Notes under the pieces: model-generated
What the model was told of the DNA's origin: nothing
Database searches by the model: none
The model's input: only the letters and a program-made list of their open reading frames with translations
Position numbers and translations under genes: made by a program
DNA from: an uncultured Fibrobacterota bacterium
GTDB lineage: Bacteria > Fibrobacterota > Chitinivibrionia > Chitinivibrionales > FEN-1185
DNA: 41,196 nucleotides
NCBI GenBank assembly: GCA_963753345.1
Contig: CAVWBU010000030.1
Coordinates: forward strand, 1-41,196
Reading direction: 5' to 3'
In this document: piece after piece, positions 1-41,196 of the stretch
How the letters are laid out: the number at the start of each line of letters is the position of its first letter
Numbering within the stretch: position 1 is the stretch's first letter

Positions 1-236
1 GCGCGACAACCGCCTCAACCGCCTTTGCCTCGTCCTTGCCCAAAGCACACACGGCAATTTTTGAATCGCACGCGGCGGCAAGCATCATGACCTCAGGATG
101 CTCTTTGCGTCCGCCGATTCTCGTCTTTTTCCAGCCAGATTCGGCATTCAAACAGGAGGGACGTTTGAACGATGAGAGAGGCCGGACGTGCATGGATGCC
201 AAGACGGTTGGTGATCGTAATTTCCTGCCGGGTCAT
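1..236 (-). pseudogene. ptsH: HPr phosphocarrier protein, 3'-truncated by window edge and apparently double-frameshifted
   Basis: Manual translation from ATG at 236 gives MTRQEITITNRLGIHARPASLIVQ (HPr His15 motif GxHARPA). ADAKSIL (Ser46 motif) and VMMLAA...GKDEAKAVEAV follow in shifted frames. ATGA overlap with the mlaD stop; ptsH is a usual member of rpoN operons. Confidence 0.85.
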
Positions 237-1183
237 GGGGTCTGCTTCTTGGTCTCCTTCTTGAATCCAAGCTTGAGCCTGAGCTTGAGACCGTCCTGCT
301 GCACATCGGACACCAGCGCATCGAGGTCCGCCACCGCTTTTTTGAGATCTTTGTAAAACTGTTCGTCGCTCACGAGCGCGCCGAGGGAACCCTCGCCGCG
401 CTCTATTTTTTTGACCATGGCCTGCAGCGAAGCGGTGATGGTGTCCACCGTGGACACGATGGCCACGGCGCGCGACGAAAGTGCGGTGCCGTTGGCCACG
501 ATGGTGTTGATCTGGGCCCTGTTCGAATCGAGGAGCTGCCGCATATCCGACGTGACTGCCTTGACATTCGAGATGCTCGCGTCGATCTTTCCCTTGTTGT
601 CGCGCACCAGGGTCTGGGCGAGCCTGGACACGGTGTCGAGCCTTCCGACGATGTGCCTGAACGCCGCGAAAAACGCCGAATCTCCCACGGTGCTGTCGAC
701 GATGGCCGACACGTTGGCGAGAAGCACGCGCGCATCGCCGAGTACCGATCCGAGCATGCCCATGGCCTCGGCAATGCCGCTGTCGAAGTTCCCCTTTATG
801 TAGGTGATCTTGCCTCTGGCGCTCGGCCGGATGACGGTTCCCTTTTCGGAAAGCTGGATGCCCACGGTGCGCTCGCCCATGAGGCCTATGTTCTGCACCG
901 TGATGGTCGACGAATCGGTGATATTTACGTCCTTGTCAACCTTGATCACCACGGTTACCCGGGAGCCGTTGAGGGCGATGGGGCCGACGACACCCTTGCG
1001 GACGCCGTTCACCTGCACGGGGTCGCCCTGCTGGAGCGAGCCGATGTTGGGGAAAAGCACGGTGTATTCCACCATGGAACGCGTGAGCGTGGAGCTCTTG
1101 AGCCACATCACGCCGGCAATAAGGATAAAGAGCGCGATGAGGATGAAACCGCCCACAATGAGTTCCATGTTGGTCTTTTTCAC
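233..1183 (-). CDS. MlaD/MCE family protein
   Basis: N-terminal TM anchor, MCE motif GSLQQGDPVQVNGVRKGVV...GLMGE, helical C-terminus with GEGSLGALV. Start set at GTG 1183 (RBS AAAGGA). Confidence 0.9.
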   Translation of the reverse strand: MKKTNMELIVGGFILIALFILIAGVMWLKSSTLTRSMVEYTVLFPNIGSLQQGDPVQVNGVRKGVVGPIALNGSRVTVVIKVDKDVNITDSSTITVQNIGLMGERTVGIQLSEKGTVIRPSARGKITYIKGNFDSGIAEAMGMLGSVLGDARVLLANVSAIVDSTVGDSAFFAAFRHIVGRLDTVSRLAQTLVRDNKGKIDASISNVKAVTSDMRQLLDSNRAQINTIVANGTALSSRAVAIVSTVDTITASLQAMVKKIERGEGSLGALVSDEQFYKDLKKAVADLDALVSDVQQDGLKLRLKLGFKKETKKQTP

Positions 1184-1262
1184 GCGGCATCCTTTCGGGA
1201 TTGCACCGGCGAGCGGGCCGGGGTGGTCGCTCCACCGCCGGCTGCCCAAGGATTCTTCTTAT

Positions 1263-1424
1263 GGGGACCTCTAAATATTCCTTTTCCGTTGCGGCTGGCT
1301 GCGAGCGGCATCAACTTTGTTGCTCCTCCTCGCCGTAGCGCCCATGGCTACGCCTCCTCGGAGCGCCTCGTCGCTGCTCGCTCTCGCTCAGCCTCACTTG
1401 AAAAACGAATAATTAGAGCTCCCC
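1263..1424. mobile_element. 162-bp MITE-like element with terminal inverted repeats and 4-bp target duplication
   Basis: Left end GGGGACCTCTAAATATTC (1263-1280) matches the reverse complement of the right end (1407-1424) at 16/18. TTAT flanks both sides (1259-1262, 1425-1428). The interior is palindromic and non-coding. Confidence 0.8.
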
Positions 1425-1550
1425 TTATGTAAAATACGTTTTTCGTCCGTCGCTCTTATAGTACTTTTTCCATTGCGCGACGATTCGATGTACCTTGACC
1501 GGACGCTCCGAAACGTTTCTTCGCGTTGCGGTTGTTTCACATTCTCGTAC

Positions 1551-1883
1551 TTATTTTTTTTCCTCGTCTTTTTGGGACCCGGCGCCCTTGTGGCTCTTGA
1601 TCTTCTCGTTGATCTTCTTAAGCTGCCGTTCCACTTTGGTTATTGCAAGGTCTATCGCCTTTCCCAGATTCTCGGCCTTCGCATTTCCCGCAACCGTGTG
1701 TCCCGCCATGTGCACCACGATCTCTATGATTTCCTTGCCCCGTTCCTTGTCGAGAACAACGTGACATGACGTGATGCGATCATAGAATCTCTGGAGTCCT
1801 TCCAGCTCGGCGGTAAGCGTGTCCTGCAGGCTCTGCGACGCTTTTTCGTGGCGGGACGTGATTTGAATTTCCATGAATACCAT
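1551..1883 (-). CDS. hpf: Ribosome hibernation promoting factor (HPF/RaiA)
   Basis: MEIQITSRH...AIDLAITKVERQLKK S30AE signature; downstream of rpoN. Confidence 0.92.
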   Translation of the reverse strand: MVFMEIQITSRHEKASQSLQDTLTAELEGLQRFYDRITSCHVVLDKERGKEIIEIVVHMAGHTVAGNAKAENLGKAIDLAITKVERQLKKINEKIKSHKGAGSQKDEEKK

Positions 1884-1996
1884 CCTTCCGGTTGTTTTGG
1901 TTCTCTCGTTTATTGTCGGTTAATAAACTGGGCGTTGCCTTGTTCCATTCTTTGTACAAAAATCGCGAAGCAGCTTTAATATCTGTATTGTTTCTC

Positions 1997-2024
1997 TTTC
2001 ACTCTCAACTTTCAACTTTTAACT
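1997..2024. repeat. Degenerate 7-bp tandem repeat overlapping the lipA stop
   Basis: TTTCACT CTCAACT TTCAACT TTTAACT. Confidence 0.6.
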
Positions 2025-2905
2025 TCTTTCATCATCTTTTCTGCTCCGTACGAGCTCCGCACAAACGGACCGGAACTCACCTCTGTAAAGCCGATGCCCA
2101 GCGCGAAATCCCGATAGTCTACGAACTGCTGCGGCGCGATGAAATCTGCAACGGCTATCTGGGATTTCGACGGCCGAAGGTACTGGCCTATGGTCACCAT
2201 GCTGCACCCGGCCGTGCGCATGTCGACAAGGGTACATTCGACTTCTGCGGTAGTTTCGCCAAGACCGACCATGAGACCGGACTTTACTCTAAGGTCCGCT
2301 CCGCATTCCGCGGCACGCGCAAGGATATCAAGCGACCTGCGGTACTGTGCCTGGGGCCGCACAGCCGGATACAGGCGCGGAACGGTTTCCACGTTGTGGT
2401 TGAACACATGCGGCCGCGCACCGAGCACGAGATCAAGAGCCTCCTGGTTCCCTCCAAAATCCGGCACAAGCACTTCTACCGAAACGGCCGGAAGCTCTTG
2501 CCTAATGACCCCGATGATTTCCGCGAACACGTGTGCGCCGCCGTCGGCAAGGTCGTCGCGCGTGACCGACGTCACCACGGCATGGGTTATCCCCATGCGG
2601 CGGACCGCCTCCGCCACGCGGCGCGGCTCGTCTTTGTCAAGAGGCCGCGGGGAACCGTGCGCAATCCCGCAGAACGCGCACGAGCGCGTGCAGGTGTTTC
2701 CCAGAATAAGAAACGTGGCCGTGCCCCTGCCGAAGCATTCGCTTCGGTTGGGGCATTTCGCCTCGGCGCACACGGTGTGAAGGCGGCCGTCGAGAAGCGA
2801 CTTTTCGAGCCGTTGAGCGACAGGCGACGCGACGAGCGGCCGCTTGAGCCACGGCGGCAGCCTATGGGAGACGGTCGGGGGCGGGCTGGTGCGCATGTCA
2901 ATCAT
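2012..2905 (-). CDS. lipA: Lipoyl synthase
   Basis: CX4CX5C (CAEAKCPNRSEC), CX3CX2C (CTRSCAFC), NHNVETV, GQYL, RSSY motifs. Confidence 0.97.
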   Translation of the reverse strand: MIDMRTSPPPTVSHRLPPWLKRPLVASPVAQRLEKSLLDGRLHTVCAEAKCPNRSECFGRGTATFLILGNTCTRSCAFCGIAHGSPRPLDKDEPRRVAEAVRRMGITHAVVTSVTRDDLADGGAHVFAEIIGVIRQELPAVSVEVLVPDFGGNQEALDLVLGARPHVFNHNVETVPRLYPAVRPQAQYRRSLDILARAAECGADLRVKSGLMVGLGETTAEVECTLVDMRTAGCSMVTIGQYLRPSKSQIAVADFIAPQQFVDYRDFALGIGFTEVSSGPFVRSSYGAEKMMKEVKS

Positions 2906-4325
2906 ATTTCTGTCTCATGCGCGCGGGAAGGATTTTCTGCTGCTCCCGGTATTTTGCCACGGTCCTGCGCGCCACCGTGAACCCCTCGCGGGCGAGGATT
3001 TCAGACAGCTTCTGGTCGCTCATCGGCTTTTTCGTGTTTTCGTTCTGCACGAGCTCGCCGATGCGGTTGCGGATTTTTTCGGCGGACACGTCCTCGCCGG
3101 CGAGGTCGTGACCCATGGATTCGGTGAAAAAGTACTTGAGTTCGTAAATCCCGTGCGGCGTTTGCACATACTTGTTGCTCGTGACGCGGCTCACGGTTGA
3201 AATGTGCATGTTCACCATGGTGGCGATGTCCTGCAGCTTGAGCGGGTTGAGGTTGGGCGGGCCCTTTTCGAAAAAGTCCTTCTGCCGCTCGACAATGGCC
3301 GACGTCACGCGGAGCATGGTGGTGCGGCGCTGCTCAATCGAACGCACGAGCCACGACGCGCCGTTGAGCTTTTCCCGTATGTAGTTCTTCACTTCCTTTT
3401 TGGCCGGACTGCCGCGCTTGAGAAGCTGAAGGTACGACCGGTTGATGTGGACCGCGGGCGTGTGGCGGTCGTTGAGCATCACCACATACTCGCCGTCAAC
3501 CTTTTCCACGATGAGGTCGGGCACGATGGTTGACGGAATTTCGCCGGTGACCAGCGAGCCCGGTTTGGGATGGAGGGTCTTGATCTCGTCGATGGCCGCC
3601 TGCACTTCCCGGACGTCAACCCCGCACTGTCGTGCTATTTCGGGAACCTTGAGCTTCTCGAACAGCTCCCACGTTTCGGTGATGATGCGCATGGCAAGGG
3701 AGTTCTCCCGGTGCCGGGCGGCAAGCTGGAGCCTGAGGCATTCCTGCAGCGACCGGGCGCCCATGCCCGCGGGTTCCATGGTCCATATCACCTTGAGCGC
3801 CTCTTCGACTTCGATTTCGGTAATGCCGAGATATTCCGCGATGTCGTGAGGGGAAAGGCGGAGGTACCCGTCGGGCTCCAGGCTGCCAATGAGAAAGGTG
3901 ACCAGCAATTTCTGTTTTTCTTCGATGTTCTTGTCGTTGAGCTGTGTGGTGAGGTGTTCGTCGAGCGAAACCTGCTGCACCGGCTGCGGCTCCCAGTGCT
4001 CCTTGTTCGGGTCGGTCTCCTCGCTCATTTTCCCGCCGATGTCGAACCCCTCCTCGAGGTATTCCTCCCAGTCAATCTGGTCCTCGTTGACCTCGAGCTC
4101 CTCTTCACTGTCCTTTTCCGCAACCTCGTCCTGGGATTCCTCGTCCTTCTCCTCCGGTTCCTCCTCGGCGTCGTCGGTGGTCTCGAGCACCGGGTTCATC
4201 TCCAGTTCGGTCTTGAGCAGCTGCTCGAGCTGCAGGGTGTTCACCTGCAGAAGCTTGAGCGACTGTATCATCTGAAAGGACAGCTTCTGCTGAAGCCGCA
4301 TTGAGAGGTCGAGGCCGAGGTTCAC
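2898..4325 (-). CDS. rpoN: RNA polymerase sigma-54 factor
   Basis: Q/L-rich region I, acidic region II, HISTVSR HTH, RpoN box ARRTVAKYRE. Confidence 0.98.
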   Translation of the reverse strand: MNLGLDLSMRLQQKLSFQMIQSLKLLQVNTLQLEQLLKTELEMNPVLETTDDAEEEPEEKDEESQDEVAEKDSEEELEVNEDQIDWEEYLEEGFDIGGKMSEETDPNKEHWEPQPVQQVSLDEHLTTQLNDKNIEEKQKLLVTFLIGSLEPDGYLRLSPHDIAEYLGITEIEVEEALKVIWTMEPAGMGARSLQECLRLQLAARHRENSLAMRIITETWELFEKLKVPEIARQCGVDVREVQAAIDEIKTLHPKPGSLVTGEIPSTIVPDLIVEKVDGEYVVMLNDRHTPAVHINRSYLQLLKRGSPAKKEVKNYIREKLNGASWLVRSIEQRRTTMLRVTSAIVERQKDFFEKGPPNLNPLKLQDIATMVNMHISTVSRVTSNKYVQTPHGIYELKYFFTESMGHDLAGEDVSAEKIRNRIGELVQNENTKKPMSDQKLSEILAREGFTVARRTVAKYREQQKILPARMRQKYD

Positions 4326-4352
4326 GGGAAGTCCAGTCCTTTTATTGCTCTA

Positions 4353-4368
4353 GTCAAATTTCATGCCA
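4353..4368 (-). promoter_or_regulatory. Sigma54-like -24/-12 site with altered -12 element upstream of rpoN
   Basis: Minus strand reads TGGCATGAAATTTGAC (GG-N10-GA versus consensus TGGCAC-N5-TTGC), ~28 nt upstream of the rpoN start. Confidence 0.5.
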
Positions 4369-4488
4369 TAAAACATCTTCTATAAAACTATATCATGAAA
4401 AAATGGAAATAAAACAGTGGGAAAGTAAAATGAGGAAATTTCAATTGAAGGGGAGGTTCAGCTTGTCTTGAAACACGAGAGAAGATAT

Positions 4489-4949
4489 GGGCGCCCCGCC
4501 GAAGACGGCGGCGGCCCTCCTTCCGGTCTCGGCCTGCGGCCTCGGGCCGCCACGGCCCTATGCCTTTTGTAGAAACGCAGCGCCGCTGTGTCTCTACAAA
4601 AGGCGGGTCCGGGCGGCATCGCGCTCCAGCGCGACCTCCAGTCCGGCCTGGCGCGCGGCATCAGAAACGCGTTCTGTCAATGAGTTTTTCTCGCGCCAAT
4701 TGGGATTTTTTGGCAGGAAAGCGGTCACTGGTGTTTCCCAAACGGTTGGCTTCCCCCGGGGAGGGGATGAGGCGAAAGGAGAATTCAATTGATCAGTCTT
4801 CTGTCAACAACTCTCCGCGGGTGCCCTCCAACCGAAGCTTGATACTTGCAACCATTTTTCCTAGGGGGTCACCCAGGAGGGGGCAGCGCAGGACACCGCA
4901 GGCCGCAGGCCGAGGAGGCCGGAGCGAGGGGGAAACTTCCCCCGCCCAA
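4489..4949 (+). repeat. Bipartite structured intergenic element, copy 1 (module A 4489-4654, module B 4862-4949)
   Basis: GGGCGCCCC..GGCCCTCCTTCCGGTCTCGGCC..CCTCCAGTCCGGCCTGGCGC, then CCCAGGAGGGGG..GGGGGAAACTTCCCCC; homologous to three other loci in the window. Confidence 0.88.
4569..4597. repeat. GTAG-type REP-like palindrome nested in element copy 1
   Basis: GTAGAAACGCAGCGCCGCTGTGTCTCTAC, extended by CCTTTT/AAAAGG arms; absent from the other copies. Confidence 0.6.
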
Positions 4950-4973
4950 ACCAATATTTTTTTCCATTATCAA

Positions 4974-5753
4974 TTAATCTAATTTGAATTTCTGCCCCAG
5001 ATAAATCCTCCTCGCCTCCGGGTTCTCCGCCAGTTCCTTCGAAGTCCCGGAAATGAGGATCTTTCCTTCCGAGATAATATACGCACGGTCGGTGATCCTT
5101 AACGTCTCGCGCACATTATGATCCGTAATCAAAATTCCATAGTTTTTGCTTCGCAGGTCATGCACGATGCTCTGGATGTCTTCCACCGCAATGGGGTCGA
5201 TGCCGGCGAACGGCTCGTCGAGCAGGATGAAATCGGGCTTGTTGGCGAGGGCGCGGGCGATTTCCACGCGGCGGCGTTCGCCGCCGGAAAGCTGGTATCC
5301 AAGGCTCTTTTCCAGATGCGACACATGCAGTTCTTCGAGCAATTGGTGCATGCGCTCCTTGCGCACCCTTGCGCCCATGTGCTGCGATTCGAGAATGGCC
5401 AGAATATTGTCGCCCACCGAAAGCTTGCGGAAGATGGAGGCCTCCTGCGACAGGTAGCCGATGCCCATGCGCGCCCGCTTGTACATGGGTCTGCGCGAGA
5501 TGTCGTGGTTGTCAAGGAAGATTCTTCCCCTGTTGGCCCGTATCATGCCCACGATCATGTAGAACGTGGTGGTCTTGCCCGCGCCGTTGGGGCCCAGAAG
5601 CCCCACGATTTCGCCCTGCTGCACGGTGATGGTCACGCAGTCGACCACCCGGCGCTTGCTGTAGATTTTCACCAGGTCCTCGGTCCGGATCTCTCTGGCT
5701 GGCGGGGACGCTGCTGCCGCTTGCGCGGCGTCGTTGTGGATGTTTTCGGTCAC
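4974..5753 (-). CDS. lptB: LPS export ABC transporter ATP-binding protein
   Basis: [49 protein letters not shown]. Start at GTG 5753 overlaps the upstream stop. Confidence 0.97.
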
Positions 5754-6913
5754 TTGGGCGGTTCCTTTTTTGCGGGAGGTTTGGCCTTTTCCTGTATGCC
5801 GCTGTCCGCGGCGGGTCGGGGCGGCGCGGGCTGGGGCGCGTAGAACCCGCGCACAGTGCCCGAGAGCTTCACGTGCGTCGCTTTCCCTTTTGCAAACGAA
5901 ACGGTGATGCTGTCGCCGCTCGCCTCGTTTCTGCCCCGGCCGTCCTTTTCCTCCACGGTGTAGATGCTGCGGGCGTTGCCCCACACCTTGACGCGCGAGA
6001 CTTCGCCCCGGCGGTTGAACCAGACGGTCATGAGCTTTCCGTACACCTCGTTGGTGGCAAGCGGGTTCTTTATAGGGTAGTACTTGCTCTTTACGTTGCC
6101 GATTGCCCACATGGAATCGATCCTGCCCGAATCGGTGAGAAACATGGAGATGCTGTCGCCGAACAGGTGGGTGAGCGTGGTGTCGGACGCGCCGAAATCC
6201 TTGTACAGGCCGTGCGAGGAGCCGTTCACCTTCACCCGCTGCAGGTGTTTCTTGGTGAACAGCAGGTCGACCGAGTCGCCGGCAAGGGAGTCGGTCTCGT
6301 ACGCGATCCTCGGGATCTTCCGCAGCCGCGCCTTGCCCGAATCGGGAAAATAGAACGCCTGCTCCGAGTGCGTGAACAGCTTGCCCTTCGCCACGGTGAC
6401 GTTTTCGTACACCGACGCCTTCTTGAGCGAATCGTCGTAGGTCATCTTCTTTCCCCTGATGTCAAGCGTATCGTGGGCCGCCGTATCATAAAATACGAAC
6501 CGCGGGTGTCCCTCCATCACGAGAAATTTCTTGTCGAGATAATAGCTGCCGTGATCGCCGATAAGCCGGATGCGTTCTTTTCTGTCGAAGAAATCGACGT
6601 GGCCGTCGGCGATGAGCCACTTCTTGTTCTTGTCGTAGTCCATGCGGTCGCTCGTAAGTTTCTGGCTGGTCCTGTCCACCGAAACCCTGTCGGTGAACGT
6701 CACCGTGCCCTGGGACTTGCACCACCGGGCGTTTTCCGATTTTATCAACGCATCGTCGTACAGAAACACCACGTTGCCCGTGAGCGTGGAGACCAATTCG
6801 CCGTCTTTGGACATGGTATTAATATTTGAGTTTGCCGATTTCAGAATTAGGTCTGGTGATTTTGCAAATACCAGAGTAACTATTCCAAGGATGATGAGAT
6901 TTGTTTTTTTCAT
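5750..6913 (-). CDS. LptA/OstA-like beta-jellyroll LPS transport protein
   Basis: Signal peptide [10 protein letters not shown], repeated OstA-like beta motifs (LTGNVVF, GNV, GDSI), position between lptC and lptB. Confidence 0.85.
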
Positions 6914-6924
6914 TTCTTTGTCCT

Positions 6925-7330
6925 TTGGTGGGGGCACCGCTACGCGTTTCCCCCTGGCCCCAAGCCTCCTCGTCCCGCGGGACTGCGGGGTCTCGGGGCA
7001 CACCCTCTCCAGCAAAGGGGCGCGCCTAGTGCGCTCGACTTGCGCTCGCGCGGCGTCGCCCCTTCGCAACGCAACTGCTATAGAAAATCCCGCTCCGCCT
7101 TCGGCACCTCCCCCTTGACAAGGGGGAGGAAATCTAAAACAAATACGGTCTAATCAAGTCACTTTACAATCGCGGCAGTCGCCTTCTGCCCGCGCGCCAG
7201 GCAGGACTGGAGGTCCCGCCATTGCGGGATGCCGCCCGGACCCGGCCCTGTGGGCCATAGGGCCGTGGCGGCCCGAGGCCGAAGGCTGAGACCGGAAGGA
7301 CGGCCGCCGTTGCGAAGCAGCGGGGCGCCC
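6925..7330 (-). repeat. Bipartite structured intergenic element, copy 2 (A 7194-7330, B ~6925-7064)
   Basis: Minus strand GGGCGCCCC..GGCCGTCCTTCCGGTCTCAGCC..CCTCCAGTCCTGCCTGGCGC, then GGAGAGGGTGTGCCCC..GGGGGAAAC..CCCCCACCAA. Confidence 0.85.
7107..7129. repeat. Perfect 11-bp inverted repeat in the spacer of element copy 2
   Basis: CCTCCCCCTTG-A-CAAGGGGGAGG, preceded by a GCCTTCGGC mini-hairpin. Confidence 0.7.
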
Positions 7331-7352
7331 AATTCCTTCTTCATATCTTGAA

Positions 7353-7931
7353 TTAATAGAAATTATCCCCCTTTTCCGCCCTCTCTTTGAAATTCGGAAA
7401 TCTCCCGGTCACGTTGGACTCGAACTTCCACCAGGAAAAGTCTTCCGCTGCGTCAAGGCCTTTTCCCTGCAGAACGTCGCCCTTGAGCGTCTTGATCTGC
7501 ACGTACTCGTCGGAGGTGACCCGGTGGTTCTTGATGTTCCAGTAGAGCCGCTGCGACGTGACCCGCACCCCGTTTTCCGCCTTGACGTATGCGTTTCCCC
7601 ACACGCAGAAGAGCTGCATGGGGCCGTCGGTGGTGCCGGAGTCCGACAGGACGTACATGATTTCCTTGCCGAGCGAGTCGTACACGTGAAGTTTGACCGG
7701 GTTCGCCAGTATGTGGCCGGTGTCGGCGAGGAATTTCTTCATGTGTTTCGATTCGAGCCGCCACTTGAGCCGGCCGCCGTCATAATCCGACATGGCCGTG
7801 GAATCGACCTCCTGGTACGGATGGTCCACGAGCGCGTCGGACACGGGCACCGATTCCTTTTTCGGGCCGCACGAGACAAGCACCGCCGCGGCGAGCGCCG
7901 CGCAAACGACATTTCTCTGCGGTGCTTTCAT
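7353..7931 (-). CDS. lptC: LPS export periplasmic protein LptC (lipoprotein)
   Basis: Lipobox LVSC, LYWN..VTSD..V.I...G..LQGKG motif, upstream of lptA/lptB. Confidence 0.88.
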   Translation of the reverse strand: MKAPQRNVVCAALAAAVLVSCGPKKESVPVSDALVDHPYQEVDSTAMSDYDGGRLKWRLESKHMKKFLADTGHILANPVKLHVYDSLGKEIMYVLSDSGTTDGPMQLFCVWGNAYVKAENGVRVTSQRLYWNIKNHRVTSDEYVQIKTLKGDVLQGKGLDAAEDFSWWKFESNVTGRFPNFKERAEKGDNFY

Positions 7932-8836
7932 TTGTCAACCAGCATTTCTATGGTTGGAACGTTGTGGTACCCGGCATCGGTCGGTTTTGTCTTCCAGCGA
8001 CGGTGCATCCACACCCATTGCTCCGGGTGCGCGAGGATGGTTTCGCCGATGGCCGCGTTGATGCGTTCCACGTTCTTCACCAGGTCGGCGTCCGAGCCGG
8101 CGCCGGTTTCAAGGGGGATTTTTCTGACAAACACGCGGTGGATGTCGCCGGACTCGCGCGCCGTGGTGATCACGAACACCGGAAGGTTATGACGCATGGC
8201 GAGCTTTACGGTGCCGCTCGGCGTGAAGGCGAGGCGCCCCAGGAAATGGGCGAACACGCCGTCGACGCTCGTGTCCTGGTCCAGAAGCACGCCGAACAGC
8301 CGCCCCTCGGCCAGAAGCTTGAGGAACCTCCGAAGGTTTTCCGTTCGGTGAAGGTACACGATGTTCTCGCCCGAGCGGTGGCGCTTGATGAGCTCGTCGA
8401 TCCTCCGGTCGTACAGCTCCCGTCCTATGGCAAAGCAGGCGAATCCCTGCGCCGCAAAGTAATGGAGGAGCATCTCGAAGCAGCCCGTGTGCGCGGTGAT
8501 GGTGAGCACGCCCTGTTTCCGGTTGTACGCTTCCCACACGGGACCGAGGTCGTCGCTATGTACTATCTTGTCAAGTTGGGCTTTGTTCAGGCGGGACAGG
8601 TACAGCGCGTCGAACAGGTTCTTGCCGAGGTTGACATACACGGCGCGCGCTCTCCGGCCGATTTCCTGCTCCGTCAACTGAGAACCGAACACCTGGCGCA
8701 GATGGTCCTTGCACCACCCTCGGTCCTTTGTGGGCAAAAGATAAAAGAGCCCGCCCAGCATGCCGAACAGCGCAAGGCCGGGCCTGCGCGGGAGCAGGCG
8801 CCACAGCGCGGCCACAAGGAGCGCCATGGTGTACAC
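7928..8836 (-). CDS. Lipid A late acyltransferase (LpxL/HtrB family)
   Basis: TAHTGCFE (H-X4-E), LLDQD, FLGR, HPEQWVWMHRRWK. The true start may lie slightly upstream (~8872). Confidence 0.92.
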   Translation of the reverse strand: MYTMALLVAALWRLLPRRPGLALFGMLGGLFYLLPTKDRGWCKDHLRQVFGSQLTEQEIGRRARAVYVNLGKNLFDALYLSRLNKAQLDKIVHSDDLGPVWEAYNRKQGVLTITAHTGCFEMLLHYFAAQGFACFAIGRELYDRRIDELIKRHRSGENIVYLHRTENLRRFLKLLAEGRLFGVLLDQDTSVDGVFAHFLGRLAFTPSGTVKLAMRHNLPVFVITTARESGDIHRVFVRKIPLETGAGSDADLVKNVERINAAIGETILAHPEQWVWMHRRWKTKPTDAGYHNVPTIEMLVDK

Positions 8837-8903
8837 GGTGTCGTTCTTGAACTGTTTGATGAGGTTGCTGATGCTTGGCCCCGCCCTGTTTTCAGGTCCT
8901 GGG

Positions 8904-11900
8904 TTATGCGCCGGCCACGCGGATTTGCACGCCAGCCTTGAAATCGTCGATTGCTATGGCCTCGGCCGTGGCGCCTTTGTCCAGCTCCCACCCGATGGAA
9001 ACCGCCAGGGTCTCGCTGCACACGTACTCGCGGAATTTCTCTATGGCCGAAGCAAGCGGGGCCGGTGCGGCGCAGCAAATGGCGATGCGGTCGCTCACGT
9101 TGAGGCCCGCGTTTTTTCGCATGGTCTGGATTCGATTGACAAATTCGCGTGCCAGGCACTCTTCACACAGCTCCGGGGTGATCGTCGTATTGAGCGCCAC
9201 CGTGATCCCGCCCTCGGTCTCGACTTCCACGCCTTCGTGTTTTGTGCGCCGGATTTCGATGTCGTCAATAACAATCGGATGGCCGAGCACGTCGCGCGTC
9301 TCGCCGCGTTCCAGGGCATGGATGTCGGCGCTGGAAAACGATTCGATGATTTTCGCCGCCCCCTTCATGGTGGGACCCAGAACCTTGCCGAGGCGTTTGA
9401 AGTTTGCTTTTGCGGAAAGCGACACCACCGAGCTTTCGTCCGATTCGAAGCGGACCTTCTTGACATTGAGTTCGTCCCGCAGGAGCGATTCCATGTCCTG
9501 CATGAGGCCGCGCATCGAATCGTTGCGGATCACGACCGTGAGTTCGGACAGGGGTTGGCGCGTCTTGAGGTTGAACCTGCTCCGCAGCGCGCGCGCCATG
9601 GTGACAATGGTGCGCACGTTGTGCATCTTCTCAACAAGGTCGGCGTTGGTCAGGCGGGCGTTGCTTTCCGGGTATGCCTCGCAGTGCACGCTTCCCCGCG
9701 CCGAGGAGAGATTCCGGAATATCGCTTCGGTCAAGAACGGCAGGAACGGCGCCATCAGCTTTGAAAACTCCACCAGCACCCAGTACAGGGTCGTATAGGC
9801 ATTGTTCTTGTCTTCGTCATTCTCGCTTTTCCAGAACCTGCGGCGCGAGCGCCTGATGTACCAGTTGGTAAGATTGTCGATGAAATCAACCAGCAGCGGT
9901 ACTACTTTGTAGAGGTTGTACTCTTCCATCTCCTTGTTTACCGATGCAGATGAGGCCGCGACAGAAGCGAAACGATCCATCGGTCGAGCTCGTTTGTACT
10001 GTCCAGTATGATTCTTTGGGGGCGGCGACCAGCCGTCCACGTTGGCGTAGGTCACGAAGAACGTGTAGGCGTTCCAGAACGGCAGCAGCACGGCGCGCGA
10101 CATCTCGAGCACGCCGTTTTCCGAGAACCGCAGGTCCTCGGCCTTGACTGCGGGCGAGTTGATGAGGAACAGCCTCAGCGCGTCTGCGCCGAGCTTTGCC
10201 AGGATTTCCTCGGGCGGCGCGTAGTTCCGGAGGCGCTTGGACAGCTTCTTGCCGTCCTCCGACAGAATGATGCCGTTGACAATCACGTTTCTGAACGCGG
10301 TTTTTCCGAACAGCGCGCTTGACAGCACGGTAAGGGTGTAGAACCAGCCGCGCGTCTGGTCGAGCCCTTCGGCGATGAAGTCGGCGGGGAAGTTTCTATT
10401 GAATGAATCTTTGTTTTCAAAGGGATAATGATTCTGGGCGTACGGCATCGACCCGGACTCGAACCAGCAGTCGAGAACTTCAGGCGTGCGCTTCATTGGT
10501 TTGCCGCATTTCGGGCAGGAAAGAATCAATTCATCAATGATATGGCGATGAAGATCATCTTTTGGAATTTCAGCAAACGTGACTCGTTGACCCCGTCCTG
10601 GTTCCTTTTCTGTTTCTTGAAATAGTGCCGATCCTTTTCCCCGTACATTTTTTTGGACTTTTTGTATTGCCTCTTGATGATGCTGCGACCCAAGCTTCTT
10701 GTCACCCTTACCTGCAAGTCTGTGCAAATCATCAAGACTCCCGACACATTCCCGGTGTCCGCACTCGCACAGCCACACCGGAATGGGCGTGCCCCAGTAC
10801 CGGTTGCGCGAGATGTTCCAGTCGGGCGCGCTTTCCACGCCCTTGCCGAAGCGTCCGTTCTGTAAATGAGCCGGGACCCAGTGGATGGCCTGGTTGTTGT
10901 CGAGCATGTTCTTCTTGAGCGGACCAATTTTCATGAACCACGTGGTGATCGCCTTGTAGATGAGCGCCGAGTCGCACCGGTAGCAGTGCGGGTAGCGGTG
11001 TTCCAGCGTGGAGCGGTGCACGAGCCTGCCCATTGTCTTGATGCGCTTGACAATGTCGCCGTCCGCGTCGAACACGAGCCGCCCCGCGTACTCGGGGACG
11101 TCGGCGGTGAATTTTCCCTCTTCGTCAACCGGGCACACGATGGGAAGGTCGAGCTTTGTTCCCACGGCAAAGTCGTCCTCGCCGAACGCGGGTGCGATGT
11201 GCACGATGCCCGTGCCGTCTTCGGTGGACACGAAGTCGGCGCAGGTGACGGTGAAGAATTTGTCGGATACTTTTGCAAAGTAGTCGAACAGGGGAGCGTA
11301 GCGCAGGCCCGCAAGAGTCTCGCCCGAAACCTCCTCAAGCACCGTGTACTGCGAAGCGTCCTTGTAATATGCGGCGATGCGGTCCTTTGCGACGATATAC
11401 GTTGAATCGCCGTCCTTTACTTTGAGATAGGTGATGTCCGGGCCCACGGCGCAGGCAACATTGGAGGGCAGGGTCCACGGCGTGGTGGTCCAGACGAGGA
11501 GCTTGGTGGATGGATCGTTAACAAGAGGGAAAGCGATAGTGATCGAGGGGCTCTGCACTTCCCGGTAACCTTCGTTCATCTCGAAATTCGACAGGGGAGT
11601 GGCGCAGCGCGGGCAATAGGGTTGCACGCGGAACCCCTGATAGACCAACCCCTTTTTCCACACCTCGGAAAACACCCACCAGATGCTCTCCATATACGGC
11701 GGGTCCATGGTGCGGTACTGGTTGTCAAAATCGACCCATCTGCCCATGCGCTCCACAACGCTGCGCCATTCCGAGGTATAGCGCAGCACGATGGAGCGGC
11801 ATATCTCGTTGAACACGTCGACGCCCCACTCGTCCTCGATGTTGTGCTTGCTGATGCCATGCGCCTTCTCCACCTCGTTTTCCACGGGCAGGCCGTGGCA

Positions 11901-12170
11901 GTCCCACCCGAACCGACGCGAAACAAACCTGCCGCGCATGGTCCAGTAGCGGGGCACGATGTCCTTGAGTGTGCCGGCGAGCAGGTGGCCGTAATGCGGA
12001 AGGCCGGTGGCAAACGGCGGCCCGTCGAAGAAGACGAACGGGTCTTTGCCTTTTGTCAAATCAAGGCTTTTGGAGAAGGTCCCGTCGCTTTTCCAGAACG
12101 AAAGCACCTCGTCTTCGACGGCCGGAAAGCTGATCTTTGACGATACGGGTCGAAACGCCGATTGCTTCAT
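8904..12170 (-). CDS. ileS: Isoleucine--tRNA ligase, type 2 (eukaryote-like)
   Basis: DGPPFATGLPHYGH, GWDCHGLP, WTTTPWTLP, DWNISRNRYWG, CWFESGSMP, EGLDQTRGWF, KLSKR. Confidence 0.98.
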   Translation of the reverse strand: MKQSAFRPVSSKISFPAVEDEVLSFWKSDGTFSKSLDLTKGKDPFVFFDGPPFATGLPHYGHLLAGTLKDIVPRYWTMRGRFVSRRFGWDCHGLPVENEVEKAHGISKHNIEDEWGVDVFNEICRSIVLRYTSEWRSVVERMGRWVDFDNQYRTMDPPYMESIWWVFSEVWKKGLVYQGFRVQPYCPRCATPLSNFEMNEGYREVQSPSITIAFPLVNDPSTKLLVWTTTPWTLPSNVACAVGPDITYLKVKDGDSTYIVAKDRIAAYYKDASQYTVLEEVSGETLAGLRYAPLFDYFAKVSDKFFTVTCADFVSTEDGTGIVHIAPAFGEDDFAVGTKLDLPIVCPVDEEGKFTADVPEYAGRLVFDADGDIVKRIKTMGRLVHRSTLEHRYPHCYRCDSALIYKAITTWFMKIGPLKKNMLDNNQAIHWVPAHLQNGRFGKGVESAPDWNISRNRYWGTPIPVWLCECGHRECVGSLDDLHRLAGKGDKKLGSQHHQEAIQKVQKNVRGKGSALFQETEKEPGRGQRVTFAEIPKDDLHRHIIDELILSCPKCGKPMKRTPEVLDCWFESGSMPYAQNHYPFENKDSFNRNFPADFIAEGLDQTRGWFYTLTVLSSALFGKTAFRNVIVNGIILSEDGKKLSKRLRNYAPPEEILAKLGADALRLFLINSPAVKAEDLRFSENGVLEMSRAVLLPFWNAYTFFVTYANVDGWSPPPKNHTGQYKRARPMDRFASVAASSASVNKEMEEYNLYKVVPLLVDFIDNLTNWYIRRSRRRFWKSENDEDKNNAYTTLYWVLVEFSKLMAPFLPFLTEAIFRNLSSARGSVHCEAYPESNARLTNADLVEKMHNVRTIVTMARALRSRFNLKTRQPLSELTVVIRNDSMRGLMQDMESLLRDELNVKKVRFESDESSVVSLSAKANFKRLGKVLGPTMKGAAKIIESFSSADIHALERGETRDVLGHPIVIDDIEIRRTKHEGVEVETEGGITVALNTTITPELCEECLAREFVNRIQTMRKNAGLNVSDRIAICCAAPAPLASAIEKFREYVCSETLAVSIGWELDKGATAEAIAIDDFKAGVQIRVAGA

Positions 12171-12991
12171 AACGCCTGCAGCACCTTGTTGATAAGGGAG
12201 ACAAGCTTGGGCTCGGCCGCGCTTGCATTGGCGACAATTTTCTTTATGTCGATCGGCTCGAGCGCGTCCGGAAGGCAGGAATCCGTGATAACCGACAGCC
12301 CGAGCACCGAGAGCCCGCAGTGCGCCGCTTCGATCACCTCGGGCACGGTGCTCATGCCCACAGCATCTGCGCCCAGGGTCTTGAGCATGCGGTACTCCGC
12401 GCGCGTCTCCAGACTCGGGCCGGTCATTGCGGCGTACACGCCGAAGGAAAGCGGGATTTTATTTTCCAGCGCAACCCTCCGGCATAAATCCGCAAGCGCG
12501 CCCGAATACGGCTGAGACATGTCCGGGTACTGCGGCCCGATGCGGGTGTCGTTTTGCCCGATAAGCGGATTGCCGCCCAGCAGGTTGATGTGGTCGGTGA
12601 TCACCATGATGGTTCCGGGCGGGAACTGCGGGTTGATGCCGCCGGCGGCGTTCGAGACCACGAGCGTGCGCACGTTCATGAACTTCATGACGCGCACGGG
12701 GAAAACGATCTGCTGCATGGAGTATCCCTCGTAAAAATGGAACCGCCCCTGCATGGCCATCACCTGCTTCCCGCCGAGCGTGCCCATGATGAGCTTTCCC
12801 GCGTGCGTCTCCATTGTTGACAAAGGAAAATGCGGGATGGTCTCGTAGGGGATCACGGCCTCGATCTGGATGGAATCCACGAGCTTTCCCAGCCCGGTCC
12901 CGAGAATGATGCCGTATTCGGGCCTCGTCTTCGACTTGTTTTCGATGAACGTCTTGGCGTCGATGATCATGTCGTAAACGGTCTTGGGCAT
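12167..12991 (-). CDS. punA: Purine-nucleoside phosphorylase (trimeric type)
   Basis: GIILGTGLG, MQGRFHFYEG, SNAAGG, GPSLET, GADAVGMSTVPE. Confidence 0.95.
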   Translation of the reverse strand: MPKTVYDMIIDAKTFIENKSKTRPEYGIILGTGLGKLVDSIQIEAVIPYETIPHFPLSTMETHAGKLIMGTLGGKQVMAMQGRFHFYEGYSMQQIVFPVRVMKFMNVRTLVVSNAAGGINPQFPPGTIMVITDHINLLGGNPLIGQNDTRIGPQYPDMSQPYSGALADLCRRVALENKIPLSFGVYAAMTGPSLETRAEYRMLKTLGADAVGMSTVPEVIEAAHCGLSVLGLSVITDSCLPDALEPIDIKKIVANASAAEPKLVSLINKVLQAL

Positions 12992-13158
12992 GTGAAAATC
13001 CTTCCCTTGAGTGAGGCAAGTGCGCGTTTTTTGTCGAGCAGCACAAGCAATCAAAAATAATGCATGGAAGGGGGTCTTCGAGTGAATGGCGGGGGAAGGG
13101 AGAAAGAAGATTCACCGCAAAGGCGAAAGGGGCGCAAAGAAGAGAAGAAATAGAAATT

Positions 13159-14712
13159 TCACGTGTGCTCCGGCTCCTTTTTTCCCCGCTCATAATAATG
13201 CAGCGCAATCAGTATCACCGCCGCCGCTAAATACACGAGCGCAAACGAGTCTGCCGCGCCGGGCCTCAGGTTGTTGATGACGCCAGCATCCGGGACAAGT
13301 TTGTACGCGTGCATGAGACCGAAATACGACAAGACAGAGCCGGCGAGCATCCAGAGCGCTGCCTTGACAAACTGTCGTTCCATCACAAAAACCATCATCG
13401 ACGAGAGGACCATGCAGGTGAGCATGAAACCCTGGCTCAGGGCAATGATGCCGTAGATAAAAAGGTCGTTGCCGAATTTGGGCGCGGCGTCGAACAGGCT
13501 CGTGCCCGCTTTCATGAGGGCGGTGTTGACAAGCAGTAATGCCCATGACGCAAGGGCCGGGATAAGCCCGAGCGCCACGGCCAGGCCGTGCCGCTTCGGG
13601 GTTTCCGAAAACGCCTGCGCGGTGATGATGATGCCGATCCACAGGAGAATGCCGATCATGGCTTCCATGGGCACCACCTTGAGCACCAGCGTGACCCCGC
13701 CGATAAGGCAGAGCAAGGTGATTACGGACCCGTTGAGTATGGAGTATCCCCAGCGCGCGCCCATTGCTTTCCATCCCGGATGCCCGATGTAAATGGTGGT
13801 CGGAAACGGGCTGCCCAGACACGCCGCCACCACGGAGCCGAACCCGTTGACAAGCAGCGACGACCTGGTCTGGTAGCGATCGCCCGCTGCTTCAGCGCTT
13901 TCCAGGTTCTGCAGCGAGCCCACAACGTTGAACAGCGCCATGGGGAATATCACGGAGAAGTACTTCCAGCCCTGCCCGTCCCGCAGAAAGACGATCATGT
14001 CACCGAAGGCGGCGTGCGGGTAATACACGCGAAAATGATACGGGTCGGCGAGTGGATGGAAATAGGGGAAGCCGCACCATTTGAGGATCCAGGCGATAAC
14101 CACGCCCACCAGCACGGCGACAAAACCGCCGGGCAATCCCAGCGGCAGCCTTATTCTGCCGCCGTAGGCGAACAGCACAAGCAGCATCGGAAGCAGCGCA
14201 AGGACCGGCATGCTGAAAATCTGAAACACGAACCCCATGGAGATGAATGTTATTGCAATACCTGCCAGGGTTGACAAAAGCGCTGCCCGCGGCGTGTGCC
14301 TCCGCACCCAGTCTCCCACAAACGCGCCGATAATTTCCAGGACCGCACTTGCCAGGCACGCGAAAAGCCCTGCCTGCCATGCAAGCACCGCGTTCTTGGT
14401 CGCGAGATAGATAGGCATGATGATAAGGAAAACATAGGCGATGAGACTGACCGTGTTGATGCCGTAGGGCAGGGCGGTAACGTCCTTGCGGCCCGTGCGC
14501 ATTGCCAGTTTTCGGGCCTGCCACGCATAGAAAAGGTTGCCGAACAGGATGGAAATAGCGGCGCCGGGAAGTATCGTGCCGTACACCAGGCCCGCGGGCA
14601 TGCCGCAGAACCGGTTGCAGAACACCGCGATGAGCATGAGCTGCAGGAGATTGTCCACGAACAGCCCGAAGAACCCGTCGATATCGCCGCGCGAAAACCA
14701 TCCTTTGAGCAT
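13159..14712 (-). CDS. NCS2-like/AzgA-related permease
   Basis: Many TM segments; GDIDGFFGLF, TALPYGINT, ESAEAAGD, TTIYIGHPGWK. Upstream of punA. Confidence 0.85.
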   Translation of the reverse strand: MLKGWFSRGDIDGFFGLFVDNLLQLMLIAVFCNRFCGMPAGLVYGTILPGAAISILFGNLFYAWQARKLAMRTGRKDVTALPYGINTVSLIAYVFLIIMPIYLATKNAVLAWQAGLFACLASAVLEIIGAFVGDWVRRHTPRAALLSTLAGIAITFISMGFVFQIFSMPVLALLPMLLVLFAYGGRIRLPLGLPGGFVAVLVGVVIAWILKWCGFPYFHPLADPYHFRVYYPHAAFGDMIVFLRDGQGWKYFSVIFPMALFNVVGSLQNLESAEAAGDRYQTRSSLLVNGFGSVVAACLGSPFPTTIYIGHPGWKAMGARWGYSILNGSVITLLCLIGGVTLVLKVVPMEAMIGILLWIGIIITAQAFSETPKRHGLAVALGLIPALASWALLLVNTALMKAGTSLFDAAPKFGNDLFIYGIIALSQGFMLTCMVLSSMMVFVMERQFVKAALWMLAGSVLSYFGLMHAYKLVPDAGVINNLRPGAADSFALVYLAAAVILIALHYYERGKKEPEHT

Positions 14713-14814
14713 AGTGTGATCTCCAAGGTGCTGTTGATCTGAATAAAATGAATTTGTCATATGATCGAAAGCAACGCTTATTATGGTAAATGCTATTTTC
14801 CATGCCGGTGTTAC

Positions 14815-15867
14815 ATGCGCCACAGTAGAAGAATTCCGCTTCTTTTCCCCCGCACGGCGCGGCCGCTATTCCGCGGTCTGCCGATCGCCGCCGCCGCGGG
14901 TTTACTCTTCGCGGGCTATGCGCTTGTCCGCATGGACGTCGAAACCCTCATGGTGCGCGGCGAAAAGATGGTCGTCCGCGCGTCGTCCTGCCTTCAGGGA
15001 CCGCGGATATTCTCTCTTGCAAACCTCTTCGACAACGATTCGACGACCTGCTGGATCGAGGGTGATGCCGACAGCATTTCCGGCCGCTGGCTCGACATCA
15101 CCTGGCAGGAAAAGAAACGGTTCCGCGGCATTATTTTCGGGCTGGGATGCAGGAGGGACTACACGAGCCTCGCGGAATTCGGCGTCGCCACCGGCCTGCG
15201 GGTGAAGCTTGACGAAAAGGACGCCTTCGACCGGCGGGTGGCGTGGGAATGGGGCAACGACGGGCTGGTGTACGACGGCCTTAACATGCGCAAGGCAATT
15301 CTATGGTTCGATTCCGACACGGCATTCACCACGGCCCAGATGCGGATCAAATTTACTTCGGTGATGAGCGGCAGGCGCTACATCAACGTGGCGATGTCCG
15401 ACATGGAGCCCATTGACGCATTTGACAACCGCTTCGAGCTCCTGACGTTACTTGTGGGCTTGTCGTTCAACCCCAACGACCTGGGCGCCGTGTACTCCCG
15501 GTTCGTTCCCGGCGATCCTTCCGAGCCCGCCGGGATCGCGCAGGTCGTCGACAGCGTTATTTCCTTTTCCGGCGCAAGAAACAGCGGCGACCTTGCGGCA
15601 GCGCTCAACCTCGCGTTCAACGCGCAACCCGAGGCCATCACCGACAATGATGCGATTGTAAAGTTTGTCGCGGCATTCAAGGCGCTGCTCGTGTCCGGGC
15701 CCGATGCGCCCCGGTTCGTGTTCGACGGCCGCAAAGCTTCCTACCTGCTTCCCGTGGGCTCGCTCCGCCATGGACGGTCGCGCATCGACGTGTGGCGCAG
15801 CATCTCCTCGCAGCGCACGTCACGGGGACTTGAGGTGACGGTGGGATACAGTGCGTTTGTGAATTGA
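14815..15867 (+). CDS. Membrane-anchored hypothetical protein with discoidin/F5-8-like domain
   Basis: N-terminal hydrophobic segment, then RASS..NLFDNDSTTCWIEG..G.WL.I discoidin-like motif. Confidence 0.65.
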   Translation: MRHSRRIPLLFPRTARPLFRGLPIAAAAGLLFAGYALVRMDVETLMVRGEKMVVRASSCLQGPRIFSLANLFDNDSTTCWIEGDADSISGRWLDITWQEKKRFRGIIFGLGCRRDYTSLAEFGVATGLRVKLDEKDAFDRRVAWEWGNDGLVYDGLNMRKAILWFDSDTAFTTAQMRIKFTSVMSGRRYINVAMSDMEPIDAFDNRFELLTLLVGLSFNPNDLGAVYSRFVPGDPSEPAGIAQVVDSVISFSGARNSGDLAAALNLAFNAQPEAITDNDAIVKFVAAFKALLVSGPDAPRFVFDGRKASYLLPVGSLRHGRSRIDVWRSISSQRTSRGLEVTVGYSAFVN

Positions 15868-15880
15868 CATTAAATTTTGC

Positions 15881-16972
15881 TCACGTTTTTCCGCCGTTCT
15901 CCAGGCGGGCGTAATGACAGAGCATGAGCTCGCCCGTCTTCTCGTTACGCAAGTGCAATCCGTTGCCCAGGCACCACCGGTACGCCTTGCACGAAGCGCA
16001 AGGCCCGGTTTTTGTCCACGACCTGTTGCGCATGATCCGGAATCTGCCGTTCCAGACCGCCCAGAAATCGTCTTTGTAAATATTCCCCTGGATATAATCG
16101 GCGCGAAGACTCGGACAGGCCGAAATCGAACCGTCGATCAGCACCGATCCAACGGAGACGCCTGCGGCGCATTGGAAATAGTTGTCGCGCGCCGCTCCCT
16201 CATAGCTTCCGAGAAAGCCCTCGCATCCGAAATTCGGCCGCACCCTGCCCTCTTTTTTCGTGTCGACGATGAAGTCCATAAGGTCCACAAACTGCCGGTC
16301 CGAAATCTGCAATTCCGCGTTCGCGGCCGCTCTTCCCTTGGGAAATATAGTAAGCAGGCGCCAGTTGTTTACGCCCCTGTCGTTGAGCAGGTCCTTGATT
16401 TTTGGGAGCTCGCCGAAATTCCGGCGGTTCACGCACGTCGCAACATCAAAGATGATGTTGTCGGTGGCTGCCGCAAGCTCAACTGCCGTCACCGCGCGTT
16501 CGAACGACCCCGCTTTATTGCGAAGCCAGTCGTGCGACGCCCTCAGGCCGTCAAGGCTGATGGTAATGGAGCGCAACCCCGCGTCCAGGAGACGGCCGTA
16601 CCTCTCCCGCGTCAGGGCATAGCCGTTCGTGACGAATCCCCATGGAAAACCGCGCTTGTACAGCTCCCGGCCGCATTGTTCGAGGTCGTCGCGCATAAGC
16701 GGTTCTCCGCCGGTAATGGCGATGGTGGTCCTGTGCGGATCAACACGTTCTTTGATGGAGTCGATGACGCGCAGGAAATCGCTGAGCGGCATATCGGGAA
16801 GTGATGCGTCGCGAAGACAGTCGCTGCCGCAATGGAGACACGAAAGATTGCAGCGAAGGGTGCATTCCCAGAAAAGATAGCGCAGATCGTGGACGCGGGC
16901 GTCAATGCTTTTTTTGATGCCGAACAGGTCGAGCGCAATGCGTTTGCGCAGGGGAATTTTGAGGCCGTTCAT
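15881..16972 (-). CDS. Radical SAM/SPASM enzyme (TIGR04133-like; PlpX splicease-related)
   Basis: FWECTLRCNLSCLHCGSDC, TGGEPL, SLDG..HD..R, SPASM CAAG..DGSISACPSL and C-X2-C-X5-C. Confidence 0.9.
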   Translation of the reverse strand: MNGLKIPLRKRIALDLFGIKKSIDARVHDLRYLFWECTLRCNLSCLHCGSDCLRDASLPDMPLSDFLRVIDSIKERVDPHRTTIAITGGEPLMRDDLEQCGRELYKRGFPWGFVTNGYALTRERYGRLLDAGLRSITISLDGLRASHDWLRNKAGSFERAVTAVELAAATDNIIFDVATCVNRRNFGELPKIKDLLNDRGVNNWRLLTIFPKGRAAANAELQISDRQFVDLMDFIVDTKKEGRVRPNFGCEGFLGSYEGAARDNYFQCAAGVSVGSVLIDGSISACPSLRADYIQGNIYKDDFWAVWNGRFRIMRNRSWTKTGPCASCKAYRWCLGNGLHLRNEKTGELMLCHYARLENGGKT

Positions 16973-17790
16973 CGCTCGATGGAGATCCTGGTTATGGCCG
17001 CGTGCGACTCGGTTTGCAGCTTGAGGAAATAAATCCCGGCTGAAAGGCCTGTCGTTTCCAAATGGGCGTCATGAATGCCGGCCGATTCGGACCTGTTGAA
17101 AAGTTCTCTTATCAGCCTGCCGGTTGCGCCGTATAGCGCCATGCGAACCTGCACTTGTGCAGGAAGCGCATACCGCATTTCGATTGTTCCATTTGCGGAG
17201 CGCCATGCACGCATCGACATGGCCGCCGGGGAAGCACTGGGCCCCATGGGGTTGACCGCCTGGGAGAGCTTCTGCAGATACAATTCGACAGTAACCGTGT
17301 CCGGCCAGCCGCTGCCGGCGGGAACGGAAATCAGGGTGTCTTTGTTTTGGAACGATCCGTTCTGCGCGCCATCGATATCCTGCGCTTCAAGAATCCAGGT
17401 ATTGAAGCCAGGCGCCTGGAAAAACGTCATGTAGAACGACCCGTCGTCTGCCGTGATGGCTGAGTCGATGGTCGCCTTTGTCGCCGTATCCTTCACGGTC
17501 ACTTTTATGCCTTCAATGGTTGCATTGTCGGAAAGAGACTTGAGCGTTCCTTTGATGGTGAACTGCGCGGAGATCGGCCCGTACCAAACGACAACGCCGT
17601 ACAGTGGAGTGATGCCATAGGCAGGAACGACAATCGTTGAATCGGCTTTTGCAAGTCCCTTGCTCGTCGTCTGTATGATCTGGCCGGAGGCATACACAAA
17701 GAACGTGAAAAGGAACGTCACCGCTGCGCCGATTAGCCTGAGCAGCATCATTGACATACGGCCGGGGAGCTTGATGATTTTTTTTGCCAT
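16969..17790 (-). CDS. Exported radical-SAM partner protein with XYG repeats and T9SS/FlgD-like C-terminal domain
   Basis: Signal-like N-terminus; PAYGIT-PLYGVV-VWYGPI; F.IKG..IEGIKV..DIDGAQNG.F beta domain resembling TIGR04134 partners; C-terminal LSAGIYFLKL sorting-domain motif; 4-bp overlap with the rSAM gene. Confidence 0.8.
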   Translation of the reverse strand: MAKKIIKLPGRMSMMLLRLIGAAVTFLFTFFVYASGQIIQTTSKGLAKADSTIVVPAYGITPLYGVVVWYGPISAQFTIKGTLKSLSDNATIEGIKVTVKDTATKATIDSAITADDGSFYMTFFQAPGFNTWILEAQDIDGAQNGSFQNKDTLISVPAGSGWPDTVTVELYLQKLSQAVNPMGPSASPAAMSMRAWRSANGTIEMRYALPAQVQVRMALYGATGRLIRELFNRSESAGIHDAHLETTGLSAGIYFLKLQTESHAAITRISIER

Positions 17791-18178
17791 GGTACCCTCC
17801 GATTGCATGGGCAAGCGCTCCCAAAACGGCGAGGTATAATCACTTTTGATGGGAGCGCATTACTGGGCAGAAAACAGTGTCGGATTCAACACTCATAATA
17901 TAGTCGCGGAAAGACGGAAAGGGTTCATTCTTTTTCTTTGGGCGGGTATCATAGGTTCCCGCTTGAACGTCTTCAAAAAGGTAGGGATTTCGCGCGCCCG
18001 ACAGGAAGGGCGCAAAGCGACGCGAAGTGGTTGCCTCACCAGATTCTTATTTTCAATTTCAATCATACAGTAATCACTTTTCTCTTTCCGCCATCCCACT
18101 CCTCGAACCATATTTCTCTTACAGCAATTTCACCGGCAATTGGAAAAACAAGAAAGAAGAAAAGGAAACAAAGCCGCC

Positions 18179-19720
18179 ATGCTCGCCAAACTCCGCTCCA
18201 TGTCCGTCATGGGCATCGAGGCGTTCGAAATAGCGATTGAGGCCGACATCACCGACATGCTGCCGAGTTTCGCCATTGTGGGCCTGCCCGATGGCGCGGT
18301 GCGCGAGAGCAAGGAGCGCGTGATGTCGGCCATCAAGAACTGCGGATACGAATTCCCGGACCGCAAGGTGACCATCAACATGGCGCCCGCCGACGTCAAG
18401 AAGGAAGGCTCGGCCTTCGATGTTCCCATCGCGCTCGGGCTCCTTGCTGCCTCGGACCAGGCGATTGTGGGCCGGGCCGAGGACTATATCATTGTGGGCG
18501 AGCTGTCGCTTGACGGATCGGTAAAGCGCGTGAAGGGCATGCTGTCCATGGCCATCTGCGCCCGCGACCTGGGTGCAAAGGGCATGATCGTCCCGCGCGA
18601 AAACGCCGAGGAGGCTGCAGTGGCCGAAGGGCTGGACATCTTCCCGGTGTCTTCGCTCACCGAGGTCATCGAGTTCCTTTCGGGCGCGAAAACCATGGAG
18701 CCGTTCCGGATAGACCTTGCGGAACTGTTCAACCGCTCGCGCGAATATTCCATTGATTTTCGTGATGTCAAGGGACAGGAGCACGCGAAGCGGGCGCTGC
18801 TTGTGGCAGCGTCGGGCGGGCACAACATTATAATGGTAGGGAGCCCGGGAACCGGAAAGACCATGCTGTCGAGGCGGCTGCCCACCATTCTGCCCGATCT
18901 CACCCTCGACGAGGCGCTCGAGACCACCAAGATTCATTCCGTGGCGGGCATGCTTGACAAAAGCACTCCGCTCCTCGCCACGCGGCCGTTCCGTTCGCCG
19001 CACCACACCATTTCCGACGCGGGACTCATCGGCGGCGGGTCGTACCCCCGGCCGGGCGAGGTAAGCCTGTCGCATCACGGCGTGCTGTTTCTCGACGAAC
19101 TGCCCGAATTCACGAAGAATGTCCTTGAAAACCTTCGGCAACCGCTCGAAGACGGGAAGGTGACCATCTCGCGCGCCGCGACGTCGCTGTGCTACCCGGC
19201 GCGCTTCATGCTCGCGGCCGCGCTCAATCCATGTCCCTGCGGTTACTACACCGACCCGCGCCACACGTGCACCTGCCTGCCGCAGCAGATCCAGAAGTAT
19301 ATGTCGCGCATTTCGGGCCCGCTTCTTGACAGAATAGACATCCACGTGGAGGTCCCTGCCCTGTCGTACGAAGAGCTGGCCCAGAAGAAGCCGGGGGAGG
19401 ACTCGGCGTCGATGCGGCAGAAGGTGGCTGCCGCCCGGGCGCGGCAGACGGAGCGGTTTACCGGCGAGAAGAAGATTTTCTGCAACGCTCACATGGAGTC
19501 GAGGCATATCAGAAAATTCTGCGAGCTGTCCGCAGATTCACAGTCCATGCTCAAAATGGCTATCGAAAAGCTCGGGCTCTCGGCCCGGGCCTACGACCGC
19601 ATCCTCAAGGTCGCCCGCACTATTGCCGATCTCGACGGCCAGAGTTCGATCGCGTCCCCGCACATCGCAGAGGCGATCCAGTACAGAAGCCTTGACAGAA
19701 AATTATGGATGGGCGGTTAG
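18179..19720 (+). CDS. comM: YifB/ComM family Mg-chelatase-like AAA+ ATPase
   Basis: IVGLPD.AVRES.ERV, GSPGTGKT, RPFRSPHHT, GVLFLDELPEF, NPCPCG, SGPLLDRID, LSARAYDRILKVARTIADL. Confidence 0.95.
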   Translation: MLAKLRSMSVMGIEAFEIAIEADITDMLPSFAIVGLPDGAVRESKERVMSAIKNCGYEFPDRKVTINMAPADVKKEGSAFDVPIALGLLAASDQAIVGRAEDYIIVGELSLDGSVKRVKGMLSMAICARDLGAKGMIVPRENAEEAAVAEGLDIFPVSSLTEVIEFLSGAKTMEPFRIDLAELFNRSREYSIDFRDVKGQEHAKRALLVAASGGHNIIMVGSPGTGKTMLSRRLPTILPDLTLDEALETTKIHSVAGMLDKSTPLLATRPFRSPHHTISDAGLIGGGSYPRPGEVSLSHHGVLFLDELPEFTKNVLENLRQPLEDGKVTISRAATSLCYPARFMLAAALNPCPCGYYTDPRHTCTCLPQQIQKYMSRISGPLLDRIDIHVEVPALSYEELAQKKPGEDSASMRQKVAAARARQTERFTGEKKIFCNAHMESRHIRKFCELSADSQSMLKMAIEKLGLSARAYDRILKVARTIADLDGQSSIASPHIAEAIQYRSLDRKLWMGG

Positions 19721-19853
19721 CGGGCGGACTCGAGGTTTTGGCAAACGGGGTATATGCTCCACCCTGTCACATCGCCGGATTTATTTTCTCCCACAATAAA
19801 GCCGTTGCATCATCGAGCGTTAAAATACGGGCTTTCAATTGTGGAAGTTTGCA

Positions 19854-20072
19854 ATGGACATCATGGTTGAAACCTATTCCGGCTACAAGGCCGACGAATA
19901 CCCGCTCAGGTTTACCGTCGAGGGGCGGAAATTCTCGGTGATTTCCGTGGAGGACCGATGGTACGGTCCCGAATGTTCGTATTTCCGGGTCTTTGCAGAC
20001 GACGGGAACACGCACATCCTTAAACAGATTCCCGGCAACAACCAGTGGCAGATTATCACGCCGGACAGTTGA
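19854..20072 (+). CDS. Small conserved hypothetical protein
   Basis: VETYSGYKADEYPLRF...VEDRWYGP..YFRV.ADDG looks like a widespread ~70-aa hypothetical family; codon usage fits the host. Confidence 0.7.
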   Translation: MDIMVETYSGYKADEYPLRFTVEGRKFSVISVEDRWYGPECSYFRVFADDGNTHILKQIPGNNQWQIITPDS

Positions 20073-20152
20073 CCTGGTCGATTTCAATTTCAAGTCACTA
20101 AAATTCGTTGGTGGGTGAGTCCCAGCCTGTCTCAAAACTCAAAAGAAGATCT

Positions 20153-20591
20153 GGGCGCCCCGCCGCTTTGCGGCGGCGGCCCTCCTTCCAGGCTCGGCCT
20201 TCCGCCTCGTTGCCGCCTGCCACAAGGGCCCTTCGGGCCGTGGTCAGGCGACAATGCGCTCCAGCGCACCTTCCAGTCCGGCCTGGCGCGCGGCAACGGG
20301 AATCTATTCTGTCAATTTGTTTTCTTGCGCCAATTGGCATTCGCAACATAGTATTCAGCGCATTCACTTTGCATTTCAAACTATTCAACGTTTCAACTAT
20401 TCAACTTTTCAACGCTTTTTCTTCTCAACTTCTCAACTACTCTTCTCTGTGCCCCCGCAGCCGAAGCTTCTTTCTTGCAAATCAACTTACTTAGGGGCTA
20501 CCCAGGAGGGGAGCGCCCGCCCAACAGGAAGGGCGGAAAGCGCCGGAGGACGCGCAGGCGGCCGGAGGCAGGGGGATACTTCCCCCACCAA
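20153..20591 (+). repeat. Bipartite structured intergenic element, copy 3 (A 20153-20289, B 20491-20591)
   Basis: GGGCGCCCC..GGCCCTCCTTCCAGGCTCGGCC..CTTCCAGTCCGGCCTGGCGC, then CCCAGGAGGGG..GGGGGATACTTCCCCCACCAA. Confidence 0.88.
20375..20441. repeat. Degenerate 8-bp tandem repeats (TTCAACTA/TTCAACTT-like)
   Basis: ttcaaactattcaacgtttcaactattcaacttttcaacg...tctcaacttctcaact. Confidence 0.65.
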
Positions 20592-20795
20592 GATGTCTTG
20601 TCGAAGAGCAAATTATTTGAGACAATTCTTACACGTTTCTTACCCGAATCTTACTCTAAAATATCACACAATCTCATCTCATAGCTCTGCTATAAAGCTT
20701 TATTTAAATGTTCATGAATATCGGTCGCACTGCTGCCGCGGCGAGGTCCCGCATGGAATCGGCCATGATCCGTTGCAGTTGATAACATCCCCCTT

Positions 20796-20842
20796 ACACA
20801 AGATGTTGTGGGAGGTCTTTTTCAGATACCATCCTGTTGTGG
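20796..20842. promoter_or_regulatory. Candidate tandem NrdR boxes
   Basis: ACACAAGATGTTGTGG (20796-20811) and TACCATCCTGTTGTGG (20827-20842), 31 bp apart; consensus acaCwAtATaTwGtg. Confidence 0.45.
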
Positions 20843-21038
20843 GGGCTTGGTTTACGGGGCGCGCCATGGCGTCCGGCACGCCGCCCCCTCTGAAAATGCT
20901 TGACTTGCGGGAAGTAATGGTTGACAAAACCGCATTCCGCCACGGGAGATTTTCAAATGCGAACGCCCCCGCCCTGCATTTTCATGGGGAAGGCGGGCCG
21001 ATTTCCCTCGGAAACGGGGAAAAAAATATTAAAATTAT

Positions 21039-21067
21039 TTGACTCGCCCTCCGGGAAATAGTATAAA
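21039..21067 (+). promoter_or_regulatory. Sigma70-type promoter of the SWIB gene
   Basis: TTGACT-N17-TATAAA with an A/T-rich UP element upstream; RBS AAGGAGG before ATG 21118. Confidence 0.7.
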
Positions 21068-21117
21068 TAGGGTAGCCTTTACGGTTCTTTCACCACCACT
21101 TTCAAGGAGGTTTAACA

Positions 21118-21378
21118 ATGGCAAAGCGTAAACCAAACCCGGCTTTTATGAAGCCGATGACGCCCGACGCGGCTCTTGCCGCGGTAGTCGGAAGCAAGGC
21201 AATGCCCCGCACCGAGATCACCAAGAAGCTCTGGGCATACATCAAGAAAAACAAGCTTCAGGACAAGGTGAACAGGAGAAACATCAATGCCGATGATAAC
21301 CTGAAGGTTGTGTTCGGCGGCAAGAAGACGGTGAGCATGTTCGAGATGACGAAATTGGTTTCGAAGCATTTCGACTGA
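21118..21378 (+). CDS. Stand-alone SWIB/MDM2 domain protein
   Basis: LAAVVG..PRTEITKKLWAYIKKNKLQD..NRRNI.AD..L..VFGG..VSMFEM signature. Confidence 0.95.
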   Translation: MAKRKPNPAFMKPMTPDAALAAVVGSKAMPRTEITKKLWAYIKKNKLQDKVNRRNINADDNLKVVFGGKKTVSMFEMTKLVSKHFD

Positions 21379-21402
21379 TCCGTCTTTGATTGCAGAGTGC
21401 TG

Positions 21403-21432
21403 GCCCCGGCATGGCATCGCCGGGGCTTTCTT
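21403..21432 (+). terminator. Rho-independent terminator after the SWIB gene
   Basis: GCCCCGGC-loop-GCCGGGGC followed by TTTCTT. Confidence 0.7.
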
Positions 21433-21611
21433 ATTTTCCGGCCATCCAAGAAAACGAGCATTAACCTGGGTAAATTGTTATATTATAGGTCGGCTATCAA
21501 CGTTACTAAATCGATTAAACGGATCGGTTTCGATTCGGCCCGGCTGAAAAGAAAATTCCATCGGGGGGCCTCATGTTCAACTTCCATTTCAAGAAAGGGG
21601 AGGCGAAGGGT

Positions 21612-23207
21612 ATGAAACCAGCGCTTTTTTCTCTGCGATCTGTTGAAAAATCTTTGATGCTCTGCGCGGCATTAACGATTGTGTTGGGAGCTTTCCTCGA
21701 CGCGTCTGCACTTGGGAGAAGGCAGCTGCACTGCGGTACCGGAGGGAACATCCTTGACGAATCTGGAAATGTTGTCACCCTGAAAGGGTTTGGTCTGGGA
21801 GACTGGCTCATGACCGAAGGGTATATGTGGGGCATCACGAGCAAGAGCTATGATGCGCCGCGGGAAATGGAGGCGGGCATCATCAGTCTTGTGGGCGATT
21901 CCGCTACCGCAAAACAGTTCTGGAAGCTGTATCACGATAATTACACTACGACAAAAGATTTTTGCGCCATGAAAGCATGGGGGTGCAATGCCGTACGTGT
22001 CGGGTTCAACGCAAATCTGATACAGCCCCGCGACGGGCAGCCGGCTTCGGCTCCTTACATTTACGATCCCGAAGGCTGGAGGATAATGGACAGTGTCGTT
22101 TCCTATTGCACCGCCAATCAATTATGGCTCATCTGGGACATGCACGGTGCGCCCGGCGGCCAGAGCGCGGACAACATCGCCGATGCCGACGGGACTGCCA
22201 GACTGTGGACTCAGCCGACCGTTTACCAGCCCAGGGCCATAGATTTGTGGATGCAGATCGTTCGGAGATACGCGAACAACGACTGGGTCATCGGTTACAA
22301 CCTTCTTAACGAGCCCTTGCTCAACACCTATGGACTCGACCGGATGTTACTGCGGAACTTCTATGTCCAATTGACCGACTCGATACGAACAGTGGACAAC
22401 AAGGGGCTGCTCTTTATCGATGGGGACAACTACGCTCAGAATTTCACCGATCTTACGCCGCCATGGGATGCTCAGATCGTCTACGATTTCCACTGCTATC
22501 CGCCGTGCTGTTCCTATTTCGGGCTTGACGCCTTTGCCACACAGTACGGGACGCCGTTCTGGCATGGAGAGACCGGGGAATCCGGAGCAACTGACCCGTA
22601 CGCTCAGTATACCAACTGCGTAACCCAGCTCGAATCGCACAATCCGCCCATCGGTTGGTCCTGGTGGACCATCAAGAAGTTCAACAATGTCACCCAGCCT
22701 TGGGACGTCATCAGGACGCCCGGTTTTCAAACCATCATAAGTTACTGGAACAACGGCGGCACAGCGCCCTCTGCCGACAGTGCAAAGAAATGGCTGCTTG
22801 ACATGGCGGTAAGGACCAATTCGGACAGTACCGCGAACGTCACCTATTTGCCGGACCTCGTAAAGTCGCTCAAGCTCAGCCAGAACAACAAATGCGTCGT
22901 GGCCGCGCAGCCATACCACAAAAGCCCGGCACCCATGGGCCTTGCACTCAACCAGCGCGTGGTTCCCAATTCCCAGGTCGTCATATCCTTTACGCTTCCG
23001 GCTTCCGCGCCGGTTACTATCAGCATTTTCGATCTTGGCGGCAGGCTTGAGAAGACCCTTGCCAACCAGACCATGGCGGCCGGAAAACAGTACGTGGCAT
23101 GGGACCGGACAAACCTCGCCGGAAAGAAAGTCGCCAGCGGCGTGTATTTCTTCACCTTCACAATGGGCGACAACAGGGTTTCGCGCCATTTTGTGCTCGC
23201 GAAATAG
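21612..23207 (+). CDS. Glycoside hydrolase family 5 with FlgD/T9SS-like C-terminal domain
   Basis: Signal peptide; DMHGAPGGQ, NEP (acid/base), FHCY, GETGE (nucleophile), GWSWW; C-terminal WD.T..G..VASGVYF. Confidence 0.92.
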   Translation: MKPALFSLRSVEKSLMLCAALTIVLGAFLDASALGRRQLHCGTGGNILDESGNVVTLKGFGLGDWLMTEGYMWGITSKSYDAPREMEAGIISLVGDSATAKQFWKLYHDNYTTTKDFCAMKAWGCNAVRVGFNANLIQPRDGQPASAPYIYDPEGWRIMDSVVSYCTANQLWLIWDMHGAPGGQSADNIADADGTARLWTQPTVYQPRAIDLWMQIVRRYANNDWVIGYNLLNEPLLNTYGLDRMLLRNFYVQLTDSIRTVDNKGLLFIDGDNYAQNFTDLTPPWDAQIVYDFHCYPPCCSYFGLDAFATQYGTPFWHGETGESGATDPYAQYTNCVTQLESHNPPIGWSWWTIKKFNNVTQPWDVIRTPGFQTIISYWNNGGTAPSADSAKKWLLDMAVRTNSDSTANVTYLPDLVKSLKLSQNNKCVVAAQPYHKSPAPMGLALNQRVVPNSQVVISFTLPASAPVTISIFDLGGRLEKTLANQTMAAGKQYVAWDRTNLAGKKVASGVYFFTFTMGDNRVSRHFVLAK

Positions 23208-23230
23208 GTACTTCTCCTACGTCTCTCGGT

Positions 23231-23263
23231 AAAAACGGGCGGAGATCCTCCGCCCGTTTTTTT
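23231..23263 (+). terminator. Rho-independent (bidirectional-type) terminator
   Basis: AAAAA-CGGGCGGAG-ATC-CTCCGCCCG-TTTTTTT. Confidence 0.88.
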
Positions 23264-23368
23264 GTGCAGCCGTCTTTTCTCTTCTCCGTCCCCCGAAATC
23301 CCTTCTCGAAACGTATATTAATCGTTCGTACTGCCCCCTTTCCGGCGGCACAACCAACAGGAGGCTTC

Positions 23369-24262
23369 GTGCAGAAAAACATTCCAGTGCTTTTTGTCAA
23401 TGAGCGCACGCTTGCCGAAGCGTATGAAAAAGCGCTGGTGACCCTGTATGCCCGCGGCGCCCGGCTCAAGACCCAGTACGACAAGCCCGCCGATCCGCCG
23501 TCCATCGACGCGACCATGAACATCACCATTCTTGAACCCCTGTGCGATCCCATGATACACAAGGCCTTTCCCGGCGGCATCGACGACCTCAAGGAATATG
23601 CCATGGAAATCTGCGGCGTCAAGGACCACTGGGTGAAGAACATCAACGACCCAAAGGACACGCGCTGGGAGTACACCTATCACGGCAGGCTTGAAGCCTA
23701 CGGCGCGTGGCGCGAGCTTTCCGGCGGATCGTCGCGGGAGGCCGGGTTCTTTAAAATCAATCAGATCGAGAAGGTGATCGAAAAACTTGCCGCGCAGCCC
23801 TACACGCGCCAGGCGCAGATGATAACGTGGATGCCCAACCTCGATTTCGACTGCTACGATCCTCCGTGCCTGCAGTCGCTGTGGTATCGCATCATGGAAG
23901 ATGATGCCGGCGTGCAATGGCTCAACTGCAACGTGCGTTTCCGAAGCAACGACGCGTGGGGCGCAAACTTTATGAACATGTTCGGCTTCACGCTGTTCAA
24001 CCGCGACGTGATCGCGGCGGGCGTGGCGAAGCGCACCGGCAAGCGCGTTGAGCTAGGCCGTCTCAACTGGCACGCCGACTCGTGGCACATTTACGGAAAG
24101 GACATCGAAAACGCGAAGCAGCAGTTATTTGACAGAATAGATTCAATGACCTTTGAGGAGCGGACCTATAATTTCCACGATCCCTTCATCCAGGAGATGT
24201 TCAACGAGGCCGAGGCGAAGGTGATCAGTAAGATTCGGGAATATGATGAAAGCCATAAATAA
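23369..24262 (+). CDS. Thymidylate synthase (ThyA fold, archaeal-like)
   Basis: YTYHGRL, NQIE, PPCLQ catalytic Cys, FRSND, Asn eight residues after the Asp, HIY. GTG start with RBS AGGAGG. Confidence 0.85.
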   Translation: MQKNIPVLFVNERTLAEAYEKALVTLYARGARLKTQYDKPADPPSIDATMNITILEPLCDPMIHKAFPGGIDDLKEYAMEICGVKDHWVKNINDPKDTRWEYTYHGRLEAYGAWRELSGGSSREAGFFKINQIEKVIEKLAAQPYTRQAQMITWMPNLDFDCYDPPCLQSLWYRIMEDDAGVQWLNCNVRFRSNDAWGANFMNMFGFTLFNRDVIAAGVAKRTGKRVELGRLNWHADSWHIYGKDIENAKQQLFDRIDSMTFEERTYNFHDPFIQEMFNEAEAKVISKIREYDESHK

Positions 24263-24274
24263 TAGTCTGAATTA

Positions 24275-24693
24275 TTGGTGGGGGAAGTGTCCCCCTGGCC
24301 CCCGGCTGCCGCCGCACCCCGGAAAGCCCTTTACAAATGCACCTCAAGGTGCGGCGTCGATCCGGGGGCACACCCCCTCCTGGGTGCACCCCAAGTGGAA
24401 GTAGTGGCAGAACCAAACACCTGTGTGGGGGCACCCACGAAGAGTAGTGGATTGATGATTGCGGAATGCGGATTGAAGACAGGCATCTGCATTTACTTAT
24501 TCGAGAATTCCGATTGGCGCAAGATAAATAAATTGACGGAACAGATTTCCTCTGCCGCGCGTTAGGCAGGACTGTAGGCCGCGCTGGAGCGCGGTGCTGC
24601 CTGACCACGGCCCGCAGGGCCTTTGTGGCAGGCAGCCCGAGGCCGGAGGCCGAGACCGGAAGGACGGCCGACCCCGCGAAGCGGGGGAACGCC
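24275..24693 (-). repeat. Bipartite structured intergenic element, copy 4 (A 24559-24693, B 24275-24394)
   Basis: Minus strand GGCGTTCCCC..GGCCGTCCTTCCGGTCTCGGCC..CCTACAGTCCTGCCTAACGC, then CCCAGGAGGGGG..GGGGGACACTTCCCCCACCAA. Confidence 0.88.
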
Positions 24694-24726
24694 AAGCTCT
24701 TTTTCTAAACCCAGTATGATTTACAA

Positions 24727-25146
24727 ATGAAACAAGCTCTCTTCGAAAACTTAACCGGACATTTCCTCGACGGAACGCCCGTGGAAAGCGTTCCTTCGGC
24801 GTCCCGCGGCATTGTGTCGATCATGGATCACCTGAGCCGGCTGTTCAACACACGGGAAGGCAGCCTGCACCTTGAGGGCTACGGCCTGCCCGACATATCG
24901 GAAATCTACCGGAAAATGCCGCACGGCATTGAGGAACTGCAGAAGGCGATCAAGCGGACCGTGGAGAAATACGAGCCACGGTTGACAAAGGTGAAGGTGA
25001 CGCCGCGGGAAACCGATCCGAAGGATTTCCGGCTGGTCTTTATTCTTTCGGCCGAGCTTGCCGAAGGCGGAGGGCTGGTCCGTTTCCAGACCACGTTCAC
25101 GAGCACCGGAAACTCCTCGATAGCCCCCTGGAAGAAAACGGAGTAA
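24727..25146 (+). CDS. tssE: T6SS baseplate subunit TssE (gp25-like)
   Basis: SIMDHLSRLFNTREG..YGLPD..YEPRL motif; upstream of tssF. Confidence 0.92.
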   Translation: MKQALFENLTGHFLDGTPVESVPSASRGIVSIMDHLSRLFNTREGSLHLEGYGLPDISEIYRKMPHGIEELQKAIKRTVEKYEPRLTKVKVTPRETDPKDFRLVFILSAELAEGGGLVRFQTTFTSTGNSSIAPWKKTE

Positions 25147-25149
25147 CAG

Positions 25150-26913
25150 ATGATTGACAAATACTATGAAGAGGAACTTCGGTATCTGTACGAATCCGGG
25201 AGGGAATTCGCCAGGGCCCATCCCGACCGCGCGCAGTTCCTCAACGTTGACGCCGTGGGGGACCGCGACCCGTACGTGGAGCGCCTGTTCGAGGGGTTCG
25301 CGTTCCTCGCCGCACGCATCCGCGAAAAACTCGACGATTCGTTCCCGGAACTCACCGAGGGCCTGTTCAACCTCATGTGGCCGGGGCTGCTGCAGGAAAT
25401 CCCGTCTGTCGCCATTGTCCAGTTCAAGGCCAGGACCGGGCTTCTGCAGGAGACGCGCGTGCTGCCGCGGGGGGCCGAGCTGTTGAGCGGCAGCGTGGGA
25501 GCGGAAGGCGCCGTCTGCCGCTTCACCACCACGGCCGATGTGCGGCTGAGCCCCGTTTCGCTTGCCGCGGTCGCCAAGACGGTTGACACAAAAGGAAAGG
25601 CGTCGCTTGAGTTCCGCTTCGACCTCGAGCGGGGCGCAGCGCTGTCAAAACTCGCTCTTTCGCCGCTCCGGCTGTACCTGCACGCGGAAATGCCCACGGC
25701 GCTCATGCTGCACGAATTCCTCACGCGCCATGTCGTCGCTGCGCGCATCGAAACCGGGGACGGCGCCCTGTCGTGCGACGCGCGCGACGCGCGCGGAGCG
25801 CGGGCTATAACGCCGGGCGGGCTTGCGGAAGGCGAATCGATAGGGCCGCGGCCGCCGCGCGCGTTTTCCGGATTTTCGCTTCTTCTGGAGTATTTCGTAT
25901 ACCCGGAAAAATTCCTGTTCGTCGACCTTGCCGGGTTCGAAAACCTGCCTGCCGCAGAAAAATCGCCGACGTCGCTCAAATACTCGATCACGTTCGACCG
26001 GGACTTCCCGGCGGACAAGCCGTTTTCAAAAGAGAATTTCAGGCTGTTCTGCGCGCCGGCGGCCAACATCTTTCGGAAGGACGCGGAGCCGGTGTTCGTA
26101 AGCGGTCTTGAAACCGAATACCGGGTGATCGCCGACGCGAACTATCCTGCGTCGATGCGCTGTCACAGTATAATATCGGTGGAAGGAATAGAACGAGCCA
26201 CGGGCAGGCGCTCGGCCTACGCGCCGCAGTATTCGTTCGACATGGGCACGGGCCGGCCGCGCACGTTTGCGACGCAGTACCGGCTTGCGGCCGACGGAAG
26301 GCGCGATATGTATGTCACCCTCGGCGGCGACATGCTCGGCGGCGCCGCGCCGTCCGACATTCGCGAGGAGACGCTTTCGATAGAAGCATGGTGCACCAAC
26401 GGGATGCTGCCGCGCGAGGAGGTCCGCGATGGCGGCATCACCAATCCCGGCGTGGGTTTTCCCGACTATGTTTCGTTCACCAACATCACGCGGCCCACGC
26501 TCCCCGCGCTGCCGCCGAACAACGGTGAGTATCTGTGGATGTGCATCTCCCAGCTCGGATCAACCTTCACCACGCTTTCGTCGCCCGACGCGTTCAGGGC
26601 GCTTCTCCGCCTGTACGACTGGTCGAACAGCGAAGGCCGCGCGCGGCGCATTGCCGCGGTTGCCGACGTGTCGTCCAGGCCCGTTGAGCGCATCGTGAAC
26701 GGGTCCGTGCTCCGTGGCGTTGAGTTTACGGTGTCGCTCGCCGAATCGGAGTTCCTTGACGTGGGCGACGTGCACCTCTTTGGACTCGTTCTGAAGGAGG
26801 TGCTGTCGCAGTATGTGTCCGTCAACACGTTTCTCGACCTCGTGTTCGTGCTCACGCCGACCGGAACGGTGATGCGGTGGGACTCGCTGGAGGGAAAAAA
26901 GTGGCTGATCTGA
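25150..26913 (+). CDS. tssF: T6SS baseplate subunit TssF
   Basis: YYEEELRYL..GREFA.AHP, DPYVERLFEGFAFL, LLEYF.YPEKFLF, L.C.PA.N.F, CTNG.LP, Y.SVNTF. Confidence 0.96.
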   Translation: MIDKYYEEELRYLYESGREFARAHPDRAQFLNVDAVGDRDPYVERLFEGFAFLAARIREKLDDSFPELTEGLFNLMWPGLLQEIPSVAIVQFKARTGLLQETRVLPRGAELLSGSVGAEGAVCRFTTTADVRLSPVSLAAVAKTVDTKGKASLEFRFDLERGAALSKLALSPLRLYLHAEMPTALMLHEFLTRHVVAARIETGDGALSCDARDARGARAITPGGLAEGESIGPRPPRAFSGFSLLLEYFVYPEKFLFVDLAGFENLPAAEKSPTSLKYSITFDRDFPADKPFSKENFRLFCAPAANIFRKDAEPVFVSGLETEYRVIADANYPASMRCHSIISVEGIERATGRRSAYAPQYSFDMGTGRPRTFATQYRLAADGRRDMYVTLGGDMLGGAAPSDIREETLSIEAWCTNGMLPREEVRDGGITNPGVGFPDYVSFTNITRPTLPALPPNNGEYLWMCISQLGSTFTTLSSPDAFRALLRLYDWSNSEGRARRIAAVADVSSRPVERIVNGSVLRGVEFTVSLAESEFLDVGDVHLFGLVLKEVLSQYVSVNTFLDLVFVLTPTGTVMRWDSLEGKKWLI

Positions 26914-27848
26914 TACGACGCCTCTGCGACGAGGGGCACAACTTCAACTTCTTTCAGGCGCTTTCGCTTCTTGAGGAGAAATACCGCGCCGAGCAAGGCA
27001 TAGCCAGGCCCGTTGAAACAGGCATGGTGCGCCTCGTGCCAAACGCGTCGCTTTGCTTTCCCGCCGGCGACATTAGCGCCGTGCGAACCACCAAGCAGGG
27101 CGTCGAATTCGTGTTGTCGTTTATGGGGCTTGTCGGCGTTTCATCGCCGCTGCCGCTTTACTTTACGGAGTACATCGCGCGCCATGAAGACGCGTCGGAG
27201 CCGCTGCGCGATTTTCTCGCACTGTTCAACCACCGTCTCTACACGCTGTTTTACCGCGCCTGGCAGAAATACCGAATGGTTTCCATGGCCGCGGGCCTTG
27301 TGGACAGCCCCATGGCGCAGCGCATCGCCGGCCTCGCCGGCATCGGCCGCGAAAAGCTTGGCGACCCCTTCTACGCCCGCGTGCTCGCCTACACGGGAAG
27401 CCTTGCCGGCAGGGTGCGCAGCAAGGAGGCTCTGCGGGCCTTGCTGTCCGATTTCCTCGGGGGCCTGCCCGTTGCCCTGTGCGAATGGCAGCCGCGCTGG
27501 ACCGAAATCCGCAATCCTCCGCGGCTGGGCGTGGACTCGCGCCTCGGCACGTCTGCAATGCTTGGCACCAGAACGTGGGACCTTTCGGGCAAGTTCCGCG
27601 TGTCGATCGGCCCGCTTTCGCGCGGGACATTCGAGAGGTTCCTGCCGGGATCAGAGAACATTTCCGCGCTTAAAAAGCTGGTGACGCTGTTTGTGAGCGA
27701 TCCGCTCGAGTTCGACATCGAGGTGAAGCTGGAGAGCAGTGAGCTGGTGCCCGTTATTCTCGGAAAAGATACCGGCAGGCTGGGAGAGACGGCGTCGCTC
27801 GGGGAATCCGATAAGAAAAGCGATGTTCAGGCCATACTGATTCAATGA
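26877..27848 (+). CDS. tssG: T6SS baseplate subunit TssG
   Basis: FNFFQA..LLE, FMGL.G.SSPLP.YFTE, DFL.LFNHR...LFYRAW.KYR, KFRV.IGPL. Confidence 0.95.
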   Translation: MGLAGGKKVADLIRRLCDEGHNFNFFQALSLLEEKYRAEQGIARPVETGMVRLVPNASLCFPAGDISAVRTTKQGVEFVLSFMGLVGVSSPLPLYFTEYIARHEDASEPLRDFLALFNHRLYTLFYRAWQKYRMVSMAAGLVDSPMAQRIAGLAGIGREKLGDPFYARVLAYTGSLAGRVRSKEALRALLSDFLGGLPVALCEWQPRWTEIRNPPRLGVDSRLGTSAMLGTRTWDLSGKFRVSIGPLSRGTFERFLPGSENISALKKLVTLFVSDPLEFDIEVKLESSELVPVILGKDTGRLGETASLGESDKKSDVQAILIQ

Positions 27849-27938
27849 TACTGCCCGCATTCCCGCGTCGGGGTATCTTTTTTATCAAGGTTGAAGAAAA
27901 CATCTTTGGTCATCCAGACGTATTTTTATGCCATCATT

Positions 27939-30900
27939 ATGAAGAATTCTGACGGGACCTGGACACCATTTCATCAATTCGTCGCCGTGGCAAGGCGATT
28001 CGTCCCCGTGCTTTCAATTTCGGCGCTCGCATGGTTTGCGCTCACCTGTTCGAACCCGCTTGACAAACAACCTCTCAGGCCCATTCTCTCCATTGTTGCC
28101 GACACCACGGTTTCGGTGAAGGATTCGATTTGCCTTGTGGCCCGCAGCGGCGCCGGCGGCGGAAAGGCGGCCGTTTATCTCTGGTTCATCGACGGCCGCA
28201 CGCTTACCCCCCCTGCCGCGGCCGACAGCGTGTGCCGGCTGTGGTTCAGCATCGCCGACACCGGCGGCCATGTCGTTATTGTAAAGGCGATGGGCGAAGG
28301 GAAATCGGTGTCCGAGCCGGACACCGTCAGGGTGACGGTCCTTTTGCATCCGCCGATCGTGCATCTCCTGACCAGGGACACCACGGTTTTTCCGGGCGAC
28401 ACGGTGAAAATCATTGCGCAGGGAACGGATTCCAACGGCACCGTGATAGCGTATCGCTGGTCGATCGACGATATGACAGTCGCATCTCCTGCCTCTGGCA
28501 CCGGAACGCTTGCCTGTATCTTTCCGCCGGTTGCCGCAGCGCACCGCATCCGCGTCATTGTCATGGACAACGACAGCATCCTTTCCGCGCCGGACTCAAT
28601 CGTTGTCACGGTAAAGGCCGATTTTCCCCGGATAGCGGCGGAGCGCGACACGGTGCTCGCCGCCATAAATGATACCGTGATCGTCCACGCCGCACGGCTG
28701 GACACATTTTCAAGTCCGGTCCGGTGGCTGTGGGCGAGAAACGGCGCCGCGTTCTCCGACACCACGCAGGTTCCCTCGTATGCCGTGCGGTTCGGCCGGG
28801 CCGAGGTGGGCCTCAAAACGGTGCTCGTAAAAGCCCTTGACAGCCACAAGCTTCAATCCAACCTCGATTCGGTGCATGTCGCGGTGCATCTTTACGCTCC
28901 CACTGTGTCAATCGTGCATGACACCACCGTCCTTATCAACGACCCCGTCACCCTGCGCGCGCACGGCGCCGACACCAACGGCAGGGTGGTGAAATACGTC
29001 TGGGCCATGGACGGCTCGCATTTTTCCGACACCACGCTCGGAGATTCCGTTGTCCACACGTGGAGCAGGGCCGATACCGGAAAACATATCGTTGTGCGTG
29101 TCAAGGCATTCGACGACGATACCATTGAATCAAATACCGATTCGACGCATGTCACCGTGCACCTCAAACCGCTCCCGGCGGTTACGGTGACGGCCGATAC
29201 AACCGTTTTCATCAACGACAGCTTTTCCATTTCAGCGCTGGGAACGCCCGGCGGCACAAGCCCGGTGACGGCGTTTTTGTGGGCGCTTGACGGCAAGCCG
29301 TTCGGCGACACCTCGGCAACAGGGCGCAAGACGCTCCGCTTTTTCAGGGCCGATACCGGCAGGCATGTCGTGCGGGTGGAGGCGATCGACAGGGACACCA
29401 TGGTGTCTCTCCCGGAGTCCACGGTGGTGCATGTTCGGCTGGGAATGCCAGTTGTAAAGGCCATGAACGACACCGCCGTGTTCATCAACGATACGGCCTT
29501 GCTGCACGCCGCGGGGTCGGACACCAACGGCGTTGTCGTACGCTACCTGTGGTCGATTGACAAGAGCGGATACGTCGACACCACCGGCACCGGTATGCTC
29601 GCAATCGCCTGGAACAGGCAGGACACGGGACGCCATACGGTACGGGTGAAGGCAATGGACGACGACACCATTTCGTCGAAGCCGGATTCGTTTACTGTGC
29701 TGGTAAGGCTCGGCATGCCGGTGATTCAGGCGCTGCGCGACACTGCCGTTCCCTGGGGCGACACGGTTTTGGTCGCGGTGAAGGCAAGCGACACGAACGG
29801 AACAATCGTGCAATATTTGTGGACCGCTGCGGCCGGCGGAGGCTGGACCGACAGTTCGGCGCGCGACACCCTGCGATTGACAAGCAGCAGTCACGCCGCG
29901 AAAAAAGTCGTTGTAGGCGCCCGGGACGACGACGGGCTCGTTGCAGCAGACACGTTCACTATACAGTTCCTGGCGAGGCCATGCACCCTGAGCGTGCGCG
30001 GCCTGCGGCCGCAGGACACCGTGGTGGTGCATTCCACGGATCCCAGGCCCTATGCCGTCCCACTCTCGTTCTCCGCCGGACGCAAAGACGCCGTTGCCGA
30101 CACGTTCACGTATTCGGTCTGGTCCGGCGTTTCGCCGGCAGCACTTGCGGAAGGTCCCCGCAGCGGGGACACAACGGGTGCGCTTTCCGCTGCGGACACG
30201 GGCACCTGGTACTGGAAGGTGGTGGCGGTTGACGCGCATGCCGACACGGCAATGACGGCTGTTTCGCAATTGTCAATCAGGCTCGAGTGCAGGATCTGTT
30301 TTGTCGGCCATTCCATCATCACCGGGTACGAAGGCACCCCGGGCCTCGGAGGGTTCCGCAGGATGGCGATCGATACCCTGCGCGCCGCGGCCGGCGCCGG
30401 CCCGAGGATCAAGTGCGACGGGCCGATAACCACCCAGAACCTGCTGCCCGCGGCCGACGATTCCTGCTGCGCGGTCGACGGGAAAACGTGCGCGGCGATC
30501 TTCGACTCGATGCAGGACCATCCGTTGACAAATGCCGATATATGGGTGTACATGAACGGCGTCAACGAAGGCTACCAGTTTCCCACGTACAACCGGTTCT
30601 GGTGGCTCGACAATTATGCGGCGGCGACCATCGACACCATGCACGGAAGGAACCCGGCGAGCGAAATATACGTGATTAACGGTCTGCCGTTTCCGCCGGA
30701 CACGATGGGGGAATTCGATGAGCGCAAGGATTCGATCTTTAAAGTCAACCTTCCGGTGTTCAACCGAATGCTCGACTCGGTGGTCACCAGCCGCCGGACT
30801 GAGTGGCTCGGCCGCGGCGAAGGGGGCGTATGGCTGGTCGATGCGTACAGCATCACGGCCGCGCTGCCCGACTCGGTGTGGAACCCCGTTTACTTTTCGG

Positions 30901-30992
30901 ACTTCCTTCATCCCAACCAGAGCGGATACGACCGCATCGGAAGGGAGATTCTGAAGGACATGCGGGCGGCCAAGAGCTCGTTTCTCAAATGA
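27939..30992 (+). CDS. Large lipoprotein with ~8 Ig/PKD-like repeats and C-terminal SGNH/GDSL hydrolase domain
   Basis: Lipobox ALTC; ~85-aa repeats (DTTV.IND..G.DTNG.VV.Y.W..DTG.H.VRVKA.DDD); FVGHSI, GVN and DFLHP SGNH blocks. Start codon uncertain. Confidence 0.8.
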   Translation: MKNSDGTWTPFHQFVAVARRFVPVLSISALAWFALTCSNPLDKQPLRPILSIVADTTVSVKDSICLVARSGAGGGKAAVYLWFIDGRTLTPPAAADSVCRLWFSIADTGGHVVIVKAMGEGKSVSEPDTVRVTVLLHPPIVHLLTRDTTVFPGDTVKIIAQGTDSNGTVIAYRWSIDDMTVASPASGTGTLACIFPPVAAAHRIRVIVMDNDSILSAPDSIVVTVKADFPRIAAERDTVLAAINDTVIVHAARLDTFSSPVRWLWARNGAAFSDTTQVPSYAVRFGRAEVGLKTVLVKALDSHKLQSNLDSVHVAVHLYAPTVSIVHDTTVLINDPVTLRAHGADTNGRVVKYVWAMDGSHFSDTTLGDSVVHTWSRADTGKHIVVRVKAFDDDTIESNTDSTHVTVHLKPLPAVTVTADTTVFINDSFSISALGTPGGTSPVTAFLWALDGKPFGDTSATGRKTLRFFRADTGRHVVRVEAIDRDTMVSLPESTVVHVRLGMPVVKAMNDTAVFINDTALLHAAGSDTNGVVVRYLWSIDKSGYVDTTGTGMLAIAWNRQDTGRHTVRVKAMDDDTISSKPDSFTVLVRLGMPVIQALRDTAVPWGDTVLVAVKASDTNGTIVQYLWTAAAGGGWTDSSARDTLRLTSSSHAAKKVVVGARDDDGLVAADTFTIQFLARPCTLSVRGLRPQDTVVVHSTDPRPYAVPLSFSAGRKDAVADTFTYSVWSGVSPAALAEGPRSGDTTGALSAADTGTWYWKVVAVDAHADTAMTAVSQLSIRLECRICFVGHSIITGYEGTPGLGGFRRMAIDTLRAAAGAGPRIKCDGPITTQNLLPAADDSCCAVDGKTCAAIFDSMQDHPLTNADIWVYMNGVNEGYQFPTYNRFWWLDNYAAATIDTMHGRNPASEIYVINGLPFPPDTMGEFDERKDSIFKVNLPVFNRMLDSVVTSRRTEWLGRGEGGVWLVDAYSITAALPDSVWNPVYFSDFLHPNQSGYDRIGREILKDMRAAKSSFLK

Positions 30993-31106
30993 TCCCGCGG
31001 CGTGGTTTGCCCTTAAGGGGTATGGCCGCGCCGAGTTCCGGGGTTGACATCAAGTATCTTACTGTGTAAACAGGCCGCAGCGATCCTTCAATGGAGAGAT
31101 GCAACA

Positions 31107-32081
31107 ATGCCGGAATCAGCGATCACCATCGTCCCGTACTCGCCCGAACGAAAGGCCGCATGGAACGCCTTTGTGGATGCTTCCAACAACGGCACCGTGT
31201 TCCACACCCAGACCTTCCTCGACTATCACCCGGCGGGCAGGTTCAATTTCCATCATCTCATGTTTTACAAAGGCGACGAGCTCGTGGCGGTGCTGCCGGG
31301 CGGGCTGTCGGGCGACATGTTCAAGAGCCCCGCGGGCGCGAGCTTCGGCGGGTTCGTGGTGAACGCCAGGCTCGGTCTGCAGGACGCGGACGCGGTTGTA
31401 AAGGCGTTCATCCGCTACTGCGCCTCAAAGCTCATCAAGGAGGTGTACCTCACACCGCCCATGCAGATCTACAACGCAACATTCAACGAGTCGGTCGAAT
31501 ACGCGATGCATTACAACCACTTCATCGTGCTGTCGAGCCTCTTTTCGTCCGTCATCGATTTCTCCGTGATCCACGGCAAGGACGACCTCTCGCGCAACAC
31601 CCGCCACAAGATCAACAAGGCGATCAACAAGGGGGTGCGCATCGAGGAGAGCAGGGACTTCGACGCGTTCTATCCGATTTTGCTCAAGAACAAGGAAAAA
31701 TTCCAGGTGACGCCCACGCACACGCTTGACGAAATCAAGAAGATCGAGTCGCTGCTGCCGGGCATGATGACGCTCTTTATGGCATACTACGAAAACGCCC
31801 CGGTCGCGGGAGAGCTTCTCTTCGCCTGCAACAAGCAGTGCGTGCTCAATTTCTACACCATGCACCTGTACGACTATCACAACCTGTTCGCGGTCAATTA
31901 CCTTATCGAGCACTCGATCCGCTGGTGCAATCAGAAAGGGTTCAAATATTTTGACTACGGCGTGTCTGCCGACACCTTCAGCATCGATCCCATGGAGCCG
32001 TCATGGTCGCTCATCGAATTCAAGGAATCAATGGGGGCGAACGGGTGCCAAAGGAAGACGTACTATCGGAGAATTTTCTGA
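31107..32081 (+). CDS. GNAT/FemAB-like acyltransferase
   Basis: WNAFV..SNNGT.FH...FLDYH, SFGG, TPTHTL.EI, YFDYGVS, L..FKE..GA. Confidence 0.85.
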   Translation: MPESAITIVPYSPERKAAWNAFVDASNNGTVFHTQTFLDYHPAGRFNFHHLMFYKGDELVAVLPGGLSGDMFKSPAGASFGGFVVNARLGLQDADAVVKAFIRYCASKLIKEVYLTPPMQIYNATFNESVEYAMHYNHFIVLSSLFSSVIDFSVIHGKDDLSRNTRHKINKAINKGVRIEESRDFDAFYPILLKNKEKFQVTPTHTLDEIKKIESLLPGMMTLFMAYYENAPVAGELLFACNKQCVLNFYTMHLYDYHNLFAVNYLIEHSIRWCNQKGFKYFDYGVSADTFSIDPMEPSWSLIEFKESMGANGCQRKTYYRRIF

Positions 32082-32109
32082 CAAGGCTGGGTGAAAGCGG
32101 TAGGAAGAC

Positions 32110-32221
32110 TCACCACAGAGGCACGGAGGACACGGAGAAGAAAGATACGTATGAATACTTCGGTTCATTATTCTTGATTTTCGGTTTTGTCTTCTCTGTG
32201 TCCTCTGTGTCTCCGTGGTGA
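32110..32221. repeat. 32-bp inverted repeat made of 9-bp CAC(A/G)GAG units between convergent genes
   Basis: 32110-32141 matches the reverse complement of 32190-32221 at 28/32; all mismatches are A/G transitions. Confidence 0.85.
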
Positions 32222-32227
32222 AATTAT

Positions 32228-32701
32228 TTATTCCCTCAGCCAGGTCTTCCAGATCCCCGGACTTGACTCCGGGATGTCAACCGCGCCCACGACCTTCTTG
32301 TAGTACTCCGCGGGCCCCACGCCGCCGATGATGGCGTAGCCGTACCCCTTGAGCCTCATGTCCTGGAGGGCCGCGAAAAGAAGGGCCGTGCCGACGCCCT
32401 TGTTGCGGTGCCCCGCGTCCACGCCCGTGGGCCCGAAGTAGCCGAGCGCCGTGGCGTCGTAGCAGGCGAATCCAACGAGCCGCTCGCCCTTGAGCGCGAT
32501 AAAACACGATATGGGCCGGTTGGAAAACGCCATGTCAGTCTCGCTCGACCAGGCTTTGTTGAATTTCTCCCTCACCCATTCGACCACGAGATGTTTTTCC
32601 GGGCCGATGGGTTTGCGGACGGTAAGGTCGCGTTCGCGGGTCTTTTCGAGAACGCCGCAGTCTTCCGGCAGGTTGTAGAGTTTGACGAGCATGTCGTGCA
32701 T
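32228..32701 (-). CDS. GNAT family N-acetyltransferase
   Basis: DMLVKLY, GFACYD, FGPTGV...RNKGVG acetyl-CoA motif, GYGYAIIG. RBS GAAGGA. Confidence 0.9.
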   Translation of the reverse strand: MHDMLVKLYNLPEDCGVLEKTRERDLTVRKPIGPEKHLVVEWVREKFNKAWSSETDMAFSNRPISCFIALKGERLVGFACYDATALGYFGPTGVDAGHRNKGVGTALLFAALQDMRLKGYGYAIIGGVGPAEYYKKVVGAVDIPESSPGIWKTWLRE

Positions 32702-32884
32702 GGCGCAGGTCCTTCGGCAAGGGTGACGCTTGACAAGAACACTAAAAATACATAACGTCGGCGGTGCGCAAACGGAAGAAATCCGGTCCGCGGTTTCTGC
32801 ATCAGGTGCGTGAAACAAGCCCCGGCGGCAGACAATGTATATTTCCTTGCATCCGCCGCAGGGCGGCCCAAACGTGAGGTTCCG

Positions 32885-34099
32885 ATGACAACGCCGGAAA
32901 ACGCAGGCAGCCCGCAGGCAGCGGACGCGCAAGGCTCTTCTGTCAACAACAGCGCGGCCGTCGCGCAGACCTCTGAGCGCAGGCACGACAGCCATGGCCG
33001 GCAGTTCGGCAGGAACGCGGTCGCCGTGACCATCGTCGCCATCGCCGCGCTTTTCCTGTATACGATCCGCATCTTCTTCGTACCTATCATCCTTGCCGCC
33101 ACGTTCACGGTCCTGTTCTATCCCCTGTACGGTTGGATCCGCAGGCTGCTGCGCGGCAACCGCGTGCTCAGCTCGGTCTGCTGCTGCGTGGTGCTGGTGC
33201 TGGGAATCCTGGTCCCGCTCTACGGCGGCGTGGTCGTGGTGGGCAGTCAGGCCGTCGATTTCGTCCGTGAAGCGCAGCCCGAGGTCCACGAAGCGGTCCG
33301 CGTCGTGAAAACCGGCGTCCTGCGCATGCCGCAGGCTGCACGCCTGCTGCAACGCCTGCAACTCCTCAACGTGGACTGGAAAACGCCGCTCAACAATTCC
33401 GTCGCCTCGCTCGGCGCAACCTTGACAAAAGCAATTGCCCGCACGTCGGCGGGGATGTTCGAGCTTGTCTTTGTCCTGGTGACCATGCTGTTCATCATGT
33501 TCTACCTGTTTGTCGACGGCGAGCGCATCACCCACCGACTAAGGCGGATCAGCCCGTTGCCGCACCGGTACGAGGACGTGATCTTCAAACGGTTCGTGCT
33601 GGTGTCGCGCGCCACGGTGCGGGGGACCATCATCATCGGCCTTGTCCAGGGAATCCTGGGCGGCCTCACGCTGCTGGTCTTCGGCGTCAAGTCGTGGCTG
33701 GTGTGGGGAATGGTGATGGTCATCATGTCGATCCTGCCGCTCCTCGGCGCATGGATGGTGCTCGTGCCGGCCGGGGTCATCCAGATGGTGCTGGGACATC
33801 CCTGGCACGGCGCGGGAATAATCCTTTTCGGCGTTGTCGCGGTCTCGATCATCGACAACTTCATCCGCCCCCGCGTGGTGGGCCAGGACGCCAAGCTGCA
33901 CGACCTGCTCGTGTTCTTCTCCACCATCGGCGGCATCGGCGTGTTCGGCCCCATGGGATTTATTGTGGGCCCGGTGATCGCCGCGCTGTTCATGGCGGTG
34001 GTCGAGATTTACGGATCGGAATTCGGGCGGCACTACCATGAAGAGCTGCTTGCCGCGGAAGGTAGGTCTCCCGAGGTGAATTCCACAGAGGCAGAATGA
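32885..34099 (+). CDS. AI-2E family transporter
   Basis: Multiple TMs; FYLFVDG, QGILGG, IDNFIRP, GGI.VFG.MGFIVGP. Confidence 0.92.
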   Translation: MTTPENAGSPQAADAQGSSVNNSAAVAQTSERRHDSHGRQFGRNAVAVTIVAIAALFLYTIRIFFVPIILAATFTVLFYPLYGWIRRLLRGNRVLSSVCCCVVLVLGILVPLYGGVVVVGSQAVDFVREAQPEVHEAVRVVKTGVLRMPQAARLLQRLQLLNVDWKTPLNNSVASLGATLTKAIARTSAGMFELVFVLVTMLFIMFYLFVDGERITHRLRRISPLPHRYEDVIFKRFVLVSRATVRGTIIIGLVQGILGGLTLLVFGVKSWLVWGMVMVIMSILPLLGAWMVLVPAGVIQMVLGHPWHGAGIILFGVVAVSIIDNFIRPRVVGQDAKLHDLLVFFSTIGGIGVFGPMGFIVGPVIAALFMAVVEIYGSEFGRHYHEELLAAEGRSPEVNSTEAE

Positions 34100-34189
34100 C
34101 CGGGTGTCAATGACCGCAGTACTTTCCTTTTCGCGATTTTCACCCCTTCGATCCCGGGCTGGCGAGCACTCTTTTCAAACAGGACCAAC

Positions 34190-35473
34190 GTGATGACCCT
34201 GCCGATCGTCGCCGTTTTCATCGCAGGCTACCTTCTTATTGCCTTGGAGCATTTCCTCAAAATCAATAAGTCGGCAACGGCGCTTCTCACGGGCGTTGCA
34301 TGCTGGATCCTCTGCGTGTCTGGCACGGCTGCCGGCGGGGACGGGCCGCGCATCCTGCTGGATAACCTGGCCGGCATCGCCGATGTCCTGTTTTTCCTCA
34401 TGGGCGCCATGACCATCGTTGAAATCATCGATGCACATAACGGGTTCGACGCGGTGGCCTCCCTGCTGGCCTCCGGGGGCAGGCGTCGGCTCCTGTGGGC
34501 AACGGGCCTCGCGGCGTTTTTTCTGTCCGCGGTGCTCAACAACCTCACAACCACAATCGTGCTGATGTCAATACTTTCAAAAGTGCTTACCAAGCGCGAA
34601 GACCTTCTTCCCTTTGCGGGTGTCGTGGTTATCGCGGTGAACGCGGGCGGCGCATGGACGCCGATTGGCGACGTGACCACGACCATGCTGTGGATAGGGG
34701 GGCAGGTCACCAGCCTCTCCATCATAAAGGCGCTTCTTTTGCCGAGCCTTGTATGCGCGGCAGTGCCGCTGGTGTGGCTTTCTTTACAGATGAGAGGCAG
34801 CGAAGGGCTGTTGGAGAAGATTCCGGTCGAGCGCCCGCCCGCGCGTGTGCAGGAGGGCGGCCGGCTGGTCTTCTTCCTCGGCGCAGGAAGCCTGCTGACC
34901 GTCCCGGTGTTCAGGAACCTCACGGGTCTTCCGTCGTTTGTCGGCATGATGTTCGGGCTGGCCCTCGTATGGGTGGCCACGGAGATTCTGCACCGGAAAA
35001 GCGACCCGGAAAGGCGTCAGGCCCATTCCGTGGCGGCGGCTTTGCAGCGCATCGACATGCAGACTGTCCTGTTCTTTCTGGGACTGCTGCTCGCCGTTGC
35101 CGCTCTGCACGCCGCGGGCGCTCTTGCCGTCGCTGCGCAATGGCTCGACCGCACCGTGGGCAATAGAGACGCTGTTGCGCTGGCCGCGGGACTGCTGTCC
35201 GCCATTGTCGACAACGTTCCTCTCACGGCGGCAGCGATGAAGATGTACCCTCTTGCGCAAGTGCCGACAAATCATCATTTCTGGTCGTTCCTGTCGTATT
35301 GCGTCGGAGCCGGCGGCAGCATACTGGTGATCGGCTCCGCGGCGGGAGTTGCGGCAATGGGAATGGCGAAAATGGATTTCTTCTGGTATCTGCGGCGCAT
35401 CACGCCGATGGCGCTGGCCGGATATGTCGCGGGCGCGGGAGTGTATCTGCTGCAAATGGGGTTGTTTAAGTGA
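34190..35473 (+). CDS. nhaD: Na+/H+ antiporter NhaD
   Basis: INKSA.AL, FFLMGAMTIVE.ID, NAGGAWTPIGDVTTTMLW, SAIVDNVPL, GGSIL.IGSAAG. Confidence 0.93.
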   Translation: MMTLPIVAVFIAGYLLIALEHFLKINKSATALLTGVACWILCVSGTAAGGDGPRILLDNLAGIADVLFFLMGAMTIVEIIDAHNGFDAVASLLASGGRRRLLWATGLAAFFLSAVLNNLTTTIVLMSILSKVLTKREDLLPFAGVVVIAVNAGGAWTPIGDVTTTMLWIGGQVTSLSIIKALLLPSLVCAAVPLVWLSLQMRGSEGLLEKIPVERPPARVQEGGRLVFFLGAGSLLTVPVFRNLTGLPSFVGMMFGLALVWVATEILHRKSDPERRQAHSVAAALQRIDMQTVLFFLGLLLAVAALHAAGALAVAAQWLDRTVGNRDAVALAAGLLSAIVDNVPLTAAAMKMYPLAQVPTNHHFWSFLSYCVGAGGSILVIGSAAGVAAMGMAKMDFFWYLRRITPMALAGYVAGAGVYLLQMGLFK

Positions 35474-35480
35474 CCGTCAC

Positions 35481-35515
35481 TTGTACCTGACCCTTTTTTA
35501 GGCTATATTATAGTC
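35481..35515 (+). promoter_or_regulatory. TA operon promoter with overlapping palindromic operator
   Basis: TTGTAC-N17-TATATT; GGCTATA-T-TATAGTC palindrome (35501-35515) covers the -10 element. Confidence 0.55.
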
Positions 35516-35528
35516 ACGTGGAGGGACC

Positions 35529-35807
35529 ATGAAACTCAGCGAAGCCGTCAAACCGATAAGTTATCTCAAGGCCCACGCTTCGGAAATCGTCAATGGCATT
35601 TCGGATTCCCATCAGCCGCTTGTCATCACGCAGCGGGGCGAGGCCAAAGCGGTGTTGCAGGATGTTGCGAGTTACGAGCAGACGCAGGAAAGCCTTGCGC
35701 TGCTGAAAATCGTCGCGATGAGCACCGCCAATCTTGAGAAGGGTCGCTACAAGCCGATGAAGAAAGCGTTTTCCGACCTGGCTGAAAGAATAAAGAAATC
35801 CGCATGA
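35529..35807 (+). CDS. Phd/YefM family antitoxin
   Basis: KPISYLKAHASEI...PLVITQRGEAKAVL; overlaps the toxin start. Confidence 0.92.
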   Translation: MKLSEAVKPISYLKAHASEIVNGISDSHQPLVITQRGEAKAVLQDVASYEQTQESLALLKIVAMSTANLEKGRYKPMKKAFSDLAERIKKSA

Positions 35808-36127
35808 AGTATCAGGTGTATCTGGTTTCGGACGCCGAAGAAGACATTTTCGAGATATTTTCCTATATTGCCTCAAACGATTCCGTGGAACGCGCCACCT
35901 ATGTGTATGACAAACTGAGGGAAACCTGTCCGACCCTGGAATTTTTCCCCCAACGGGGCCATGTCCCTGCGGAATTGGAAAGAATCGGTGTTGATAATTT
36001 CCTCCAGATACATTTCAAGCCTTACCGGATTATCTATTCCGTTTCCGGAAACAAGGTCTTTGTACATTGTGTACTTGACAGGCGCAGAAACCTCCAGGAC
36101 TTGTTGCATCGCCGCCTGGTCCGGTAA
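35804..36127 (+). CDS. RelE/ParE family toxin
   Basis: AEEDI.EI..YIA, L..FP.RG, YRIIY.V....V.V..VLD.RR. Confidence 0.9.
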   Translation: MKYQVYLVSDAEEDIFEIFSYIASNDSVERATYVYDKLRETCPTLEFFPQRGHVPAELERIGVDNFLQIHFKPYRIIYSVSGNKVFVHCVLDRRRNLQDLLHRRLVR

Positions 36128-36137
36128 ACGTCGAGTG

Positions 36138-36905
36138 TCATAAAGTCCATTCCCTGATCTTTCTCCCCATCAAAGCCTCAACTCTTGCCGAATTCAAATG
36201 CACATTGCCGATCCTCGGCGGGCCGTCAACATCATCGTGTCTCGACCATTTCTTGAGCGCCTCTTTTTTGTAGTTTCCCTTTTCGAGGATGCGTCTGCCG
36301 ATTTCGTAAAGGCTTATTGCGTGCGGTCCGCCTAGGTGGAACAGTCCCTGAGCCTCCTTGTGAAGCAGTTCAAGCACGACATCGGCAAGCTCGTCGCAAT
36401 CGATGCAGCTTCGCCACTCATCGTGGAACAGCGACATGGGCAGTCCGCGTTTGAGCCTGCCTTTTATGAAATCAACCGCACCCTTTTCGCCCCGGATCGA
36501 TTCGCCCATAGGAAGCCCCACCCGCACGAGGCACCAGCGCGGCGCCCTGCGGATTTCCTTTTCGGCAAGCACGTACGTCCGGCCGACAACGCTCACGGGG
36601 TCCGGGTCATGTGCGTATCGCGGCCGATCTTCGCATATATCAAGATCGCATACGCCCGCGGCGTGCAACACGTGTGTGGGCCGGAACGAATCGTTGATCG
36701 CCGAAAGAGCGTCGGCGTCGGTCATGCACACCGAGGTGACGTTGTCGTCGTCGGGAACAGTCATCTGCGGCGGACGGATGCCGAAAAGGCGGCCGGGAGG
36801 CAGGATGGCTTTCAACTTTTTGTAAATGGGCCAGCCGTGGATGGAAGTGACGCCAGTGATGAGGATGCGGGAGCGCGAGTTCAATAATAGAAAATCCAAA
36901 TCCAT
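36138..36905 (-). CDS. RfbD/RmlD-like NAD(P)-dependent reductase with apparent in-frame internal deletion
   Basis: ILITG, HAAGVCDLD.CE, P.SVVGRT, LFHDEWRS, G.FHLGG...S.YE. The N..G/S(S/T)D.VF segment is missing. Confidence 0.7.
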   Translation of the reverse strand: MDLDFLLLNSRSRILITGVTSIHGWPIYKKLKAILPPGRLFGIRPPQMTVPDDDNVTSVCMTDADALSAINDSFRPTHVLHAAGVCDLDICEDRPRYAHDPDPVSVVGRTYVLAEKEIRRAPRWCLVRVGLPMGESIRGEKGAVDFIKGRLKRGLPMSLFHDEWRSCIDCDELADVVLELLHKEAQGLFHLGGPHAISLYEIGRRILEKGNYKKEALKKWSRHDDVDGPPRIGNVHLNSARVEALMGRKIREWTL

Positions 36906-36970
36906 TGTGCCGTTTCGGTTTCAGGCCTATTCATAAAGCGGTTTCGCAGCCGTGAGTCTTCTTGCCCCAC

Positions 36971-39529
36971 TCACCATGCCTCCTTCTTGCCCTCCGCATA
37001 TTCCTGCTCTATTGCCGGATCTTCCTGCGCCAGGTTGCGCGCGCGGTTGACATGGAGCATATACGCGCTGCGATTACGACGCAGCTTTGCCACCCGCGCC
37101 AATCCCAGCTCCGCATGCGCGTGCCGCGGATTTACCTTGAGGGTACGCTGGTAGAACAGCTCCGCCCAGTATGGCTGGCCGTTTTCGAGGTGGGTTTCGG
37201 CCCGTTCGAACAGAGCCTCCTGGTAGGAGGGGGCGATTGCGCCTATTTCCTTGTACACGTCGATTGCGGGCAGATATTTCTGCTGCGCCCGTAAAACCCT
37301 GCATAGAAGCATGAGTCCCGGTACATAGTCGGGCCGGGTCGCGCGCAGATCCTCAAGCGCATTCTGGGCCTCCGCGAATTTCTTGTTCTCGAAAAGCAAG
37401 CTGGCATACTCGGTAAGGGTGACGGTGTCGCGCCTCAGATCGAGCATCTTCTTATATTCGCTCAAAAGAGTGTCGGTGCGGCCGGTCCTGCGAAGCAGCT
37501 CGACGAGCCGCTCGCGTACCGCAATGTCCTTGGGTGCGCCGGCCTCAGCGCGCTGGAGCACCGCAATCGCGGAGTCGGGTTTTCCCGTTGCGGCGTACCC
37601 CTGCGCAAGCGCCTTGAGCACGGCAGGATCGGCCGAGGCTGCCTTGCCGGCCGCCTCAAGCTTTTCGATTGCCTCGCCGGTATTCCCCTTTCGCAACATG
37701 AGCTCACCGATGCGCGCAGTGGCCTGCGCATCCTGCGGATTCGAGGAGATACACACCTGCAGGGCGGCGAGTTCGTCGTCGGGCCTTGCGAGCTTTCCGT
37801 ATACCGCGGCAAGCGCCTTCCAGACCTCGGGCACCGTATCGGCGAGCGCGGCGGCTTTCTTCAACAGCTCCAGTGCGCGGCCTTGCGTTCCGCCGTCCGC
37901 CGAAAGCAGGGTCCCGCTGCGCAGGTAACTGCGAAAGTCTCCGGGATACTTCTTTATGCACTGGTCGTACAGCGCCAGCGCGGCTTTTGTCGAAGTCTTC
38001 TCTTTAAGCAAGGCACGGAAATAGGCAACCGCGGCTGCCTGGCGCCGGGGCGATTGCGCGTATCGTTCCACCCAGTAACGCATTTTTGCATAATCGTTGG
38101 TCCATGAAAGCGAATTCAGCAGCATTTCCACCAGCGCAGTCCACTGAGGCGAACGTGGAGCATTCGCGGCAGCGCGGGCGAGCAGGGGTGCGGCTTTCGC
38201 ATACCCCTTGAGCCGGTACTCAGATTCTCCAAGCATCCACAGGTACTCCGGCTTTTCCTTTGTTTTTCCCGTAACCCTGAGAAGACAGGTCCTTGCGTCT
38301 TTGAAATCTCCGCGCAGAAACTTGAGACGGCCGTCAAGAAACGCAGTTGCCGGGTTCTTGCCGCCTTTGCTGAAAAACAAATCATACGATGCAATTGCCT
38401 TTGCAGTGTCTTTTTGCCTGAGGTACACGTCGCCTGCCATCCGGTAAAGCCCTACCGAATCCGGCAAAAGCCTGATGGCGTTTTCGTAGGCTGCGGCGGC
38501 GCCGCTCAAATCTCCGGACTTGAACTTGACCGCCCCAAGCCCGGTAAAAACCGACGGGGTGGTATTGGCCATGGCAAGCGCCTTGTTGTACATCTGCTGA
38601 GCTTCAGCGTTGCGGTTCGCGGCCGCCAATAGACCGGCCAGAGCCTGGCAGTCCTGGCCGTCTGCCTGGCCTGATTTGTCGAGCCGCAGAAGAGCGGTCA
38701 TTGCCTCTTTGCCGCCTTCCAGTTCGAGGGCGAGCCCGGCATACCTTTTGTAAAGATCGACCGTGGTCGAATCAACGGCGAGCGCGGACCGGTAAAGCGA
38801 AAGCGCGCCTTTGCGATTTCCGTTGTCGAAGAATATATCCCCCAACTGACGCTGGGCGCCCGCATTGCTGCGGGCCACGACATACAGCAGTCCGCCCGAA
38901 TCAATGGCTATGGTTGCGAGAGGCTTTACTGATGCGCTGTCGAACAACGCGTACGAGCCCGGCAGCATTCGGGCGGTGAGCGTGTGCTTGCTCACGTCCT
39001 CTTTTTTGCGTCGGTCACCCACGACAAGCGCGGCCGGGTCTCCAAAAGCGGAAGGCGGGGAAACGATCATGACCGCGGCCCAGTCGGAGGAGTCCGGCAC
39101 CGCATCGATTGATGGATGGCTTTTGATGATCTTCTTAAGCGCGCCCTGGTCCGCAGCGTGACTGCGCAGTGCGGCAAGCAACAGCTGTCCCGCCTCGTCA
39201 TTGCTTTTTACCAGGTACAGCGTCTTTCCGGCCGCAACCGGTATCGTGGCCTCGGATTTGCCGGCGTTCACGGAGTATACATCGTAATCTCCCGCCTTGA
39301 CATCTGCCGCAAACACGGCAGGGCCGGTTGCGTATTTTCTGTCTTTTCCGTCAATCGACAGCACCGCCTGCGCTCCGCCGAACACCGATGGCGGCCGCAC
39401 AATCACGATGCTGCCGTACAAATCGCCGGTTTTCTCCGGAGTGTCTTTTGTTGCGGGAGAGGCGTGCAATGATGCAACCAGGAAAAATGGCGCAACAGAC
39501 GATGGAATTATGCGGAGCGGAAGCCGCAT
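36971..39529 (-). CDS. Exported TPR-repeat protein with two N-terminal DUF2846-like beta domains
   Basis: Signal peptide; duplicated unit (IVRPPSVFGG..GDY..GKTLYLV / IVSPPSAFGD..GSY..GGLLYVV); ~600 aa of TPR-like helices. Confidence 0.8.
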   Translation of the reverse strand: MRLPLRIIPSSVAPFFLVASLHASPATKDTPEKTGDLYGSIVIVRPPSVFGGAQAVLSIDGKDRKYATGPAVFAADVKAGDYDVYSVNAGKSEATIPVAAGKTLYLVKSNDEAGQLLLAALRSHAADQGALKKIIKSHPSIDAVPDSSDWAAVMIVSPPSAFGDPAALVVGDRRKKEDVSKHTLTARMLPGSYALFDSASVKPLATIAIDSGGLLYVVARSNAGAQRQLGDIFFDNGNRKGALSLYRSALAVDSTTVDLYKRYAGLALELEGGKEAMTALLRLDKSGQADGQDCQALAGLLAAANRNAEAQQMYNKALAMANTTPSVFTGLGAVKFKSGDLSGAAAAYENAIRLLPDSVGLYRMAGDVYLRQKDTAKAIASYDLFFSKGGKNPATAFLDGRLKFLRGDFKDARTCLLRVTGKTKEKPEYLWMLGESEYRLKGYAKAAPLLARAAANAPRSPQWTALVEMLLNSLSWTNDYAKMRYWVERYAQSPRRQAAAVAYFRALLKEKTSTKAALALYDQCIKKYPGDFRSYLRSGTLLSADGGTQGRALELLKKAAALADTVPEVWKALAAVYGKLARPDDELAALQVCISSNPQDAQATARIGELMLRKGNTGEAIEKLEAAGKAASADPAVLKALAQGYAATGKPDSAIAVLQRAEAGAPKDIAVRERLVELLRRTGRTDTLLSEYKKMLDLRRDTVTLTEYASLLFENKKFAEAQNALEDLRATRPDYVPGLMLLCRVLRAQQKYLPAIDVYKEIGAIAPSYQEALFERAETHLENGQPYWAELFYQRTLKVNPRHAHAELGLARVAKLRRNRSAYMLHVNRARNLAQEDPAIEQEYAEGKKEAW

Positions 39530-39753
39530 GGCAAGACGTCCCCGTGAAGTGGTGTTTTCAGTAAGATACGCTGCGGAGGATGCATCCGCCAGAATTTTTC
39601 GAAGGTTCCTCGATAACCGCGAAATTGTGGCAATCCTCGCCGTACGCTTCCTACGGCAGTGATATTCGCGCGGTTGTCTATAGTCCTAACTCAAAGCCGG
39701 AAGTGCCATTATTTCCAGAATTGACAAAACGCGAGCAAATGGAGATGTGTTGG

Positions 39754-39780
39754 AAAAGGGCGTCCAAGAGGGACGCCCTT
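39754..39780 (-). terminator. Rho-independent terminator after the DEAD-box helicase
   Basis: Minus strand AAGGGCGTCC-CTCTT-GGACGCCC-TTTT immediately after the stop codon. Confidence 0.8.
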
Positions 39781-39785
39781 ATTTT

Positions 39786-41009
39786 TCAGGCAAAACGAGG
39801 TGTGCGGTAATATTGCCGCTTTCTCAGGAGCACCGGTGCGCTCTGCGCGACCGGTTCCGGTTCAACGCGGCCCGGACAGGTAAAACCGGGATACCGCTTG
39901 ACCTCGAGGCGTTTGCCGGTCAGGTGTTCTATTTTTCGAAGATAGCTCTGTTCCTCGCCAGAGACAAACGTCACCGCGGTTCCCTTTGCCTCGGCGCGGC
40001 CGGTTCTGCCGATGCGGTGGATGTAGTCTTCGGGAAACGCGGGCGTGTCATAATTGACCACATGCGAAATCCCGTCCACGTCGATGCCGCGGGCCGCGAG
40101 ATCGGTGGCCACCAGCACCTTGAATTCCCTGCGCTTGAACCCGTCGAGCGCGCGCTTGCGCTGGCTCTGCGACCGGTTCGAATGGATGGCCATGGATCTG
40201 ATGCCGTTCCGCTCCAGTCGCCGCGAAATCTTGTCTGCCCCGTGCTTCGTGCGCGAAAACACGAGCATGGGCCCGATGTTCTCGTTTGCAAGGATATGCA
40301 TAAGAAGATCCATTTTTGTCGGCTGTGGCACCGAATAGAAAAGCTGTTCCACGGTATCAACGGGCGTGCAAGGGTCTCCGACCTCGACGTAGTGCGGATT
40401 GACAAGGATCTCCGAAACGAGCCGCCGGATATCGTGGGACATTGTCGCGGAAAAGAGCAGTGTCTGCCGCTGGCGCGGGACCTTGGCGATAATGGTCCGC
40501 ACCGCCTGGATAAACCCCATGTCGTACATTCTGTCCGCTTCGTCAAGAACGAGGATTTCGATATGGGTGAGGTCGATGGTCCGGCGTTCGCAATGGTCAA
40601 GCAACCGGCCGGGCGTCGCGACCACGATGTCCGCGCCTTGGCGCAGGCCCCTAAACTGGCGTTCGATGTCGACGCCGCCGTAGATGGAGACCGGAAAAAG
40701 ATTCGAGAACCTGCCATAGGTGCGGATTGAATCCTCAATCTGCTGGCAGAGTTCGCGTGTGGGCGTCAAAATAAGCGCCCTTGGAAAATGGCCCGTGCGT
40801 CCTGAACGGTGTGGCTGGACAAGCCGCTGGAGAATGGGAAGCACGAATGCCGCTGTCTTGCCTGTGCCTGTGGGCGCACATCCGATGATGTCCCTTCCGT
40901 CAAGCGCGAGGGGGATCGCTTTCTTCTGGATTTCGGTGGGCGAAGAGTACCCGGCCGCAGAGACGCTCCGCAGCATTGTATCGGATAGACCGATAGCTGA
41001 AAAACTCAT
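39786..41009 (-). CDS. DEAD-box RNA helicase (RhlE-like)
   Basis: Q motif, APTGTGKT, PTREL, TPGRL, DEAD, SAT, ARGID, HRIGRTGR. Confidence 0.97.
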   Translation of the reverse strand: MSFSAIGLSDTMLRSVSAAGYSSPTEIQKKAIPLALDGRDIIGCAPTGTGKTAAFVLPILQRLVQPHRSGRTGHFPRALILTPTRELCQQIEDSIRTYGRFSNLFPVSIYGGVDIERQFRGLRQGADIVVATPGRLLDHCERRTIDLTHIEILVLDEADRMYDMGFIQAVRTIIAKVPRQRQTLLFSATMSHDIRRLVSEILVNPHYVEVGDPCTPVDTVEQLFYSVPQPTKMDLLMHILANENIGPMLVFSRTKHGADKISRRLERNGIRSMAIHSNRSQSQRKRALDGFKRREFKVLVATDLAARGIDVDGISHVVNYDTPAFPEDYIHRIGRTGRAEAKGTAVTFVSGEEQSYLRKIEHLTGKRLEVKRYPGFTCPGRVEPEPVAQSAPVLLRKRQYYRTPRFA

Positions 41010-41196
41010 AACCTTCCTTTGTGGGGAATATGATGTGGTGACACGCTATTTCTGATGGAGACGAGCAGGAGGTAGAGAAGAGAGGAGCAGTATCTCGAAA
41101 AAACCTTCGCCGGAAATCATCGGAGTGCGGGTCTGGTTTACCGTTCCCCTCTGTTAAGAAAAGGGGAACGGGTTCTGCATTCGCAGACGTTTAATA

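Follow-up and report, generated by a model that had tools for sequence, protein, structure and literature searches.

What fills the gaps between genes in this 41,196-nt stretch of DNA (the window), which comes from the 4.5-Mb, 94% complete genome of an uncultured Fibrobacterota bacterium (G000)? A sequence-only reading had described four copies of one covarying element, in which a module A is followed by a module B. This raises two questions. First, do A and B belong to a single element? Second, what is maintained in the copies while they diverge, and in which nucleic acid does it act? We found that hundreds of gene gaps in this one genome are filled by two folded repeat families, and these probably constitute a BIME-like mosaic of two selfish, fold-dependent, non-coding interspersed repeat families.

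Reading of the window sequence confirmed four composite copies (c1 to c4) at 4489-4949(+), 6925-7330(-), 20153-20591(+) and 24275-24693(-), all of them between called genes (own crude codon-usage gene caller). A covariance model of module A (R1) has four matches in the window and no others, and the parts of each copy are listed in Table 1. Copies sit inside a cluster of lptC, lptA-like, lptB and rpoN genes, which is unbroken. As had been stated, no reading frame is conserved, the copies differing by indels and helix swaps. By nhmmer each of the four A modules in the window is followed by a B, whereas the covariance model of L2+B (R2) finds three of the four B modules, because the B of c2 is of a divergent subfamily that lacks L2. 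This B gives no R2 match at E<=0.1 with the filters off; used as a seed, it has 43 first-round matches and then leads to the B family itself, 268 of its 284 matches overlapping B matches. Stretches similar to the small hairpin module of copy 2 are also present 3′ of other A copies.

Table 1. Parts of the four composite copies in the window
Feature	Position	Strand	Evidence
Copy 1 module A, multi-helix, with ~30-nt extra hairpin at P5 tip	4489..4668	+	R1 143.9 bits, E 2.4e-26; sequence read
Copy 1 L1 tail of module A, TTCTGTCAAT ... GCGCCAATTGG	4669..4703	+	sequence read
Copy 1 module L2+B; terminal GGGGGA..CCCCC hairpin	4799..4957	+	R2 138.4 bits
Copy 2 module A, between lptC-like and lptA-like genes, on the genes' strand	7180..7330	-	R1 147.8 bits; neighbours by Pfam
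Copy 2 separate small hairpin module, CCTCCCCC..GGGGGAGG	7107..7129	-	sequence read
Copy 2 divergent B subfamily, without L2	6925..7075	-	nhmmer B model 21 bits, partial
Copy 3 module A	20153..20303	+	R1 151.2 bits
Copy 3 L1 tail of A	20303..20337	+	sequence read
Copy 3 variable spacer, short CAAC-type repeats	20338..20427	+	sequence read
Copy 3 module L2+B	20428..20600	+	R2 110.5 bits
Copy 4 module A, outer stem of GCGTT/AACGC type	24545..24694	-	R1 158.7 bits
Copy 4 L1 tail of A	24511..24544	-	sequence read
Copy 4 module L2+B	24266..24456	-	R2 110.1 bits

Module A is about 150 nt long and possesses eight named helices, a four-way junction and long-range pairs; its model consists of 46 pairs in nine nested-pair runs, i.e. 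the eight helices and the single pair 38:126. The fold is strongly supported by covariation. In 125 copies, 93.1% of the cells pair, compared with 38-46% when the partners are slid, changes on both sides occur in 38 of the 46 pairs, and the observed covariation measures were reached by none of 500 shuffles. The compensatory changes quoted in the sequence-only reading are genuine and far above chance. A structure-blind mutual-information scan of 307 A copies recovers the same pairs. All four combinations are present in 31 of 36 pairs of covarying base pairs, and the 307 copies fall into 133 haplotypes, so that the covariation does not reflect the split of one subfamily. Private changes are rarer in paired than in unpaired columns (3.04 versus 4.55 per column), with many private double compensations; an excess of private compensatory changes would equally fit selection on each copy for a host function. 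The long-range, non-palindromic pairs (P1, P1b, P3 and 38:126) covary too, which requires a single strand folded over 130 nt rather than a local cruciform. The unpaired C-rich blocks of A (TCCTTCC, CCTCCAGTCC) are conserved, also in other genera of the order. In the second module, the GTGCCC of L2 pairs with GGGGG.CAC at the start of B; of 245 copies, 185 have CG and 60 have GC at pair 44:84.

No Rfam family matches module A at its cut-off. Flavo-1 (RF01705, cut-off 42 bits), which A had been said to resemble, has no match in the window at the gathering score or at E<=1, and none at E<=1 among the 150 of 456 genome candidates that were scored. Twister-sister (RF02681, 34 bits with the ribozyme helices formed) stays below its cut-off, with a best score of 25.5 bits in the window and 23 in the genome (150 of 977 candidates scored). 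Its matches come from the 5′ half of A, read on the bottom strand (15.5 bits in c1, 25.5 bits in c3), with a few loop strings in common, and sub-threshold matches are similar in control genomes. In the alignment to A, P1 is mismatched and one ribozyme hairpin is absent, while the proposed pairing is incompatible with the P1 of A that covaries. The eight-helix fold with its four-way junction, the C-rich blocks kept in other genera and this weak Twister-sister likeness in two copies could suggest a family of independent structured RNA genes, expressed from many loci, with A as, for instance, a new ribozyme or a protein-recruiting RNA. We regard this as hardly credible, given the lack of any Rfam family at its cut-off, the conflict with P1 and the lack of a promoter-like signal in a scan that may not fit the phylum. 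Moreover, the roughly 400 copies, among which truncated or short forms are frequent (109 short-A matches), look like decay products of a repeat.

Genome-wide, nhmmer gives about 406 matches for A and about 295 for B in the 4.5 Mb of G000; together with the L and short-A matches they cover 134 kb, or 3.0% of the genome. At this scale the rule that B always follows A, which holds in the window, breaks down: a B is located within 450 nt downstream on the same strand for 211 of the 406 A matches and a divergent B type for 11 more (222 in total), whereas neither is present downstream of the other 184. The arrays read A-L-B in 163 cases and A-L-B with a doubled L in 13 more, next to 125 solo A, 75 L-B without A, 28 A-L and 26 solo B. 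The linker blocks do not tie A and B into one element either. L1 (GTCAA ... GCGCCAA) is conserved, unstructured and placed between two palindrome-rich modules, and it belongs to the 3′ end of A: only seven L matches with an intact 5′ end have no detected A upstream, and those that were read show 3′ remnants of A. L2 pairs with B. The suggestion of a large non-coding RNA spanning A to B is not borne out, as the spacer is a variable short-repeat tract; the seed of the linker family includes a run of CTCAAC-type repeats. Within the genus, A, such a spacer and B are often arranged in one fixed order and orientation.

Module A with its L1 tail and module B with its L2 head are two separate repeat families with separate histories. 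The most similar A pairs, 95-97% identical over the aligned stretch, have 146-182 nt in common, which is A and never B, and across 156 composites the distances of the A parts and the B parts are uncorrelated (Spearman 0.015; null sd 0.026). Outside the genus, A and B reside in different genomes: 17 A and no B in G018, 16 B and no A in G030, and 13 B and no A in G039. Such independent occurrence, which the sequence-only reading itself had named as grounds for rejection, runs counter to the claim of one non-autonomous transposon of ~420-480 bp, with A as its left and B as its right end and a transposase encoded elsewhere that copies it whole. This model is already largely refuted, and we consider it very unlikely. 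It would explain why A-L-B in fixed order and orientation is the commonest array, why, for 15 of 156 composites (about 5 expected), the nearest neighbour by A also ranks in the top five by B, and the weak likeness, over 6-7 nt, between the A start TTGGGCG and a minority of B ends read in reverse complement. It does not explain the uncorrelated histories, the youngest A copies with A alone in common, or the 184 A matches without a B-type partner. Flank k-mers of at least 6 nt are common to 13.1% of the units versus 14.0% with shuffled flanks, so target duplications of this length are not in excess. None of nine distant A..B pairs of G000 encloses a transposase: the seven scanned ORFs, enclosed by six of the pairs, belong to ordinary Pfam families or to none, a further pair is free of called genes, and the other two contain weak ORFs or genes outside the scan. 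What stands of the earlier claim is that structure is kept despite divergence and that the behaviour of the elements is that of non-autonomous repeats, not of genes or leaders, which these data support. In one A subfamily, the similarity of the youngest pairs extends ~35 nt upstream of A.

Which enzyme could mobilise such repeats? Y1/RAYT (PF01797) has no match in G000 and G001 and is present in G002, G004 and G005 only, a distribution in the genus that does not follow the repeats. The reverse transcriptase family RVT_1 (PF00078) is unmatched in G000, G001, G003 and G005, as is TnpB (PF07282) in G000, whose transposase-type genes are one rve and one IS110-type. No tested family is present in the five A-bearing genomes and absent from G003. 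At its c1 site, G002 has an IS5-type element between A and B, and this element is present in G002 only; an autonomous copy with A and B ends was not found. The copies are old, with a median nearest-neighbour identity of 90%, and active transposition is therefore not demonstrated. The mobility of A and B as selfish, non-autonomous repeats is our inference.

Among close relatives, copies are replaced at the same sites. Between G001 and G000, with flanks 90-94% identical, the A at c2 and the B at c4 are exchanged for other subfamilies, and module A of copy 4 is kept at ~93% identity. At the c2 site, G004 and G005 carry the composite in the opposite orientation to that in G000 and G001. For 14 copies at orthologous sites in relatives, the best match within G000 is in no case the G000 copy of that site. 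The same-genus genome G003, which is 99% complete, has no A and no B match, and its orthologous gaps are shorter than 100 nt, compared with 648 and 440 nt in G000 (BLAST boundaries). No filled/empty pair was caught between close strains, and hence no exact insertion junction was obtained. Copies may be swapped among themselves, after settling, by recombination or by re-insertion at the same sites.

Where do the copies settle? In G000, 403 of the 406 A matches are outside called genes (own caller). The median distance to a stop codon is 27.5 nt for the 5′ end of A and 26 nt for the 3′ end of B, few being below 10 nt, and the outer ends are typically 15-35 nt beyond stop codons. Copies occur in both orientations, dispersed among housekeeping genes, and are enriched in convergent gaps (117 of 397) relative to tandem ones (200 of 2297). 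We propose that the repeats would settle in gene gaps, typically 15-35 nt past a stop codon, with no detectable target duplication. This placement also invites another interpretation, in which A and B are host-useful RNA modules in neighbouring mRNAs, such as 3′-end or intercistronic stabilisers, processing marks or translation buffers, with selection acting on every copy and recombinational spread being secondary. The outer ends lie as if to leave a terminating ribosome room, the copies within the lpt/rpoN cluster do not break it, private double compensations are in excess, and B without A has its 3′ end on the stop-codon side in 58 versus 22 cases. In addition, a transcript from the flanking gene would meet the C-rich strand, with CCTCC-type loops, first at both the A and the B end. 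Nonetheless, we judge this interpretation unlikely: solo A has no preferred orientation relative to tandem genes (31 versus 28), the c2 composite is inverted and subfamilies are swapped at the same site between relatives, and G003 manages without any copy. The loops are triloops, whereas GNRA or UNCG tetraloops are usual in functional RNAs. Terminator-like sites are not in excess in 4300-7400 (5 found, 4.6 expected), nor are promoter-like signals in the elements, by the scan mentioned above.

Compared with known systems, the A/B repeats resemble an elaborate form of the REP/BIME of E. coli. BIMEs of E. coli and other enterobacteria are mosaics of folded repeat modules with linker motifs, and the fixed order of A-L-B with its conserved linker motifs is similar. 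Shared with enterobacterial REP/BIME and the REPINs of pseudomonads are the hundreds of intergenic copies, the placement after stops and in convergent gaps, both orientations, and vertical persistence within a clade. Different from the unit of these systems, an imperfect palindrome of about 20-40 nt that often forms an inverted doublet, module A is far larger and folds by long-range pairs, and A>A< is found in only 20 of 498 arrays. Passages of PMC3337134 and PMC3116915 link pseudomonad REPINs to RAYT transposases, whereas G000 has no Y1/RAYT match. Unlike an intrinsic terminator, the terminal hairpin of B is followed by ACCAA-like bases with no immediate T run. The module order of BOX is boxA-(boxB)n-boxC, and like it the present arrays combine distinct modules, set in a fixed order, with short internal repeats whose number varies; unlike BOX, to which no sequence relation would be expected, A and B are also abundant alone, with separate histories and taxonomic ranges, and the A fold is far more complex. 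IS200/IS605-type elements have no inverted terminal repeats and no target duplications, and use folded single-stranded DNA. With their non-autonomous derivatives and with MITEs (Correia/NEMIS, Nezha) the A/B repeats share a small, non-coding, multi-copy, structured nature. They differ from MITEs by the lack of target duplications of at least 6 nt, the weak terminal likeness and no autonomous partner with the same ends being found, from IS200/IS605 derivatives by the lack of a TnpA (Y1, PF01797) or TnpB match in G000, and from retro-elements (SINE-like, group II- or retron-derived) by the unmatched PF00078. Pneumococcal BOX, RUP and SPRITE, according to passages of PMC3049150, have extensive secondary structure and a narrow clade, as here, show slow turnover, are co-transcribed with neighbours and are judged parasitic.

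The BIME likeness allows a further possibility, namely that folded or cruciform-prone modules and L1 are DNA-level host sites, which might bind nucleoid, gyrase or IHF-type proteins organising the chromosome, as proposed for BIMEs. The unstructured L1 between two palindrome-rich modules, the two orientations and the convergent-gap enrichment would suit it. The covarying long-range pairs call for a single strand that folds across 130 nt, there is no known protein partner, and G003 is devoid of copies, which makes this very improbable.

The preferred mosaic of fold-dependent repeats leaves the choice between DNA and RNA. Of 228 hairpin triloops, 138 are C-TNC-G, i.e. C-GNA-G on the opposite strand, and only 3 are GNA on the top strand; coding DNA has no such bias (1080 versus 1065). 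GNA triloops are especially stable in DNA. Together with the unmatched RVT_1 in G000 and a lean of A to one replication strand, this hints at DNA over RNA, and the spread may require one nucleic-acid strand to fold, this strand being more likely DNA in single-stranded form than RNA. The wobble-pair test is ambiguous on the strand (GU 180 versus AC 57 overall; 66 versus 57, near even, in sporadic cases), and free energy favours the bottom strand for A and the top strand for B, confounded by G-richness. Integron attC arrays consist of promoterless cassettes, a folded site closing each of them, and are served by the IntI integrase; A/B copies are dispersed among housekeeping genes instead. It is a long shot, in analogy to attC, that A and B represent a new kind of recombination site, formed by a folded single strand, read by shape, scattered genome-wide and exchanged like cassettes by a putative host-encoded recombinase. 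If true, this would explain why the fold is under selection, why the triloops are of DNA type and why target duplications and any RAYT or reverse transcriptase are lacking, as well as the fixed A-to-B order, the inversion of a whole composite at one site and the replacement of subfamilies at exact positions. The replication-strand lean of A (189 versus 130) may simply follow from the gene-strand bias, which is of about the same size.

The four intergenic stretches of the window, copies 1-4, are clearly related when their sequences are read. Each combines a multi-helix module of about 150 nt, A, with a second folded module, B. A covariance model built from the A parts of the four copies (R1) matches the window exactly at these four A modules. 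B was modelled together with L2, a short block upstream of it (R2). For the 3′ module of copy 2, R2 gives no match; an nhmmer search seeded with that module returned 43 first-round matches and converged on the B family, with 268 of 284 matches overlapping those of B.

Modules of the four composite copies in the window
Feature	Position	Strand	Basis
A, copy 1	4489-4668	+	R1 match; 144-159 bits over copies 1-4
A, copy 2	7180-7330	-	R1 match; 144-159 bits over copies 1-4
A, copy 3	20153-20303	+	R1 match; 144-159 bits over copies 1-4
A, copy 4	24545-24694	-	R1 match; 144-159 bits over copies 1-4
L2+B, copy 1	4799-4957	+	R2
L2+B, copy 3	20428-20600	+	R2
L2+B, copy 4	24266-24456	-	R2
Divergent B subfamily without L2 (3′ module of copy 2)	6925-7075	-	nhmmer with its own seed

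Genes were called with our own crude codon-usage caller and neighbours were assigned with Pfam; because the calls are crude, every count below that uses gene ends carries the same caveat. Copy 1 is flanked by an lptB-like ABC gene and rpoN, and copy 2 by lptC-like and lptA-like (LptD_N/LptA fold) genes, the conserved lptC-like/lptA-like/lptB-like/rpoN cluster at 2898-7931 having repeats inside it. Copy 4 is located after a thymidylate-synthase-like gene.

Both modules are abundant in the genome to which the window belongs (G000; 4.52 Mb in 55 contigs, 55.9% G+C, the window being contig C30). Iterated nhmmer searches gave 406 matches to A (371 near full length, median 158 nt) and 295 to B (272 near full length), and 403 of the 406 A matches fall outside called genes. 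Intergenic DNA accounts for 23% of the genome; sequence that recurs at least five times makes up 195 kb of this. A repeat search after masking A and B recovered a linker family, L, with 335 matches, as well as short A forms; together with A and B these occupy 134 kb, or 3.0% of the genome. The end of an 11.5-kb contig (C29:8700-11547) is 98.2% identical to window 2501-5348, copy 1 included, and its A/B pair, as a duplicate of about 98% identity, is not an independent copy; this duplicate is probably a strain variant or a redundant contig of the assembly. Outside the window, C16:165550-167729 and 173562-174277 hold T runs of ~2.2 kb and ~0.7 kb, then a run of the base A, which look like an assembly or masking artefact.

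The helices of A were defined by a mutual-information scan on a structure-blind HMM alignment of 307 distinct copies, in which the top-ranking column pairs are Watson-Crick compatible. The outer stem P1 reads GCGTT/AACGC in 212 copies and GCGCC/GGCGC in 85. It is accompanied by the hairpin P2, a second closing stem P1b and P3, by a C-rich internal loop (TCCTTCC opposite CCTCCAGTCC) inside which lies the lone pair 38:126 (T-A in 161 copies, C-G in 121), and by a four-way junction bearing the hairpin P4, the long arm P5/P5b and the hairpin P6. A local hairpin between columns 26-29 and 38-41, given by RNAalifold from four copies, was dropped, since the mutual information backs long-range pairs instead.

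With 125 copies aligned to R1, pairing is seen in 93.1% of cells, compared with 38-46% when the partners are slid by 1-3 columns; changes on both sides are seen in 38 of 46 pairs, the covariation score is 0.361 against at most 0.06 in the slid controls, and none of 500 shuffles matches any observed measure. This alignment was fitted to the structure, whereas the 307-copy alignment was not. The sequence-only reading had held that structure is maintained despite divergence, citing the exchange of GCGCC/GGCGC for GCGTT/AACGC in the outer stem, and these measures bear it out. All four combinations occur in 31 of 36 pairs of covarying base pairs, with 133 haplotypes among the 307 copies, so the signal does not come from one subfamily split. 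Changes private to one copy, scored relative to its three nearest neighbours, amount to 3.04 per paired column versus 4.55 per unpaired column; double compensations, for example from C-G to T-A, are frequent among them. Individual copies fold 2-3 sd better than shuffles on both strands alike, and in other genera of the order distant members have retained the loop blocks as well as the helices, the latter with new sequences. In five A copies the tip of P5 is interrupted by ~100-nt insertions (C47:56077-56346, C28:66898-67127, C31:13523-13761, C21:231389-231616 and C21:234321-234567), and copy 1 bears a smaller additional hairpin there; this arm seems to tolerate expansion, or to serve another small element as a nest.

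For B the covariation is modest, with double changes in 4 of 19 pairs. RNAalifold, on a MAFFT alignment of 72 copies, predicts a terminal hairpin and a helix in which L2 (GTGCCC) pairs with the GGGG..CAC that opens B; of 245 copies, 185 have C-G and 60 have G-C at column pair 44:84. The GTGCCC block had been taken for part of a shared linker; it is present, but through this pairing L2 belongs with B.

A had also been described as always followed by B, the two forming one bipartite element. Genome-wide, 211 of the 406 A matches have B within 450 nt downstream and 11 more have the divergent B type, which leaves 184 with neither. The arrays comprise 163 A-L-B, 125 solo A, 75 L-B, 28 A-L, 26 solo B and 20 pairs of A facing each other (A>A<). 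Of the L matches whose 5′ end is intact, just seven have no detected A upstream, and in those that were read remnants of the A 3′ end are present there; L matches without A start in the L2 part. This pattern of attachment indicates that the units are A+L1 and L2+B, L1 being the tail of A, with a variable tract of short CAAC-type repeats between them. The closest A pairs (95-97% identical over the aligned stretch) have 146-182 nt in common, which is A alone and never B; one small A subfamily also shares a block of ~35 nt upstream, and the core motif of this block is found before 14 of 375 A copies. In 156 composites, the distance between A parts shows no correlation with that between B parts (0.015, null sd 0.026), and the correlation of L with B distances is weak (0.11); the copy nearest by A ranks in the top five by B 15 times, where about 5 would be expected. 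Under Infernal's stricter filters, A was found in 10 and B in 18 of 41 genomes (40 relatives and G000). Of the other five genomes in the genus, four have both, in numbers at or near the scoring cap; outside it, one genome has 17 A and no B, and three others have 16, 13 and 9 B and no A. A and B therefore occur independently, in arrays within the genome and in different genomes outside the genus, the outcome that the sequence-only reading had named as refuting its model, and with uncorrelated histories the single bipartite element is rejected.

The outer ends of the repeats adjoin stop codons. A is found in 117 of 397 convergent gaps, where it is enriched, 69 of 403 divergent gaps and 200 of 2297 tandem gaps. 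The median distance is 27.5 nt from a stop codon to the first G of the A stem (n = 180) and 26 nt from the last C of the B hairpin to the converging stop (n = 189); most distances lie between 15 and 35 nt, with 12 in each set below 10 nt, and the 3′ end of A is never 40 nt or less from a gene. B without A has its 3′ end beside a stop in 58 cases and beside a start in 22, while solo A in tandem gaps is evenly oriented (31 versus 28), and the orientation bias is thus attributed to B. AAGA..T is weakly conserved before A and is a candidate target motif. Flanking repeats of at least 6 nt, as target duplication would leave, are not in excess over chance, nor are promoter-like or terminator-like sites in a consensus scan, in which the promoter consensus may not fit this phylum.

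Comparison within the genus shows how the sites change. G003, 99% complete, has no match to A or B; when 5-kb and 8.7-kb parts of the window are compared with it by BLAST, gene segments alone are matched (5 and 4 matches; 69-104 for the others), and by the BLAST boundaries its gaps at the sites of copies 1 and 2 are shorter than 100 nt, compared with 648 and 440 nt in G000. At the copy 1 site, G004 has A>A<, G002 has A and B separated by an IS5-type insertion, and G005 (L038:116-1082) has neither module and carries a nucleotidyltransferase (NTP_transf_8) gene with an overlapping 104-aa ORF, a pair that could be toxin-antitoxin-like. At the copy 2 site, G004 and G005 have the composite in the opposite orientation to G000 and G001. 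The copy 4 site has only A in G002 and G005 and only B in G004. For none of 14 copies at the relatives' sites is the same-site copy the best match in G000. In G001, the closest relative, the genes flanking the sites are 90-94% identical to those of G000. At the copy 2 site the homology ends at the edge of the element, and G001 has there, in the same orientation, an A with the other type of outer stem; at the copy 4 site A+L1 is ~93% identical except for an enlarged P2 hairpin, and L2+B comes from a different subfamily. Over a further 20 kb the genes are 88-96% identical, and the gaps are similar in length and unalignable at E <= 1e-60. No site filled in one and empty in the other of these two genomes was found in window 2898-7931, 18179-26913 or the further 20 kb. 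The contents of the sites across the genus imply that copies are gained, inverted and exchanged at fixed sites.

A search for a mobilising enzyme gave no match to Y1/RAYT, RVT_1 or TnpB in G000 (94% complete), which has one rve gene and one IS110-type gene. Across the six genomes of the genus, none of Y1_Tnp, RVT_1, rve, IS110 and TnpB is present in all five repeat-bearing genomes yet absent from G003. Nine distant A..B pairs, 665-4153 nt apart, occur in G000. The ORF scan covered seven ORFs enclosed by six of them, one pair having no called gene and the pairs C22 and C49 enclosing a weak ORF or genes outside the scan; the scanned ORFs belong to the EEP nuclease family, are carboxypeptidase-regulatory-like, Ig-like or MmeI-type methylase, or have no family. 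A transposase between A and B, which the sequence-only reading had suggested looking for, is not among these scanned ORFs. At the copy 1 site of G002 (L034:3697-4806), the gene between A and B does encode an IS5-type transposase (DUF772 + DDE_Tnp_1). Among the six genomes of the genus its matches are confined to G002, where there are 77, about 55 of which are full-length and 99-100% identical; it was rejected as the mover of the repeats, being a recent burst private to G002.

The loops and pairs of A were compared with what RNA or DNA would favour. Triloops predominate in the hairpins P2, P4 and P5b; of 228 triloops, 138 are C-TNC-G and 3 are GNA on the top strand. On the opposite strand C-TNC-G reads C-GNA-G. 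Perfect mini-hairpins with TNC outnumber those with GNA by 528 to 29 in A, compared with 1080 to 1065 in coding DNA. The C-GNA-G triloop is a very stable mini-hairpin motif of DNA, and functional RNAs favour GNRA or UNCG tetraloops. If this triloop rule is right, the loops of A point to folded DNA. G-U pairs exceed A-C pairs overall (180 versus 57); three pairs at helix ends account for the excess, and among sporadic cases the two kinds are even (66 versus 57), so that this strand test is ambiguous. With RNA parameters the better-folding strand is the bottom one for A (231 of 317) and the top one for B (178 of 245); both are also the G-rich strands, so this free-energy test is confounded. The top strand of A lies on the C-rich replication strand in 189 cases versus 130, a bias no larger than that of gene strands.

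REP/BIME, BOX and ERIC repeats are usually simple hairpins; A differs from them in having 150 nt and eight covarying helices, to which a second structured module, B, is added. The nearest analogues are the REP/BIME-REPIN systems and the pneumococcal BOX elements (PMC3049150), both alike in behaviour and not in sequence or fold. No description of the repeats was found in the available text of the literature on Chitinivibrionales and on intergenic repeats of Fibrobacterota, supplements aside. A 21-base pattern of A gave 53 stretches in 185,579 species genomes and none in viral contigs. All four Fibrobacterota loci tested match R1, whereas none of 15 stretches from outside the phylum, several in Glycomyces, does; the bearers of pattern matches are labelled uncultured Fibrobacterota, Fibrobacteres or Chitinivibrionales MAGs. 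The repeats are a real, publicly undescribed and elaborate variant of bacterial interspersed mosaic repeats. A and B occupy about 3% of a bacterial genome, with copies in an essential operon (lptC/lptA-like/lptB/rpoN). If the fold is what the spreading machinery reads, the clade offers a rich natural data set, with hundreds of copies and a genome of the same genus without any, and possibly a route to a new way of propagating non-coding DNA; if it is as RNA that the copies are used, an uncultured phylum would have in them a large family of structured RNA modules not described before. Either way the family has no entry in Rfam and will confuse riboswitch and small-RNA searches in genomes of the Fibrobacterota.

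No Rfam 15 family reaches its cut-off in the window, and scans by E-value gave only chance-level matches. A likeness of A to Flavo-1, suggested in the sequence-only reading, is not borne out, with no Flavo-1 match at all in the window or in G000 (150 of 456 genome candidates scored). Twister-sister, which scores 15.5 bits in copy 1 and 25.5 bits in copy 3, both on the bottom strand, was rejected: none reaches 34 bits in G000 (150 of 977 candidates scored), control genomes show similar noise, and its pairing contradicts the covarying P1. Elsewhere in the window, a weak PrrB/RsmZ-like match (23229-23352, minus strand; 25.5 bits against a cut-off of 44, E 0.047) lies in the gap before the thymidylate-synthase-like gene. 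At 32085-32249, between a gene ending at 32081 and a start near 32228-32591, plant miRNA precursor models match weakly on both strands, which suggests a long palindrome.

Follow-up and report, generated by a model that had tools for sequence, protein, structure and literature searches.

A TIGR04133 radical SAM/SPASM enzyme of Fibrobacterota is encoded with a secreted protein carrying three Tyr-Gly motifs, a candidate substrate for tyrosine splicing

Here we describe a two-gene cassette from an uncultured Fibrobacterota bacterium, in which a radical SAM/SPASM enzyme of family TIGR04133 is encoded directly behind an exported protein with three evenly spaced Tyr-Gly (YG) motifs. Spliceases cut tyrosine out of the protein backbone at Tyr-Gly sites, and they are defined as a functional class by the loss of C8H9NO (about 135.06 Da) together with the formation of an alpha-ketoamide. 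Most likely, the enzyme described here modifies the YG sites of its neighbor before export. We propose a cassette whose enzyme acts on the still unfolded partner ahead of export, with tyramine splicing as the leading candidate reaction, and give this account as a whole an even chance of being correct. Throughout, the window is the whole 41,196-nucleotide stretch of DNA that was analysed.

Both genes lie on the minus strand of the window. The first encodes the 273-aa exported protein (16969-17790), hereafter the partner, which is composed of a signal peptide, a YG-bearing tail, a beta-sandwich and a type IX secretion (T9SS) sorting domain and has 24 homologs at 45-95% identity; the second encodes the 363-aa enzyme (15881-16972). 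The partner's open frame extends up to a TTG at 17814, and its start was taken as the ATG at 17790, which is preceded at a distance of 5 nt by a GGAGG ribosome-binding site (17796-17800) and agrees with homologs that begin MAKK. At its 3′ end the partner gene reads ...ATC GAG CGA TGA, and the enzyme starts on the ATG within ATGA (16969-16972), an arrangement of translational coupling that confirms the 4-bp overlap reported in the first-pass annotation. That annotation had also found no PlpY or RRE gene beside the pair, and indeed no RRE/PlpY-like or small gene is adjacent. Of the flanking genes, one is convergent, encodes 368 aa and matches F5/8-type-C weakly, and the other is divergent and Mg-chelatase-like; among the ORFs and flanks examined there is no further biosynthetic gene in the cassette. 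A scan for promoter-like sites (3 versus 1.2 expected) and terminator-like sites (4 versus 3.4 expected) was uninformative.

The partner begins with a signal peptide of the signal-peptidase-I type (residues 1-36, 17683-17790), modelled as a helix over residues 12-34 and ending in YASG before an invariant Gln37. It is the best-conserved part of the protein (0.83 versus 0.55-0.73 elsewhere). The “Q-rule” makes a weak account of Gln37 given its limits outside Bacteroidetes, since the accessible part of PMC5837995 describes it as valid for that group and not for the whole FCB group. The partner contains 0 cysteines and therefore has no lipobox, as was originally claimed. The beta-sandwich, a CarboxypepD_reg-like TIGR04134 core, spans residues 75-172 (17275-17568) in the strands of the AF2 model; the NCBIfam match reaches 50.6 bits (cut-off 39.8) and aligns residues 69-162 with positions 32-135 of the 150 in the profile, leaving the N-terminal 31 unmatched. 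Pfam PF13620 is under its cut-off at 23.6 bits, and Foldseek with the partner model returned nothing beyond generic Ig-like, pilin and DUF3823 sandwiches at TM-scores of 0.33 or less. Residues 192-271 (16978-17217) form a type A T9SS C-terminal sorting domain, modelled as a sandwich at pLDDT 80-91. The proposal of such a domain is upheld by TIGR04183 (26.0 bits, cut-off 23; 27.3 bits in the genome scan), while Pfam PF18962 stays under its cut-off (23.9 versus 27). The description of the substrate as a folded secreted protein is thus right as to the export signal and the beta-sandwich and wrong as to the YG sites, which lie outside the fold in a disordered tail.

This tail runs between the signal peptide and the sandwich at pLDDT 25-38 in the AF2 model. 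It contains PAYGITPLYGVVVWYGPI (residues 56-73, 17572-17625), that is, three xYG units, PAYGIT, PLYGVV and VWYGPI, with Tyr58, Tyr64 and Tyr70 at the proposed modification sites Ala57-Tyr58-Gly59, Leu63-Tyr64-Gly65 and Trp69-Tyr70-Gly71. The 6-residue spacing is as first read, and the range given for it then, 17578-17622, corresponds to Ala57-Gly71. The third YG is part of the TIGR04134 profile and lies 4 residues ahead of the first beta strand. When the protein was shuffled 200,000 times, a YG triplet with the exact 6-residue spacing arose in 3 shuffles, and three or more YG at any position in 5,480. At the DNA level the three units have only TAYGG in common, so the period is kept at the protein level.

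Conservation of YG among partner homologs had been named as a check, and it is found: 23 of the 24 homologs have 1-4 YG in the tail, the copy number changing by whole 6-residue units, and the sole exception (P0023) has AYS. For a family-wide count, 52 TIGR04133 genes in loci were considered, 47 of which have an upstream same-strand ORF passing our filter. YG is present in 45 of these 47 ORFs versus 19.8 expected from per-sequence shuffles, and the control dipeptide GY is present in 19. Within the phylum, a YG-bearing exported partner adjoins the enzyme in 14 of the 15 genera examined; no YG partner was found at locus L055 (genus g47), and at L017 a g42 ORF beside one enzyme lacks YG. Partners outside the phylum also carry the motif, as SCYGMP in Treponema, PCEYGSP in Parabacteroides and LCEYGTP in Phocaeicola. 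These proteins come from unrelated families, and all that is common to them is an export signal and YG; the g42 partners have no TIGR04134 sandwich, yet YG is retained after the lipobox. Such a pattern of conservation makes YG probably the enzyme's target, although known systems do not splice each YG they contain: the accessible text of PMC11626197 reports that the DYG of RcsA is left untouched.

The enzyme matches TIGR04133 over the full profile (548 bits, cut-off 425, positions 1-350 of 350), which, with the partner's TIGR04134 match, bears out the pairing of these two families suggested at the outset. It has both features of the radical SAM/SPASM superfamily. The first is the CX3CX2C cluster motif of Cys41, Cys45 and Cys48 (16829-16852), followed by Gly49, together with the GGEP SAM-binding motif Gly88-Gly89-Glu90-Pro91, which is invariant in 14 relatives. 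The second is a C-terminal SPASM region (15917-16225) whose cysteines, Cys250, 268, 286, 325, 328, 334 and 352, including that of CPSL, are invariant in 14 family members. Pfam agrees, with Radical_SAM at 66.2 bits and SPASM at 30.2 bits (cut-off 21.5). The two motifs that had led to a PlpX-type assignment, FWECTLRCNLSCLHCGS and CAAGVSVGSVLIDGSISACPSL, are found in the enzyme, and a true TIGR04103 member from Nostoc has both of them as well. As a statement of family membership, the assignment fails: the enzyme scores 128.3 bits on TIGR04103 against a cut-off of 725, over profile positions 3-283 of 412 only, and is 28% identical to a TIGR04103 member. The PqqE and MftC families are among its weaker NCBIfam matches, and a PDB sequence search returned no splicease structure, the best match being cytosylglucuronate decarboxylase at 73.7 bits and the next PqqE at 42.3 bits.

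As the reference for TIGR04103 we used the Nostoc enzyme, obtained by tblastn against plasmids, which scores 853.1 bits on that profile; a degenerate DNA pattern of a published splice tag, scanned over genome contigs, gave 0 matches. The Nostoc enzyme also scores 414.5 bits on TIGR03913, 154.1 on AhbD, 152.0 on TIGR04133 and 148.3 on NirJ2, so its TIGR04133 score is no better than that for AhbD and the match between the two families is not reciprocal-best. The precursor at the Nostoc locus ends in ...IALYGLPPELF, and the splice tags given in the accessible part of PMC10533398 are PLYGLPI and YGVVFP; both the precursor end and these tags resemble the PLYGVV of the partner.

Phylogeny with known spliceases, another check named at the outset, supports a relationship of a more distant kind. 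The TIGR04133 enzymes form a single clade (100/100), which joins an Agathobacter enzyme and the TIGR04103/TIGR03913 clade at 98/99 in a tree of 32 rows and at 99/95 in one of 31 rows with AhbD added. In these trees the family stands beside TIGR04103 plus TIGR03913, as their sister or near-sister and not nested among them, on a long stem of 2.5 changes per column, with only 8 other SPASM lineages as outgroups and a long-branch warning on the first tree (32 rows). Placement of the family in the heme-type clade was rejected by an AU test (p = 0.0077, for a grouping chosen after the tree was seen). Ten alignment columns are common to TIGR04133 and the splicease side and are shared by no more than 1 of the 10 other rows; they include Gly49, Trp204, Glu258, Arg262, Pro287 and Ser288, and Gly49 is found in 0 of 10 other SPASM rows.

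SPASM enzymes perform many chemistries on aromatic residues, and both PqqE and MftC act on tyrosine. The YG sites might therefore be altered by some other radical reaction on Tyr with no loss of tyramine, such as beta-hydroxylation, epimerisation or a cyclophane-type carbon-carbon or ether cross-link that joins Tyr to a neighbouring residue. We regard this as the foremost alternative, possible and less probable than splicing. It draws on the diversity of SPASM chemistry and the weaker PqqE and MftC matches, on the separateness and long branch of TIGR04133, about 28% identical to a TIGR04103 member, and on nearest lineages (TIGR03913 and the Agathobacter enzyme) for which we know of no assigned chemistry. 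Against it, the Gly is conserved as strictly as the Tyr before it, known splice sites have exactly the form x-Y-G with a hydrophobic residue or Pro next, and the tree puts the family with the splicease clade and not with PqqE or MftC. Thioether chemistry of the sacti- or ranthipeptide kind is ruled out for the window pair because its partner has no cysteine, and the mature part of 19 of the 24 homologs has none either. By analogy with the known systems, splicing would then be the candidate chemistry, a proposition that we consider evenly balanced.

A model of the complex between enzyme and partner points to direct contact. It scores 0.70, and the best of 3 controls 0.00; among solved complexes 58 of 80 attain this mark, as do 2 of 110 mismatched pairs, a calibration that holds only roughly because our own alignments and riding ligands were used. 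Runs agreed in at least 23% of contacts, with a partner pLDDT of only 42-54. Partner residues 71-78, just after the third YG, are placed inside the enzyme barrel against enzyme residues 79-87, 110-114, 134-137, 174-176, 203, 236-240 and 259-263. Meanwhile, residues 14-39, from the region of the signal-peptide helix, touch enzyme residues 9-34 (16871-16948), a family-specific N-terminal helix that makes the lowest-error contacts of the model and is the proposed signal-peptide docking site; the Nostoc and Agathobacter relatives align to the TIGR04133 profile only from position 19-21 onwards. In the accessible part of PMC11414181, published AlphaFold models of spliceases show a similar arrangement, with XYG at the active site and the enzyme contacted by a helix of the leader or of the Y protein. 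In three g42 genomes, 11 of 13 matches to a KHWKK-coding pattern are followed within 3 kb by a TIGR04133 gene in the same orientation, and the reversed-pattern control gave 5 matches. The modelled contacts and the conservation of the signal peptide suggest that it may act as a leader for the enzyme, an idea to which we give slightly less than an even chance, as a hydrophobic signal helix can dock trivially on amphipathic helices in such models.

It would also be conceivable that the partner is no substrate at all and that the two genes are linked otherwise, for example by an enzyme that makes a small molecule or cofactor to be bound by the secreted protein, in which case YG would have a structural or sorting role where the beta-sandwich begins. 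The position of the last YG, within the TIGR04134 profile and 4 residues short of the first strand, would suit this, as would the fact that the closest solved structure by sequence, cytosylglucuronate decarboxylase, is a small-molecule enzyme. We consider it improbable: the g42 partners keep YG after the lipobox despite lacking the sandwich, YG copies vary from 1 to 4 in whole 6-residue units within a disordered tail, the complex model passes its controls, and the cassette holds no other biosynthetic gene. A reading of the three YG as a product of chance or low complexity, with a pairing that means nothing, is already contradicted, for although a single YG is common (19.8 of 47 partners by chance), the shuffles almost never gave the spaced triplet, YG far exceeds expectation among partners, and the pair recurs in three phyla.

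If the partner is indeed the substrate, the enzyme would be made from the same mRNA straight after it, and the cassette would be self-contained. In the cytoplasm, before the partner folds and is exported, the family-specific N-terminal helix of the enzyme would grip the signal-peptide helix while the disordered tail passes into the enzyme barrel, where a SAM-derived radical would modify at least one of the three x-Tyr-Gly sites. The modified partner would then exit via Sec, losing its signal peptide, and cross the outer membrane via the type IX system using its C-terminal domain. On the cell surface or outside it, there would then be a beta-sandwich protein whose N-terminal tail is reactive. 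A function as a protease inhibitor is speculative. The furthest-reaching version, in which signal peptides double as RiPP-style leaders, tyramine is spliced out before Sec, and ketoamide-bearing surface proteins occur across Fibrobacterota, Bacteroidales and Treponema, is put forward as a tentative idea, and rather unlikely to hold in full.

The family is widespread: in this phylum, 138 of 296 genomes score above the TIGR04133 cut-off, and it is also present in gut Bacteroidales and one Treponema. Our literature search found no experiment on any TIGR04133 enzyme, and TIGR04134 appeared in one paper of the searchable literature, there as the accession of a type B T9SS domain unrelated to radical SAM. 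The family itself is already catalogued; what is new is the lipobox-free, T9SS-secreted variant, as well as the idea of the signal peptide as leader. Should the enzymes of this family splice tyrosine, ketoamides in the backbone would be common on surface proteins, well beyond the small cyanobacterial and proteobacterial peptides. Whole secreted proteins of ribosomal origin would then undergo backbone editing tied to the general secretion pathway, and lipid-anchored or T9SS-delivered surface proteins would bear ketoamide warheads. A signal peptide serving as recognition element would link modification to export and be a leader that the cell itself removes, which would be useful to protein engineers. 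The window member is a handy test case, having no lipid anchor and three sites with differing side chains (Ala, Leu and Trp), and its soluble beta-sandwich may serve as a purification handle.

Among known systems, the partner resembles type A T9SS cargo in its N-terminal Sec signal and C-terminal TIGR04183 domain, of which the genome has 117 matches, although, with a literature search included, we know of no such cargo paired with a cytoplasmic radical SAM modifier. The TIGR03913 “GDL motif peptide-associated” maturases, which go with DUF1843 peptides, belong to the same wider clade, and some peptides adjacent to them begin with a PYG motif (“VRPYGPAM”, “MIIQPYGAGI”). However, these maturases are about 48% identical to TIGR04103 and only 28-32% to the window enzyme, and their substrates, unlike the partner, are small cytoplasmic helical peptides; the DUF1843 literature held nothing on radical SAM or splicing. 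With the tyramine spliceases (PlpX/PcpX with a Y protein, type I, TIGR04103; RhaX/RhaA, type II) the pair shares a radical SAM/SPASM enzyme, a substrate in which x-Y-G is followed by a hydrophobic residue or Pro, and the motifs WExTLxCNLxCxHCGS and C.AG...DG.I..CPSL seen in the Nostoc TIGR04103 member. It also has two components and no Y protein, as do the binary systems in the accessible part of PMC11414181. It differs in an enzyme only 28% identical to TIGR04103 and far below that cut-off (128 bits versus 725), in an export signal peptide in place of a Nif11/NHLP leader (no such leader was found on the partner with NCBIfam and Pfam, which matched only TIGR04134 and TIGR04183), in a predicted product that is a 25-kDa secreted protein instead of a small peptide, and in having no dedicated peptidase or transporter. 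The closest likeness is to the TIGR04133/TIGR04134 pair, “radical SAM with putative lipoprotein”, both parts of which are hypothetical equivalogs in NCBIfam: both proteins exceed their cut-offs, the genes are neighbors with coupled translation, and YG comes immediately ahead of a beta-sandwich, as in the canonical partners of locus L043 (GGCMYGPAPEYGMPHADYKVTG) and Parabacteroides (PCEYGSPHANFQIKG). In contrast to those lipoproteins, the partner described here lacks a lipobox, carries YG in three units and is extended by a type A T9SS domain, and the enzymes that have a T9SS-type partner, those of the window and of loci L040, L041 and L046, form one clade.

The partner and enzyme genes overlap on the reverse strand: the 273-aa partner starts at the ATG at 17790, with a GGAGG five bases before it, and the enzyme gene (363 aa; 15881-16972) begins within the partner's terminal ATGA. 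Both flanking genes run in the opposite direction to the pair: a divergent Mg-chelatase-like gene, and a convergent gene on the forward strand (14761-15867) for a 368-aa protein whose only match, to the NADase translocation F5/8 type C domain, is weak (22.9 bits, below the threshold of 27). No RRE, peptidase or transporter gene accompanies the pair among the ORFs and flanks of the cassette, bearing out the first-pass annotation, which saw no separate PlpY/RRE gene adjacent and whose sequence details were all found where it had placed them. Since the flanks are opposed in direction and no accessory gene is present, we treat the pair as a self-contained cassette. A reverse-strand ORF at 13159-14823 (554 aa) reads like a multi-pass membrane protein and has no Pfam match at E <= 0.001.

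The pairing of a TIGR04133 enzyme with a TIGR04134 protein, proposed earlier, holds: the enzyme, with Radical_SAM and SPASM as its Pfam domains, scores 548 bits (cut-off 425), and the partner 50.6 bits (cut-off 39.8), the profile being matched from position 32 on. The suspected T9SS-like sorting domain was recovered as the type A domain TIGR04183 (26.0 bits, cut-off 23), and the 117 TIGR04183 matches across the genome imply that type IX secretion is heavily used. Modelled with AlphaFold2 from 21 sequences (mean pLDDT 69), the partner has a helical signal peptide (residues 12-34), a disordered stretch with all three YG units (residues 33-72, pLDDT 25-38), a beta-sandwich (75-172) and a second sandwich that is the sorting domain (192-271). 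Because all three units lie in the disordered stretch, the model places them in a flexible tail, outside any fold. The earlier picture of a folded, secreted substrate without a lipobox Cys was thus right about the cysteine, of which the partner has none, and wrong about the fold as the setting of the YG sites. Foldseek returned only generic Ig-like and pilin sandwiches, and a scan of species-representative genomes gave two full-length relatives (L077 and L078, both from Fibrobacteres/Fibrobacterota MAGs), the remaining 34 loci matching in the sorting domain only. At the predicted signal cleavage site all 21 aligned homologs keep Ser35-Gly36-Gln37 (17680-17688); one paper states that the Bacteroidetes 'Q-rule' is not valid for the whole FCB group (PMC5837995), which makes it a weak explanation for the constant Gln.

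The YG dipeptide is probably the enzyme's target. Shuffling the partner reproduced the triplet at its spacing in 3 of 200,000 trials. Conservation among partner homologs, the check named in the first-pass annotation, came out in its favour: 23 of 24 homologs (45-95% identity) keep one to four tail copies, gained or lost by whole units, the lone exception (P0023) having AYS and no YG. TIGR04133 is above cut-off in 138 of the phylum's 296 genomes, and also in the Bacteroides thetaiotaomicron control genome. From 30 loci of this search and 20 fetched loci, holding 52 enzyme genes, our own filter gave an upstream same-strand ORF for 47; YG occurs in 45 of these, against 19.8 expected from per-sequence shuffles, and the reverse dipeptide GY in 19. 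Among the five genes for which the filter gave none are L053, with a partner ending 314 bp upstream, and L067, with its partner downstream. A YG-bearing exported partner adjoins the enzyme in 14 of 15 genera. The exception, L055 (G229:C11), has a TIGR04133 gene with no such partner on either side; its sole neighbour, downstream, is a 512-aa lipoprotein with a single YG at residue 446.

Judged by sequence, TIGR04133 partners comprise more than one protein family. Four of those compared are canonical TIGR04134 lipoproteins (154-161 aa, 83-95 bits), two are of the window's type with a sorting domain, one has a sorting domain and no TIGR04134 match, and three lipoproteins of genus g42, rich in Cys or Ser, match no profile. 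All of them carry an export signal and an x-Y-G whose next residue is hydrophobic or Pro, a combination that recurs in Treponema saccharophilum, Parabacteroides distasonis and Phocaeicola massiliensis. The canonical lipoprotein of T. saccharophilum (L061:3613-4002) has YG straight after the lipobox Cys (LTSCYGMP), so that the residue preceding Tyr would be the N-terminal lipid-modified Cys. The g42 lipoproteins beside the enzyme (L009-L038) share an unusual signal start, M-x-x-KHWKK, and their Ser- or Cys-rich mature parts are unalignable; at G204:C1:101005-103269 in g42, five tandem starts of this type precede a single enzyme gene.

The earlier label of a PlpX-like enzyme does not survive as a family assignment: TIGR04103, the PlpX family, is the second-best profile at 128.3 bits against a cut-off of 725, followed by TIGR03913 (122.7), TIGR04053 (120.4) and AhbD (120.3). 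Searched against plasmids with tblastn, the enzyme found three TIGR04133 genes (50-55% identity), then enzymes of Agathobacter rectalis (149 bits), Ralstonia (137, unannotated in its record) and Nostoc (134, 28% identity). The Nostoc enzyme belongs to TIGR04103 and carries both motifs that had been read as splicease motifs; in its locus are a Nif11 precursor with the C-terminus IALYGLPPELF and, downstream of the enzyme, a small gene. Its scores for TIGR03913 (414.5), AhbD (154.1), TIGR04133 (152.0) and NirJ2 (148.3) mean that the similarity is not reciprocal-best.

A first tree (IQ-TREE, LG+C20, 32 rows) held 20 TIGR04133 rows, four of the TIGR04103/TIGR03913 clade, Agathobacter and Microbulbifer, with PqqE, MftC, TIGR04053, NirJ, TIGR04347 and one paralog from the window's genome; six distant paralogs of that genome and four near-duplicate TIGR04133 rows were left out. 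TIGR04133 was monophyletic (100/100) and grouped with Agathobacter and the splicease clade (98/99), in a run that gave a long-branch warning. A second tree of 31 rows, which gained three true AhbD rows and lost a further four of TIGR04133, kept this grouping (99/95), left the branching order among the three unsettled, and put the heme-type enzymes in a clade of their own (95/92); an AU test rejected TIGR04133 plus the heme-type clade (p = 0.0077), a group chosen after tree inspection. Ten alignment columns, among them Gly49 (HCG), Trp204, Glu258, Arg262, Pro287 and Ser288 (CPS), unite TIGR04133 (at least 15 of 16 rows) with the splicease side (at least four of five) and recur in at most one of ten other rows. 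Together, the profile scores, trees, AU test and shared columns argue that TIGR04133 is a neighbour of the spliceases, outside TIGR04103; the proposed phylogeny places it beside the splicease clade. The A. rectalis rSAM/SPASM enzyme (L060:5001-6155) is intermediate (TIGR04103 234.9, TIGR03913 225.2, TIGR04133 184.6 bits) and may represent a further lineage of the splicease-related clade; it adjoins an MFS transporter, and no precursor is annotated there. Upstream of TIGR03913-type enzymes, tandem DUF1843 peptides (L062:1787-2242, L063:1653-2366) open in some cases with PYG (VRPYGPAM, MIIQPYGAGI), their paralogs having YA or YM there.

We found no mention of TIGR04133 in the literature searched, and TIGR04134 in a single paper, which uses that accession for the type B T9SS domain. 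According to a review, a genome-mining study of 2022 looked for YG-rich precursors in the neighbourhoods of rSAM-SPASM genes, detected such enzymes in 189 genera and confirmed 27 pairs (PMC10849128); a later paper cites 939 predicted systems (PMC10533398). TIGR04133 may already figure among the predictions of that 2022 study. Particular to the window are a partner with a T9SS domain and no lipobox, in one clade of four enzymes within the sample, three YG sites with different side chains, and evidence, still tentative, for the signal peptide as recognition element.

In the mechanism that we propose, the enzyme would be translated directly after its partner from a single mRNA, take hold of the unfolded pre-protein by its signal helix while still in the cytoplasm, and modify the Tyr-Gly sites of the tail; the protein would then pass through Sec, lose its signal peptide and be secreted by the type IX system. 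Splicing is a candidate chemistry at these sites that could as easily fail as hold; if it occurs, it would convert Ala57, Leu63 or Trp69 to alpha-keto-beta-amino acids. Since known ketoamide peptides are described in one source as inhibitors of serine and cysteine proteases (PMC11626197), we speculate that the spliced partner might serve to trap proteases at the surface.

For the complex, partner residues 1-90 were folded together with the enzyme (alignment of 14 rows), SAM and three 4Fe-4S clusters. It scored 0.70 (runs 0.55, 0.70, 0.72) against 0.00 for the best of three controls. In the benchmark, which is only roughly valid here because it was calibrated without own alignments or riding ligands, 58 of 80 solved complexes scored that high, as did 2 of 110 mismatched pairs. 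Contact agreement between runs was at least 23% and partner pLDDT at least 42. In the model, partner residues 71-78, the first of which is the third YG's Gly, contact the barrel (79-87, 110-114, 134-137, 174-176, 203, 236-240, 259-263), and the signal helix (14-39) runs along enzyme residues 9-34, an N-terminal helix absent from the Nostoc and Agathobacter enzymes, which align only from profile position 19-21. Partner residues 35 and 37-39 are among the modelled contacts. The signal peptide is the partner's most conserved region (mean majority fraction 0.83 versus 0.55-0.73 elsewhere), and three g42 genomes hold 13 DNA matches to the KHWKK motif, 11 of which are followed on the same strand by a TIGR04133 gene no more than 3 kb away; the reversed control pattern gave five matches. 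These two independent observations, signal-peptide conservation and the g42 KHWKK starts, are in keeping with the signal peptide acting as leader, to which we give somewhat less than an even chance. Published splicease models have XYG at the active site, with a helix from the leader or the Y protein docked on the enzyme (PMC11414181), and our predicted complex follows the same logic of XYG placement and helix docking.
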